The notes below the pieces were generated by a model that searched no databases, was not told the DNA's origin, and worked only from the letters and a program-made list of their open reading frames with translations. This document shows, in pieces, positions 1 to 64,000 of a stretch of DNA of 64,000 bases. How positions within the stretch are numbered: the first letter of the stretch is position 1; each line of letters opens with the position of its first letter. The position numbers were made by a program, and so were the translations under genes. This DNA comes from Bispira polyomma. Its lineage: Eukaryota. The stretch spans positions 30,442,001 through 30,506,000 of the forward strand of contig OZ287754.1 of the NCBI GenBank assembly GCA_965649765.1, read 5' to 3'.

Positions 1-1670
1 ACACCATATTTTTTAAGCAATATCTGACTTTTCCCACCATTCTCCACTTTAACTAAAGCCTAATATTTCTCATGAAGAGGTTTGCAAATCATTTTTCATT
101 TATTTGTCATATTGAATAGTATCTCAGGACTGAATATTAACTGTAAGTTGATACCCCTATTTATACTCATCAAGTCCAAAGTTAATCCCAATTGAAAAAT
201 TCAAATTCCTAGGAGAATAGAAATTGCAATCAACCTTAATTGCTGTTTGAGGTTTGGCGCCAACCACCAACAAAAAAGCACTGGTAACAATGATGGTACC
301 CTATTTGATCATGTTTCTAAAAGAAAGTTGGGATATGATAGCGTTTCAGTAGTTTACTTTCAGTGACAATGGCGGATTACACAAACCCCTACCAGTGCTT
401 TGATATGGTTTCTAAAGGGATATGATGGCCTTTTATTTGTGTAACTTCAATGACAATGATGGATTACATGCTTTGATTTGGCAAGTCTTTTATTTGATCG
501 ATCTGCTATTTGATTCGAGTAATCCCTTTTTTTAAAATTTGCTTCAAATAATGACTTTAAGTGTAACTAAAATGTTTGAGGAATTCCTTAAGATTAAATT
601 GTTGGGGATTGGAAATTCAAATTTCGGCTACTTTCAAGTATTGTCCATTCAAGTTTGACCAAATCCACTGTACAATGTCTCTTCACAAGCCATCCCTACA
701 TACTATACCATTATGAGTTTTTTGTCATAGTTGAAGTCCAGAGTATTTAAAACTCTATCACAAATGTCTGTCTACCCATTAATTGTACACAGCTGATGCG
801 AATAATTTTGTGTATGATTAGTGGCTTTTTCCACCTACATTTGTAATTAGAATACATGTATTTAAATTATGAATTAATGTTTACTCTTCAACTTTAATAT
901 TTTCTTACTGTCCACATTTTCCTGTACGAATACGACCTTTTCATTATATAATAAAAAATTTAAAACAATGCAATTAACATTTACAGTAGAACCTCTATTG
1001 TCCAAACATGTTGGCAGAGCAACATTTGTTTTGATAATAGAAGGCACAAAAGCTATAAAGATAGATATGGTTGTGTTCTAAAGTCTGTTCCAACCATCGA
1101 AAATCACTGAAAAATACATTACCAACTTTATCTTTCATCATTATAAGGTAATTTGGAAGTCATATAATGCAAGAAGGTTTAAACTGAACCTAGTTTGGTT
1201 AAAAATCCTTACACAAACATGCTGTTGCCACATTTATCGCATGAAGAATGAGTTGTGAACGCTTGGCGAACGCTAAAATACAAGCCTGTTTGTGCCAACA
1301 ATGGGATTTTTAGAATGCATAATACGCACTGGGATCGCTAGTTTAGGTCTTAATTTTAGAGCTCCAAAGGGTTGTAAATGATATTCATATTATATCATAT
1401 GATCATATAATCATATGATCATATATGACCTAGCTACCTACCTTATGAAATAAATAAACTATTAAACTTTCCAACAATGATATATAACTGCAGGTTCTTT
1501 TAAAAAGACACCATCTACACAGTTTTCAGCTGTTTATCACATAATAAAGGAGAATACTTGCTTGTGGGACGTTCCAAAATTACATGTGGTTTTACATTTT
1601 TTCAACTTATGTGTGAATTGATGAAAAATGTTGAGCGAAACCTCTACTATTGACGCGAATGACTCTTTAC

Positions 1671-2846
1671 CTTCATAGGTATTTTTAATGGCGTCTTTTA
1701 CATCCTGCCGTCCTGTAGCATACAATGCCTGTACAAACTCCAACACACTGTGGAATTTCCGACCTCTGTAATCCTCCAACATGTTCTGGAAATGACTGCC
1801 ATGGCTCTTCACTAAACTGCCAAGGTGCTGTGCAAATTCAGAAAGAAAAAGATGTTCAATGGCAATGGTCAATACTTGTTGTTTTTATTACTGATGACAC
1901 AGTAGAAACTGTATTATGTTGAGTATGTTAGAAGAGCATGATTTTGTTTGGAAAATAAGAAAGTTTGTAAAACAGAATAAGAATTTGGGGCTAGGGTGCT
2001 AACAGCCCTAGGTGTCAGTCCGAGGAGGCGACACTAATTAGATTTTGGGTTTGATGTTGCATGATTTAGTTTTTCAATTAAACACAGAAATTAGAATAAT
2101 TTTAGAAAACAACATTAAAGTTATACTCTCCTTTAAACAGAAAAGGTCTTTCGTATTCTTTGTTTTATAAAATACGGAAGGATATAGAAAAAATTACATC
2201 AATGAAAATGCAAAAGACATTTCATAAAGTGGCGTTAAGTTTATAATGTGCACATATATGTTGGATCACGAGCAATATTATGTCACAACAGAAGGCTTCT
2301 CTCCAAGATTTGTTTACAAATATAATTAGGTTTGAAAATATGTGATGTCATAATATAAAATCATTATTTAAAATTTTGTAGATGCAGTGTAGCTTTTTTC
2401 GTGATGCATTGTGTGTTTACATTACTAAACCCTTTAAAGATTCAAAATTGTAAGATGGCGGCTGTATAGCAGCCATCTTGTTTTGTTTGGTTTTCTCAGA
2501 ATAGCCTAAAACCAATACTAAGTCAAGTACTGATCTCAAACACAAACATATAAACTTTATATAAACTCTATTAACCGAACATGTTAGGAGAGTAAATTTT
2601 GTTTGGATAATAGAAGTACAGATAATAGAGGTTTTCTACTGCATTAGCAAGCATATCAGCGATATACAATACCTCAATGTGAGTGTAAGGATATCCCAGT
2701 TTATCGGCCACCTTTTTCCAGTCATCACCAAGACAATTGCTGGGGTTCAGTAGTATGTCCAACTGTTTGACAGTTTGGCCTGGCAGAAAACACACACAGA
2801 TATGTTCTAATGCCTTCCATTTCTTAAGCTCCTCCTCCTGGGCCAT
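1671..2846 (-). CDS. Death-domain protein (MyD88/IRAK-Pelle/MALT1-like N-terminal DD), first two coding exons 2846-2673 and 1827-1671; continues beyond the left edge
   Basis: ATG at 2846 gives MAQEEELKKW...LDILLNPSNCLGDDWKKVADKLGYPYTHIE, followed by a GT donor at 2672. A polypyrimidine+CAG acceptor at 1828 gives in-frame HLGSLVKSHGSHFQNMLEDYRGRKFHSVLEFVQALYATGRQDVKDAI, with donor GTAAAG at 1670. The joined peptide has the DD pattern (LDxxLN...DWxxLAxxLG...L..L...GRxD). Confidence 0.75.
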
Positions 2847-3823
2847 GATTGACAGTTCGGCAAACCTGGAAACTCCCCCTTCCTCCAAAAAAAAAAACAA
2901 AAAACACACAACCCCAGTTTGTTATTTTTTGGAACTCTTCACATGATATAAGATGGCAGTAAAGTGATAATATATATTAACTGGAAACATATACATCTGC
3001 TTGGCTGAGTCTTTTTACATTTAAGTATCCTGTTTGGGTTTTTGATTTAATGTTTACTATACCCAGTATGTGTATATAGAGTAACCACATTTTTGTACAT
3101 ACAGTGTGAACTCCAATATTGTCTTATATTTTATATGTACATGTATTTAAAAACACACACCTATACAGAGTACCATAGTCGAGAGTGAGGAAGTCAAAAT
3201 GACATGTACATAAACATATATATTGATATTGACATTGTGTTATCTCCTAGACAAACAACATCAACAACGTCACTGTATATAAGATTTTCATATATTTTAC
3301 TTCCCTCTATAAATCTCGTGTTCTTTATAATTCACGTCTTACAGAGGTGTTGTTTTTATAAGTACAGTTCACGTTCAGACTCGAGTATTGAAGTGGCCAA
3401 GATAAGTGTATAAGACTGTACTAGATATCCACGAAAAACGAAAGTACAACCTGTCAATATTTTCTTTTGGCTTCTTAAATCTATTTAGTCCTTTGGTTTA
3501 TCACTATATGGTACAAAAAAATCAGTATTGAAAGTTAAATACACAAACATTTAACAAATTATGCCTGCATGAAAATAAAACAGATTTTTTTCCGAAGCCT
3601 GCAAGCCAATCTTTCCACACACATATATATCCTAAATATAAATCTCTACCTCCCCTTGTGCAGATAAGGTATTTCACAATAACTATCGGGATTTTCCTAT
3701 TTGTATTGATCGTTCCCCGTGTTTTGGCTAAAAGCCCAGTGCTCAGCATAAATTAGTGCAAGTTTTGATAATGGATAAATAGCATAGTGTACGCATATAC
3801 GTTACTTTATTACGTATTCCATC

Positions 3824-4483
3824 GGGCCGCATATTAAGGAAGACTTAAAGAATTTACTTAAAGGTTATCCTTAAGTTATGATAAAGTTTTTATACATTTG
3901 TCTTATCTAAGATATTTGTCTTAACTTGGGGTTCACAAAAAGCTCAAATTAAGCGAAACCTTGCCTGAGACAAACTTGAGACAAAGGTCTTGTATCACTG
4001 TTCTATTTTATTATAAATTCAAATTAAAGTAAGATTAAAGGTGAACTGTACATTAAAGACACAAACTTTGTTTTATTATCACACAATATATATTGTTAAA
4101 AAATGACATACATTAAGAAAACAGTAGTCCAAGCCGTGCCACCAAATTAAGACTATTTTTTAAAACCCGTCGTATAGAATGTTCATCTTGAATAATCTTT
4201 TTATCTATTTTGATTTAATTTCATGCTTGACATATTTTGATAGTCCCATATACAACACATTAAGCCATACATACATGTTACATGAGTAGCGTGTTAAAAT
4301 GTGGGTTAGAATTTATTTTTTTTTTAAAATAGTCTTTAGTCAACCCCTCGAGGTTTGACGATTAGAACAAAGGTTTGGTGAAGACTAGCTTTTGTAAATT
4401 CTAAAGATGACTGAGCCTAAACTTAGACTCAACTCTTATCACATTATGTAAGTTTAAGGTTACAATCTTCTGTAAATCTGGCC
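3824..4483. mobile_element. Possible Harbinger/Tourist-like MITE
   Basis: Imperfect inverted ends (gggccgcatattaaggaag ... cttctgtaaatctggcc) around a non-coding interior rich in TTAAG/CTTAA. Confidence 0.3.
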
Positions 4484-6016
4484 AAAATTAGCATAACTTC
4501 AACATTTAGGAAGTTCTGGGTTTTTTTAACTTTAAGTTCTCACATGTTAAGTTTTGGTAAGCTTATAAGAATGTCGTTTGAATTTTGTTTTTAATCAAGC
4601 AGGTTCCATTTTACAGGATTATGCAATAGATATTTATTTTATTTTAAAGTGCATGGAGACGTGAACTACCCAGACATGTAACATGTGAAACATATCGAAG
4701 TGCCATTTTAGATACCATATGTCATAAGAATGGTACTGGATATCATTGTGGGCACAAACGGGCAGTCCAAAATAATTATCAAATATTGTCACTTTTTTAG
4801 GTCAGTGGTCGTTGAAAAACTGTTTGATTTACAATATACCTGTACATTATTGTTCTATTTATTTTCTGTCGATTTCTGTCCATATATCAAATTATCATTT
4901 TAGAATGTTGGTTATGGGCCTGTCCCACTATCCCGATCATAACTCCCGACCATCCCGATTATACAATCGGGAGCTAATTGGGACAATATCTGAGACAATC
5001 GGTGAGTTGACCCGACTTGTCGTGGTCACTCGGGACACTCTTGGTCACTCGCGCAAATTAACTAACAGGTTAGAAAAACTCTGCAATACGATGACCTTCG
5101 GCCGATAGGTCGGGATCAATTGTGGTCAATGGTAAGCTGCTAACGAGTTATCTTTACCTTATAACGACCTATCTTTTCTATCTGGGTAAATTTTGGAATT
5201 ATGATAAGGATTTATCGTCCCATCCGTCCTGATTGCTCGGAGGCATTACGAGGTATCGTCCACTTCTCGCGAGTTATCCTGTCAAATGTTAGGGATAGGT
5301 CGTAATAAATGGCCCGATTGTAAAGATAACTCGGGAATGTCATAAGGATAGGTCGTTACCAAGCTCCCGATTCTAAAGATAACTCTGAATCGGCCGATAA
5401 ATCGTTAGGAAGCCCTGACTGTAAAGATAGCTCTGGAAGACTAACAATAGATCGGGCGGAACAAAAGATAACTCAGGAGTGAAAGCGATCACTCGGGGGA
5501 AAATCGGGGGCGGGAAGCGGATTGTATAAAAGGCAGACGTATCACTCGTTCTTCACCAGATTTATCCCAGCTTTCAGAGAGGAAACATCGATTTGCAATT
5601 TTTATTATAGATGATATAAAGAATTAGTGAGACTAATTAAGTTTAATAAATATTGCAATTATACCAGGAAAAATGAGAGTTACAAAGAAGAGGATACAGC
5701 CAGTACAGGAGGAGGAGAGGGAGTTTGAATGGAGAAAGACAGATGCTGATGAGACTATTCCAGAAACACAAGAGTCAATGATAGACAGTGACACCCCAGA
5801 ACTTTTTTATCAGTTGAACAAGCAGACTCTGGATATCCAGAATACCCAGGATACCCTGGATACCCAGGAAACCCAGCATATGGGGATACACCAGACAGTG
5901 AGGTGGCGGCCTTTAGTCGCAAACAGAAGAAGGGAAGATGAAGATGAGGATGATGACTGTGTTGTTAACCAATGAGCAGGAAGAGGCTGTGGTGGACTTC
6001 CTGAAGGACCATGAGT

Positions 6017-9000
6017 TGACTTCCGGTTGTGGCGGCTTCTCATAGGAAATTTTTAAATTCAGGGAATCTAGTCTATTATACCCACGTTTCTGCTCTTGTT
6101 TACTCTTGATTATCCTCAATTGTTAGCAAACAACATTTTAATCCTTATATGCTTAATCTTCATACAACATTTGTTTATTTTTTGATAGTTTGGTTTATAC
6201 TGAAAACGATAACCAATAATCGCCCGTTACTCCTATGTAAATTGTTTGTTGTTTTTTTGTGCTTGGTACCCTTTTTGTATCATCATATTCACTTTTTAGT
6301 GCTTGTTTATCTTCACACAATTTTTTGCTCTGTTTTTCTTACAATATGTTTGCCATTAGGGCTACCATCCTGTACATGTCCTTCCTTCTTTTCTGCTACC
6401 TCAACAACTTGAAACTATCTGATACATTATAAATGCAATACCACCTAGAAGACAACAATTTGTCTTGCCATCCGGTTCCACACGTGTGGTCTTACTGTTA
6501 TTTCTGGTCTAAATTTTACCCAGTCAATTACCTACTAAAAGGCAAATACATCAAAACTTGTGATGATCTTACTGGCAGGTGATATCGCGAGTAACCCTGG
6601 CCCAATTCAGTTCGAATTTGGAAATGCCCGCTCATTGCGAAATGAAGCCCCTGTCATAGCCGATTTGATCGATTCATCCTCCATAGATATTTTTGGCATC
6701 ATGGAAACACATATCAGGAGTTATGATATTATGGCATTTTTCATCAAGAAGAATTATGAATATCAGTTAGTTGCTACACCTAGTTTTACATCTTTCGAAC
6801 TCATCCTTGTCTCTGCTCACTGGAATAACCACAGTTTACATTTTGCAACAGTTTATCGGCATCCTGGCTCAAATCTCGTTACATTTTTTGAAGAATTCAT
6901 GTCTTTTATTGGGTTCACTTGCTCGTTACCCTCCTACTGTATTCTGTGGTAATTTCAATGTCCAAATAGACACCGCATCTAGTAATAGTAATCATTTCTC
7001 TACAGTTCTGGAATCTTGCAACCTCATTCAACACATAAACTCCCCTATCCATATTCATGGGCATAACCTAGATAGCCCGCTAACTCCTGCGAATTTGAAT
7101 GGTATCAGAAATATAAAAAACATTGGTTGCATCAGTTATCATTTCTCTATATCCTGCGAACTTGATGCTCCCTCCTTGCAATCTTTTGCTGTCACACAAA
7201 TCACTTTTCGTCAATTTCATAAAATCAATATGTCATACCTTAGACAAGAGTTGGCCTATACGGCCTTCGTCAAGTCTCCTGCCGATAATGCGGCTGACCT
7301 ATACACGCAGTACTTTGCCGACCTACAATCTGTCCTAGAACACCATGCTTCATGCAAATCCAAGACATTGAAAAGGCCTGCACCTGAGTGGATCACTGGT
7401 AGATACCGTAAATTGAAGATGCTGTGCAGACAAGCTGAACGGACATGGCACCGAAACAAAAATACTGAGAAGAGATCACGACTACGCCAATGCATCACCC
7501 GCTGCAATAACATCATCAATGATTCCAAACGTGCCTACCATACCAACACGATCACACAAAGCGAAGGTGATTTGAGGAAACTTTGGCAGAAATTGAATAG
7601 CACCCTCCACCGCAAAAAACAGACTATACTACCCAAAAATAGCAGTAGTAAATTACTGGCAAACATTTTCAGTACTTTTTTTACCGATAAAATTACTAGG
7701 ATCCGTGACGGTTTTATATCAGCTGCCCCAAATGCCCCTTTACCATCAGCTCCACCAACCATCTTCAACTGTTTCTCCACAGTAACTGTTGATGAAGTCC
7801 TAAAATTATGCTGACATCCCCCGTAAAATCCTGCTTGTTAGATCTGTGGCTTACATTCCTTGTTAAGGAATGTACAGACATTTTATTGCCCTTAATCACC
7901 AACCTTATTAACCTCTTGTTGGTCAATGGTGTCTTTCCAAATGATTTTCAAAAGGTGATTGTCACACCTTAAATAAAAAAACCTTTTCTTCCAAAGGCTG
8001 ACTTGAAAAACTACCGTCCTGTCTCAGGCCTTTGCATATTTCTAAGTTGGTAGACTCTCAGTGGCCTTACAGATCAAACAACATCAGGACGTTAGCAATC
8101 TATCCAATAAGTATCAGTCAGCGTACAAAAGTGGTCACTCTACTGAGACTGCACTACTCTGCATCAAAAATGATGTTCATATACTTTTATCTAAAGGTAT
8201 GCCTACTGCCTTAGTACTGCTGGATCTGTTAACAGCCTTTGATACTACTTATCACAAAGTTCTTCTTGAGTGCCTACCATGTGGTATCGTGAGGTATCGT
8301 GTGGTATCAGCGGTACTGAACTTAAACGGTTCACGGTGTATTTGTCTGATAGATTCCAATCGGTCAAAATTGTCATCATCCTATCCGAGCCTACATGGTT
8401 AAAATTTGGTGTTCTCCAGGGTTCAGTCTTGGGTCCTATTTTGTTTTCTATATACACCACTCCACTCAGCAAGATCATTGCTGCATACAAACACACAAAT
8501 TTTCACTTCTATGCTGATGATACCCAACTGTACATCCACCTTACACCTGATTCTGCCAAGGCAGCTTTGACCTTCTCACAGAACTGCCTTGTCTATGTAC
8601 ATCACTAGATGACAGCAAATAAACTAAAGCTGAACCCTGATAAGACTGAGTTTATTTTATTTGGCTCCAAGTCGCAACGCGAAAAACTGTCCAGCTTTTT
8701 CCCAGTTGATATTCTTGGCAGCTAACTTTTTCATTTGACAAAGTACGCAACATGGGCATGTTGTTAGACTCTAAATTCTGCTTCTCCATCCATGTTGCAT
8801 CTGTGTGTAGATCATGTTTTGTTGGCCTCAGTGATTTCAGGCGGATTAAACATTATCTCACAAAATCCACTGCAATCACTGTTGCAAACGCCTTGGTCAG
8901 CAGTAGGCTTGATTACTACAACTCTCTGTTCCATTCCTCCTGGTTACAACTTCCATCCGTCAACCAACTTTGATTTTTAAATACTTTGTTGGGGTTTATC

Positions 9001-9066
9001 GCACCTTAGAATTCATTGTACAAAGATTAATCGCTATAAAATTACGACTAGATTAGATTAGGTTAG
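6017..9066 (+). mobile_element. L2/CR1-group APE-RT non-LTR retrotransposon, near full length, single ORF, degenerate
   Basis: Endonuclease motifs (GNARSL, ETH, VYRHP, GNFN) and RT motifs (NYRPVS, QSAYKSGHSTETALL, QGSVLGP, YADDTQLY, KLNPDKTE) across frameshifts. (TTAGA)n tail at ~9049-9066; TSD ATGAGT at 6011-6016 and 9067-9072. Confidence 0.92.
6560..6604 (+). other. 2A-like (StopGo) peptide variant at the N-terminus of the LINE ORF
   Basis: VMILLAGDIASNPGP lies directly upstream of the APE domain; it matches D(V/I)ExNPGP except for E->A. Confidence 0.6.
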
Positions 9067-9858
9067 ATGAGTGGCTCTACAATAACACAATCCAATGATT
9101 AAAGACACTCAGAAAAAGAACATGCTGTGGGAGTCGTATTGCACAGCCAGGGAATTAGATTACACAGAAGTGATGAAGTGGTTTCAATCCCAGATGGCTA
9201 TCTTCAGCAAGCTGAGTGTGGGCAAGTCTGCTGTAGAGTTGACTGAGTGACAGCAGTGGGTGAAGACCATCTTCGACTTCCTGAAGCCGCATATCAGATG
9301 CCAGCTCAACAAGTCTGCCAGCTTCAAGCCTATCACGGCAGCTTCTCAGGGGGCTGCCCCTCATGCTTCTCTTGGTGTGTTGTCGCGCCTCAGATCAGGG
9401 TGAGTTGAAGTCGTCCCGCACCAAAGTCCTATCCAGGAGTCACAGTTCACCATTGATTTGCGCGATTCCATTGGTAGGATGGAAGAGACAATAACAGGCA
9501 TCCTGAAGGAGGCCGAGAAACCCCAAGCTGAAGGAGCACGAGGAGCGTTTTTGAACTGGTTGACCATAGAGATCAGGACACTGCCAGAACATTTCTTTTT
9601 GCAGTTCAAGAGAGATTCCTTCAACCTAGTAACAACACTCCAGGAAAGCAGCAGCAGTTCAAACAGCTCCAACGGCAGCTTTTTAGACACAGCAAAAGGC
9701 TTTCCCTCCTACGAGATGACACATGCAGCTTACATTCCTCAACTATTTCAGCAGGGACACTACATTTATCAACAGCCACCGCCACAACCAAGACCATAGC
9801 CTTCTCCACAGCCACAGCAACAGCCCAGCCCACATGTGATTACAACACAAACATTACC

Positions 9859-10386
9859 TACATTGTTATTATTGTTATAAATTTTTAATGCGCTTTATTG
9901 ATGCTAGGCATCTTCTAAAGCGCAACAGCAGAATCATTGGTCCAATCATTAAGTCCATGGACATTGCAAAGTCGTAAGGAAGGAAGTGGGAGCGTGCATG
10001 AGGAAAGCTAAGGTGGGTAGGCAAGATTAAAAAGATAGGTTTTAAGCTTTTTCTAAAACCGATAAGTGCGTCAACTGATCTGAGGTCGACTGGAGACTGT
10101 TCCATAACTGTGTAGCTGCAGTGGAGAACGCTCTGAATCCCGCCTTTTTGATTGGTCTGACTGAAGTGACGGAAAGTCTGTTGCCTCTCTTGCAGTTACT
10201 GAAGGAAAGAAGGGAGGCAAGGTCCCCCACAAGGCTGTTGAGTGACTACAGCCTTAAAAGTAGTAGCGTGAATCTTGAACAAAACGCAAGAGTTAATGGG
10301 CAGCCAGTGTAATTTTTTGAGGTAAGAAGTGACATCTGTGCCACAACCCAGGCGAAAAATGACCCTACATAGGTAGTTTTGGATGG
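9859..10386 (-). mobile_element. 5'-truncated LINE 3' fragment, same family as the element at 17740-20965
   Basis: Reverse complement matches 20555-20960. Encodes IQNYLCRVIFRL...[12 protein letters not shown]-like tail at the left end; flanked by ACATTACC at 9851-9858 and 10387-10394. Confidence 0.88.
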
Positions 10387-11235
10387 ACATTACCATCATT
10401 GCCAAGCACCAGTGGTGATACCTAGAGGCAGCGGGACTAGTAGGACTAGTCGAGCATACTATAACCCAATGTCACTGAACAAACAGTCAGTGGACAGTGA
10501 CATCCTGAATACCTCAGGAGCTACCTCATTTTCCAAAGGCTTAGATTTGAACACACCAGACACCAGCTACAAGAACATTCAGACTCCTGCAGGCTTCGGG
10601 GATATTGATGACATACTGTTACCAACAGATAACACAACCACAACCACCACTACTTTATCAACAACCACCAACATCAATGACTAGCCACCCCTCTCCTGCT
10701 CCATCGGTCATGTGACCACCAATCGGCCCTTTTCAGGGCCACCCAAATCATCCAAGAACTTGATTTGAGCTGGGTTTTTTTTTAATATTTTAAAAAACCC
10801 TCATGACAAGGAGCAAACTGGCCCACAAATAACCAAATAATTTAACAGACTTCTATACAAGGGCTTTCACCATTATTTATTTACTTCATTTAAAAATAAA
10901 AGGGGAGAGTTCACTTGAAGGGGTTTAAGAATGGGGTTCAAGAAAGTTTTTACAAGGATTTGGACAGTGGTAATGTTTTTTCTTTGTCTCTATAAGGTGA
11001 ATTTTTTTGTGTGGGGCCAATTTGTTTTTTGTCATCAGGAGTTTTAGTTTTATGTTATTTTCTAACAACAGCTCAGAACATGTTCTTGGATGTTTTGGAT
11101 GAATGTTTTGGGTTTTTTCTGCCTCAGGCTCAGGGGAAGCTTCTTTCCCAGCAGTGCATCCTCTTGGGGGGGGGGGGGGGGGGGGGGGGTCAACTGCTGG
11201 GTTTGGGTGCTCTTCATCTTGGTTTATATTTGCAC

Positions 11236-12281
11236 TTCTAGGCATATTGTGGAGGACTACACAGGCTAGGGTTAAGGTGGTTACCACAGGTGGTTCCTGC
11301 TGCATTGTCGAGAATAAAAGTCTAAACCTCGCCACTAATATTCTAAAGGCATTCTCCACCACCCTTCTGCCCCGGGATATCCTGTAGTTAAACATACGTT
11401 GATTGAGGTCCAGCCCTTGTCTGGAGAAGGGTTTTATCATTCAGGTCTTTAAGGCAAATGCGTCGTCTCCCATGATGAAGTAGGGGTGAGTGGCATACCA
11501 GGGCTTTTGGGTTTAGGAGGGGGGAAGTTGATAAGGTTGATAGGTTGAAAATCTGGGAATCAGACCAGGAGCCAGGTCCACATGAGGCGGCATCTACCAG
11601 GGCCAGCATAACAATGGAGTGGAATCCCTTGTATTTGAAGTACTCACTCCACCCCTCTTGGAAATCTCATTGCTATGTGTTTGCCATCTATCGCACTCAG
11701 GGCATTGGGGACATTCCAGGTGTCTCTGTATAGAGCTGCGACCTTTTCCCAACCCTCTGGGGTGGTGGGGCAGCAGAGAAATTCCTCCTGGAATTCATCG
11801 ATGATAGCCTGGCAAACCTCAGGAACAAACGTGGTCATGGTTGACCGCCCCACACGGAATGCATACTTAAGTAAGGTGTACGACTCCCCAGTCGCCAAAT
11901 GTCTTAAAGTTATTGCAGCCTTCAGTCCAGGTGACAGTGCTTTGCGGTACCAGGTCGTGTTTTTCCCAATCCTGTGGGCAACCCTCTTCTCCAGTTCTTG
12001 GAATAAGCCCGGGTCATCCTCAAAAAGTTCCTATACAACCGTACATCTTGTGTCTCCATCCCTGGCAGAAGTGCCGAGTAGTACCCGTGCTCCTCCCTAT
12101 CCCTAAGCAATGGTTTCACCCAGAAACTCTTTCGTGCTCTGCCTCTTCGGTTCCCTACATTATTATCCTGATTCTGATTCTGTGCCAGTATGAGATTTTG
12201 TCTTCTTCGACCTTGGCAATCTGTAAGTGCAAGTAATTGTATCTGCATAAATACTAATAAAGCTTGTAGAATTCCAGCCAT
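11236..12281 (-). pseudogene. Harbinger/PIF DDE transposase (HARBI1-like, DDE_Tnp_4), frameshifted and internally deleted
   Basis: Motifs WVKPLL, YRNFLRM, TLRHLATGESY, AIDGKH, YKGFHSIVMLALVDA, GSWSDSQIF, GDDAF, FNYRISRGRRVVENAFRILVARF and ACVVLHN occur in shifting frames. Confidence 0.92.
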
Positions 12282-12354
12282 ATCTATTATCCTTTGTGAT
12301 ACCATGTTGCTCAATTGCCTTCTCAAATTAAACAGTCTGGATTTGTGATCAGAC

Positions 12355-12552
12355 AGTAGTGTGCCCATAATGTGTCCATATACTACAATACACAAGTATT
12401 GCGCTATAATGTGCTCATGTACTACAATACACAAGTAGTGTGCCCATAATGTGTCCACATACTACAATACACGGGTATTGTGCTATAATGTGCTCATATA
12501 CTACAATACACAGGTAGTGTGCCCATAATGTGTCCATATACCACAATACACT
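12355..12552. repeat. ~39-bp minisatellite (gtgcccataatgtgtccatatactacaatacacaagtagt)
   Basis: About 5 tandem copies; the same unit recurs at 12850-12960 and 22470-22615. Confidence 0.9.
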
Positions 12553-12603
12553 ATATATAATGTATCTTTGTGCCTAAAATACACAAGTAGTGACGTGTAT
12601 TCA

Positions 12604-12960
12604 CTATCCCTGAGCAATGGTTTCACCAAGAAACTCTTTTGTGCTCTACCTCTCTGGATCCCTACATTATTATCATGATTCTGTGCCGGTATGAGATTTT
12701 GTCTTCTTCGGCCTTGGTAATCTGTAAGTGCAAGTAATTGTATCTGCACAAATGCTAATAAAGCTTGTAGAATTCTAGTCATATCTATTATCCTTTATGA
12801 TATCATCTTGCTCAATTGATTTCTCAATAAAAACTGTCTGGATTTGTGATCATAATGTGCCCATATACTACAATACAAGGAAGTGTGCCCACAATTTGTC
12901 CATATACTACAATACAAGGAAGTGTGCCCATAATGTGTCCATATACTACAATACACAGGT
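12604..12960 (-). repeat. Diverged tandem duplicate of the transposase 5' end plus the minisatellite
   Basis: 12604-12850 aligns with 12097-12350 (ILQALL.F.QIQLLALTD.QGRRRQNLI) and is followed by about 3 minisatellite units. Confidence 0.85.
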
Positions 12961-14189
12961 ATTGTATTGTAATTGTAATTAGACTTTTATAGCAATTAAT
13001 CTCCCCTTAACGAAGGGGACTCAAAGGCGCAACAGCACAAAAGACAGTAATCCAATTTCCAATATAAAGGGACAAAAAAGGGTTGAGCACCACAGAGCGT
13101 GCCGGGGGATGATTGAGACTGAGGTGGGTATGCTTTGGTGTACAAGTGGGTTTTAAGCTGCTTTCTAAAAGAGGCTAGTGAGGGGGAAGCACGAATCACA
13201 TCAGGAAGAGCATTCCAAACAATGGGAGCATCAAAAGCAAAGCTGTGACCAAACTGTTTAACTGACTTTTGAGTAGATGGGTGGAACTTTGGAACTACAA
13301 GGAAATTACTACCACTCTCACTGCGTCTGGTATTATAGGAACTACTGTAAGATGAAATATATGGGGCAAGATACCTTGGAAATCCAGTGTGAAGAAACTT
13401 ATAAACAAGTGTAGCTGTTTTAAACACTTAACGCTGTTTAACAGGAAGTCAATGCAATTTCTTAAGAACAGGAGTTATACTGGTGTATCGACTGGTGTTT
13501 GACACAATTCTAGCTACACTATTTTGAATGCATTGTAATTTACGTAATTTAAACTTTGAGAGTCCTGAAAAGTGAATTGCAGTAATCCAGTCTACTACTG
13601 ACAAAAGCATAGGCCACAAGCATCATAATTGAGAAACCGTCTGACACATCTAAAGTCCCGAAGTTGCACAAAACAACTTTTGCAGACACTCTGTCATTTT
13701 GACCCAAAGATTATAAACTCAGTCTTGTCGGGATCAAGTTTGGGTTTACCAGTTGACATCCACTCTTTTACATCGTCAAGGCACCTCTTCAACTGTTCGA
13801 AGGCAGTGGATGTGTTCTTATGGGATAAGTGCACATAAATTTGGGTCTCATCTATCAAATGAAACTTAATACCCTTATATTTGCCAATCACCATTCTGAG
13901 AGGAGCAATGTACAATGAAAACAATAGAGGGCCCAAAACAGAACCTTGAGGAACACCAAACAAGAGTTTACAAAGATCGGACAAAGTAGAGCCTATTTTT
14001 ATCGACTGATAACGATCAGTTAAGTAGGAAGTGAACCATTTAAGAACAAAGCCCACAACTCCAACCCAAGTCTGAAGACAACTGAGAAGAGTATAATGAT
14101 CAATGGTGTCAAAGGCAGCAGAGAAGTCAAGCAATACAAGGGCAGTAGGTTAGCCTCTTGACAAAGATAGGTGAACTTCATTTTTATTG
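12961..14189 (-). mobile_element. 5'-truncated L2/CR1-group LINE (RT and C-terminal region)
   Basis: LDFSAAFDTIDH, GVPQGSVLGPLLF, KLDPDKTEF, FKTATLVYKFLH and FRKQLKTHLY motifs; short ATTAC-type tail at 12961-12980. Confidence 0.92.
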
Positions 14190-14860
14190 ACCATTTGGCC
14201 ATTACCAAAAAGACCAATTTTTGTAGCCATGCCATCTTTGATAGATGTAACAACAACATCATTATGAACAATCTCCAAATCCACAATCAGGAACTAAACT
14301 GCAATGAGCCTGCCACTGATAAAACACTCACCACCAGAAGTACCTCACAGAAAACAACTCCAAAAGATTATAATCCTTGGAATAACTTTTCACCAACACG
14401 TCAGAAAAACCAGAGGACAAGGATTCTAAGAAAACAAAGACCCCAGAATGCTGAACTCAGCTACCCCCCTCAACAACGGACAGACAGTACAGTACATTAG
14501 AATTTGTTCTAGAAGGACAAACAAAATGGGTTCTTGTGTGGCATGCATGAATATTTGATATAGTTTTATATCATGCATTGCTCTCCATTAAAAGCCAGAC
14601 GCTTAAAATTAATATGATTTTAACTCATGAAAAAGTGTCCCTTTTTAATCTTGTGCTTATATGTCTTTAGCCAGGAATGGTCATCATTTGCAGTATATAT
14701 ATTGCTACATCTTAATGGAATGGGCACAAGACATGAGCAAGGTGATTTTAATACAGTGACTCATGATAAAGTAGACAGTCACATAAATTACTATTGTATT
14801 ACCACAATTTTGAATAAATAAACATAAGTATGGCAAACCTTTAATACCTTTAATAGGAAC
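14190..14860. repeat. Segmental duplicate of 23043-23870
   Basis: Colinear, moderately diverged match (e.g. gatagatgtaa.aacaacatcattatgaacaatctccaaat; ttcttgtgtggcatgcatgaatatttgat). Confidence 0.88.
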
Positions 14861-15343
14861 AGTGAACTTTAATAACATAGCATTTTTGATAGATAATACA
14901 TAATGATACTGATCTGACACTTAATAGACTGGGGGTAGTGAAAACTATAAATTGTAAATAATGACTAATTTCATTTTATTTCAACTGATAAACGTAAGAA
15001 AACAATATATGATTTGTTAATTGCTTTAACAGATATGTAATGACAGAATAAAAGTAGCAAAAGTTGTTATAGGTATATGGCATTGTGCCATCGAAAATAA
15101 AGCTATAGTAAATAAGGGTGTCACATGCAAATCATCGATATCCTTCTGTTTTTCCATCATTTTCCTTGCACAAGTGGTCAGCTGCCATAAAATATGTCCT
15201 TTACTTCACAATGTACATATGTACAGATTTATGTGTCAGCTCACCTTGAAATGAACACACAGTTTTATACACTTACACATTGAATGTATGCAGATTATAT
15301 ATGTATATCCATGCTGATCAATTCCATTACACAGATCTATGAT

Positions 15344-17217
15344 TTATTTAATCACATAGGCTGACAGTTTACTCCTCCACCACTCTCCCCACAGTACAAA
15401 CATCCTGTCTCTGACCGCTAGGACATCTCTTGGCCGCTCCACTCTCCTCAGTCTGTACTGCCTCCATTCACGCTGTGGACTCCTCACCTGGATACGGTGG
15501 TTACTGTAATCACACACAATCAAAGCGTGGCCACTATCTGTACCACTGACTAAAGGTCCACAGAACTGACCTAACTCACTCCCCTCTGTGATACCATACT
15601 CCTTCAGGTACTTCCCCTGTAGAGAGTACTTGTAGATTGCATGTGTCCAGTGGTAACACACATATACAGAGTTAGTGACGGTGCAATGTTTTAAGTGATT
15701 TGTTTGCATCTTTCACGGTAAAGTAAGACAGCTTACTCCACTTGTTCCTGCTCCATTTATATATCTTGATCTCACAATTGTCAAACTCAACAGCCCAAAG
15801 CCTCTCTCTATCGATACAGACATCTGTAAAGTTACCATCAGAGAGTTTATACTGGAGCTGACCCTGGGTATTTAGTGAGTACAAGCCATTACTACAGGCA
15901 GCAATTACCTCATTTTTACTGGTCTGACAAAAAGACCTCACACGTTTCAATGTATTGCAATACATTTGTGTGAGGATGTTTTTACTGGTGTCAAATACCT
16001 CATAATTACCTTTGTCTGATAAACTTGACATCCAGATATTACCATCTACAGTAGCCAGTCTGTATGGATATCCTTGTACATTTTCTGTAGGTACAGATTC
16101 CCCAATCTCTGACATCACCTTATTCATATTCACCCTGAGTGACCTTGTGTTCCGGGGTGTACTAAATACCTTTTTATCCTCAATATAACTTGGATGTTTC
16201 AGAAATCTGTGCCCTTTGCCAATGTCAGGATTCTGTTCAAACACAGGACGTTTTAGCTTTATCTCTGTATGGACACAATGGCTTTTGCTTGTGCACACTG
16301 ATTTGCTCCATCAACCCTCTCAATCCCTTCAGTAAACTATACCCTTTAGCATTACTCAGGGTGGTTTTACAAATGTCAACAATATTCTGTCTCACCACTC
16401 TCTGGGTCTTGTTATTCTCACGAGCCTCTTCTATCACATCCAGACTTGCTTTTTCTTGCTTATCTAGCTTTCCCATAATGCCACTGAACTGCATCTCAAT
16501 AGATGCAATGATGGTATCCTTGTATGTTTGATACTGGGATTTCATATTCTTGAATAATTCTTTTACAACTGGAATTTCTGTCTCCAGACATCTGTCTTCA
16601 TAGTTCAGTTCCTCAATGTCAATCACAACAGATTCCGCTTTTTTATCCACCACAGGTCTCAGTTTCCAAATACGGGATTCGACTGTTTCTGACTTGTGTC
16701 TCTCATGGTCTGTTACTGTACACTTCAGGCAGATAACCCGGTCACAATCTATGCAATACTGGTCTGTTACATGATCAGGGTGGGTCTCACAGTAAAAGTT
16801 AATGTCCAGTGTCGGCTCACCACCACAGTCTCTGTAGGTGTGTGGTCTACTGTTGGGAGTCCTTTTGTGTTTTCTTTGACAGCCTTCACACAGGTTAACC
16901 TTACAGTCTATACACACGACCACAGCATCAGTCTCCTCACTCTCATCACACAGGTGGCAATACTGGCTCTTTGATTTCTTTAACAAAGCATGGAAGTCGA
17001 GGAATTCGTGAAGAACACAGATTTCGATGTATGCCCCTTTTCTAGAAAATAGCCTGCACTGTGGACACAAGATTCCCTCTTTGACATTCTGGAGTAAACA
17101 CTCCTCACAGTAACTGTGGCTACATGGCAGAGTCTTAGGTGAGTTCAGTATATCCAGACATATTGAACACGTCAGGATCCTCTCTATTCCTTGGACTTTA
17201 TGCTCTGATGAGGCCAT
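15344..17217 (-). pseudogene. TRIM/RBCC E3 ligase (RING, B-box1, B-box2, coiled coil, NHL-like beta-propeller; TRIM2/3/56-like), intronless CDS with two frameshifts
   Basis: RING CSICLD...LPCSHSYCEECL...CPQC; B-box1 CHLC...CIDCKVNLCEGC...H; B-box2 CETH...YCIDCDRVICLKC...HERH. Propeller-like repeats in overlapping ORFs 15672-16298 and 15344-15709. Acceptor-like AG just upstream of the ATG; AATAAA at 14975-14980. Could be an intact gene with assembly errors. Confidence 0.85.
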
Positions 17218-17739
17218 GTCTCCTGTGTCAGCTAATGCAATAATGAAATAAAAGTTTAATGACTATCTTAACTTATGTGCCAGTGAAATGTTTGTTTCAA
17301 ATGATATTGCCTTCCTTGTGCACATCTATCTACTTCAACAAACTGATTTATAATGGCCTATCGTGTATCATCTGTTCTTCGTTATGCCCAGGTCCCACAT
17401 AGAAGAGGGTGCTGTGAGCATGACAGGAAATGTTTGAGAATAATCGAGAGTTTAGATTCTACATCATTCTCCATGAAAAGGACTGGACAGTGTTGTTTTT
17501 TATGTGTCAGTGACCATATACCAAGTATTGACGATGCCAAAGCAGACTCCACAACAAGGAACAAATAATACACTTCAATGGATGGCAAGATAAGCGAGGG
17601 GTGGAGGAAGCATGGCAAATAGCCAAAAATGGTTAGGAATTCCCTACATTCAACATCCAAATTCATAAATGTGTAACCAAGGCTTGAAAAACTAGATGAG
17701 GAATGACGACATGTAGGCCAATGTCCGTATGAGGAAGCT

Positions 17740-20700
17740 CATTGACCATATTTGTGGTTTAGCGTGCACCAGTTAAGTAGCATTTTAAAATTTCCGTTTC
17801 GCGAATTGTAAAATTCTTACTGGTACCTCGAGTTATGGCGAAAAACATTATATATTTTGATTAATTACAGTTCTTTTTATCATATTTACTTTGTCTGTCT
17901 TATAGGGCTTTTCTTGCCATTTATCACCTAGCTGTTTAACATTCTGTTATTATCGCCCACATTTCCCGTTTTACGCATTCATTTTTTTTCTGCTATTTTC
18001 GCATTTCCTTTTCTTCTATGTGACTTTGTTAACATATTTTTATACTACAAGTGTTTTTACATAGAATAGATTACATCTTTTATTTTGATTCTGTCTAGCT
18101 GTATTTATATTTGGTTCTTTTTCTTGCCACATTCCCCGTTTTATGCATTCGTTTTTTTCTGCTATTTTCGCATTTCCTTTTCTTTTATATGACTTTGTTC
18201 ACATATTTTTATACTACAAGTGTTTTTACATAGAATAGACTACATCTTTTATTTTATTCTGTCTGGCTGTGATTTATATTTGGTTCTTTTTCTTGCTACT
18301 GCTCCTTCACCTCTGAGATGTGGAAGTTCTGTTTAACACTTCTCCCGTGTATACCCTTTCCTGTGAAATTCGAAAAAACCAGTCCTACTCGTCTTTCGAA
18401 CACATTTCATGCAAAATTTCAAACGGTTATCATTCATTCCTAGTTTCCTCCTTTTACAGACCACCCATCCCTTCTTTAACTAGTTTTACTCAAGAGTTTT
18501 CCGAATTCCTTGAGACCCTTAACCTTCTCCCATTTGAAGCTATCATCCTTGGTGATTTCAACATCAAGCTCGACATAGAAAATACTGCGACAAAAGATTT
18601 CAACACCCTCCTCGACACTTTTGGGTTCTCACAGTTTATCTCTACTTCAACCCACATCCACAATCACATACTCGATCTGGTAATCGCAAGACCAAATTCA
18701 AATCTCATCAGAGAATCATGGGTAACTGATGGGATTTCAGATCACCTAGCAACCTTCGCCTATTTAAATTTACCAATACCTGCCTCACATAAACCTTGTG
18801 TCATAAAATACAGAAACATCAGAAAAATTAATATAAACAAATTCAGAGACGATATCCTGGAAACTAATCTCATCAAACATCCATGCAAAAATGCTGAAAG
18901 CCTTAGCTTACAATACAATCACTGCCTTTCTACTGTCCTTGATAAACATGCGCCATGGGTATCAAAAACCCTTCCCCCAACTAACAACCATGAATGGACC
19001 AATGCCGCCATTACAGAAGCCAAAAGACGCAAACGCCAACTTGAACGTCAATGGCGACGCACAAAATCCTCCTTAGACAGAAGCCGTTACCGTATCGCCA
19101 CAAATAATTACAACAGGCTAATAACTGATGCCAAAAAGCAACACTATGACTCCATCATCACCGAAAATCAGGATAATGCCAAAAGGTTATGGGCCTCCAT
19201 AAACAAAATTCTACATCGAACATCAGAGAAGGTTCTCCCCATAAACCACTGTCTTACATTTTTAGCAGAAAAATTTGGAAAATTTTTTATAGAAAAAATC
19301 AGCAACATTCGTGACGCCTTCCCAACGATACATCACTTCAATCCTCCAGCCCCAGGATATAAGGTTTGTAACCTGTTTCATTTTAGTACACTGTCAGAGC
19401 TTGAAGTTCTGAAACTCATCAAATCCTCTACTATTAAATCTTGTGACTTAGATCCCATCCCAACAGTTATTCTGAGTCAATGTCTTGACATTCTTGTCAC
19501 ACCCATAACAAATATATTAAATTTTTCTCTTCGGGATGGTGTTTTTCCAACCTGTTTCAAGACGGCAAATGTAACGCCCTTGATTAAAAAGCAAGGGCTT
19601 GATAAAAACCATCTCAAAAACTACAGACCGGTGTCAAACCTTAGCTTCGTCTCAAAAGTCATCGAGAAAGCTGTAGCTAAACAAATTTCTGACCACCTTA
19701 ATAGACAAAACATTGAAAATCGCCACCAGTCTGCTTATAGAAAATTTCACCTACAGAAAGTGCCCTTTTTTCCATCAGCAATGATATCAATCTTGCACTG
19801 GACCGCAACGACACAGTGGCCCTCACCCTTCTGGATCTCTCAGCTGCATTCGACACTATTGATCATGTCCTGCTCTGCGACACTCTCAAGCAGTGGTTCG
19901 GTATAAATGGCAGTGTCCTTAAATGGATCAGATCCTACCTTACTCTTAGGGCACAAAGAATTAAACTAGATGATCACCTATCATCTTCCATAAAACTTCC
20001 ATATGGAGTACCCCACGGATCTGTCCTTGGTCCTCTACTTTTCACCCTTTATACACATCCTCTCAGCACTGTCATCAATAAACACAATATAAAACATCAC
20101 ATGTATGCAGACGACACTCAAGTCTATTTCTCCCTCAATCCACAAAACGCAGATACTAACATAGACCTACTTGCAGACTGTCTGTCTGATGTCCAGGCGT
20201 GGATGAACTACTCCAAACTAAAGCTTAACCCTGACAAAACAGAATTCATCCTCATAGGAAACAAGAAAAACAGTGAACTCCTAAAATCTTTGTTTCCCAT
20301 CTCCCGGCTGGGAAAAGACATACTACCTTCCGAAAATGCTAAAAACCTGGGTGTCACTTTTGATTCAGCTTTTTCGTTCGATACTCATGTTGCCAACATC
20401 TGTCGCTCCTGCTACTACCACATACGCGACATCAAAAGAATCAGAAACCACTTGTCCAAGGACACAGCGATAATTGTGGCAAATGCCCTTATAAGTAGCC
20501 GCCTCGACTACTGCAATTCTCTCTTGTACGAAGCAAATAAGTCAAACATTTAAAATTCACGTTACCACTTTTAAGGCTGTAATCACTCAACAGCCACCCT
20601 ACCTTGCCTCCCTTCTTTCCTTTAGTAACCGCAAGAGAGGCAACAGACTCTCTGTCACTTCGGTTAGACCAATCAGAAAGGCGGGTTTCAGAGCGTTCTC

Positions 20701-20965
20701 CACCGCAGCTCCACAGTTATGGAACAGTCTCCCAGTTGACCTCAGATCAGTTAACACACTTATCGGTTTTAGGAAAAAGCTTAAAACCTATCTTTTTAAT
20801 CTTGCCTACCCACCTTAGCTTTCCTCGTGCACGCTCCCACTTCCTTCCTTACGACTCTGCAATTTCCATGGACTTAATGATTGGACTAATGATTCTGCTG
20901 TTGTGCTTTAGAAGATGCCTAGCATCAATAAAGCGCGTTAAAAATCTATAATAATAATAATAATA
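17740..20965 (+). mobile_element. L2/CR1-group APE-RT LINE, apparently 5'-complete, with internal deletions and one RT frameshift
   Basis: ORFs 18320-19906 (FYRPP, GDFN, HILDLV, SDH, NYRPVSNL) and 19816-20553 (LLDLSAAFDT, YADDTQ). (AAT)n tail; 11-bp TSD ATGAGGAAGCT at 17729-17739 and 20966-20976. Confidence 0.95.
17956..18297. repeat. 170-bp tandem duplication in the LINE 5' region
   Basis: ccacatt(t/c)cccgtttta... starts at 17957 and at 18127. Confidence 0.85.
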
Positions 20966-21919
20966 ATGAGGAAGCTACCACTTCAAAGAAGCTGCTACTA
21001 ACCATCTCAATTTGTTTGTGAAAAAAACGACAACCAGGAATTATTTCAAGTTCGCCGTCATTCTCAAGCAAAATTCACCACAGTGGGACTTGTGCATTAC
21101 TATAACGTTTGGACTAGAGAAGTGTTTGTTAACATTGTTTTTAAGTACTTGTCTTATCTTGTTTTATATATTGATATTGCTACAATCACCAAAGTGAGGA
21201 CAAAGTTTAACAATCGAAGATAAAGTAAAATCTTAAATAACGTTTTTAAGTTACTACAGTGAAAACATCCAGAATAATTTACTCTGGTATAAATATGTCA
21301 TTTGATTTAAGTCTAGTGTACATGCAGAACTTGTTGCTTGTTCAGTCCACACACCATACATTATGTAAACCTTAACACTTTCTGTCTATCCGTGCCCCTC
21401 CAGTCACAGCTTAGCACACCTGTTACCCCAACCTTCTATTGCTGGACTCCATGCTGATTTCATCATTTCACCTGTAAACAGCAACGCCAAGGAATTTAAA
21501 AATATTTACACCACAAACTAGTTTACGATTAAGTTGATATTATGGTCAGCTTAGCCTTAATAGAAATGATATGACGTGTCGGACACTGTTTGTGTACCTT
21601 AATTGACTAAATCCTGAAGAGAGGTTAGAGTGTGGCGCTCTCATATATGAATGCTACAACCTACTGTCCAAAGTGTAAAGATAACAGTCTTCACTTGATC
21701 AACGCCTCATGATAACCATTCACCTTGAGAGCACAGAACCACCCACCATTAACAACTATTTTTGTTATACAACCATTAAATGATCCTCTACTCAAAGTAA
21801 CAGTAATCATAAGATCATACTATGTTAATCATGCATACTGGAAAATAATGCATATTTAACACTGTCCATAGCCTTAATACAGAGAATTGATTTCAAGATG
21901 ATGAAGTTGAATTGGGGCT

Positions 21920-22165
21920 GGGGCCTTGGTGGTGTAATGGTAATATACTCACCTCCCACCTCTGCAGTCGTTCGTTCGAATCTGGACCCTGGCGTCTTTA
22001 TGGGAAAGTTGGTAATACACTTCCTGAAGGCTGGTGATTTGCATGGTGGAGCAGAAAACCTTGTCCAACTACCTGCTCTCATTTTTTGTTAAATAATACA
22101 CTGTCCACCATGATATGACACAAAGCGTGTTGAATGCGATATCAAAACTAAAAACGAAAATAAAC
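21920..22165 (+). mobile_element. tRNA-derived SINE (family B); degenerate relatives at ~34485-34655 (+) and ~39830-40020 (-)
   Basis: A-box-like ggtggtgtaatggt, B-box-like gttcgaatc, shared core aaaccttg(a/t)ccaactac, A-rich tail. Confidence 0.65.
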
Positions 22166-22469
22166 TATTGAACCATTAATAAAAAGAATACATGTAAGCT
22201 GATATGTTTTAACCTATGTTATTTACAATAAATACTTTCATTTCGAAGTTAGCTATTTGTAAAAGAGGCTTGGATTTGAAAATTTCAGCAAACATTTTTA
22301 AGTGTGTTACTCACATTAATCACATTACACTACGATGGTCGTAAGGAAAGATGTAAAGCTGGACATGGAGGGAATTATGGTGGCAGGCGAGCTTGAAGAG
22401 TTGGGTTTTAAACTGTTTTCTAAGCCGAACCAGTGCCTCAAGTGATCTAAGCTTAACATGGATACCATT

Positions 22470-22615
22470 CCATAATGTGCCCATATACCCACAATACAGG
22501 GTAGTGTCTCTAAAATGTACCTATATACCCATAATACAAGGTAGTGTGCCCATAATGTGCCCATATACTACAATAAACAGGTAGTGTGCGCATAATGTGC
22601 CCATATACCTACAAA
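22470..22615. repeat. Third block of the ~39-bp minisatellite
   Basis: cataatgtgcccatatac...aggtagtgtg units. Confidence 0.85.
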
Positions 22616-23560
22616 CTACAAGTACTTACTTATATTTACAGAAACTTTTTAAAGTCTAACAAAGCTGGACAATTTGATAAGCTGTCCTTTCTATATCAAT
22701 GGTGAGGAAGTTACTTTTAGCTATTCAGGCTCTTGCTAATGTAGAAATCTGCGCAGCACTTTTTTCTGGCTTTTCAAAGGACACATTTCTGGTTCAATAT
22801 ATATCTAATCTAATCACTATTTTATTCTACAGTTGCTTTTTATCCTACACTTTTTACCCACAGATTTCCACTTTAAAGTTTTTTTTCCAAAGTCATCTGA
22901 CTTCCGTTTAAAAATACTTAATGTACCTCCAACCATTTTGGCTGAGCTACTCCAGATCATTTTGCCCCGGGATGTCATTGTCATCGAATACCAATCCACC
23001 TGACTACCAAAGGCATTCCAATGAAAGGAAACAGGCTAGCCACTCAGCCATTGCCAAAAGACCAATTTTTGTGGCCATCCCATCATCGATAGATGTAAGA
23101 ACAACATCATTATGAACAATCTCCAAATCTACACTCTAAAGTCAAACTGCGATGAGCCTGCCACTGATAAAACAGTAATCACCAGAAGCACCTCATAGAA
23201 AACAACTCCAAAAAAATTATAATCCTTGGAATAACCTTTTACCAACACGTCAGAGAAACCAGAAGACAAGGATTTTAAGAAAACAAAGACCCTACAATGC
23301 TAAACTCACATACCCCCTCAATAACGGACAGACAGTATAGTACATTAGAATTTGCTCTAGAAGGACAAACAAAATTGGTTCTTGTGTGGCATGCATGAAT
23401 ATTTGATATCATTTTATATCATGCATTGCTCTCCATTAAAACCCAGACACTTAAAATTAATGTGACTTTACTCATGAAAAAGTGTCCATTGTTAATCTTT
23501 TATTTTTATGTCTTTAGCCAGGAATGGTTATATGCAGCATATATATTGCTACGTCTTAAT

Positions 23561-23742
23561 TGATCACTTCGTAGATATGCCCGCACCCACCAATTTGATG
23601 TATTGTTGGTAATCTTTGGGGTAAACAAAGTTTTGAATTTGCGATTATTCTTCTAAAACATTCATTCAAAGCGTTTCATGTTTATCCCAAAGATTACCCA
23701 CAATACATCAACTTGGTGGGTGTGTGCCCATCTACGAAGTAA
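23561..23742. mobile_element. Hairpin MITE with ~60-bp terminal inverted repeats
   Basis: acttcgtagat...ggtaatctttggggtaaaca pairs with tgtttatcccaaagattacc...atctacgaagt. TTAAT is duplicated at 23556-23560 and 23743-23747. The paralogous segment has the empty site (cttaatggaatggg, ~14711). Confidence 0.88.
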
Positions 23743-24533
23743 TTAATGGAATGGGAACAAGACATAAGCAAGGTGATTTTTTATTTTGATACGCAGTCAA
23801 ATAAATTACTATTGTATTACCACAATGTTTGAATAAACATAATTATGACAAAGCTTTAATACCTTTAAAAGTAATGGTCCAACCTTTCTGCCTTACCGAT
23901 TTATCTTCTCTCAATTCAAAATAAGAGCCAAGTATCTCAGTTTACGAGATTACACTTGCTATACAGTAACAGTTTTCTGTACTGATCTGAATGTGGACAA
24001 ACTTACAAGAAAGTGACTGGTACATTATAAAAAGCAATGAACGGTTTGTACTATAATTTATTTAGATAATAACATCACAAACATTGACAACAAATATGAA
24101 AGGTTCTAGTGTAATTGATTGAGATAACAATGTCACAAAGATGTACAACTGTACCTCATCATAAGTAACTGATATAATTTAACATAGTAATTAGCACAGA
24201 CCAAAATTAAAAATCATATTGCTCGATTGCATTGTTCACAAATTAGTCATTTACAAGTAACACTTGTTAACATTAAAAAAAAGGTCAAGACACTTAATTT
24301 ACACATGTGTATTGAATTACAACCAAAATATCACCTAGAATTAATTTCAATATCCACGATGTAAATATTACTGCAGGTTAACCTTGTAATACTCATAATT
24401 GAACCGATACTGATTATTACTGTCATAACATCTGCATATAGAAGCAGATATGAGGCAAAACTGTCACCTATAACTTATTTGGGGAAAAAATCACAGTCTG
24501 ATATATATTCCACAATCAACCAAGTCAGACTTC

Positions 24534-25682
24534 TTATAATGGAAATCTGGAATCCTGCCAATCTCCGGCTGCCATATGGGTATGTGTAGGTGGCTCCCTC
24601 TCTATTGCACACTCTACTTCAGCCTTAAATTTCTTTTCACTATTCTTCTTATTTTGGCCTTCTGGCATGAAGCGAGCAAAATCATCCACTTTCTTATGTT
24701 TGTTATCAGATGTCACAGCAGTTTCCAGACATGTAGGAGACTGAGATTCCATTTGACTCTCTTGGAGACAAGGTGCAACAACAGCAACAGTCACCTGAAA
24801 TACGGGGAAAAACAAAGATGTACAAATCAAGTAATTTATTTCATTAAGCTTAAAGTATATAACACTGTCAAAATAATAAGCCATTCTTCCTTAATTTTTT
24901 ATAAAATATACTATTTGATACATTTAAAAAAAAAATGAACTATTCAAAAATATTTCTCTGAACAAAAGATCATTTGTTAATTTATTGAGTAATGTACGAA
25001 CAAGATCTATGTTTCTGTATGATTAATAACAAAAATGATGGTGAGACAAAAATATTCATATGTAGGAAAGGGGTTTTTAGTTAATTCGGTATATAAACCA
25101 TGATCTCCACTAAATAAAGTATTTTTCCAAACATTTGTGACATATTCAAAAACAAATATTAAGTAGTTAACAACGGGTGAACACTGTTGGAAATCTTGAG
25201 ATTGTACAAAGAAATTATAACTGTACACTTACTTGCTCATGACTTATCTTGTTCTCACTGTCTGCATTGTGGTTGTCATCGTCACTCTGCCTTTGGATCA
25301 CCTCCCCTTGACCACATTCAGACAACTCCCTTTCTTTCAAATTCATTCTCCACATCTGTCTGATGTCACGTACCAGTGAGCCCCTCTTTTTGAACACTCT
25401 TTTAGCATTCACAACCCAGTCTCTGTTTCTATCCAGTCTGTTCTGAACTGCACCCAGCTGTAGATTGACGTCACCAAGCTCCTCCTTCAAGCTAATATTC
25501 TCCTCATTCAGCATGCCAACACACTCGACGGCTGCTTTGTCAGAGTCACCAGCTCGTACTACCTTCTTTTTATCTGATTTATTTATCAACAAAGACCTAG
25601 ACTTGTACACTGCATCACGGATTAGAGCCGCCTGCGACATCTGTGAGGTTTGAGCCATAACAGTAGACAACAGTTCCATCAT
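24534..25682 (-). CDS. Two-exon coiled-coil protein of unknown function (exons 25682-25233 and 24794-24534, ~236 aa; may extend to ATG 25849 across one frameshift)
   Basis: Donor CAA|GTAAGT at 25232 and acceptor tttcag at 24795 are both phase 0. Heptad-like segment LNEENISLKEELGDVNLQLGAVQNRL. TATA-like and TGACGT motifs lie upstream. Confidence 0.6.
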
Positions 25683-25960
25683 ACCAGCACCAAGTTTCTT
25701 GTAGTCCTGAGTTTCAGACTTCTCCTGAGCTAATTCAGAGTTCAGCCGTTCAAGGCATTTTCAAACCTCAGATTTTCTAATTCATTTTTTTCCAGGCCAC
25801 CAGACGTCCTCTGACGTCCAAATCCCATCTTCATCTTGAATACATTCATGATTATTCTCAAACTAAAGTAGATATACTCAAATCTTGCTAGCAGTAATTA
25901 TGCTTGTACTTTGTAAGCCAAAAAAAAGCCAGATATGTGGTTGTCCTGTGAACCCAAAAA

Positions 25961-26205
25961 CTATTATATACGTCACAAGTTTGCGAATGACGTGTTTATT
26001 GTACGTCATTTATGTATTACGTCATAAAACGTGGGAAAACTTTACGGCGTTTAAAGATACGTAAACATTCAGTGTAGCTGCATTTCGACGTCACATTTAG
26101 CGTGACACATTTGCCGTAGTTGAAAGAAAAGCATAACATTTTTTGCTGTATTTATGGATTTGAGTTTTAGATGAGTCTGTTCTAGGAATGATTAAATTGA
26201 CGTGT
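25961..26205 (-). promoter_or_regulatory. Putative promoter: TATA-like element plus six TGACGT/ACGTCA (CRE/ATF half-site-like) motifs
   Basis: Motifs at 25970, 25988, 26003, 26019, 26088 and 26198; TATATAATAG on the minus strand at 25961-25970; local CpG enrichment. Confidence 0.55.
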
Positions 26206-26436
26206 AGGATAGGCTCTGTGTTAATGTTAAGAGTATTTTTTTTTCAATGGCAAAATTTCCCAGGTGTAATGCCTTTAGATTATATACATTCAACATAAAC
26301 ACCAACGTTTTTTCTGAAATAAATTTCGTGTTAAAGGTTTTCAATTGTGTATTCATTACAGACCACTGGGTGACATATTACAGCACAAATAATCTTGTCA
26401 TATATACATGTACTTGTATTTTCTTATTTCTTACAG

Positions 26437-26686
26437 GGGCCGCGGTGGCCTAGTGGTTAGCAAGCATTGCGCTTCAGAATCACTGGTCTCTCACCTCTGG
26501 CCGGCGTGAGTTCGAATCCCGTCGATGCCTATGTGGGAAAGGTGGTAGTTCCTTACTGTGGGCCGCTGGTTTCTCTGCAGAACCTTGACCGACTGTATGC
26601 AGTGTTTCCTCCAGCATTTCCAACTACCCGTCCCAATATAACCTACTAAAAGGTACTAGAGTGGATGTTAAATATCCAAATTCAAA
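26437..26686 (+). mobile_element. tRNA-derived SINE (family A), full length
   Basis: A box gtggcctagtggtt, B box gagttcgaatccc, (CAAATT)n tail; 16-bp TSD ttcttatttctt(a/g)cag at 26421-26436 and 26687-26702. Confidence 0.92.
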
Positions 26687-27014
26687 TTCTTATTTCTTGC
26701 AGAAGCCCCAGGGAATGCCACGGCTACTTAAGGATCAACCGTTGGTTGTTCCCATGCTAAACTTGTACTGTAAAAACATTCACATGATGTACGAAGTCAG
26801 TACAAGAGGGCATGTGTAAGAGACCAATACTCAAACACCATAGATCACATATTAGCACGACAATTGAGCCAGTTAAAACAGCAAAAAACAAACATGTGGC
26901 ACACTTGGCCTAAAGGTGATCTGTGGTGGACAGGATATGATGTAACTAAGCAATACTATGTCCAGGGTCGTAGCTAGTGTAGGCACCCAGGCGTACCAAT
27001 TTAATGGCAGCAAA

Positions 27015-27048
<34 letters not shown>

Positions 27049-28940
27049 GTAAAATAGCCTTGTGTCTCGTAAATTCAACAGTTTTAACCTTATCTTTATG
27101 GACTTATTGTTACATTAAAAATACTGTCCTAGACGATAGTCAAAGTTGTATTTTAATCAAGACATATTAATGCACAAATTACATTGAACACATTTAATTG
27201 ATCAAGGAAATCTGAAACTATTAAATTAAGAGAACTAGCAATAAGAAATATTGGAGACATTAAATGTTAATCAAATGCAGATTTTTCTCAAAATTTATAA
27301 GCAACATATATTTGTTTGTTTTTTAATTCAACTATCTCAGCCAACATTCAATTAATTTTAAATCTTTAAAAACATCCCAAAAGTCCTACTTAAATAAGGT
27401 TTGATTGGTCCTGAAACGGCTAGGCCATTTTGGGACTAAACTCAGTACGAAAACGGCCAAGAAAAATAGGTGGCCGTTTTGAAACCGCCATAGGCCGTTT
27501 TAAAACTGCCAAGATCGGCATTCGGCCAGCTACATCTATACAGTCAAGTAATTTCAATGAAACTCTAAATTTTTTAAATCTACTCTGTTAAGTGGAACTC
27601 CTACTTAATTAATATAAGTAGTTCTAATGGACCCTTGAGACGAAGGTTAAAGCTGTTTAAATGCACTAAATATGAAGTCAAAATTTGATTTAATAACTGT
27701 AAGTACAAAAATATATAGGCTACATATATTTTTTATATCGTAAATAATAAATAGCTATCATCATACGTAATATTTTTGGTCATGTTTGAAATGTTGTCCA
27801 AAAATTTTAAATAAAACTTAAAGTCAACATATTAGTAAATATGTTGCAAACAAGAATGGTGATTAGATGTATAAACAACAGGAAAATGTATATTTGGGAG
27901 AGTGGAAATGAGCTTATAAAATCGAACATTCAGAAAATCGCAGTGTGATATAATATCAATCAATCTACATTATTTGTAAAGCTAACAATGTGTTTGACCA
28001 TTCTTTGTTAAGTCAATATATATATCCAGAATCAAACCGTTGTGCTTCTTCAGTTTTTCAATAAAAAATCCAAAATGATATTTCACATTTTATTGGCATT
28101 CTAACAAAACGAAAATAACCTCCACTCTGTCTATAACAATACCATATATTAACATTAATTGTTAAAATTCGTCAAAAAGAAGAGTATTTAGAAAATAAAT
28201 TTTGACCAGGTTTAAGTAATAGTACTACAATATTATAAAGTTGAAAGTAACAAGAAAATATAACCTTCACTCTATTAAGCCCTAAACAATACCATATATA
28301 TCTATTATTTACAAAAAAGTCACAACAAAATTTGAGAATTAGAAAAATAATAAATTTTGACCATCTGCCATCAGAATTATGGCGAAACAAGATAATACCA
28401 CTAACAACAGTTAATATCACAGATTTATATTAATACTCCATACGTTTCAAATTGAAAATGAGAGGTCTGAATAACACAGTTTTTTAGCGTATATTTTTTT
28501 TTTGTAACAACTGTATTCATTGTATAAGGTGACAAACAAATTCCCCCCCCCCCCCAAAAAAAAAAAAAATTTGATCACAAGAGCTCAATTATATAATACT
28601 CAATAAATAATAATTTAACCTGCTCTTTCGATCTGTATATAATACATATCACAGAAAAAGAAATAAGATACCTGTCATGAAAAACATCACTTAAACATTA
28701 GGCTTAGGAAATTTAGGAACTATAGATTATACAGTTAATACTATTTTTTTTCAGCAATAAAATCTATTATTATCTATAAATCGAACTATATGCACTTGGC
28801 AAAGTTATTGTTGCCATGGTTTTTTCATTTAAAAAATCTCAAATGTCACTAATATCTCAGTTTTAAATAAATCTGTCAATAGCTTAAACAATAGTCCTCC
28901 TAACTCCCAAGAAGTTGTAGATTCTTAGTAACACAGATAA

Positions 28941-30977
28941 TTAACTCGATCGGCATGGTCTCTTTCGCAGACTGACTGCTTCATTATCACAGTCATCATC
29001 AAACGCTTGGCTGTGATGCCTTTTAGTGCCAGAGACCTTGACCATGTTATTATCTTCTTTAACCAGGTTTGCATAGAATACTGAAATAGAGAAACAAAAA
29101 AACAAAGAGGTGTGAACAAAAGTTATATGTAATCTTTAAACACGCATGAACAAAAAAATCAACAAAAAATTGTTAAATTTATTTGACAAAGGTCAAAACT
29201 AATCAATTTTCAGCCTAAAATCGAATAGTAATTTTATATTCCAAATAGATGCAATTTAAAAAAAAATATCAATTATCACAATGTTTTCACAAAATATAAG
29301 AAAATTTCTGCGGCTGGCATCATTGTGATTTAAAATTATGGTAAAACATTTTAAGTTGTGTTTTAGAAGGCACTAAAACGTTCAAAGAAAGAAATCTCTG
29401 CTCATATCGTTCATGTGCTTGATTATTACAAGTGATTCTCAAAACTTGCTCCCACTTAGCTGGGCAGAGTTTTTAGAGACTGTGTTTCATTCCTGTCCTT
29501 TGGTTTGCTTGTTTGGAAACTACAAAACCAATAGACATGAAATTGGCACAGCGATGGGGTATGGGCCAAGCAGTAACACATTCAATTTTGCAGAGAATCC
29601 AGGTGGAAGGGTACATATGCTCTCTACTGAGTACCCTTCTAATTTTTGATGAATTAAAAAAGAAATGAACAATGTTACCTTGATAAGAATCTAATTCTTG
29701 TTCACTATTACTATCATCTTGATGATATTGTGAGATGATTGTTTCATCATCAACAACATGCGACTCATCAAAATCTTCATTGTAGTAACCTAAAAATTAA
29801 TAACACATCATATATTAACAGGTGAGACAAATTTATGGGATACATTGTACAATATCTTGTCTAACTAACATTTTTTGTCAAACCTAAATTTGTGTAAAAT
29901 ATTTTCACTATTTTGTTTTTGCTTATTTATAACAGCCTGGCCATATTATATAATAGTTACATGTCAAACTTGGATATATCAAACAACTATTTTGATTGAT
30001 GATATTAAAACTAAAAGTACCTTAACTAACTTAATGTTAGAAGAACATAGAAATTCTACAAATTTTCTTTGATTTAAAACATTTTCCATACCGACACTCA
30101 AGGTCAAAACAAGTTTTTTGTTTATTTTTACCTTCCCAGGGAGCCATTTTTCGCACGTTATCATAGTCAAACTCATCCACACCAACTGCCATCTCATTCC
30201 CCATGTAACCTGAAAGTAGCATGTTATTTAATTACATATACAACTAGATACTTAAATTCCTTCTTATAAACATCTTGTTCATGTTTTCACTTTCTTATAT
30301 TATAGATATCACTGAAATATTTGCAGAAAAATTACATAAAACAATTTCCACTAAAATTAAATTATACTGACTATACTATTCATGTTGGGTGTTTTCTGGC
30401 CACTGATTACTGTATAAAAATTTTTTCTCTCTAAATTACACACGTTGAGTCTGCAAACTAGTTGAATATTTCAACCTAAACTTTTTTATACTACAAATGG
30501 CATTTTTTGGCTCAGCACTACTTAAATATATTACAGTCACAGTACATTTTTAATTCTACTTTTTCACCTTAAATCTTTATTAAAATGCTGTATTTATTTC
30601 TGACAAAGGCACTATATTTGTTTACACTCACTTTCCCAGGAATCAGCAGTGTACACATGGCCCTCCTCATCCTCCCAATATTCACACAGACCATCATGCT
30701 CAATAATGTCATCATAATTGATCTCCTGAGTCGCCCCCTCCACTCTCAGACTACCCATCATCATCTCCTGGGCCTCATCCCAGGATAACACTAAACCAGT
30801 CAACACTTGGAGGAGGAAATCTCTTCTGGGCCTTACATCCACCTGACACGTGGACATCGCACAAAACAACTTCCATAAGGTGTAGGTCAGTGACTGATAC
30901 TGAATTACATCAGACTCCTTAACCTGGGACTTCCCATGGGCATGGCTGGAGGCTGTTATAAGTGTCCTATGTTCCAT
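28941..30977 (-). CDS. Four-exon gene for a 224-aa acidic protein of unknown function with a basic C-terminal NLS-like motif (exons 30977-30632, 30209-30132, 29789-29679, 29080-28941)
   Basis: All three introns are GT-AG and phase 1, with polypyrimidine tracts. The joined ORF (675 nt) is open: MEHRTLITASSHAHG...TADSWE/SYMGNEMAVG...APWE/GYYNEDFDE...DSYQ/VFYANLVKE...GTKRHHSQAFDDDCDNEAVSLRKRPCRSS*. Confidence 0.72.
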
Positions 30978-31004
30978 CAAGGCGGTGAATTTCTCAAACA
31001 GGAA

Positions 31005-31115
31005 AGACGTCACAATACTCTGTGGTGAACTCTCCATTTCAAACAATCTTTGTGACGTTAAATACATTATCAATGACGTAAGATTCGTGACGTTTTGAAA
31101 CACTGTGACGTCGTA
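31005..31115 (-). promoter_or_regulatory. Putative promoter with five TGACGT/ACGTCA motifs
   Basis: Motifs at 31007, 31053, 31074, 31088 and 31106, 30-135 bp upstream of ATG 30977. Confidence 0.55.
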
Positions 31116-31959
31116 AAAGGGTTGCTAGGTAACAAATAGCTAGTTTTGTAAGTTTGGTCAACTTGCTTTTGGTTTTTATTTGAAGCTGTGAAAACGTCGA
31201 GATTTCACTTATTTAATTGTAATAATACCATATCTTACTTTTCAATCTAATGAATAGCACTCATGATGAAGCACTCTTTAAAATAGGTGACAATAATGTA
31301 TGTGTACTATAGATGTAAGCACCATATATTCGTTTTGTTTCCCATTCTCATTTGTTTTGTGCAGAATGTACAGGGAACGTGACATACGTGGTTTCAGGGT
31401 CTTTTATGTAGTTGATATAGAATAATTATCATGTTATGACAAACAACTATACAAAATACTGTCTTGCCAGCTATATCATTGATGAAACCTTCAGTGTCAT
31501 ATTTTAGCATTTGTCTATGTGTGTGGTACCTAATGATTTGGATGTATTTTGAACATATTTTCTAGAAAGCAGGGAGTAAAAATGGTACAATGTTTAAGCT
31601 AGGATCTATTTTGTTTGTTCTGATACATGCACATTTAGCCTTGTTTTAGATTGGAATGATGCAATTCTTCGGTTATCTTAAATTTTTAAGCCAAAAGAAT
31701 TTACTGGTTCTCTTCGAATTATTTGAGTGAGCATATGTAGTGCTTGGTCAATCTTGTTACTGCTTATTTGTGCAATAGGCATTTTGGTTTTAGGGAGGCA
31801 AGTGGAAAATGTACCTATGGAGAAGCCAAAGAAAGCCATTTTTAAATATCATACTGCAAAACCGAAGACAATCAAAGGAAGCTCTTTCAAATCTGAAAAT
31901 CATTGTTACATCAAACATATAAAACACCCCTATCGCCTCATAACTCAGCTGGGAAGCTA

Positions 31960-33000
31960 GCAAATGCTATTTCTTTGCTACAAAAATCCATCCAAATCCA
32001 TACAATCCAATGGTTCACCTTATATCTGTCAGAAGATACCAAAGAGTCAGTTTCCCTGGTATTAAATCTAACAGTCATAGATTGGAGTGTTGTGTTCCCC
32101 AAGGTTCTGTTCTTGGGCCACCTCTGTACGTACAACAAACAAAACCCATTGTTAACATCAATCAATCAATCAATCATCTCAAGTTTATTTTCATCTCTAT
32201 GCTGATGACAGTCAACTATATAAACCTGTCAATCCCAATAATGTTGATGACCAGACTGCAGCCCTTGAACAAATTGAGAACGGTGTTGGTGAGCTATCAA
32301 TTGGATGTTCCAAAACAAACCAAAACTCGACAATGAGAAGACAGAATTTCCACTTGTTGGATCACATGTACAAAAGTCAAAAATAGTTGGTTATCAGTTG
32401 GTGATCTCATTGTAAAGTAAGTTTCAGTTGCACTGAATCTTGGTGTCTGGATTGATGAAAATTTAACCTTAACAAATCAAATTCTACAAAAGTCTGTCAA
32501 TCTGCCTATTTCTTTTTAAGATTTTTTGTCTCTACAAAATACTATACTTCCTTTAACAGGAGGCGACACAGACTTGTAATATTCAAACTAAACTTTGGAA
32601 ATGTACTATAATATGGACTACCAAAAAATCTAATTCACAAACTTCAGCTTGTTCAAAATGCTGCTTCATGCTTGGTTTGCCGTGTGAGGAAATATAATCG
32701 AGTCTCTATATTGAATTCCAATCCAACAACATATCAAATATAAGTTGTTGCTACCATGTTTCAAGGTCATGCATAGTTTCACATCCAACTACATCACCAG
32801 TCCAATTTTGCCATTCTCGTTCCTTGCAATCAGATTTACACACACACACTGCTGTTAGTTTCAAGAACTAAATGTAAAAGAGATGTAGAGATTGTGTTTT
32901 TTGTTTGGCACATGATTCTGGAACAGTCTGCCAATTAAATTGAGATGTTGCAAACGGCTTTAGACAGTTAAAAACATATACATTTAAATCAGAATAGGAC
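31960..33000 (+). mobile_element. Old degenerate LINE RT fragment
   Basis: WFTLYLS, VPQGSVLGP, YADDSQLY, KLQLVQNAA in broken frames. Confidence 0.8.
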
Positions 33001-33378
33001 TGGTTATCTGTCCTTATTATTCTTTTAGTACCTTTTCATACTTTTTAAAGCACTTAGTAATAGAAAAAATAAATAATAACAGAAACAGCATAGACATGCA
33101 CACTATCAGTTTGAATAATTTATTTGTGCTCTGTAAATTCATGTTTATAAAGAAAAATATCTTGTGACATGATATTTACTACATTTGCATATGTTTCGTA
33201 TTTTTGCATTTGTAAAAAGTTTTGCATACAAAAATTTCTGTCCTATGGAGAAAGCTCAAATATTTCAATCTTGTATGTGGGTAAATAATATTACCTGATG
33301 TACATTGAAGCAAAAAACATCCACCTAATAATATTAAATTTGATTATAGAAATGTCTGTAACGTGTAACGTAACGTAA

Positions 33379-34306
33379 TGTTCCACATTGCCGATTTGGC
33401 CCCGACCTTCCTGATTTTAAGGTATGGGGCGTGTCCCTATAGGTCAGGGGGCGAAAACAGGGTGAATGTGGAGGTCAGGAAGAATATCAAACATTTTTGA
33501 TATTTCGAAAAAGTCAGACTAGCATCCGGACCCTAAAAACTGGAAGGTCAGTTTCGCCAAATAAGTTTGATCAGGATTGTCATCACGTGCTGTGGAGCCG
33601 CAGTGGCCTAGTGGTTAGCAAGCATTGCGCTTCACAATCACTGGTCTCTCACCTCTGGGCAGCGTGAGTTCGAATCCTGTCGATGCCTATGTGGGAAAGG
33701 TGATAGTTCCTTACTGTGGGCCGCTGGTTTCAGTGCAGAACCTTGACCGACTGTATGCAGTGTTTCCTCCAGCGTTTCCAACTACCTGTCCCAATATAAC
33801 CTACTAAAAGGTACTAGAGTGGATGTTAAATATCCAAATTCAAGTCATTACGTGCTGTCTGATAGGTCTTATGTCACTCCAGGCCTGTCCTAACACTGGC
33901 CTGTTTACCATATAGATCGGGGAGAGAGGCGGGGGGCGAAAACAGGGCGATCTGGAAGAATACAAAACCATTTTGTCAGTTATTTTCCATCGCAGTCCCG
34001 ACCTTGATTATTATATGTACTCTCGTGAGAGACGGGGAGTATAGATGCGTCAGATCCTATCGTCGAAATCAGCAATACTAGGGTGATATGTCAGATTGTA
34101 TTGCCAATAAGTTCGATCCTAACCGAGTTCGGGGGAGGCCCGGGCAGTTTTAGTATGAACTTTAAAGTCAACGTCAAAACGGGACGCAATCAGTTAGATC
34201 GTGAATGTTGCTCCACACTTTTGCTGCCCAAAATATTAAATTTATTGTTTTTTTTCACCCAAATTTCAAAATCAGGCTGATCGTACTTGAATGTGGAACA
34301 GCCCCT
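33379..34306. mobile_element. Non-autonomous Harbinger-like element (left TIR truncated) hosting a SINE
   Basis: Left tgttccacatt is the reverse complement of part of the right end aatgtggaacagcccct, which is followed by TTA. CpG-rich interior. Confidence 0.6.
33594..33843 (+). mobile_element. tRNA-derived SINE (family A), full length
   Basis: Near-identical to 26437-26686; 15-bp TSD gtcat(c/t)acgtgctgt at 33579-33593 and 33844-33858. Confidence 0.92.
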
Positions 34307-35426
34307 TTACATTGATTACCGATTATATTAATTGTGTAATAAATTACATTTATTTTCACGGTATGGTATGCACATGATTATTTCCTCATTTATATACATT
34401 TGTGATACCTTTAAAATGTCTTAATAGCATATATTACCTGTGATAAAGAAATAACGTGTTTTTAAATTACAAACTCTGCCATCTTGAGTTTGATCCTTGG
34501 GTCTGTATTTAGGGAAGTTGTTAGAAAAATTGCTAAAGCCAGTGGTTTGCACAGCAATAAACCTTGACCAACTACCCCTGTCCTGATTTCCTTCATCAGT
34601 CAACTGCTCCTCTTGATATGACACAAATGTGTTGAAATCAATGTTAAGCCCAAACTAATCTAATGAACCTCATTAAGTGGAACCTCAAGAGATTAAGTTA
34701 AATATTTCCCCAGAAGCATGTATTGAACTTCACAAGTTCCAGTTTGCAGGAAGGGCCATTGTGGGACTACACATTTTTCTGCACATAAAAGAGAAACTGA
34801 CTTAACAGAGTTTTATTTGTTTGACTGTAGTGACAATTTGGTATTTATTTTAATGTAGTTTTATTTTATAGCTCTCCTGTCATTCATCCATATTGATGTT
34901 AATTGCTAGCTTTAAATAAACACATTTAGAAATTTATATTTAATTTTAGTAATTATTCTGTGTAAGGCAGTGACTAAAATGTTTAAGGATTTGGTTCAAT
35001 GTGAGATATAACTTTGAAGTTGACTTTAAAATGAAATGGCCTAATCTTTCAATGATCCTTTACACCAAACACATATGTATATGAGAGTAGTGGAGCATTA
35101 TGCAGTAAATATACTAATATTCCATTTATGAACTCATTTCCACTTCTCTCATGTCACTTCTATTTTATAAACATTTCTATTATCCGAATACAAGTTTGCT
35201 CACCCACCATGTGTTAAGATAAAAAATTACATTAAAAAATGTCTTCAAACAGATAGAGTTTATTCACAAGAACTGCTACAAAGGTGAAAACTACAAAAAA
35301 TAAATGCGAAAAAAAATAATATGAGCTTTTGCCTCTCCTAATTTATAATAGAAAAATGTCAAATCAACAAAATTAAATATCTTTTAGCGTCGTAAATGTA
35401 TTCACAGAAAAAAATCAAGAGAGCTG

Positions 35427-35533
35427 TCAATTAGCCATAACTGCATACAGAACAAACATCATCAGACATAATGCACTCTTCATAGACACTGCTGAGTTGT
35501 CTGGTATCCAAATGCAGGCATTGTCCTCAGCAC
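35427..35533 (-). CDS. Terminal exon with GPI-anchor signal-like tail
   Basis: [35 protein letters not shown]: small residues N-S-A, a short spacer, then a hydrophobic end with no cytoplasmic tail. Confidence 0.75.
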
Positions 35534-38500
35534 CTGCAAAAACAGATAAGACCAACCTCTAAGTGACACATATGACTTTTGTCAGGTTATACATTAACTA
35601 TTTCAGGTATGTTACAATAGCACCTTAAGATAGTACTCTGCCATTTATTTTAAAACCATAGAAATTTTCAAGAAAAAATACCAAGAAATTGACAAGGACC
35701 AAAACGTAAATAAAATGTGTGCATCCCCTGCCAAATCGAAAGTTACTTAAGCATACATGTGGTATCTTTTAGATATACACTAGCCCAAAATAAGGGAAAT
35801 GTTACTTTTAGGGCCACGCTTGTATACAGACTTCTTTTCAGATTATACTATTATTACACAACTTTGCTATTGAAAAATGATTATAAAAGTAGGGGTCAGA
35901 ATGCCTGCATTTCTTTTTTATATCAATACATGTATATATATATTTTTGTGGAAAAATAAAGTGATGAAATATCTATTTACACAGTGCAAGTGTCTACAAC
36001 CATCATTTGCCTTTTATGGATTTTTGAGGTACTTACTCGGTAACCTGATATTTTTTATTTCTTACCACAATTGTATCCACCAGGAACAGCCACTTCACCA
36101 GGCTCACAGACACCAGACTTGACAATGTACACCTCTTCACCTACAGGTTGCAGTAAAAAGGTAAAGTAAGAAACGTTAAAGTAGTTTAATATTCTAGGGC
36201 AAGATTAGAAGGAGCTTTCTCAATCACCATTTTCCAATGGCTTAGGACTGTGCCACTGACACAATCAATTTCTTTTTTAATTCAATCAAAATTACCATGG
36301 TGACAATTTTCATTGTATCCTGGTCAGAAAATAACCAGCTCTAGATCCCATCAATAAGTAGGAAGAAATTACATCAGAGTTGGAGGATTAAGATGTTTGA
36401 AGAAGAATAATTGTCCCAGGAGCTCATGTACTTACTGAGTTCACTGCTATCCTCGGTGTTGTCTATAATCTCTGACATCTGTGCGTTAAAGTTCAAGTAC
36501 TCAAACCGCAGGTCTACACAGGTGTTTGGTGTTACACAACCCCTGGTTATAGACAGTCTGGGGTTAGAGGGGTGAGTATAGTCCTCAGTTGTAGTCAGAC
36601 ACATCCTCTCTTCCTGAAGTAAACACAAGGGTGAATGTAATTAGTAAAATACAGGTGTTCGGTGTTACACAACCCCTGGTTATAGACAGTCTGGGGTTAG
36701 AGGGGTGAGTATAGTCCTCAGTTGTAGTCAGACACATCCTCTCATCCTGAAGTAAACACAAGGGTGAATGTAATTAGTAAAATACAGGTGTTCGGTGTTA
36801 CACAACCCCTGGTTATAGACAGTCTGGGGTTAGAGGGGTGAGTATAGTCCTCAGTTGTAGTCAGACACATCCTCTCTTCCTGAAGTAAACACAAGGGTGA
36901 ATGTAATTAGTAAAATACAGGTGTTCGGTGTTACACAGCCCCTGGTTATAGACAGTCTGGGGTTAGAGGGGTGGGTATAGTCCTCAGTTGTAGTCGGACA
37001 CATCCTCTCTTCCTAAAGTAAGCACAAGGGTGAATGTAATTAGTAAAATACAGGTGTTCGGTGTTACACAACCCCTGGTTATAGACAGTCTAGGGTTAGA
37101 GGGGTGAGTATAGTCCTCAGTTGTAGCCAGACACATCCTCTCTTCCTGAAGTAAACACAAGGGTGAATGTAATTAGTAAAATACAGGTGTTTGGTGTTAC
37201 ATGCTTACACAGCCCCTGGTTAGGGGCAGTCAAGGGGTTACATGGGTGGTTGCAGTCCTTAGTTATAGTGAGATACATTTTCTCTCCCTGAAGTAAACAC
37301 AAGGCTAGAAATGTAATTACACTAGAACCTCTATTATCCAAACTTCCATTACCAAAATATTTAATTTTTTGAACATAGTTGAACCCAAGTTTTCATTTAT
37401 ACTGGTAAACCTCTTCTCTTATAAAGATTCTATTATCCAAACAAAGTCTTGCTCTCCCAAAATGTTCAGATATACACACGCAAAGCACAACAGCAGAATG
37501 AATTAACCAATCAAGAAGTCAAAAAAGCATGGAAGGGTCGTAAGGAAATATGTGGGGGTGAATAGGGATGGAATTAAAGGGGGTGATAAATGAGTTTAAA
37601 GAGATGGGTTTAAAGCGCTTTTCCTAAACCCAGAAAGTGTTTCAAGTGATTTAAGCTCAAATGGGACATATAACTGTAATTCAATCATTTCTATAGCGCC
37701 CTATATATTCCGTAAGGTACTTGCTCTACAAAAGATATTGCCCTACAACATAATCTAGGTTATAATCAGTCAGACAATGGTGTGTTCATGTCTTTTTATT
37801 GTATTGTATTTTGCAAGGCATCCTCTAAAGTGCAACAACAGAATCAATTAACCAATCGAGAAGTCGGAAAAACATAACCAAGGTTATAAGAAAGGATCTG
37901 GTGGTGTGTAAGGGGGAGTGGGGGGGGGACTAAAGGAGTAAGTGAGTTTGAAGAGATAGGTTTTAAGTTGTTTCTTAAACCAAGAATGTGTTTCTAGTGA
38001 TTTGAGCTTAACTAAGAGACTATTTCATAACATACGGGCATCGATTGAGAAAGCTCTAGCTTCAGCCTTTTTGGTGAGTTTAACAGATAAAACAGAAAGC
38101 CTGTATTAAGGTTACTAACTTAAGCGAAAGACAAGTAGCAAAGTAGGGGGCTAATGAGAGACAACACCTTTGAAAGTCGTGACATGGAAACAGAGTTTGA
38201 TAATGAATGGGTACGGGTGCTGATATGAAAAGTGACTCTAGATAGATAGTTTTGAATGGGCTGTACATTATTAATTTAAAACTTTTTTACATCAAATAAA
38301 AGGGTATTGCAGAAGTCAAGGCAGTTACATATAAAGGAATTAACCAAAGTAATAGCAGTATCCAGTGACAAGTGTTTTATGATTATTTTGATACCATAAA
38401 TTTGGTAGTAACAGGAGCAACATATGTTGCTGATGTGCATATCAAGTGAGAAAGCAAAGTCAATAGTAGCATTAAGGTTCTTGATTTTATTAGAAGATTT

Positions 38501-41500
38501 TATGTCTTAAGTGTTTGTTCTAACCAATGAGAATCAATTCATTTTTGCCAGGATTTAATTTTAATTTGAAATAATTCATCCAAGCCTGTACTGAGGAGAG
38601 ACAGTTTTTTAGACCACAATTTTTGTGGGCATTGTCAGAGTTAAGAGAAAATAGATTTAAGTTTGATCGCGTGTGTGTAGAGATTTACCATTACCGCTCT
38701 CCTGGAAAAACCTTATTACACCTAGTCTCCTGAAATTTACAGGAAACGTTCTTTATTACAAAAGCTTGCCTAACAGTCATCTTGGCCTCATTTTAAAAAA
38801 CAAGATGGCCACCACGGGTATTTCTTTGAAAATAATTAGGCTTTTAGCTGTGTCTGTTTCTCAGCAGTAGAAGGTTGAATCTCTTCACAGGTGATATGTT
38901 AACGAATATATATTTCCTGTATAAGCATGCAGACATTTGACCTTGAATCTCCTAACTGAAGGCCATCGACAGAGTTGCAAAGTACCCCAAGTGACCGATT
39001 TTGGCCAAACTTAAAAGTGCCTATATCTTGCCTAATATTGGTTTTAGAGGTTTGAGATCTAAAACCAACCTGTAGGAATTCATGGGCTGGTAATCTTTTT
39101 CTGTGGTCAGATTTGACCTTGGACCCATTGTGCAAGGTCAAATGGGTAGGCCAAACTTTAAGGTGCCTATATCACACTTATTATTGGTCCCACAAATTGG
39201 CAATGTGAAACCCACTTTTACCATTCAAGGCTTTAGCATAAATGCTCTATAGGAAATCATAGGCTTCTAGCTTGGGTGCTAGCTGAGGTGCTCGCTACCT
39301 AGGGTGCTTTGTTTTTCTGGTAGATACAAATATGCTAAGTCTAGTTTGAAGTTGCCAGAAGTATACAGAATGTACATCAGTATAGATCCCATATACAGCA
39401 ATAACCGAGCAGTGACAGATTTTGAAATTTGAAATTTAATAAAAGAAACATGTGTATTAAATTTGTTGTTTTTTTACTGAGAAAAAAAAGGATTAAATTA
39501 TAAAAATCCATCCAGAAATTAAAACGTTATGGTAAAAAAAACTAACACCAAAAATTTTAAGCATTATTACACAATTATATATTGAAATATACTTTATCTT
39601 TGTGTAACAGTAAATTAGTAGAAGATAATTAAGTACTTTACCTGGTTGTCACATGTCTGCCAGCAGCCATTTTGTTCACAGTCTTCCATACTCTCAGCAC
39701 CTTCACAGTTCCAGCACTGAAACATCTTATCCTCACACACACAGTCCAGGAAGTCACACGCTTGTAATAGGAAGGGTCCTGTGTGAATTAATTGACTTTA
39801 GTTAGTTTGGGTACAACATCGCTTTCAATATATCATGTGTCATATCACAGGGGCAATTAATACTCGTGAAAGAAAATCAGAGCAGCATAGTTGGACAAGG
39901 TTTTCTGCTCCGCAAAGGATCAAGCTTTAGCAACTATTGCCAATTTACTTATGTACATGTCAGGGCCAAAATTCGAACCCATGGCTGCAGGGGTTGGAGG
40001 CTAGTGTGTTACCACCACATAAACAAGTAAACACCACAAAACCTTGTCAACTGTTTACTAGTGTAAAAGAGCAATTACTGCAGCCTATAACATGAAGTTA
40101 TCAGCTGTTACTATTTGGAAAAAAAGTAATCATCACAGGACCTTGTCAACTGTTTACTATTTTCAATAAGTAATCACTACAGGATGTTTAGTTATCAAAT
40201 TTATACTATTTTAAAACAATAACCACAGACTTATACTTTAACTTATCATATTGATGGAATAAACACCCCAGTTGCATTTCAGGACAAATATACTGTAACA
40301 TCCTCTTTTCATGTTAACACAGTATACATAGTGTACAGTGACTTGGTCTCATCAAATGTAAATTAATCTCTCAGTTGTTTACCACATAATCAAACTCTTG
40401 ACTATTTTTACATGTACACTATAATCCCATTGTTACACCTAATTACCCTCTGTTTATAGTCCAGGACTTACTTCCCCTACACCTTCCCTCTCCAGTAGGT
40501 CTGATACAGTCTCTCACATACTTCTTCACGTTGTCCCCACAGTCACAACCTCCGTCCACCAGATACCAGGAGCCATAGTAGTTAGCTGACAAAATATACA
40601 CCAGAGGCCATATTATCAAATATTCTTAAAATGCAATTCTTAGTATTTTCGAAGGCACAGCCAATCAGCTTGTTTCAGTCAATCAAATTGGTTGAAGTAA
40701 AAATCTAAAATCAGGAATACTAGGGGCGATATGTATCACAGTACCCAGCTCAGTGAGAAGTCACAGATAGGTAAGCTCATGTACCCTCAAGACATAACAC
40801 AGTATGAGGGATCAAATTGGATTTACGTGTTAATAAAAGTATATATTTACTTGGTTTTTAGAATAACTACTTTTTATCTACAGTTTGGGGTCAGTGTAAA
40901 CTAGTTAAGGTGACCAGATTAAGTTTCTACCTAAATACACTAGTCGCCATTGCAATAATATTAACTTAAGGTGACCCTAAATTAAGGCGAGTTCAATTTT
41001 TAAGAATTTACATGCAATTTAAGTTAAGGTTACTAGCTCTACTGAGGTAACCTTAATTACAATTAAGCTTATGTAAAACATATAATGCATTAAAAGAGTA
41101 TAGTTACAGAACATATAAATGCAGTAAAATAAGATTAGTCACTGATGAAAGATAAGATCAGAATAATGAAAACCAGCCAAGGGGCTATATGAATCAAAGG
41201 TCTGAAATAGCTAAACTAGACACTGTTTTACTCAAATGTCCTTATCTACAGGATTAGGTTCTAGTTTATGACTAATTTCTAAATGGGGAGTCAGAAAATT
41301 GCTCCTGGATATAGATAATTTTTAACTTATACTGAATCTAGTTTCCGAGTCTAATGTAACAGTTGATATAAAGTTAGAAATGTAAATTTTACTTAAATTA
41401 CACTTACCTGGAATCTGCCACATGTTAACAAAGTAAACTGATTAAAATAAAGTGAAATACAATACAAGTTTAGATTTGTTAGATATACTAATAGGGGTTT

Positions 41501-44500
41501 ACCTCCTGAAGGAGGGCCTATGATTTCAGGTGCTTCAGTGTCCACAATGTGAAGCTGCATGTAGTCATGTAAAGCAGCATCGTAGCACTCTGGCATCTCT
41601 GCCACGTCAACTAATAGAAATACACAGAGTGAACATGTAATTGGCTGTCGTATAGGGGTCGTGATGGCCTAGTGGTTTGAAGTGCCTGCTTCTGAATCAC
41701 TGGTCTCTCACCAATGTGGGTACTAATCCTGTAATTTCTTTCATGTGGGGCAAGTTTGTTAGGTACTTTATAAAGTGCTTTAGCACTGGTTTCTTCGACC
41801 ATTGAACCAGGCCATCGTCATATGACCTAAGCTATTTCAAGCGATTTAAAACCCAACTAAATGAAAATTCTTTAATCATTGATTTACTCAAAACTCCCAT
41901 AACTTACAGTTGATCCTATTTAAGTTGAACCTCCAGGCACCAGGTGGTGGAGATTTACAGAGTTCTATTCTGAACTAGAAATTTTAAATCATGTTGGGAC
42001 CGGAAAATTGGTTCCATTTATACAGAAGTTCAACTTATACTGGCTGGTACTAGTTACAGAATCTGCTGTACATAAATTCACCCTAAATTAAGCATAGTAT
42101 TACTTACGCAATATTCATGTTACCTTATTCCAAAACACCTCAAATGTCCCCTATTATCAAATGCCTTCTTTATCTAACTCCCGCTCATCTTCCTCAATTA
42201 CTGACCCCTTTTTCTCATTTTTTAATTCATGCTTCAGGATTATTGTTTTTCTTAGGACTATTTCTTTAAATGCTCTTTTAAGGAAGATGTTGCACCTGCA
42301 AAGACCAATAATACTGTGGTCAATTGCAAGCCATCATCCCAAAAGCTGTGACTTTTAAATTAGTGACTGTACTTGGACAGTCAAAAAAAGAAAAGGGTCA
42401 ATTAGCACTATGAATATCAGATAAAGGCAGATAAATTTGAATAGGAATGCATAACAATAACTATTTAACGGGTGTTTTTTGCTACCTAGACAAGGATCGT
42501 AGGGCAGTATACAGGCTGTACAGTCAAAGTTCCCATCAGGACAAGTCAGTGAGTTGTGGTTGACACAGTCAGCTGCTTCCATACACCGAGTTCTGTAATG
42601 TCCTTCTACACCGTCAACTGACAGACTGACCTCACATACAGGCTTAAAACACAAAGAGGTTACAGGTGTACATATAATGTACAGCTAAAGAGTATAGAGT
42701 ATGCAGTATACAGGTAAGGTAGATAAACAGGAGAAACAGGTGTAAATGCAATGTATAGATACAGTATACAGGTAAGGTAGATAAACAGGAGAAACAGGTG
42801 TAAATGCAATGTACAGATACAGTATACAGGTAAGGTAGATAAACAGGAGAAACAGGTGTAAATGCAATGTACAGATACAGTATACAGGTAAGGTAGATAA
42901 ACAGGAGAAACAGGTGTAAATGCAATGTACAGATACAGTATATACAGGTAAGATGGACAAACATTAGTAAATGTAAGTGTTGGTTCATAATATGATAAAA
43001 TGTATTGACCTTTGTCACCAGGACTTTCATCACAGTTTTTGCAAGGGTAACATTGCCACCACTCTGGATAAACTTATGGATGTATAATTGATTTGGGGTA
43101 AACTGGTTGACCAAAGTTAATTGTTTTGTATAGTAGGAGGTGTATTGTAAATGATTCTGAACCTAACAGGTAACCAATGAAGTTTCTTTAAGTGGGGACT
43201 AATTTGGAGCAAAATGAGGAATCTTAGTAACTGTATATATGTTGGTAACTTTGACCAACTACCCTTAGAGTGAGGTTAAACTAGAAATAAATGTAAAATG
43301 TCAGGTGTGTTTAACATACAAAGTCAAAGCCATCACAGGACTCCAGTCTAGACCCCTCCATGGTGAGAGCATTGTAGATACATTCCCCTCTGCTGTCTAC
43401 TGCACAAGTCACATTGGACACATAGCAGTACTTCCCGGGTTCTTGTTCACAAGTGGGTTGACTTTGTAGATACACATAGGTAGGAACTACAGAAAACAAT
43501 TGCAACAAGGGTTTTTTTAGGTATAGTTTGTGTCAAACTAGAAAACAAATATCCTAGTTTCAATCTTATTGTACGATTAACCCTTTCGAACCAGAGGAAA
43601 TAATATCCTGTGAACTGCAAGAAATTGTAGGGTAACAGATTACAGATCTGTAACAGATTACAGAGTTGTCAGAGTCGTGTTACACACACAACAACATTTC
43701 TTAACAAGCATTCAGTGACTAATGAACACATATCTTTTAAGCAATATATCAAACCCACAGAAAGTAAATGATAATACAATCTCCGGGCACATTTTATAAA
43801 TGTCAAGCATAATACTGTAATAAAAATCATGAATGGAAGTAGGCGGAGCTTATGCTGGTGTGACGTGAGCAATATTGGCGTCTGCATAGTTTTTTTCTAG
43901 CGATGCAGTTGACTCGGCCCCCGAATCCTCCCCAAATCCTTCACCTGAAGTAATCGACCAAAAATTAAAGAAAATAAAAGTCCCCGGCCAAAATAATGGT
44001 TATATTCAAAATTTTGTCCCAAAACTCACTAGGGAAATTGGTGAAAATGCTGTTCTAAAGCTCGAATTCCAGAAACAACAAAACTGAGAAGCTATTTTTT
44101 ATGTTACTTCCTAAATGCTAAAAAAAAGAATAAAAACCTTGCATGTGTTGATGTAAACAGGTGGCATCTGATTTATTTAAAACTTTAAAAATAAAAAGCT
44201 TTAAGAATAAATAATTCTGTCAAAATGTATTAATTTTCCTAGAAGAAAGTGTGCAGTTTCTTCACTGAATATATACATTGTACTGAATACTGAACAAAGA
44301 TACTAGATGAGTTTAGATTTTGTAAAAACTACAGATCAATACTCACTGCACTCCTCTTGACCTGAAAACACAAAGTATACACAGTCAAAGATATATCTAT
44401 ATATATGACAACAGCTGCACAACTACATACAAATCTAAATACATGTTTATAACTCAGTCCTACCGGTCTTTACGCTGGATGTCGTAGGGTTTGGTGGTCT

Positions 44501-47500
44501 GACATATTCTACGTGCATTTGCATGAACTTTTGCATCAAATACCTTACAGGGCCATGCGTGACCTACAGGTCCTGTAAAGAAGAACATTTATACAACTGT
44601 TTTAACCATTTCGACCTTAAGAAAAAAACTCTCGCCGGGAATTGAAAGAAATTTTTCGGGTATAGGTTGCAGATAGTTATTAAAACACACACCACAGATT
44701 GCTTCTGACATTCAATAATGGCCATACATATAAGTTGTTAAACAGGGAACTTTGTAGTTCTAACAATTTCCTATTGCGAGGAACTGAAGGAAAACGATTA
44801 TAATATATTTTTGGGATGCCGACAGACATAGGTTCTAGGAGGTAATCTACACTAATTCTGGTGTAGGTATTATTTTTTATTTGAAAAAGACTTTTTTATA
44901 TTGCTTATTATATAAAGGTAGATACATGTGTTGGGTTTAAATGTTGGGTACAACTCACATTCCTCACAGTTGACACCTATACAGTCAGTTGCCGAGCAGT
45001 CACAGGTGTATGATCTAACACCATCAATACATTCTCCATCATTACATGGGGAATCAGCACAGTCATCAATACCTAGTGAAACAGAAATACATAGAATTAT
45101 ACTATCATTAAACTGTCTTTTAAGAAACCTAAGTTATGTCTTGCCAGACATGTTCCCCCATTTATTCTATGGATTATTACTGCTCAATTACTAGCACTTT
45201 TATAAACAAAAAATAACCAGCTCTGCAAAAGAAAATAATGGGATGATAAAATACAGTAATAAAAACTATGCTTTATTTGTATCTATTTTCAGTATCAGCA
45301 CAAAGGGCAGTTTATTGGTGGAGGAAAGCAGTGCAGGGTAATTGGTCAATCATTTCTGCACCGTAAACCTTCACCCTTCAGCAAGTCTACTGCATGCCGC
45401 ATGCAGTCCCACATGCATGCTGCGGATAAAAATTTAACCCCCGACAGTCTACTCCTGCCTGCAATGGTGGGAGGTATGATATGATGAATTTTTAATGTGC
45501 CTAATTGATGCCAGGCATCTGCTAATGCGCAACATCATTGACAAAGTTGTAAAAATCATGGTAACAGTGACAGTGTTACCTATACACAACTGAGGCGACA
45601 GTTCCTCAATGCCACCTATGTCACCCCAGACAATAATGAACCTTGTTGCCCGTGTGTATTGGGTGAAACGGTGTGCACTTCAGGCACACAGTACAGTTAT
45701 AAAGGATGTAATTCCTAATTTACACTAAAACATAGGAGAAGCCATAACAATGCTGTTAATGACAATATGGAAGAAGTAAAACTCTGTATTCTGAGAAATC
45801 CATTTAATACCAAAATATGATCTATTATAAATATGTGTATAGTTCACTTAATAAAGCCGTAAATGATTAGGTTTTTTGACTAAGTCTTCTCAATTGGTGA
45901 GCATCATATATCATGTGCTAGTTGGCATGTGTGTGTGGAAGATTTTATAGTTATCAAACTATGAATACATCTCTCTTGAGAACATAAGCTATTTATCCAT
46001 TAATCTTCCCACTGTGGCTCAGATGGTAACCACACATGTTCACAAATGCAACAGACCTGGGTTTTAACCCCAGAATGGGCCTCCCTGGAACAGGCAAATA
46101 CAAAGTGGCTGAGATGACCACTAAAAATAACAGTTCTCTATTATTGGGATGGTCATCCTGAAGCCCTTTTCTTTAGTTATGGGAATGACAGTTGCTGGTG
46201 CTGGTTACCATTTGTACATGGGAAATCGGCACATTCATCTGTTTCTAGAATAGAACACAATAAATGGTATGGGTGCAGGGTAATTGGTCAATCATTTCTG
46301 CACCGTAAACCTTCACCCTTCAGCAAGTCTACTGCATGCCGCATGCAGTCCCACATGCATGCTGCGGATAAAAATTTAACCCCCGACAGTCTACTCCTGC
46401 CTGCAATGGTGGGAGGTATGATATGATGAATTTTTAATGTGCCTAATTGATGCCAGGCATCTGCTAATGCGCAACATCATTGACAAAGTTGTAAAAATCA
46501 TGGTAACAGTGACAGTGTTACCTATACACAACTGAGGCGACAGTTCCTCAATGCCACCTATGTCACCCCAGACAATAATGAACCTTGTTGCCCGTGTGTA
46601 TTGGGTGAAACGGTGTGCACTTCAGGCACACAGTACAGTTATAAAGGATGTAATTCCTAATTTACACTAAAACATAGGAGAAGCCATAACAATGCTGTTA
46701 ATGACAATATGGAAGAAGTAAAACTCTGTATTCTGAGAAATCCATTTAATACCAAAATATGATCTATTATAAATATGTGTATAGTTCACTTAATAAAGCC
46801 GTAAATGATTAGGTTTTTTGACTAAGTCTTCTCAATTGGTGAGCATCATATATCATGTGCTAGTTGGCATGTGTGTGTGGAAGATTTTATAGTTATCAAA
46901 CTATGAATACATCTCTCTTGAGAACATAAGCTATTTATCCATTAATCTTCCCACTGTGGCTCAGATGGTAACCACACATGTTCACAAATGCAACAGACCT
47001 GGGTTTTAACCCCAGAATGGGCCTCCCTGGAACAGGCAAATACAAAGTGGCTGAGATGACCACTAAAAATAACAGTTCTCTATTATTGGGATGGTCATCC
47101 TGAAGCCCTTTTCTTTAGTTATGGGAATGACAGTTGCTGGTGCTGGTTACCATTTGTACATGGGAAATCGGCACATTCATCTGTTTCTAGAATAGAACAC
47201 AATAAATGGTATGGAGCAATTCTACTTTACCAGGTTTTTTTTTAATGAAATTTTAAGCACAAGAAAATATGTACTTGAAAAAGGTAAATTTAGTGTCATT
47301 TAGGTGGGATATCCCTCCAAAGAATCCTCGACATTTTAATTGTCATTTAATATTAATTTACAATGAAATCTTGCATAAACAAAAAATAAACTATCCAATT
47401 GTATTATAGCAGTGATTTACAGATTGAAGTAACTTCCACATATTAGAAATGGATCAGATTGAGGACATTGACTATACATACTGATTTCACAGAGAGCTCC

Positions 47501-50500
47501 CTCATAATCTGTTCCAGTACAGTCACAAGTGAATGTCCTAACCCCGTCTACACAGACACCATTTGTACATGGAGATTCAGCACAGTCGTCTATTTCTAAA
47601 AGACAACACAATATATAGTATTACTCCAGTGACTTGCAGATTGAAGTGGCTGATTTAGATCTTCTTTAAGAACATTGACTATACATACTGTTTTCACACA
47701 GAGTTCCCCCATAATCTGTCCCAATACAGTCACAGGTGAATGTCATAACCCCATCTACACAGGCACCATTTGTACATGGAGAATCAGCACAGTTGTCTAT
47801 TTCTGGAATATAACAAATTATATGGTATTATAGCAGTGATTTACAGATTTAAGTAGACGATTTGGATATGATTTAGGAACATTGACTATACATACTTTCT
47901 CCACACAGAGTCCCTTCATAATCTGTCCCAGTACAATCACAGGTGAATGTCCTAACTTCGTCTACACAGACACCATTTGTACACGGGAAATCAGCACAGT
48001 CATCTATTTCTGGAATATAACAAAATATATGGTAATACCTCAGTAATTTACAGAATTGAAGAAGATGATTTAGATCTTCTAAAAGAACATTGACAATACA
48101 TACTTTCTCCACACAGAGTCCCTTCATAATCTGTCCCAGTACAATCACAGGTGAATGTCCTAACTTCGTCTACACAGACACCATTTGTACACGGGGAATC
48201 AGCACAGTCATCTATTTCTGGAATATAACAAAATATATGGTAATACCTCAGGAATTTACAGAATTGAAGAAGATGATTTAGATCTTCTAAAAGAACATTG
48301 ACAATACATACTGGTTTCACACAGAGCTCCCTCATAATCTGTCCCAGTACAATCACAGGTGAATGTCCTAACTTCGTCTACACAGACACCATTTGTACAC
48401 GGGGAATCAGCACAGTCATCTATTTCTGGAATATAACAAAATATATGGTAATACCTCTGTAATTTACAGAATTGAAGAAGATGATTTAGATCTTCTAAAA
48501 GAACATTGACAATACATACTGGTTTCACACAGAGCTCCCTCATAATCTGTCCCAGTACAGTCACAGGTGAATGTCCTAACCCCATCTACACAGTCACCAT
48601 TTGTACACGGGGAATCAGCACAGTTGTCTATTTCTAGAACACAATACAATAGTTTATAACAACTAGATAACACGAGGTTAGAAATGTAATGGTAGTTGTA
48701 TTAATGAAAAATATAATAAATGAGTCTCTATACATACTTTCTTCACAGAGAGCTCCCTCATAATCTGTTCCAGTACAGTCACAAGTGAATGTCCTAACCC
48801 CGTCTACACAGACACCATTTGTACACGGGGAATCAGCACAGTCGTCTATTTCTAAAAGACAACACAATATGTAGTATTACTTCAGTGATTTACAGATTGA
48901 AGTAGTTTTTTAAGATCTTATTTAACAACATTGACTATACATACTTTCTTCACACAGTCCTCCCTCATAATCTGTCCCAGTACAGTCACAGGTGAATGTC
49001 CTAACTCCATCTACACAGACACCATTTGTACATGGAGAATCAGCACAGTCGTCTATTTCTGGGGAATAGATTTAATCAGTATATTTTGTGGTTCTCATAC
49101 AATTTATTTTATGTTAATTAAAGATATATTTGATACAGTATTTTAACCTCACAGTACTTGTTATTCTTTCATTACACTCTTCTGATAATATCTCAGAATG
49201 TCAAAAGAAGTTTGTTCAGTACCAGTACAGTAGAATCTCCATTATCTGAACTTCAATTATCCAAATGTTAGACTTTACAAAGTTATTTCCACTCTAGCGA
49301 ATTCATGTATTCTCATTGTTTTACACATAAATGTAGGTTCTATTTTATGAAACTTCTATTAGTCAAACAAAAACTTGCTTTTCACACATACAGAAAATAA
49401 TAGACTGTACTCATTCTAAACTTTAACCTGGGACTTCTGACTTTAGCTGTAAACACAACGCTGTTCCCATAATATCCAAGTATCTTCTAGTCATATATTT
49501 CTCTATATGGTACAAATATTCAGCAAGAGGGAGTGTACACATGTACACTGTTATGGCCGACCATAATTTGAACTTTGGCCTAATAATTGGGAGCTGTCAT
49601 CTTGAGCTTAGACTATTGTCCAAACCATATCTCAAAAACTATTTGTTGATGGCACTTTAGATTTGGTTAAAGATATTTATGAGGTGTTAAAAGATTTGAC
49701 ATGTCATGGCCTCATCTCATGTATCCTTCAAATTAGTATTTTAAAGGTTTTCTTCAATGGTGACACAATTCGTGTAAAATAAAATACTGTGTGAACTTTA
49801 AGGTAGAGAGATTCTTATGGCCCTATTTTTTGTATTTTTAATGCACCTTATTGATTGCGAGGCATATTCTAAAGCATAACAACAGAATCGGTTAACCAAC
49901 AGAGAAGTCCAGAATAAAAGCCAAGGTTGTAATGGAGGATGTGGGATGTACAGGGTGGGAATTAGAGGGAGGGAGGGTGCGGAGGGGTGGGGGGGAAGGG
50001 GGGGTTGGTGAGTTTGAAGAATTTTGTTTAAACTGTTATAAACTGTTCATCAAAAGTAACTTAAACTCATACTCTTTTTTGTGCAATGGGCTTTATTGGA
50101 GAATTTTACTGAAGAAAAACATTGTCTAAACTAATAATAAAACTGTAGAATAGATTTCTTTTTTTTTTACATAGGGTTTGCATAATACAAATTCACTTTA
50201 CATTACAAGTTTACATCACATTCACAATTGTCACATTTTAATTATATTTTTTGATAGTTGGTTGTAAAGTTAAGTTTTACAGCTTTGATAATGGTATACA
50301 ATACATAACTTTTATTTTTTTTAAATGAGGCTAAAGTTAAATTTTATCGTTAAATATTTTGGGATCGTGGTGAGTTTAAGTTTGAGACATTTGTTGATAG
50401 AGACCCATGAGTGTGACATTCTGTGGTCTACTCACTGTAGTTGATAAACCCATGTATTCAATTTGGTTTTAAGATATCTCCAGTAGTTTTCCATAATTAA

Positions 50501-53500
50501 TACTTGGTAGATATTGGCCGAGTTTGTAGATGCTATATTTGTGCTGTTGGTGATGACGTAACCATATACCACCATATATAGTCAATCCTCTGATAATGAA
50601 CACTTCTGAATAGTGAAAGCCTCCCTACAGTAAACTCTTTTTTCCCGGTCCTGGTTTGATACTGGTGAAAGAAGCTCTTAGTATTGAAAACCCCTTTTTA
50701 TAGTAAACAATTTGCCCTGGGTCCCATGAGCGTTCACAATATAGTGTTACTGGTATATTCAATTCTTACTTTGGTCACAGATGTCGCCGTTGTAGTCTAC
50801 CTGGGAACAGTCACACGTGTAGGAGTCGATACCGTCCCCACACACACCATTTGTACAGGGCGAACTGGCACAGTCATCTACAACAAGTCCAACATTGCAA
50901 AGTTTTCAAAGAAAACATCATACTAAATAGATTAGGATTAGAACAGTCCACAATTGCATTTAGCAAAAGTTGTAAACCAATTTCATTATTTTGTTGTATT
51001 TAGCTTCATCTCTTATAATAAATTCTGCTGAGTATCAAATAAATAACTCTTTTTTTTTAAATGGAGAGCTTACATTGCTGATTGAGAAATAATATAAGAA
51101 AGTAGAAAAAATCATACAAATGCTCATAGTCTAGAACAATTAGGAATTGTGAAAAAATAAAAAAACCATCGCTGTTATTAGAATTGTAGGCATTTCTCAA
51201 GAACACAATAGTCTGGCACATGGGGCACAGCAGCAGATGACCATATTGGACATGTAGGGCGACACAATGGCTTACAAACTCATAGAGCTAGGGTTTAATC
51301 CCAGCCTGAAAGGCCATATATACCATATTGGTTTTCCAAATTATGATGTCCGAGTGTGCCACATAACCAGGAAAAATAAGTTGAAACCTACCTGGTAAAT
51401 TCTTGTTACACAAGTCAGTGGTACAGCAGTCATAGCAAATGGCACCAACTTCATCATATCCAGTACACTGAGATTCCTGGAAAAAGACACACAATGGATT
51501 TATCAACAAAGGCCCCAAATATAGCTTTCAGGGGGCAAATATACCTGGCCGATTTTGCGTGCGAATCAATCAGCCGATGTCCGTTTCCATTATCCGAAAT
51601 GCTGTATGTTTATCTAAAAAAATCGGAGGTGACGTTGGTCAGGTGTATTCGACTTTTATATTTCTTGATATTTTGATTTTTTCGGATGACGAAAACAGAC
51701 CTTGGATGACAGATTCAGAATCAAAATCGGCCAGGTTTATTCACCCCTTAAGTTTAGTTTGGGTTTAATCTCGCTTTCACCATGATTGATCAAGACAGAC
51801 ATTTCAGTGGAGGAAGAAATCAGTAAAAGGTTGTTGGTCAAGGTTTTCATTTTTGGCTCTTTAATATTGCACAGAAAGTATTCATAACATGGTGGAGTGT
51901 ACAGGTTAAAAACACCAGTTATCTGATTTTCTATTACCTAAATATTTGATTTCATGAAATCGTCATTGTTGTCCTAAACATATCGCTATTGCACAAAAGT
52001 ACACCTACTATTATCTTTCTATGTCTCTCACAAAAGTGCACCTTCTATAATCTTGCTATGTTTCTCACAAAAGTGCACCTTCTATTATCTTGCTATGTTT
52101 CTCACAAAAGTACACCTACTATTATCTTGCTATGTTTCTCAAAAAGGTGCACCTTCTATTATCTTGCTATGTTTCTCACAAAAGTGCACTTTCTATTATC
52201 TTGCAATGTTTTTTACAAAAGTGCACCTTCTATATTATCTTGTTATGTATCTCATAAGAGTACTTGGTGTTCTAATACTCGGCACATGGGTGTTGTAATT
52301 TGGTATAACAATTTGATATAAATCCACATTAAAAACTCATACATAACCATTGCAAAATAAGTGTAATATTTCTGACATGGATATTCATAAATTTAAACTG
52401 GAATTATGTTAAAGAATTACAAAATATTCCAGATATGGAATGTTGTTTTAATTGTACTAATTTGTCATTTTAAGTACAGTTTTACTGTAAATACTTAAAA
52501 GCATCCTGACTTACATACTGCTGTTCTTCACTCTCACACACACTCTTGGCCTTACATCTCTTTGTGATGGTCTTGTAATGTTGGTACACCCTGACCTCAG
52601 TTTGACATCCACCCTAAAACACAAAATAACAGCCTATTATCCCTGCTGCACTGTGTTGAGTAGATATAGAATTGGGCCACTTTAGGGATGAACTATTATG
52701 GTGGGAGGAAGGCAAATTCTCAATACAAACAAGGCAGTTTAGCTTATTAGAGATCTTACAATGAATGTGTAATCCTAAAGTCTTCAGTAATCAAGAACTA
52801 TATCAATAATTAATGCGATTACTTACCAGTTGAGATAATATATTGAAATTACAGTCAGGCTTAAATACACATGATATATTGCATAGATTTTTGCTTCATA
52901 ATGCTCTTAGTTTTATATAACAAAAATCCTATTGTATATACATCTATACAAGCTAGTCTTTAATCTGTTTAAATGGGTACATAATAAATCCTATCACCTC
53001 ATGACTTGGTGCAGGTTTGCTACCAGCCACTTCACATACATGTTGTATGTACAGGAGTTTTCAGCACTAGTTTAAATAATCACAAGCCACATATGATTAT
53101 CTGATCACTTACAATGTCTCCTTGCTTACATGTTAGCTTTTAACCACTGCTCACATATATGTTGTATGTATAAAAGTTTTGAATCATGTTTGAATGGGCA
53201 CATGACACATATGGTCACCTGATCACTTACTGTGTCTCCTTGGTTACAGGTTTGCTCCCAGCCACTGCTTACACACATAGCTTCATTGTTAGCATTAGTA
53301 CACGCCCAGCACACTGAGGCAGGACTGCCACCTGGTGAAAGGAACAATTGATGGAACTCTCGGGTTATGGTATGAGAGGTTTACATACAATACAACTTTA
53401 AATTTTCAGTGTCTTCAGAATCACTACTGAGAGTTCTAAAGTTTCTCAGATATAGAACCATGATATTAAGTTTGTCCTAGAAATAGAGTAATTAAACAGT

Positions 53501-56500
53501 TATGTAAAACGTGCACTTGAAAGCAAAAGAGAAATTAAAATTTAAATTTTGTTAAAGATGGACTGAAATGCAAACGAAAATTTAATTTTTTTGTGTGTGT
53601 GTTTTTAAGACAAGAATTAAAAATAGCAGCAAAAGCAAAATGTCTATATTTTAGGAGCTTTGACTATACATACTGTCTCCACAGAGAGCTCCCTCATAAT
53701 CTGTCCCAGTACAGTCGCAGGTGAATGTCCTAACCCCATCTATACAGACACCGTTTGTACACGGGGAATCAGCACAGTTGTCTATTTCTAGAACACAATA
53801 CAATAGTTTATAACAACTAGATAACAGGAGGCTAGAAATGTAATGGTAGTTGTATTAATGAAAAATATAACTATTTCTAGAATATAACACAACAGTTTAT
53901 AAGAACTAGAATTTGCCAATATCACAAACCGGGCATATTTCTGTGAAAAATATCACAAACAGGACATATTTCTGCAAAGGATATCAGAAACAGGACATAC
54001 TCCTGTGTATGATATAAGAAACAGGACATATTTATGTGAATTATATCAGAAACAGGATATTGCTGCAAAAGGTATCAGAAACAGAGCACATTTCTGCGAA
54101 ATATATCAGAAACATTGCATATTTTTGGCGAAGGATATCAGAAGTAGGGCATATTTCTAGGTTTACAGAACGGTCCCAAAATCAACTTGATGAAGGTATC
54201 TGCAGTAGTTTTTTTTTTTTCAAATATAGGTAAACTTGTCACTAAAGTAAACTCAGCAGGTGCCAGTCTGACAAAGTCATCATTACTTCACTTTTTCCCT
54301 GTCCTCTTAGTGAAGAACAGTGAAGACCTATTTTTGATGTGCTGAACAATTTGATGTTCAACGTATGGAGATTTTACTGTTTTACTAGGTGTTTTACACA
54401 AAATTTGACCATTGCTCAAAATACATGTTCGTCGGTGATGTACATCCCACCACTTTAGAATTACAAGTTAAACACTGAAAACTATAATTGTTCTGTATCT
54501 TCAAGCCCTACTTTGGTCACTGGTTTTGATACTGGTGCATTATACAGCTCCTAGTGAACACCTCTTTATAGTAAACAATTTACCTTGGCTCCTATAAGTG
54601 TTCACAATATAGAGGTTTTACTGTTATATTCAATCCTTACTTTGGTCACAGATGTCGCCGCTGTAGTCTACCTGGGAACAGTCACAAGTGTAGGAGTCTA
54701 TACCGTCCACACACACACCATTTGTACAGGGAGAACTGGCACAGTCATCTACAATGTGGCCAACATTGCAAATTTTTATAACTTTGGTAGTGTGTTATGC
54801 CATTTACAAAGATTGATAGACAGTCCGTAATACAACTTGGAAATTGTAATATAGTAGAATGTCAGTTACCTAAATCCATCTTCTATTTTACAAACATTCT
54901 ATTATTGGAACAGAGTCTTGCTCTGCCAACATGTTCAGATAATAGAGGTTGTACTGTACAATCTAATGATATAGTATGCCGGCTATCACATTTTCAATTA
55001 CTCTTTTTTATATTGACAAGTAACTCTTGTCTTGAATTAGAAAAATAACTAGTATAAATTGAGAAATAGTGTGATAGAATGCAATAATATCAGAAACTAG
55101 AGAAAATTTTACACAAATACTGATAGTCTTGAACAATTTACAGTAGTGATAAATCATTGCTGCTATGAAAGATTTCAACATTTAAACCATTGATGATCTT
55201 TATGTAACATCATCCTTCACTCAATTCAGACACTACTATTAGCACAATGTTATTGAAAACACTGTTAACAGACACAATCTATCATAAGGTTAATTCTCAT
55301 GCAGATGGATGAGCCAATAGAATTTCTTTCATACACTATTAAATTGTTTTGTGAATACTAAGTGCTTTCACGTGGCCTACTGGTTAGGGAGTTGGGCTGG
55401 TGATGAGAAGGTCCCGGGTTCGACTCCTGGTACTGGCTGCTAGTTTTATTGGTCGGATAACATCATTTGACAAGATGTGTACAGGCATTTACTTAGTGTC
55501 TTGGATAAACACTCACAATGGAAGTCCTGTGTCACTGGGTCCTATTTCCAGTGGCAGGCTAAAGATCCTTGGGTATGTTGATAAATGGTCATCCTCAAGC
55601 CTCTCTCTTCAGTTTGGGGAATGACAGTAACGGATACAGTATACTGTTACAGTCAGGAAAGGATTAATTAGCTTAATAATTAGCGTTATACCATATCAAG
55701 GTAGCTATATGCACTGATTATAAATACGAATACAAACAAATACAAATCCCCAGCTGTGAAGACATACCAGATCCGTCTTCAGTAGAACAGGTACTGGATT
55801 CGTATTCACACCTCTTGGTTCTGTCATCCCAAACCAGATTTGCTGCAGAACACTGTCTGTTGTCATAGAAGATTCCTCCTCCACAGCTAGCATACACATT
55901 ACATCCTTGACAAGATTGGTAATCACCATCTGGGATGTTAGAGCAATCACTGATACATTCCCCTGAAATGCACAAATCTGTCCTTACATCTTCCATTACA
56001 TAAAGATGAAAGCACACCATTCAATAAATACTAAGATTAGCCATGGCTATGCCCTTATTCAAAAATGTAAATGCTGGTATGTAATCACCTCTAAGTGAGG
56101 ACTTAGTCGACACCACTTTTACAGCTGTTACTAAGATTTCTTTGTGTCTATCTATGTAAGAATAATGTAAAAATGTGCATTTGTTTTATAATCTGATGTC
56201 GCCCCTAAAATTTCAGGCATAGTTTTAAAAAACCAAGCTATTTTTAATGATGTTAATTATTGAAATCAGTTAGATTACGTACCTACAATCACATTGTTAC
56301 AGTTATTAGTTGTACAGCAATAGTAGCAAATAGATCCAGACACATCGTGACCTGTACATTGGGACTCCTGTAAACAGAAAACCAATAGTTTACAGTAAAC
56401 AGGTACCACTTCTAATTATCATATACAAAAATGGCTTGAAAATAGATGTATGATTGTCTTATAATAATGGTGATATCAATGCAAGGACAACTGACTCTGC

Positions 56501-59500
56501 CAAATGACCTAAATATGTTCAAACATATACATGGTCGAAAAATAACTTACACTCACAGAAAATACCAAAGGACATAAGATGAACAATTTTCAAACATTAT
56601 AAGATGAACGTGTGAACTGATATTTAAGCACAACACAAGTTATCTCAATGCACACTATGTAATGCTAAATCTCCAGCATGAAGGTGATCTCAATGCTGTT
56701 AAAGCATGTTTAGTCTTTTCTTTTTTCTATTAGGTCTTAAATATTAGATGCATTTGATACATCAGTATCATCTTTAACACTCATAGATGCAAGTTACTTC
56801 AGGAACTTATTTAAATATGACAACTTTACAAATCTGTAAATCATCTTACCCCTCAACCAGGTTGTGTTAAAGAGCAACCGGTAAATCAAACAAGTCATAT
56901 AACAAGTATATTGATCATTTAGATTCTGCTCTTCAAGCTATTTACACTCTATAAACCACTTATAAACTAAAAACCACAGACTACTTACATACTGAGTTAC
57001 TTCACTGGTACAGATAGATTCAGACTTGCATCCTTTAGTGATGGACATTCGGCCGTCACCATGACTACGTACTACTGTCTGACATCCGCCCTGTATAATG
57101 AGTGCTAAGCATTTATTGTAATATATAGTACATGTACACCAGTGTATGATCAGTCTGCCTTGGCTGGTAGAAAACCCCAGCCTACAAGTTGGAAACATAA
57201 AGAACAATGCAAATTGGAGCCAGAATCAATAATACAATAAAAGCTGTAGAATGCAATATATTTGTAAATTGTGCTGTGAAAATACAGGGTTGGTGAAGCA
57301 GTTGTCATTGGAAAAATAAAATGTTTAACAGTTAAATCAAAAACGGTTTTCAAATATACCATTTTCACTAGATCCTGGCCAAAACCTAATCAGTGTTAGA
57401 TCACATGGGAGTACACATGTGAAAATCTGTCAAAAGGTTTGGCCTGTATGACCGAAAAGTAAGGCAAAAGCAGTTGCAAAGATGACAATTTTAACAGGAT
57501 GTCAACAAAACTTCGGCAGTTGTAGATCTCATAGTGATATACATTCCCTCAAATTGGTGAAAAACTGGTACATATATTCATTGAAAGGGTCCAGTGGTAC
57601 AACACCATGGTCTGAATTGATTTTGACCTTTGAATATGCAGCTTAACCTCAAACGTTTGAAACAAACGTGTATATATGTAACATTACAGCATAATGACCT
57701 TTGACTCAGATTTGAAAACTTGTATGATCTCTTGTATAGCTCAGCATCTACTGGTTACATGATTTTATCAATATTCATTGCGCGGTGTAGATACGCTGTA
57801 TAATAACATCACCTCTGTTTGACTTTTAACCTTGGAGTTATGACCTTGACTTTAAATATTATCTGCACTACATCGCAAAGAGAACTTGTTGCAAGAAGTC
57901 ATTTATTGTTACAGCTATTCATTTGGGGATGCATGTATTTCTGCTTCAGTGATTTACAGTAGGCTTCTATTCCATCCTCTTGCCTATTGGGATGGGGCTG
58001 CGGTGGCCTAGTGGTTAGCAAGCATTGCGCTTCACAATCCCTGGTTTCTCACCTCTGGGTGGCGTGAGTTTGACTACCGTCGATGCCTGGGAAAGGTGGT
58101 AGTTCCTTATTGTGGGCCGCTGGTTTTAGTGCAGAACCTTAATCAACTGTATGCAGTGTTTCCTCCAGCGTTTCCAACTACCCGTCCCAATATAACCTAA
58201 ACAGGTACTAGAGTGGACTTTAAATATACCAATTCAAATTCAAATTCTTGCCTATTGGGTTTTGTCATCTGTCATATTATTTCATTTATTTGTAGTGTAT
58301 CTTAGGCGCTGCCAGTAAAATGTAATCCACAATGCCCATGTCCAAGCTTGTCATTATTCCAATTGTACTAATGCAGAGAACTTACATTGGAGTACCAAGA
58401 TAATGAAGATAAGTCAATATACAATGTTTAACTCTTCAAATCAATAAATATTTCACTTAGTATTCAAATTAGGATAAATAAATCAGCACTATTTTTACTG
58501 AAAACCAGAATAGAAATTAGCACTATTTGTACTGGAAACCACATACCACCGCAAGTACTTAGCAAACTTTCTGATGCATAAGAAGCATTGCGAGTTGAAC
58601 CTAGTCTCCTTAGGGAGGCTAGTAATGTTGAAGCAGACGCTTATAACAGCTTAGAAGACATATTACAAAAGCTTACAAGCTAATCTAGGTGACAGCCAAT
58701 AACTTAAGCAAGATCAAAAGTAATCTGTGCATTCATAAGATAAAAAAATGTCTAAATACTTTCACCATGGAGGTGCTGTTTCCGTGGTTCTGTTAATTGG
58801 CTGGTTAGCTTGTCTCAAGTACTACACAAAAACTATTAAACCGATTCACATGAAATTTGGTTAATGGACATAGACCCATACATAAGTCAGTAAATTTTGG
58901 AGTACATCTGAATATCAGGCAAGGTCCTAGATTTGCTTTTTCTTTAGAAACTCTGGTGCCTTGATTGAGGTATGCTCTCTATTAAGTGTCCTTCTAATTT
59001 GAAAAGCATTGGTAATATTGCTCAACAATCAGTATGTAACCATTAAAATTTTGAAATAATAAAGGAATTTCTGAATGGAGTAAATCATCTGCAGATATCT
59101 TGCCAATTGTAGTGTTAATATTTATAAACATATCTGACTTAAAAACCTCATCAGAAAAATTTTGGGGATGGAAAATTGATTCGTCACTGATTCATCAGCA
59201 AGCTTTGTGATTACTGGAGAACCATTTTGAGACAACTACTATCACTAGTACTCACTGTATCTCCTGCTGAGCATGTCTGTTGATGACCATTTTGCCTACA
59301 GAGGGAGTCACTCTCTTGACTGTTACAGCTCCAACACTGGTGGGCTGCCCCATCTTATTAACATAAATTAAGAGACATTTGTGTTCATTTGTGCATTGGC
59401 CTAATGGTTTTAGAATCATTCATTTCACAATTACTTTCCTTTCACTGCTGAGGACAGGAATGTCAATCCCACTACTTCTCTTGTGTGGCAAAGTTTGCCA

Positions 59501-62500
59501 GTTACTTGTCTTATGCCCTATTAACATATACAAGGTATGGTAGGCAGCACAAAAAGGAAGGCTAAAGGTGACAACATACAGAGTACTATCCTTTCTGCTG
59601 GCCATAAGCCTTACAATAAATATAAGCTCAGACCAAGAGGCTGCCTTTGCCTTGGCAGCTTTGCAGTGTTAAATGATGTTTCCACAGTAACATAACATTC
59701 ACTACAGGGTTTGTGAGACTGTGAACATGTTAATGAACAATGTGATTACATAAAGAACTAAATATTATTGTTGCATATTGACACAATATTGACACAAAAG
59801 TAGAAGTAAAAGATGGCAGGTTTTTTTTTGCCAAGAAAAGTGCCTATATTTTAGGAACTTGCACTATACATACTGTTTTCACACAGAGTTCCCTCATAAT
59901 CCTCATAATTCACAGGTAAATGTCCTAACCCCGATTAAGGAAAACATTGTAAACCAATATTATTATTTTGATTTAGTTAGCTTCACAGAAAAAAATTCTG
60001 CTGAGTATCAAATAAATAACTCTTGTTTTAAATAGAAAAATTATGTTGCTGATTGAGAATTAATACAAGAAAGTAAACAAAAATCATACAAATACTGATG
60101 GTCTAGAACAATTAGGAATTGTATCAAAAGACAATAATATTGCTGTTATTAGAGATGTAGGCATCAAGAACACAATAGTCTAACACATGGGCCACAGCAG
60201 CAGATGACCATATTAGACATGTAGGGTGACACACTAGCTTATAAACTCATAGAGCTAGGGTTCAATCCCAGCCTGGGACTACCAGGTACAGGAAAATAGT
60301 AGTTCAAAAGCATCACAATTGATGCCATATATATATACCATATTGGTCTTCCAAATTTTGTTGCCCAAGTGTGCCATATAACCGGTAAATCTTAGTCGAA
60401 ACCTACCTGGTATATTCTTATTACACAAGTCAGTAGTACAGCAGTCATAGCAAATAGCACCTACTTCATCATATCCAGTACACTGAGATGCCTGGAAAAT
60501 AGAAAGAGGACAACAAAGACCCCAAATATAGCTTTAGTTTAGTTTGGGTTTAATCTCGCTTTCAATATGATTGATCATGACAGACAGTTTAGTGAAGGAA
60601 TAAATCAGAAAAAGGTAATTGGTCAAGGTTTTTATTATGGCTCTTAAATATTGCACAGAAAGTATGTATAACATGGGGGAGTGTACAGGTGAACACCAGT
60701 TGTCTGATTTTCTATTATCTAAATATTTGATTTCATGAGCTCATTGTTGTTGTCCTAAACATATTCCTATGGCACAAAAGTGCACAATCTATTATCTTCC
60801 TATGTCCCCCACAAAAGTGCACATTCTATTATCTCTTATGTCCACCACAAAAGTGCACATTCTATTATCTCCTATGTCTCTCACAAAAGTGCTTGGTGTT
60901 CTAATACTTGGCACGTGGTTGTTGTAATTTGGTATAAAAGTTTTGATACAAGTCCACTTTAAAACAAAATATTCAAGATAATGAATGTTGGTCTAATTGT
61001 ACTAATTTATAATATTAAGTACGGTTTTACTGTAAATACTTAAAAGCATCCTGACTTACATACTGCTGTTCTTCACTCTCACACACACTCTGGGCCTTAC
61101 ATCTTTTTGTGATGGTCTTGTAATGTTGGTACACCCTGACCTCAGTTTGACATCCACCCTAAAACACAAAATAACAACTTATAATCCTTGCTGTACTGTG
61201 TTACGAAAATATAGGATTGGGCCACTTTAGAGATGAATTAATATGGTGGGAGGAAGGCAAAGTCTAAATACAAACAAGACAGTTTAGCTCATTAGAGATC
61301 TTACAAGTAATGAGTAATCATAAAGTCTTCAGTAATCAAGAACTATATCAATAAATAATATGATTACTTATCAGTGATGATAATATATTAAAACTATAAT
61401 CAGGTATATGTACACATCATCATATTGCATAGATTATTGCTCCATAATGCTCTTAGTTTTATATAACAAATATGCTGTTATATATGCATGTATGCAAATT
61501 AGTCTTGAATCTGTTTAAATGGGCACAAGCTAAATCTTATCACCCAATGACTTAGTGCAGGTTTGCTACCAGCCACTTCACATACATGTTGTATGTACAG
61601 GAGTTTTCAGTCCTAGTTTAAATGGTCACATGACACATATTATTATCTAATCACTTACACTATCTCCTTGCTTACATGTTTGCTTCTGACCACTGCTTAC
61701 ATATATGTTGTATGTATAACAGTTTTGAATTATGTTTTAATGGTAACATGACACATATTGTCACCTGATCACTTACTGTGTCTCCTTGGTTACAGGTTTG
61801 CTCCCAGCCACTGCTCACACACATAGCTTCATCATTAGCATTAGTACACGCCCAGCACACTGAGGCAGGACTGCCACCTGGTGGGTAAATAGAGAAAACA
61901 TGTGCGGCTTGGGAATTTTTGATGTAACTCTCGTGTCAGGGGGAGAACAGGTTGAAATACTATAAAACTTTAGAATCACTACTTACACTTCCAAGGTCGA
62001 ATTAGAACTATCTGTATAAAATCAGTACTGTAGTATTAGAGATTTTAATATAAACATACTGTAACTTACGTTTACCTTTAATTTTTTGAAAATTTCCAAT
62101 TATTTGTCACAAAACTTATTAAATATTGTACACCAGCTTGTTGATTTTAAATTTGCATTTGAAATAGGTGTATTAAACAGTTAAATTAAATATGCACTTA
62201 AAAGCAAAACATAAATTTAATTTAATTTTTTTGTGTTTAGACCAAAAGTAAAAAGCAAGAAAAGCAATACGTTTTTCAGTATTCTGTTTTGTAAAGTTTG
62301 TACATTTTAGGGGTGTAACAGGTAAAATAAATGGGTTCGAACACCCATACAGGGAATCTCAGCCGGACTTCCATTAACTCTTGCTGTTAGTATTTACCAA
62401 TAAGAAGCATTATTATCAACAATATGATATCTATGATATCCTATGAAATATTTGGTGCTATTTCTGAAACTTTAAATTCACGAAGACGGCCTAGTGTTTG

Positions 62501-63346
62501 TAAATATGTCAGTCATTAGTGTACATTGAACCCTGTGAGTACTCAAAGTCAGGCCAACTTTGACTGCAAGAGGACATGCGCCCATTTTACAGGTTAAATT
62601 AGATGTAAAATAATAGGATGAGTTAAGTTACAATGAGATAATGACAATAAAACATCAGGTGGCAGGTTCTACTCTAGCAGAATACTTACTTGGTGCTTCA
62701 GTAGTTGTACTAGTTGTATCTTCTGCATCTAGAAAAAAGCCGCACAGAAGCAATAAGATAGGAGTTATGGTTATATACATTGTTCACTGACCAGTGATAA
62801 ATAATGAAGAAAGTATTCATTGTTTATTATTGTGCTATTTTTGAAAGCAGTTTTCTAAACCACCCTTACCTCACCATCTCATTTATCTGTTAATACCTCC
62901 CTAAACAAGACATTTGAATGAAATTGATTTGGGTCCATATGTGCTAATGGCTGCTGGGTAATACCGTTCCCTCTGTGTCAGGCAGGTAATTGAGTAGGCG
63001 TCTACCTTGTCTTGACTTTCTAGTCCTACTCTTGACTACTTGCCACAAGGAGTTCATATTCTTGCAAATATAACTCCAGTGCTTTATTGACAAAATGTCT
63101 TAAGCTTAATATTTTGAATTTGGCTGTATATGTTAAGATTTTGGTCTTACTACTTAATACTTAAAGAATAGAACAGATGTTTTGTTGAAAGATCACAAAG
63201 TAGGCCCCAGTGTTGTTCTAAATTATTATACCCGAGTGTGACAAATTACTGGGAGTCCTACCTGGTAAATTCTTGTTACACAAGTCAGTGGTACAACAAT
63301 CATAGCAAATGGCACCCACTTCATCGTATCCAGTACACTGAGATGC
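35427..63346 (-). CDS. Large mosaic cell-surface protein, predicted GPI-anchored (Ly6/uPAR-like modules, CBM14, 12 Ca-EGF, TSP1-like); 3' 33 exons, 5' end outside the window
   Basis: Exons in transcription order: 63346-63262, 62728-62690, 61877-61777, 61158-61060, 60491-60407, 59353-59256, 57090-56989, 56367-56283, 55962-55768, 54748-54641, 53787-53674, 53331-53231, 52613-52515, 51476-51392, 50877-50770, 49058-48945, 48851-48738, 48633-48520, 48425-48312, 48217-48104, 48009-47896, 47802-47689, 47595-47482, 45072-44959, 44361-44347, 43486-43320, 42642-42486, 41610-41503, 40585-40472, 39778-39642, 36613-36436, 36140-36066, 35533-35427. All introns are GT-AG with matching phases; total 3588 nt, no internal stop found; AATAAA at 35259-35264. 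Confidence 0.85.
36436..39778 (-). CDS. Membrane-proximal divergent LU-like module (exons 39778-39642 and 36613-36436)
   Basis: [27 protein letters not shown] / [32 protein letters not shown] parallels the upstream CWxC...C...QTC / C.T...ITKxC...C modules. Confidence 0.7.
36520..37320 (-). repeat. 133-bp tandem array, each unit carrying a branch point, acceptor and the 5' part of a coding exon
   Basis: Exon-start copies at 36613, 36746, 36879, 37012, 37145 and a diverged one at 37287. Confidence 0.95.
37480..38655 (-). mobile_element. Degenerate LINE fragments (RT C-terminus and 3' UTRs) in an intron
   Basis: [14 protein letters not shown] and LDFCNTL on the minus strand; 3' end resembles 20880-20940. 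A further 3' fragment lies at ~49830-50030. Confidence 0.7.
40472..40585 (-). CDS. Exon with a thrombospondin type-1-like motif
   Basis: [35 protein letters not shown], continuing [13 protein letters not shown] in the next exon. Confidence 0.55.
41655..41860 (+). mobile_element. Degenerate SINE related to family A
   Basis: ggggtcgtgatggcctagtggttt...gaatcactggtctctcacc head. Confidence 0.65.
42704..42952. repeat. 58-bp intronic minisatellite, ~4.3 copies
   Basis: cagtatacaggtaaggtagataaacaggagaaacaggtgtaaatgcaatgtacagata at 42704, 42762, 42820 and 42878. Confidence 0.95.
45331..47214. repeat. Apparently perfect 942-bp tandem duplication in an intron
   Basis: Units 45331-46272 and 46273-47214; I found no differences by eye. 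Each contains a degenerate SINE and a truncated EGF exon. Confidence 0.95.
47482..49058 (-). CDS. Array of eight tandem 114-bp Ca-binding-type EGF exons (period 207-218 bp)
   Basis: Consensus xID(D/N)[13 protein letters not shown](G/E)[15 protein letters not shown](A/T)LC(E/G)x; each exon has an AG acceptor and a GTATGT donor, phase 1-1. Confidence 0.93.
51392..53331 (-). CDS. Three-exon Ly6/uPAR-like (three-finger) module, copy A
   Basis: [28 protein letters not shown] / [33 protein letters not shown] / [24 protein letters not shown]; ends in the CCxxDxCN hallmark. Confidence 0.88.
51531..51747. mobile_element. Tourist/Harbinger-like MITE
   Basis: TIRs gggggcaaatatacctggccgattttg / caaaatcggccaggtttattcacccc, flanked by TCA and TTA. 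Absent from the paralogous introns at ~60535 and ~63405. Confidence 0.88.
51990..52260. repeat. ~36-bp intronic minisatellite (cacaaaagtgcaccttctattatcttgctatgtttct); paralogous arrays at 60772-60892 and 63643-64000
   Basis: Tandem units visible at the same intron position in three duplicated modules. Confidence 0.9.
53918..54160. repeat. Degenerate ~30-bp minisatellite (atatcagaaacaggacatatttctg)
   Basis: About 8 diverged units. Confidence 0.8.
55372..55650 (+). mobile_element. tRNA-derived SINE (family C); relatives at ~46010-46205 and ~46952-47147
   Basis: gtggcctactggtt and gggttcgactcc boxes; shared 3' end atggtcatcct.aagcc...gggaatgacagt. Confidence 0.65.
55768..55962 (-). CDS. Single-exon chitin-binding type-2 (CBM14/peritrophin-A-like) domain
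   Basis: [58 protein letters not shown]; phase 1-1. Confidence 0.88.
56283..59353 (-). CDS. Three-exon Ly6/uPAR-like module, diverged copy B
   Basis: [28 protein letters not shown] / [34 protein letters not shown] / [24 protein letters not shown]. Confidence 0.85.
57992..58245 (+). mobile_element. tRNA-derived SINE (family A), full length
   Basis: Homologous to the 26437 and 33594 copies; 14-bp TSD tcttgcctattggg at 57978-57991 and 58246-58259. Confidence 0.92.
59862..59932 (-). pseudogene. Dead EGF exon remnant (3' half with donor)
   Basis: ctatacatactgttttcacacagagttccctcataat...cacaggtaaatgtcctaacccc matches the array exons but is internally deleted and lacks the acceptor. Confidence 0.75.
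60407..61877 (-). CDS. Three-exon Ly6/uPAR-like module, copy C (recent duplicate of copy A); the last exon of a further copy is at 63346-63262
   Basis: Exons are near-identical to 53331-51392 and the introns align colinearly. Confidence 0.88.
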
Positions 63347-64000
63347 CTGGGAAAATAGAAAGAGGACACAATAGCTGGATCAACAAAGACCCCAAATATA
63401 GCTTTAGTTTAGTTTAGGTTTAATATCACTTTCAACATGATTGTGTCATATTACAACAGACAGTTCAGGAGGAAAATAGAAAAAGGTAGTTGGTCAAGGT
63501 TTTTAATATGGCTCTTGAATATTGCACAGAAAGTAGTCATAACATGTGGGAGTGTACAGGTGTATACCAGTTATCCGATTTCCTCTTACCTAAATATTTG
63601 ATTTCATGAACGTATTATTGTTGTCCTTAACATATCACTATTGCACAAAAGTGTACCTTCTATAATCTTGCTGTGTCTCCCACAAGAGTGCACCTTCTAT
63701 TATCTTGCTATGTCTCTCACAAGAGTGCACCTTCCATTATCTTGCTATGTCTCTCACGAAAGTGGCCCTTCTATTATTTTGCTGTGTCTCCCACAAAAGT
63801 GCACCTTTTTTTTGTTGCTATGTCCCCCACAAGAGCTCGCCTTTCATTATCTTGTTATGTCTCTTACAAGAGTGCACATTCTATTATCATCCTATGTCCC
63901 CCACAAAAGTGCACATTCTATTATCTCTTATGTCCCCCACAAAAGTGCACATTCTATTATCTTCCTATGTCCCCCACAAAGGTGCACATTCTATCATCTC

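What the first reader, a model, noticed from the sequence alone, without database searches (positions are those of the whole stretch)
35427..64000. Large predicted GPI-anchored mosaic surface protein built from LU, chitin-binding, EGF and TSP1-like cassettes
Seen: 33 phase-compatible exons give at least 1195 aa in the order LU(end)-Thr linker-LU-LU-CBM14-EGF-EGF-LU-EGFx10-divergent Cys-rich/LU-like-linker-TSP1-like-LU-like-hydrophobic tail. Established: CCxxxxCN three-finger folds, CBM14 and Ca-EGF are extracellular modules, and phase 1-1 modules shuffle freely. Inference: I do not recognise this architecture as a named family. Chitin-binding and three-finger heads on an EGF stalk suggest a lineage-specific pattern-recognition, cuticle/chaeta or gut-matrix tethering protein. 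The ORF track shows only fragments of it.
Basis: partly seen in the sequence, partly recalled or inferred. Interest (0 to 1): 0.8.

Follow-up and report, generated by a model that had tools for sequence, protein, structure and literature searches.

The report
Annelid three-finger, chitin-binding surface tether
A worm gene stitches three-finger, chitin-binding and EGF modules into one large lipid-anchored cell-surface protein that is intact and under selection; the combination is missing from a recent survey of three-finger proteins and probably ties a chitin layer to the cells beneath it, though nothing here shows expression or binding.

Summary
The gene runs on 15.7 kb past the window to a signal-peptide exon. 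The whole model is 48 exons and 1751 aa: six 12-Cys LU domains, three CBM14, sixteen EGF, two degenerate LU-like modules, a doubtful TSP1-like module and a GPI-type tail. Duplicated exons show dN/dS about 0.18 (p = 3e-15), so it was translated and constrained. CBM14 and EGF pass Pfam cut-offs. LU rests on cysteine spacing plus weak, concordant PDB hits. TSP1 and calcium-binding EGF are only partly met. The host is probably an annelid. A 2026 survey of 387 invertebrate genomes lists no LU-CBM14 or LU-EGF fusion, and this genome seems to have two or three more such mosaics. Best reading: a GPI-anchored tether holding the animal's own chitin matrix (about 45%). Pattern recognition is less likely because the repeats are homogenised, not diversified. 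The CBM14s lack a proline important for chitin binding. There is no RNA evidence. The scan noted the 5' half on the adjacent window (s1-663153). New variant of a known kind.

The parts
63347..64000 (-). Intron that runs out of the window. The gene continues beyond 64000 with 15 upstream exons (extended coordinates = G000:C7 position minus 30442000): signal-peptide exon 79713-79650 (phase 1 end); two cassettes LU(3 exons)-CBM14-EGF-EGF (76367-70774 and 70259-65429); first two exons of the next LU (65113-65013, 64368-64270)
63262..63346 (-). Third exon of an LU domain (CCxxxxCN end), phase 0-1
62690..62728 (-). Thr-rich linker exon, phase 1-1
   Evidence: strong splice sites
60407..61877 (-). 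LU domain type a, exons 61877-61777, 61158-61060, 60491-60407 (phases 1-0-0-1), 12 Cys
   Evidence: last exon's only PDB match is LYPD1 C-terminus, E=1.5; Pfam CD59 E=0.021
56283..59353 (-). LU domain type b, exons 59353-59256, 57090-56989, 56367-56283, 12 Cys
   Evidence: first-exon profile's only PDB match is PSCA N-terminus, E=0.17
55768..55962 (-). CBM14 (peritrophin-A) exon, 8 Cys, phase 1-1; lacks the usual Pro after the sixth Cys
   Evidence: Pfam PF01607 23.2 bits over cut-off 22.1
53674..54748 (-). Two EGF exons (54748-54641, 53787-53674), phase 1-1
   Evidence: Pfam PF00008 over cut-off
51392..53331 (-). LU domain type a, exons 53331-53231, 52613-52515, 51476-51392
44959..50877 (-). 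Ten-EGF stalk: 50877-50770; eight 114-nt exons in a 208-nt tandem array 49058-47482; 45072-44959 (7 Cys)
45331..47214 (-). 942-bp identical tandem duplication holding two truncated EGF exons (47186-47151, 46244-46209); left out of the model
   Evidence: contig depth about twice that of flanking unique contigs in three runs
44347..44361 (-).
42486..43486 (-). Degenerate LU-like module, exons 43486-43320 and 42642-42486 (phases 1-0, 0-1); core Cys spacing 7-16-5 as in the LUs, but no CC pair
   Evidence: spacing matches; exon profiles not significant; single copy in genome
41408..41610 (-). Acidic linker exon 41610-41503 and optional 30-nt exon 41437-41408
39739..40585 (-). Six-Cys TSP1-like module (exon 40585-40472 plus the start of exon 39778-39642); Trp ladder and RxR motif not intact
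   Evidence: spacing; no Pfam or PDB TSP1 match
36066..39778 (-). Membrane-proximal divergent LU: rest of exon 39778-39642, exon 36613-36436, exon 36140-36066; long acidic third loop, no CCxxxxCN
   Evidence: LU exon-1 profile 28.1 bits, 0/500 shuffles; exon-2 profile 5/500
36614..37319 (-). Five 133-nt duplicates of acceptor plus exon start ('mirages') in front of exon 36613; read-through from any of them hits a stop
   Evidence: PMC3087553
35427..35533 (-). Last exon: omega-site candidate Asn-Ser-Ala 22 residues from the end, polar spacer, hydrophobic tail, stop; AATAAA at about 35264
   Evidence: rule-based, no GPI predictor run

Best explanation
One intact gene for a secreted, GPI-anchored, very acidic, disulfide-rich surface glycoprotein of about 1750 aa, built by intron-mediated duplication of phase 1-1 cassettes. 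Most likely job: a matrix tether on the apical face of a chitin-secreting epithelium (gut peritrophic membrane, chaetal follicle or tube/cuticle-forming cells). The GPI anchor holds it in the outer leaflet. The ten-EGF stalk lifts the head region clear of the membrane (about 25-30 nm, from my own knowledge of EGF size). Three CBM14 domains bind the animal's own chitin fibrils by avidity. The LU domains bind matrix proteins or chitin-organising partners, and cleavage of the anchor could release the layer. Shown: exon chain, module order, purifying selection, CBM14 and EGF identity. Well supported: LU fold, signal peptide, GPI signal. Inferred: expression, tissue, chitin binding, partners.
For: Open 48-exon frame from a hydrophobic N-terminus to a hydrophobic C-terminus with no other hydrophobic segment, and no second signal-peptide or tail exon in 183 kb. 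dN/dS about 0.18 among copies, so the heads are kept identical, as expected for a multivalent binder of an invariant ligand. CBM14 over the Pfam cut-off, with the Leu and terminal aromatic of the binding loop kept (PMC5459812). Annelid peritrophic matrices contain chitin (PMC6109156). Annelid tube proteomes are enriched in ChtBD2 and TSP1 domains, and EGF-domain proteins are expanded in tubeworms (PMC8476170). An LU protein, Retroactive, is needed for chitin organisation in insects (PMC3561106). The host carries erythrocruorin linker genes and gave no molluscan haemocyanin match, so an annelid is likely.
Against: No RNA or protein evidence. All three CBM14s lack the proline equivalent to CHIT1 Pro451, a high-impact residue for chitin binding, though relatives in three or more foreign contigs share this variant. 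Nothing points to a tissue. The GPI signal is rule-based, and Tribolium Retroactive, also predicted GPI, was not released by PI-PLC (PMC3561106).
Confidence: 0.45

Rival explanations
1. Mucosal immune recogniser working like Ciona/amphioxus VCBP: CBM14 anchors it on chitin (self membrane or fungal wall) while the LU domains bind microbes or hand them to a signalling co-receptor.
For: VCBP-C joins recognition domains to a CBM14 and binds gut chitin and bacteria (PMC6109156). LU proteins act in recognition and immunity (PMC13719153). Exon hits suggest several differently shuffled sister genes.
Against: The head repeats are nearly identical at protein level (pN 0-0.03), with no sign of diversifying selection. 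No close paralogue array: the 3' exons are single-copy. No cytoplasmic tail.
Confidence: 0.22
2. A general adhesion or receptor-modulating surface protein (gamete, neuronal or epithelial) whose CBM14 modules no longer bind chitin and serve as protein- or glycan-binding spacers, like multi-LU GPI proteins of vertebrates.
For: Proline loss in the CBM14 binding loop. LU domains outnumber CBM14 by six or eight to three. Synonymous divergence among some exon copies is lower than intron divergence (0.035-0.077 vs about 0.14), which fits concerted evolution as in repeat-built gamete-recognition proteins (my own knowledge).
Against: The CBM14 keeps all cysteines, the Leu and both aromatics and passes the Pfam cut-off. 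It is conserved across three copies.
Confidence: 0.2
3. The locus is not one constitutive transcript: it is heavily alternatively spliced (variable stalk and head number, perhaps secreted short forms), or recently decaying because duplicated splice sites derail splicing.
For: Every module is phase 1-1 and can be skipped. Nineteen decoy acceptors, most scoring as high as the true ones, all lead to stops. Two truncated EGF exons and a degenerate EGF remnant at 59932-59868. An exon candidate at 44508 would give a stop after the last EGF.
Against: No stop or frameshift in any of 48 model exons, and strong purifying selection. In amphioxus such 'mirages' did not disturb normal splicing by RT-PCR (PMC3087553). 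Alternative splicing would change length but not the kind of protein.
Confidence: 0.13

Closest known systems
Ly6/uPAR (LU, three-finger) proteins, multi-LU GPI-anchored class
   Same: Signal peptide, repeated three-finger domains ending CCxxxxCN, C-terminal GPI-type signal.
   Different: LU domains have 12 Cys and three exons each, and alternate with CBM14 and EGF. The 2026 survey (PMC13719153; 387 genomes, 5 annelids) reports LU fused to kinase, 7TM, Kunitz, C1q, fibrinogen, Ig, MAM, thioredoxin and permease domains but not CBM14 or EGF, and lists annelids as LU-only or receptor kinases.
Insect Retroactive (Rtv)
   Same: Membrane-anchored three-finger protein tied to chitin-matrix organisation (PMC3561106).
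   Different: Rtv is a single 150-aa LU with no CBM14 or EGF; homology beyond the fold was not shown.
VCBPs of Ciona and amphioxus
   Same: Recognition-type domains joined to CBM14; gut chitin membrane (PMC6109156).
   Different: VCBPs use Ig V domains, one C-terminal CBM14, and are secreted; here LU domains, three internal CBM14, an EGF stalk and an anchor.
Peritrophins and lophotrochozoan ChtBD2 matrix proteins (tube and shell matrix)
   Same: Multiple CBM14 of the same sub-type, which foreign contigs show in tandem arrays and fused to unrelated domains.
   Different: No LU exon was found near CBM14 in 39 foreign contigs (mostly short); those proteins are not known to carry LU domains or a long EGF stalk with GPI anchor.
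Notch/fibrillin-type tandem EGF arrays
   Same: Phase 1-1 EGF exons with the beta-hydroxylation consensus.
   Different: The first calcium ligand is Lys in most repeats; no TM or intracellular domain.

Membership tests
LU/three-finger domain (six main modules) | 8-10 conserved Cys in LU spacing, C-x2-C at the start | tested here: met
   C-2-C-8-C-8-C-7-C-16/17-C-5-C-10-C-9-C-2-C-0-C-4-C, 12 Cys; reading two as an extra loop-III pair is my inference
LU/three-finger domain (six main modules) | C-terminal CCxxxxCN | tested here: met
   all third exons
LU/three-finger domain (six main modules) | Profile match to clan CL0117 or a three-finger structure | tested here: inconclusive
   Exon-wise only: CD59 E=0.021, LYPD1 E=1.5, PSCA E=0.17. 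Each PDB hit was the sole hit and an LU protein at the right position. The joined domain was not searched or folded.
LU domain (module 43486-42486) | LU Cys spacing and CCxxxxCN | tested here: not met
   core 7-16-5 spacing and intron phase match, CC and CN absent, exon profiles not significant; LU-like only
LU domain (module 39778-36066) | LU Cys spacing and CCxxxxCN | tested here: inconclusive
   first two thirds match (0/500 and 5/500 shuffles), end motif absent
CBM14 / peritrophin-A | Pfam PF01607 gathering score; six-Cys pattern | tested here: met
   23.2 vs 22.1 bits; profile match to a solved CBM14, E=1.9e-5
CBM14 / peritrophin-A | Binding-loop residues (CHIT1 Pro451, Leu454, Trp465) | tested here: inconclusive
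   Leu kept, Tyr at the Trp position, Pro absent
CBM14 / peritrophin-A | Binds chitin | not testable with these tools
   needs a binding assay
EGF-like domain | Pfam PF00008 gathering score; six Cys | tested here: met
   24.9-26.9 vs 21.5 bits
Calcium-binding EGF | D/N-x-D/N-E/Q before Cys1 plus D/N and Y/F between Cys3 and Cys4 | tested here: inconclusive
   hydroxylation consensus in all 16; K-I-D-D/N-C in eleven repeats lacks the first acidic ligand; no EGF_CA hit
Thrombospondin type 1 repeat | WxxW ladder, CSxTCG, RxRxC, six Cys | tested here: not met
   six Cys in plausible spacing but only one Trp in the exon and no RxR motif; no Pfam or PDB TSP1 match; TSP1-like at most
GPI-anchored proteins | Signal peptide; small omega, omega+1, omega+2; polar spacer; hydrophobic C-terminus without cytosolic tail | tested here: met
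   hydropathy peaks only at both ends; omega candidates 22-23 residues from the end; rule-based
GPI-anchored proteins | Release by PI-PLC | not testable with these tools
   experiment
VCBP | Two Ig V domains plus C-terminal CBM14 | tested here: not met
   no Ig domain in any exon scanned

The most novel reading that the evidence does not exclude
The founding member of an undescribed annelid family in which three-finger domains are fused to chitin-binding domains on a GPI-anchored, length-variable EGF stalk. It would be the physical link between epithelial membrane and the chitinous gut lining or chaeta, with stalk length and valency tuned by cassette duplication and exon skipping. This would give the first direct LU-CBM14 coupling, echoing the insect Retroactive/Knickkopf system in one polypeptide.
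Probability: 0.25. Interest if true: 0.7.

Novelty: new variant of a known kind. Interest (0 to 1): 0.45.

Why it matters
How annelids attach and shed chitin structures (peritrophic membrane, chaetae, tube lining) is poorly known at protein level, and invertebrate three-finger proteins have almost no assigned functions (PMC13719153). This gene offers a concrete, testable candidate and adds an LU architecture missing from the current catalogue. It is also a clean record of exon-cassette shuffling in progress. Against that, lineage-specific mosaics of common extracellular modules are ordinary in lophotrochozoans, and no function is shown.

Tried and rejected
RNA support: no RNA run holds the locus. 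Full-library HMMER search with an LU exon-2 profile gave two hits, both low-complexity repeat proteins, not LU. A 34-column exon profile is insensitive, so this blank is no evidence of absence. Word search with the CBM14 exon gave two unnamed fragments, whose contigs hold CBM14 only. A word search with the neighbouring TRIM gene did not identify the taxon. ESM Atlas: nothing for exon 36613, generic CBM14 for the CBM exon. Metagenome scan: 37 CBM14 loci, no LU exon nearby. AlphaFold on the CBM exon gave pLDDT 51 and 47, so no fold search was run. Exon candidate 44508-44464 was rejected (stop at the junction, poor acceptor), and so was the 44572 acceptor (TGA at the junction). A candidate near 44786 lies in a high-copy repeat. 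Two genes in tandem: no internal signal-peptide or tail exon. Assembly artefact for the 942-bp duplicate: depth about double, though these runs may be the assembly's own source. Thionin, Kunitz/BPTI and RING matches to 3' or LU exons are chance Cys matches.

Full report
Observation. The gene lies on the minus strand. I placed every exon by its AG/GT ends and phase. The window is G000:C7:30442001-30506000 of a 1.035-Gb assembly. Upstream DNA adds 15 exons: a 64-nt hydrophobic signal-peptide exon ending in phase 1 (extended coordinates 79713-79650), two cassettes of LU-CBM14-EGF-EGF, and the first two exons of the LU that the window cuts. The full model is 48 exons over 44.3 kb and 1751 aa (1761 with an optional 30-nt exon), 13% Cys, with 289 Asp+Glu against 89 Lys+Arg. 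It is hydrophobic only at its two ends. Order: SP-[LU-CBM14-EGF-EGF]x2-LU-Thr linker-LU-LU-CBM14-EGF-EGF-LU-EGFx10-LU-like-acidic linker-TSP1-like-LU-like-GPI signal.

Is it a real gene? Among duplicated exons, distinct variant codons number 52 synonymous to 37 non-synonymous (ratio of rates 0.18, binomial p = 3.5e-15). Exons are 93-99% identical while their intron flanks are 57-89%. The single-copy 3' exons cannot be tested that way. They are GC-rich (0.46-0.51 vs 0.34), and the four most Cys-rich have no look-alike among about 500-600 intronic AG..GT windows each. Some have weak acceptor scores on a matrix trained on the repeats, and the 15-nt and 30-nt micro-exons are unproven. No second signal or tail exon occurs in 183 kb, and AATAAA follows about 165 nt after the stop. 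No RNA run exists for this organism in the index. Splicing and expression are therefore predictions.

Domains. CBM14 and three EGF exons pass Pfam gathering scores. The six main LU modules each use three exons (phases 1-0-0-1) and have 12 Cys ending CCxxxxCN. Searched exon by exon, the sole PDB match of the first-exon profile is PSCA and that of a third exon is LYPD1, both LU proteins matched at the right position, with weak E-values; Pfam gives CD59 at E=0.021. The membrane-proximal module starts as a true LU (0/500 shuffles) but lacks the end motif. The module after the stalk shares only core spacing and intron phase. The TSP1-like module has six Cys but no Trp ladder and no Pfam or PDB support. 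All 16 EGFs carry the hydroxylation consensus, but eleven begin K-I-D-D/N-C, so one calcium ligand is missing. The C-terminus fits the GPI rule (Asn-Ser-Ala, 22 residues from the end). Whole-domain LU profiles, GPI predictors and architecture searches are therefore left out.

A caveat on chitin binding. In human CHIT1, Pro451, Leu454 and Trp465 are high-impact binding residues (PMC5459812). The three CBM14 copies keep the Leu and have Tyr at the Trp position. They replace the Pro with Ser or Ala plus a one-residue insertion. Most foreign relatives keep the Pro; a few share the Pro-less form. Binding may be weaker or altered.

How it was built. Cassettes were duplicated with their introns (alignable intron DNA differs by about 14%). 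Eight EGF exons sit in a 208-nt tandem array. Debris remains: an EGF 3' remnant at 59932-59868, and two truncated EGF exons in a 942-bp identical duplication. The contig depth there is about double in three runs (possibly the assembly's own data). Three introns carry tandem copies of acceptor plus exon start (10, 4 and 5 decoys), most as strong as the true site and all running into stops. These are the 'mirages' described in amphioxus, where RT-PCR suggested normal splicing (PMC3087553; I took the term from note s1-576399).

Host and relatives. The genome has erythrocruorin linker matches over the Pfam cut-off and no molluscan haemocyanin match (control silent). An annelid is likely; linker genes also occur in some other phyla (my own knowledge). 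Exon hits elsewhere in the genome, by coordinates only: on C2, LU exon 1 (106435787, weak), LU exon 2 (106438322), CBM14 (106439754) and LU exon 1 (106441007) lie in order on one strand. On C14 two CBM14 exons (64-70% identical) precede a weak LU exon-1 hit. On C9 LU exons lie 11 kb before an EGF hit. C1 has LU exons. The 3' exons are single-copy. I could not fetch these loci. Outside the genome, this CBM14 sub-type is a promiscuous module, and no LU exon was found beside it in 39 mostly short contigs. The large profile search with an LU exon returned only two spurious repeats. These blanks are weak.

Comparison with the known. A 2026 survey of 387 invertebrate genomes, five of them annelids, lists the unusual LU fusions it found. 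CBM14 and EGF are not among them, and annelids are entered as LU-only or receptor kinases (PMC13719153). Its Pfam-based search could miss divergent LUs like these, and its supplement was not available. Paper searches for the combination found nothing. Functional precedents are insect Retroactive, a three-finger protein needed for chitin organisation (PMC3561106), VCBP with recognition domains plus CBM14 on the gut chitin membrane (PMC6109156), and ChtBD2/TSP1/EGF proteins of tubeworm tubes (PMC8476170). It is a member of none of these.

Mechanism. I favour an anchored tether for the animal's own chitin matrix (0.45): identical multivalent heads, a spacer, an anchor and no signalling tail. Immune recognition (0.22) fits the VCBP precedent but not the lack of diversification. 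A chitin-independent adhesion or modulator role (0.2) fits the lost proline. A variable or decaying transcript (0.13) fits the decoy sites but not the intact, selected frame.

Verdict. A real and intact gene, larger than reported, with an architecture I could not find described, made entirely of known modules by a known process, and with no functional evidence. New variant of a known kind; interest 0.45.

Noticed in passing
window 36614-37319; extended 68160-68397 and 74052-74761 (L007, L008): Three arrays of duplicated splice acceptor plus exon start ('mirages'; 5, 4 and 10 decoys), most scoring as high as the true acceptor, all leading to stops. Duplicated exon ends plus donors also follow the LU type-a first exons (118-nt repeats at 61580-61824 and 53032-53278).
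   Followed up: partly
LU type-b and CBM14 exon copies (59353-55768 vs extended 76367-67483): Synonymous divergence between exon copies (0.035-0.077) is well below substitution divergence of the paired introns (about 0.14): possible exon-limited gene conversion; small numbers.
   Followed up: partly
window 45331-47214: 942-bp 100% identical tandem duplication with two EGF exons cut after the second Cys, each still flanked by AG and GT (36 nt, phase 1-1); contig depth about double.
   Followed up: partly
window 59868-59932: Degenerate 3' half of an EGF exon with its donor, left in an intron: trace of the cassette duplication.
   Followed up: partly
window 44464-44572 (-): GC-rich stretch with a strong acceptor and several donors that fits no phase of the model; joined after the last EGF it gives a stop, so it could make a secreted short form.
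   Followed up: partly
window 16240-17262 (-): Single-ORF TRIM-like gene (RING plus two B-boxes, Pfam over cut-off), 18 kb downstream; only one distant homologue in the word search.
   Followed up: partly
G000:C2:106435787-106441096 (+); C14:10817346-10830401 (-); C9:41501477-41514013 (+); C1:58511157-58512318 (+); C2:76.26-76.32 Mb (-); C11:42.37-42.46 Mb (+): Further loci with LU-type exons, some beside CBM14 or EGF exons: probable sister mosaics and multi-LU genes.
   Followed up: no
G000:C7:48557639-48568253: Erythrocruorin (giant haemoglobin) linker gene matches on both strands, about 10 kb apart.
   Followed up: no
L045:56-2305 (+), L048:44-2470 (+): Foreign contigs with the same CBM14 sub-type fused to an acid-sphingomyelinase-like phosphoesterase and to FG-GAP repeats.
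   Followed up: no
extended 77660-78529 (L008): LINE reverse-transcriptase fragment in the first intron, between the signal-peptide exon and the first LU exon.
   Followed up: no

Follow-up and report, generated by a model that had tools for sequence, protein, structure and literature searches.

Where the last part of an intron is repeated in tandem together with the beginning of the following exon, the spliceosome meets several acceptors that look alike, and the question is which of them it uses and whether the spare copies do anything. Such an array lies on the minus strand of a 64,000-nt stretch of the Bispira polyomma genome (C7:30442001-30506000; hereafter the window), in front of an exon of a gene that appears to encode a surface protein. 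The original prediction offered two answers: either several identical acceptors are skipped by exon definition, or the array acts as a copy-number-tuned switch between an anchored protein and a secreted or NMD-targeted form.

The gene and its repeated intron-exon boundary

The genome (1.035 Gb, 75 contigs) is unannotated, and we built the gene model by hand on the minus strand, where it stands without a 5′ end; among seven candidates for a signal-peptide exon upstream of the model, none was convincing. The 46 phase-compatible exons start 12 kb beyond the window end and run down to 35427; they hold 1725 codons, the only stop being the terminal one, and measure 39-195 nt, with introns of 93-3028 nt. 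Because pN/pS among nine groups of paralogous exons is 0.19 (38 replacement and 51 silent positions, by a crude count), the gene is, on this sequence evidence, under purifying selection, and it looks alive. A Pfam search with 12 exon peptides placed CBM_14 (chitin-binding) and EGF over the cut-off in two of them and nothing over the cut-off for those of the set that come from Ly6/uPAR-like, TSP1-like or last exons. From cysteine spacing we take several three-exon cysteine modules to be Ly6/uPAR-like, one exon to be TSP1-like, and exon 44, the exon behind the array, to form the latter half of the final Ly6/uPAR-like module.

Exon 43 (39642-39778, minus strand, phase 1 to 0) ends in the donor CAG/GTAAAG at 39642, in phase 0, and its start is more likely 39778 than the 39760 proposed earlier. 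Intron 43 then spans 3028 nt to 36613, where exon 44 begins (36436-36613, minus strand, 178 nt, phase 0 to 1, donor TCA/GTAAGT). The original prediction had called this exon membrane-proximal; in our model it is the third from last, followed by the 75-nt exon 45 (36066-36140, minus strand, phase 1 to 1) and the terminal coding exon 46 (35427-35533, minus strand), with a GPI-signal-like tail whose last 15 residues have a mean hydropathy of 2.09. A GPI signal runs from small residues through a short spacer into a hydrophobic tail, and the terminal exon ends in the same way. HMMER returned three matches, namely P0002, P0003 and P0004, of which P0002 is a true relative (E 5e-20, 71% identical to exon 44); P0003 was rejected as a homologue, being an unrelated repeat protein. 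Among proteins of 105-2000 residues there was no homologue candidate, the ESM Atlas gave no usable match, none of 174 pattern matches in metagenome contigs was confirmed as genomic DNA around P0002, and no paralogue of exon 44 was found elsewhere in the genome at E ≤ 1.

Other parts of the gene carry repeats of their own. Eight complete 114-nt EGF exons (phase 1-1) with 93-104-nt introns form a 208-bp tandem array at 47465-49062, a whole-exon duplication in which the frame is kept. Orphan EGF exon pieces at 47186 and 46244 (a 942-bp duplication), 59932-59874 and 54512 comprise two acceptors with the first 38 nt only, one 3′ half with its donor and one short donor copy. At 42704-42963, a 58-bp repeat of 4.4 copies, pyrimidine-rich and AG-free on the gene strand, ends some 60 nt short of the weak AAG acceptor at 42642. 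Downstream of the gene, exon-like acidic frames on the minus strand at 28940-31124 and 24600-25760 may represent one or two further genes. RING/B-box TRIM-like frames of 341 and 212 aa, with two relatives at 37-39% identity and only remote named matches, occupy 15672-17262 on the minus strand, and the elements at 6771-7814, 13694-14149, 18317-20553 and 10925-12461 are presumably broken LINE endonuclease/reverse transcriptase copies and a transposase-like remnant.

The array itself occupies 36518-37319 on the minus strand, where Tandem Repeats Finder gives a period of 133, 5.9 copies, 92% matches and a score of 1309. Each 133-bp unit joins the last 37 nt of intron 43, with TACTAAT (A at -28), a pyrimidine tract and YAG, to the first 96 nt of exon 44; the unit length and the splice signals had been recognized correctly, and the exon share, put at about 94 nt, needed a small correction. 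The first exon-like base after each AG lies at 37287, 37145, 37012, 36879, 36746 and 36613, giving spacings of 142, 133, 133, 133 and 133 bp. Unit 2 (37050-37182, acceptor 37145) would yield a 710-nt exon with a stop, and unit 3 (36917-37049, acceptor 37012, a TAG), the most diverged of the young units, a 577-nt exon with a stop. Unit 4 (36784-36916, acceptor 36879) would open a 444-nt exon whose product ends in a hydrophobic tail, and unit 5 (36651-36783, acceptor 36746), which carries an A>T change at 36744, is the nearest competitor with a 311-nt exon. The sixth and last unit includes the 3′ splice region of the authentic exon (36614-36650; branch-like TACTAAT at 36646-36640, pyrimidine tract, CAG), and it alone continues to the only GTAAGT donor, behind 36436. 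Among units 2-6 the differences amount to 1-7 nt of 133, and among units 4, 5 and 6 to just 1-2 nt; of the seven changes in units 2-6, four would be synonymous in the frame of the exon (p = 0.10, transitions allowed for).

Unit 1 (37183-37319, acceptor 37287), the outermost, is different. In its exon-derived part, 18 of 96 aligned bases are mismatched and there are two insertions, of 1 and 8 nt; it has a +1 shift and has lost a conserved cysteine. Its branch motif is cut by a repeat end, leaving the branch region damaged, and an extra AG lies 17 nt before the acceptor; a truncated high-copy repeat with inverted ends (MITE-like, 37318-37472) abuts this motif at a TA. YAG is kept in all six units and TACTAAT in five. 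Next to its AG, unit 1 retains 28 of 30 intron bases, against 19% divergence in the exon part (Fisher p = 0.16). Judged by these sequence differences, unit 1 is the oldest spare copy and has decayed. The spacing and the unit comparison thus agree with the predicted order of four near-perfect acceptors and one diverged one before the only copy with a GTAAGT. In the simplest history, one old duplication of 37 nt of intron and 96 nt of exon would have produced two acceptors, the upstream copy, freed from reading-frame constraint, would have decayed, and slippage or unequal crossing-over would later have multiplied the downstream unit to five.

Structurally, the array belongs to the mirage minisatellites, a kind of repeat described before in amphioxus and reportedly named in a paper by Canestro et al. 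in 2002. Four features place it there: a head-to-tail unit that spans the boundary, one copy that continues as the full exon, retained splice signals and homogenised inner units.

Read evidence for the array

The array is real. Three sequencing runs contain this stretch (two samples, S1 and S2, of one study), and each yields a 163-nt contig whose first and last 30 bases are identical, forming a closed loop of 133 31-mers. In S1 the depth of this contig is 59.4 and 62.6 against 19.4 and 20.4 in the flank, or 3.06 and 3.07 times single-copy, where the window predicts a ratio of 3.24; in S2 it is 277.6 against 113.6 or 95.9, that is, 2.4-2.9 times, contig depth being no copy number. S1 may be the assembly's own sample, yet read depth is independent of the assembler. 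The idea that the assembler expanded one single unit deserves virtually no credence, even though units 4, 5 and 6 are nearly the same, no run contig spans the array, the diverged outer units are uncovered, and 36925-37262 is without cover in all three runs. A self-closing 133-word contig at about three times single-copy depth in every run, private changes in the units and the 19% divergence of unit 1 all stand against it, and the tandem array claimed at the outset is no assembler artefact. In run X3, 36348-36761 has next to no contig cover, which proves nothing either way.

Choice among six acceptors

We scored splice sites with matrices made from 23 distinct donors and 37 acceptors, all of this one gene. 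At 7.5-9.5 bits, the six array acceptors are too similar in strength for any of them to stand out. Among the donors, the one at 36436 reaches 10.4 bits, the best GT in units 2-5, which precedes the next AG by 37 nt, scores 2.4, and unit 1 has two weak donors of 3.8 and 1.8 bits, where the weakest real donors score 1.2 and 1.5. An exon opened at 36613 is 178 nt long versus 311-852 nt from the upstream acceptors; all 46 modelled exons fall within 39-195 nt. Exon definition has a size limit near 300 nt in vertebrates. In addition, P0002 aligns over the whole of exon 44, past the repeated part as well. Within the shared N-terminal 15 residues, units 1 and 6 differ at six; of these, P0002 agrees with unit 6 at five and with unit 1 at none. 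Together with the analogous arrays discussed below, these sequence relations make it likely that the five upstream acceptors are skipped, that the mRNA uses only 36613, and that the mirage minisatellite is a by-product of repeat instability. Some details point the other way, none of them significantly: the well-kept intron bases beside the AG of unit 1, the weak donors of that unit, and the share of silent changes among the young units.

Such skipping would fit exon definition. With an upstream intron of about 3 kb, splice sites would tend to be paired over the exon, and U1 bound at 36436, the one strong donor, would bring U2AF/U2 to the acceptor closest to it, giving the 178-nt exon. NMD clears rare splicing errors and acts where a stop precedes a downstream junction by more than about 50 nt. 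If an upstream AG were used now and then, the resulting stop would precede the next junction by at least 152 nt, and NMD would likely remove the transcript. An earlier study states that U1 at a donor assists the recruitment of U2 to the acceptor at the other end of the exon (PMC9849329).

The same equality of strength could let the upstream acceptors, mainly 36746, take a real share of splicing as an unselected leak, with NMD of the products and slightly less anchored protein from longer alleles, and with no regulatory role. We consider this unlikely. The acceptors are indeed equal in sequence as well as strength, each has its own branch-like motif, and the 311-nt exon from 36746 is close to the vertebrate size limit. 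Human repeats at exon-intron boundaries often go with alternative transcripts (66% of intron modifications; PMC2812944). However, three arrays place 19 spare acceptors in series in one intact gene, where leaks would multiply, unit 1 still keeps its spare AG despite 19% divergence, and amphioxus mirages reportedly splice normally (PMC3087553, PMC3902484).

The units might instead be spliced as small exons, either 78 nt long with 55-nt introns or as an 87-nt exon in unit 1, and intron or exon gain in progress would then be adding in-frame modules to the last domain. The stretch from AG to TGT/GTAACA measures 78 nt, keeps phase 0 at both ends and is free of stops in every young unit; in unit 1, CAT/GTAACA lies in frame at 87 nt, and one of the weak donors of this unit would close an open, in-frame 87-nt exon. 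Precedents are potato RdRp (PMC4974935) and a model drawn for globin mirages (PMC3087553). Yet the duplicated exon part holds no usable donor of the kind that intron gain calls for: TGT/GTAACA in units 2-5 scores -1.2 bits, under all 23 real donors and at a level that 54% of 106 intron GTs reach, and unit 1 offers weak candidates only. The authentic exon holds TGT/GTAACA too, and P0002 conserves the exon past it; an intron of 55 nt is well below the shortest modelled one (93 nt), and unit 1 comes with its frame shift, missing cysteine and damaged branch region. Gain in progress is therefore, in our judgement, highly improbable.

What use of the upstream acceptors would produce bears on the proposed switch. 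Spliced from the phase-0 donor at 39642, all five upstream AGs lead to a stop after 45-56 codons, including AG 37012, which lies 399 nt upstream of 36613 and in frame with it. These stops fall 152-684 nt before the 36436 donor, versus the roughly 50 nt of the NMD rule. The expectation that an upstream AG stops before the GPI signal thus held for all five, with one refinement: in the AG 36879 product the stop comes earlier, owing to the A>T at 36744 in unit 5, which creates a TGA right behind an intron-derived hydrophobic stretch. The last 15 residues of this product have a mean hydropathy of 1.91, against 2.09 for the real tail. A uniform secreted form, as first envisaged, is accordingly not what the array would yield, as use of AG 36879 would leave a hydrophobic tail. 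This GPI-signal-like end is probably due to chance.

These products could nevertheless be read as selected outcomes. In one version, array length tunes the balance between the GPI-anchored protein and an anchorless, differently anchored or NMD-targeted form, and every upstream AG does take the terminal anchor exon out of the reading frame. The hydrophobic end of the AG 36879 product would suit a differently anchored form, poly(A)-like hexamers occur in the next introns at 36281, 36190 and 36059, and the lower depth of the loop contig in S2 (2.4-2.9 times, against 3.1 in S1) may mean another array length. Against this stand the position of the stops, 152-684 nt before a junction, the dependence of the hydrophobic end on one base change in one unit, and the fact that poly(A)-like hexamers are common in AT-rich introns. 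We hold such a selected copy-number switch to be extremely improbable. A related proposal makes array length a heritable dial, on which longer arrays would bring more upstream splicing and less anchored protein or, through AG 36879, a new form with a hydrophobic anchor; three further exons of the gene, with 10, 4 and 0 spare acceptors, would then form a dose response. We rate this as very unlikely.

Recurrence and relation to known mirages

We probed the 91 modelled junctions against 124 kb and found 26 copies off modelled junctions, 21 of them acceptors and 5 donors. A second acceptor mirage, with a 79-bp unit unrelated to the 133-bp one, lies at C7:30515959-30516814 and C7:30510066-30510450. 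Its spare acceptors number 10 before exon 3, 4 before exon 9 and 0 before exon 22 (window 56367), and each leads to a stop within 2-18 codons. Exons 3, 9 and 22 are paralogous, 97.5-100% identical, and encode one peptide. On the donor side, an exon end with GTAAGT is repeated 118 nt downstream (154 nt for a third copy) behind three paralogous exons (window 61580-61824 and 53032-53278; C7:30506859), and the two copies in the window would meet a stop if used. The periods 133, 118, 154 and 79 all leave a remainder of 1 on division by 3, but they are too few to interpret. Three of seven independent arrays cover one junction where 0.92 is expected (P = 0.046), a post hoc figure under our own grouping, from which we claim no preference.

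The structure is not confined to the surface-protein gene. In PAICS, which lies on a different chromosome (contig C1), a 45-bp unit repeated 12 times (C1:105144452-105144987) and a 128-bp unit repeated 1.8 times (C1:105146563-105146795) form acceptor arrays in which only the last copy enters the conserved exon, and in a third array, of two 123-bp copies (C1:105140369-105140612), an AG is followed by exon-like sequence. Because it recurs both within the surface-protein gene and in PAICS, the structure is, as far as these sequences indicate, common in this genome, a housekeeping enzyme included. This recurrence also speaks against the copy-number switch: a similar structure stands before the third and ninth exons, where truncation removes nearly the whole protein, and before exons of PAICS, and whether 10, 4 or 0 spare copies precede them, the three paralogous exons specify one identical peptide.

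Similar arrays have been described in amphioxus. Mirages occur there in Adh3, in the globins BflGb6 and BflGb9, in troponin C and in PGBD5, according to two reports (PMC3087553, PMC3902484). In BflGb6, units of 150-160 bp join an intron end to an exon start, in six and three copies on two haplotypes; they are 81-100% identical, the boundary units lie outside homogenisation, and splicing is normal by RT-PCR (PMC3087553). The Adh and TnC mirages are reported to give no aberrant mRNA (PMC3902484). The array described here shares with these mirages its six units of intron 3′ end and exon 5′ start, a unit size near that of BflGb6, homogenised inner units with a boundary unit that is the most diverged, intact AGs, and the presence of acceptor and donor versions in one genome. 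It differs in the gene that it affects and in the nature of the evidence, since normal splicing by RT-PCR and haplotype length variation are amphioxus data and the present array is known from DNA. Also unlike in amphioxus, one gene here bears two independent acceptor arrays as well as a donor duplication.

Repeats across splice boundaries have been described in other organisms as well. In human CBS, the 844ins68 allele duplicates the junction of intron 7 and exon 8, and the distal site is strongly favoured, giving normal mRNA (PMC2630376); that allele has one extra 68-bp copy, whereas the present array has six units. The 37-bp VNTR in intron 7 of human F7 is likewise a minisatellite across a splice boundary, but on the donor side; its identical extra donor sites are described as functional but silent, and its authors invoke oriented scanning, not exon definition (PMC1557585). 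In potato RdRp, an intron was gained by tandem duplication with a strong cryptic GTAAG donor, as RNA reads showed (PMC4974935). The present array resembles it in being a boundary duplication in which the branch site, the pyrimidine tract and the AG are all duplicated, but its young units are without such a donor.

Of the two original alternatives, then, the skipping of identical acceptors is likely by analogy with amphioxus mirages and CBS 844ins68. The copy-number-tuned switch is without support, because the structure is a known by-product, recurs in this gene and in PAICS, and has an oldest copy that has decayed. We found no regulatory role for a mirage in the literature searched, which leaves most subscription papers outside. 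Were copy number to tune the anchored form, mirages would have a functional role that is reported in none of the literature consulted. For mirages, the same literature observes the choice of the last acceptor among identical ones but does not dissect it.

The array is thus one more mirage, of a repeat type that is known and apparently tolerated. Mirage arrays can mislead gene prediction and the mapping of short-read junctions. The gene offers an internal dose series, near-identical exons being preceded by 10, 4 and 0 spare acceptors and exon 44 by 5, and has modest value as a natural test.
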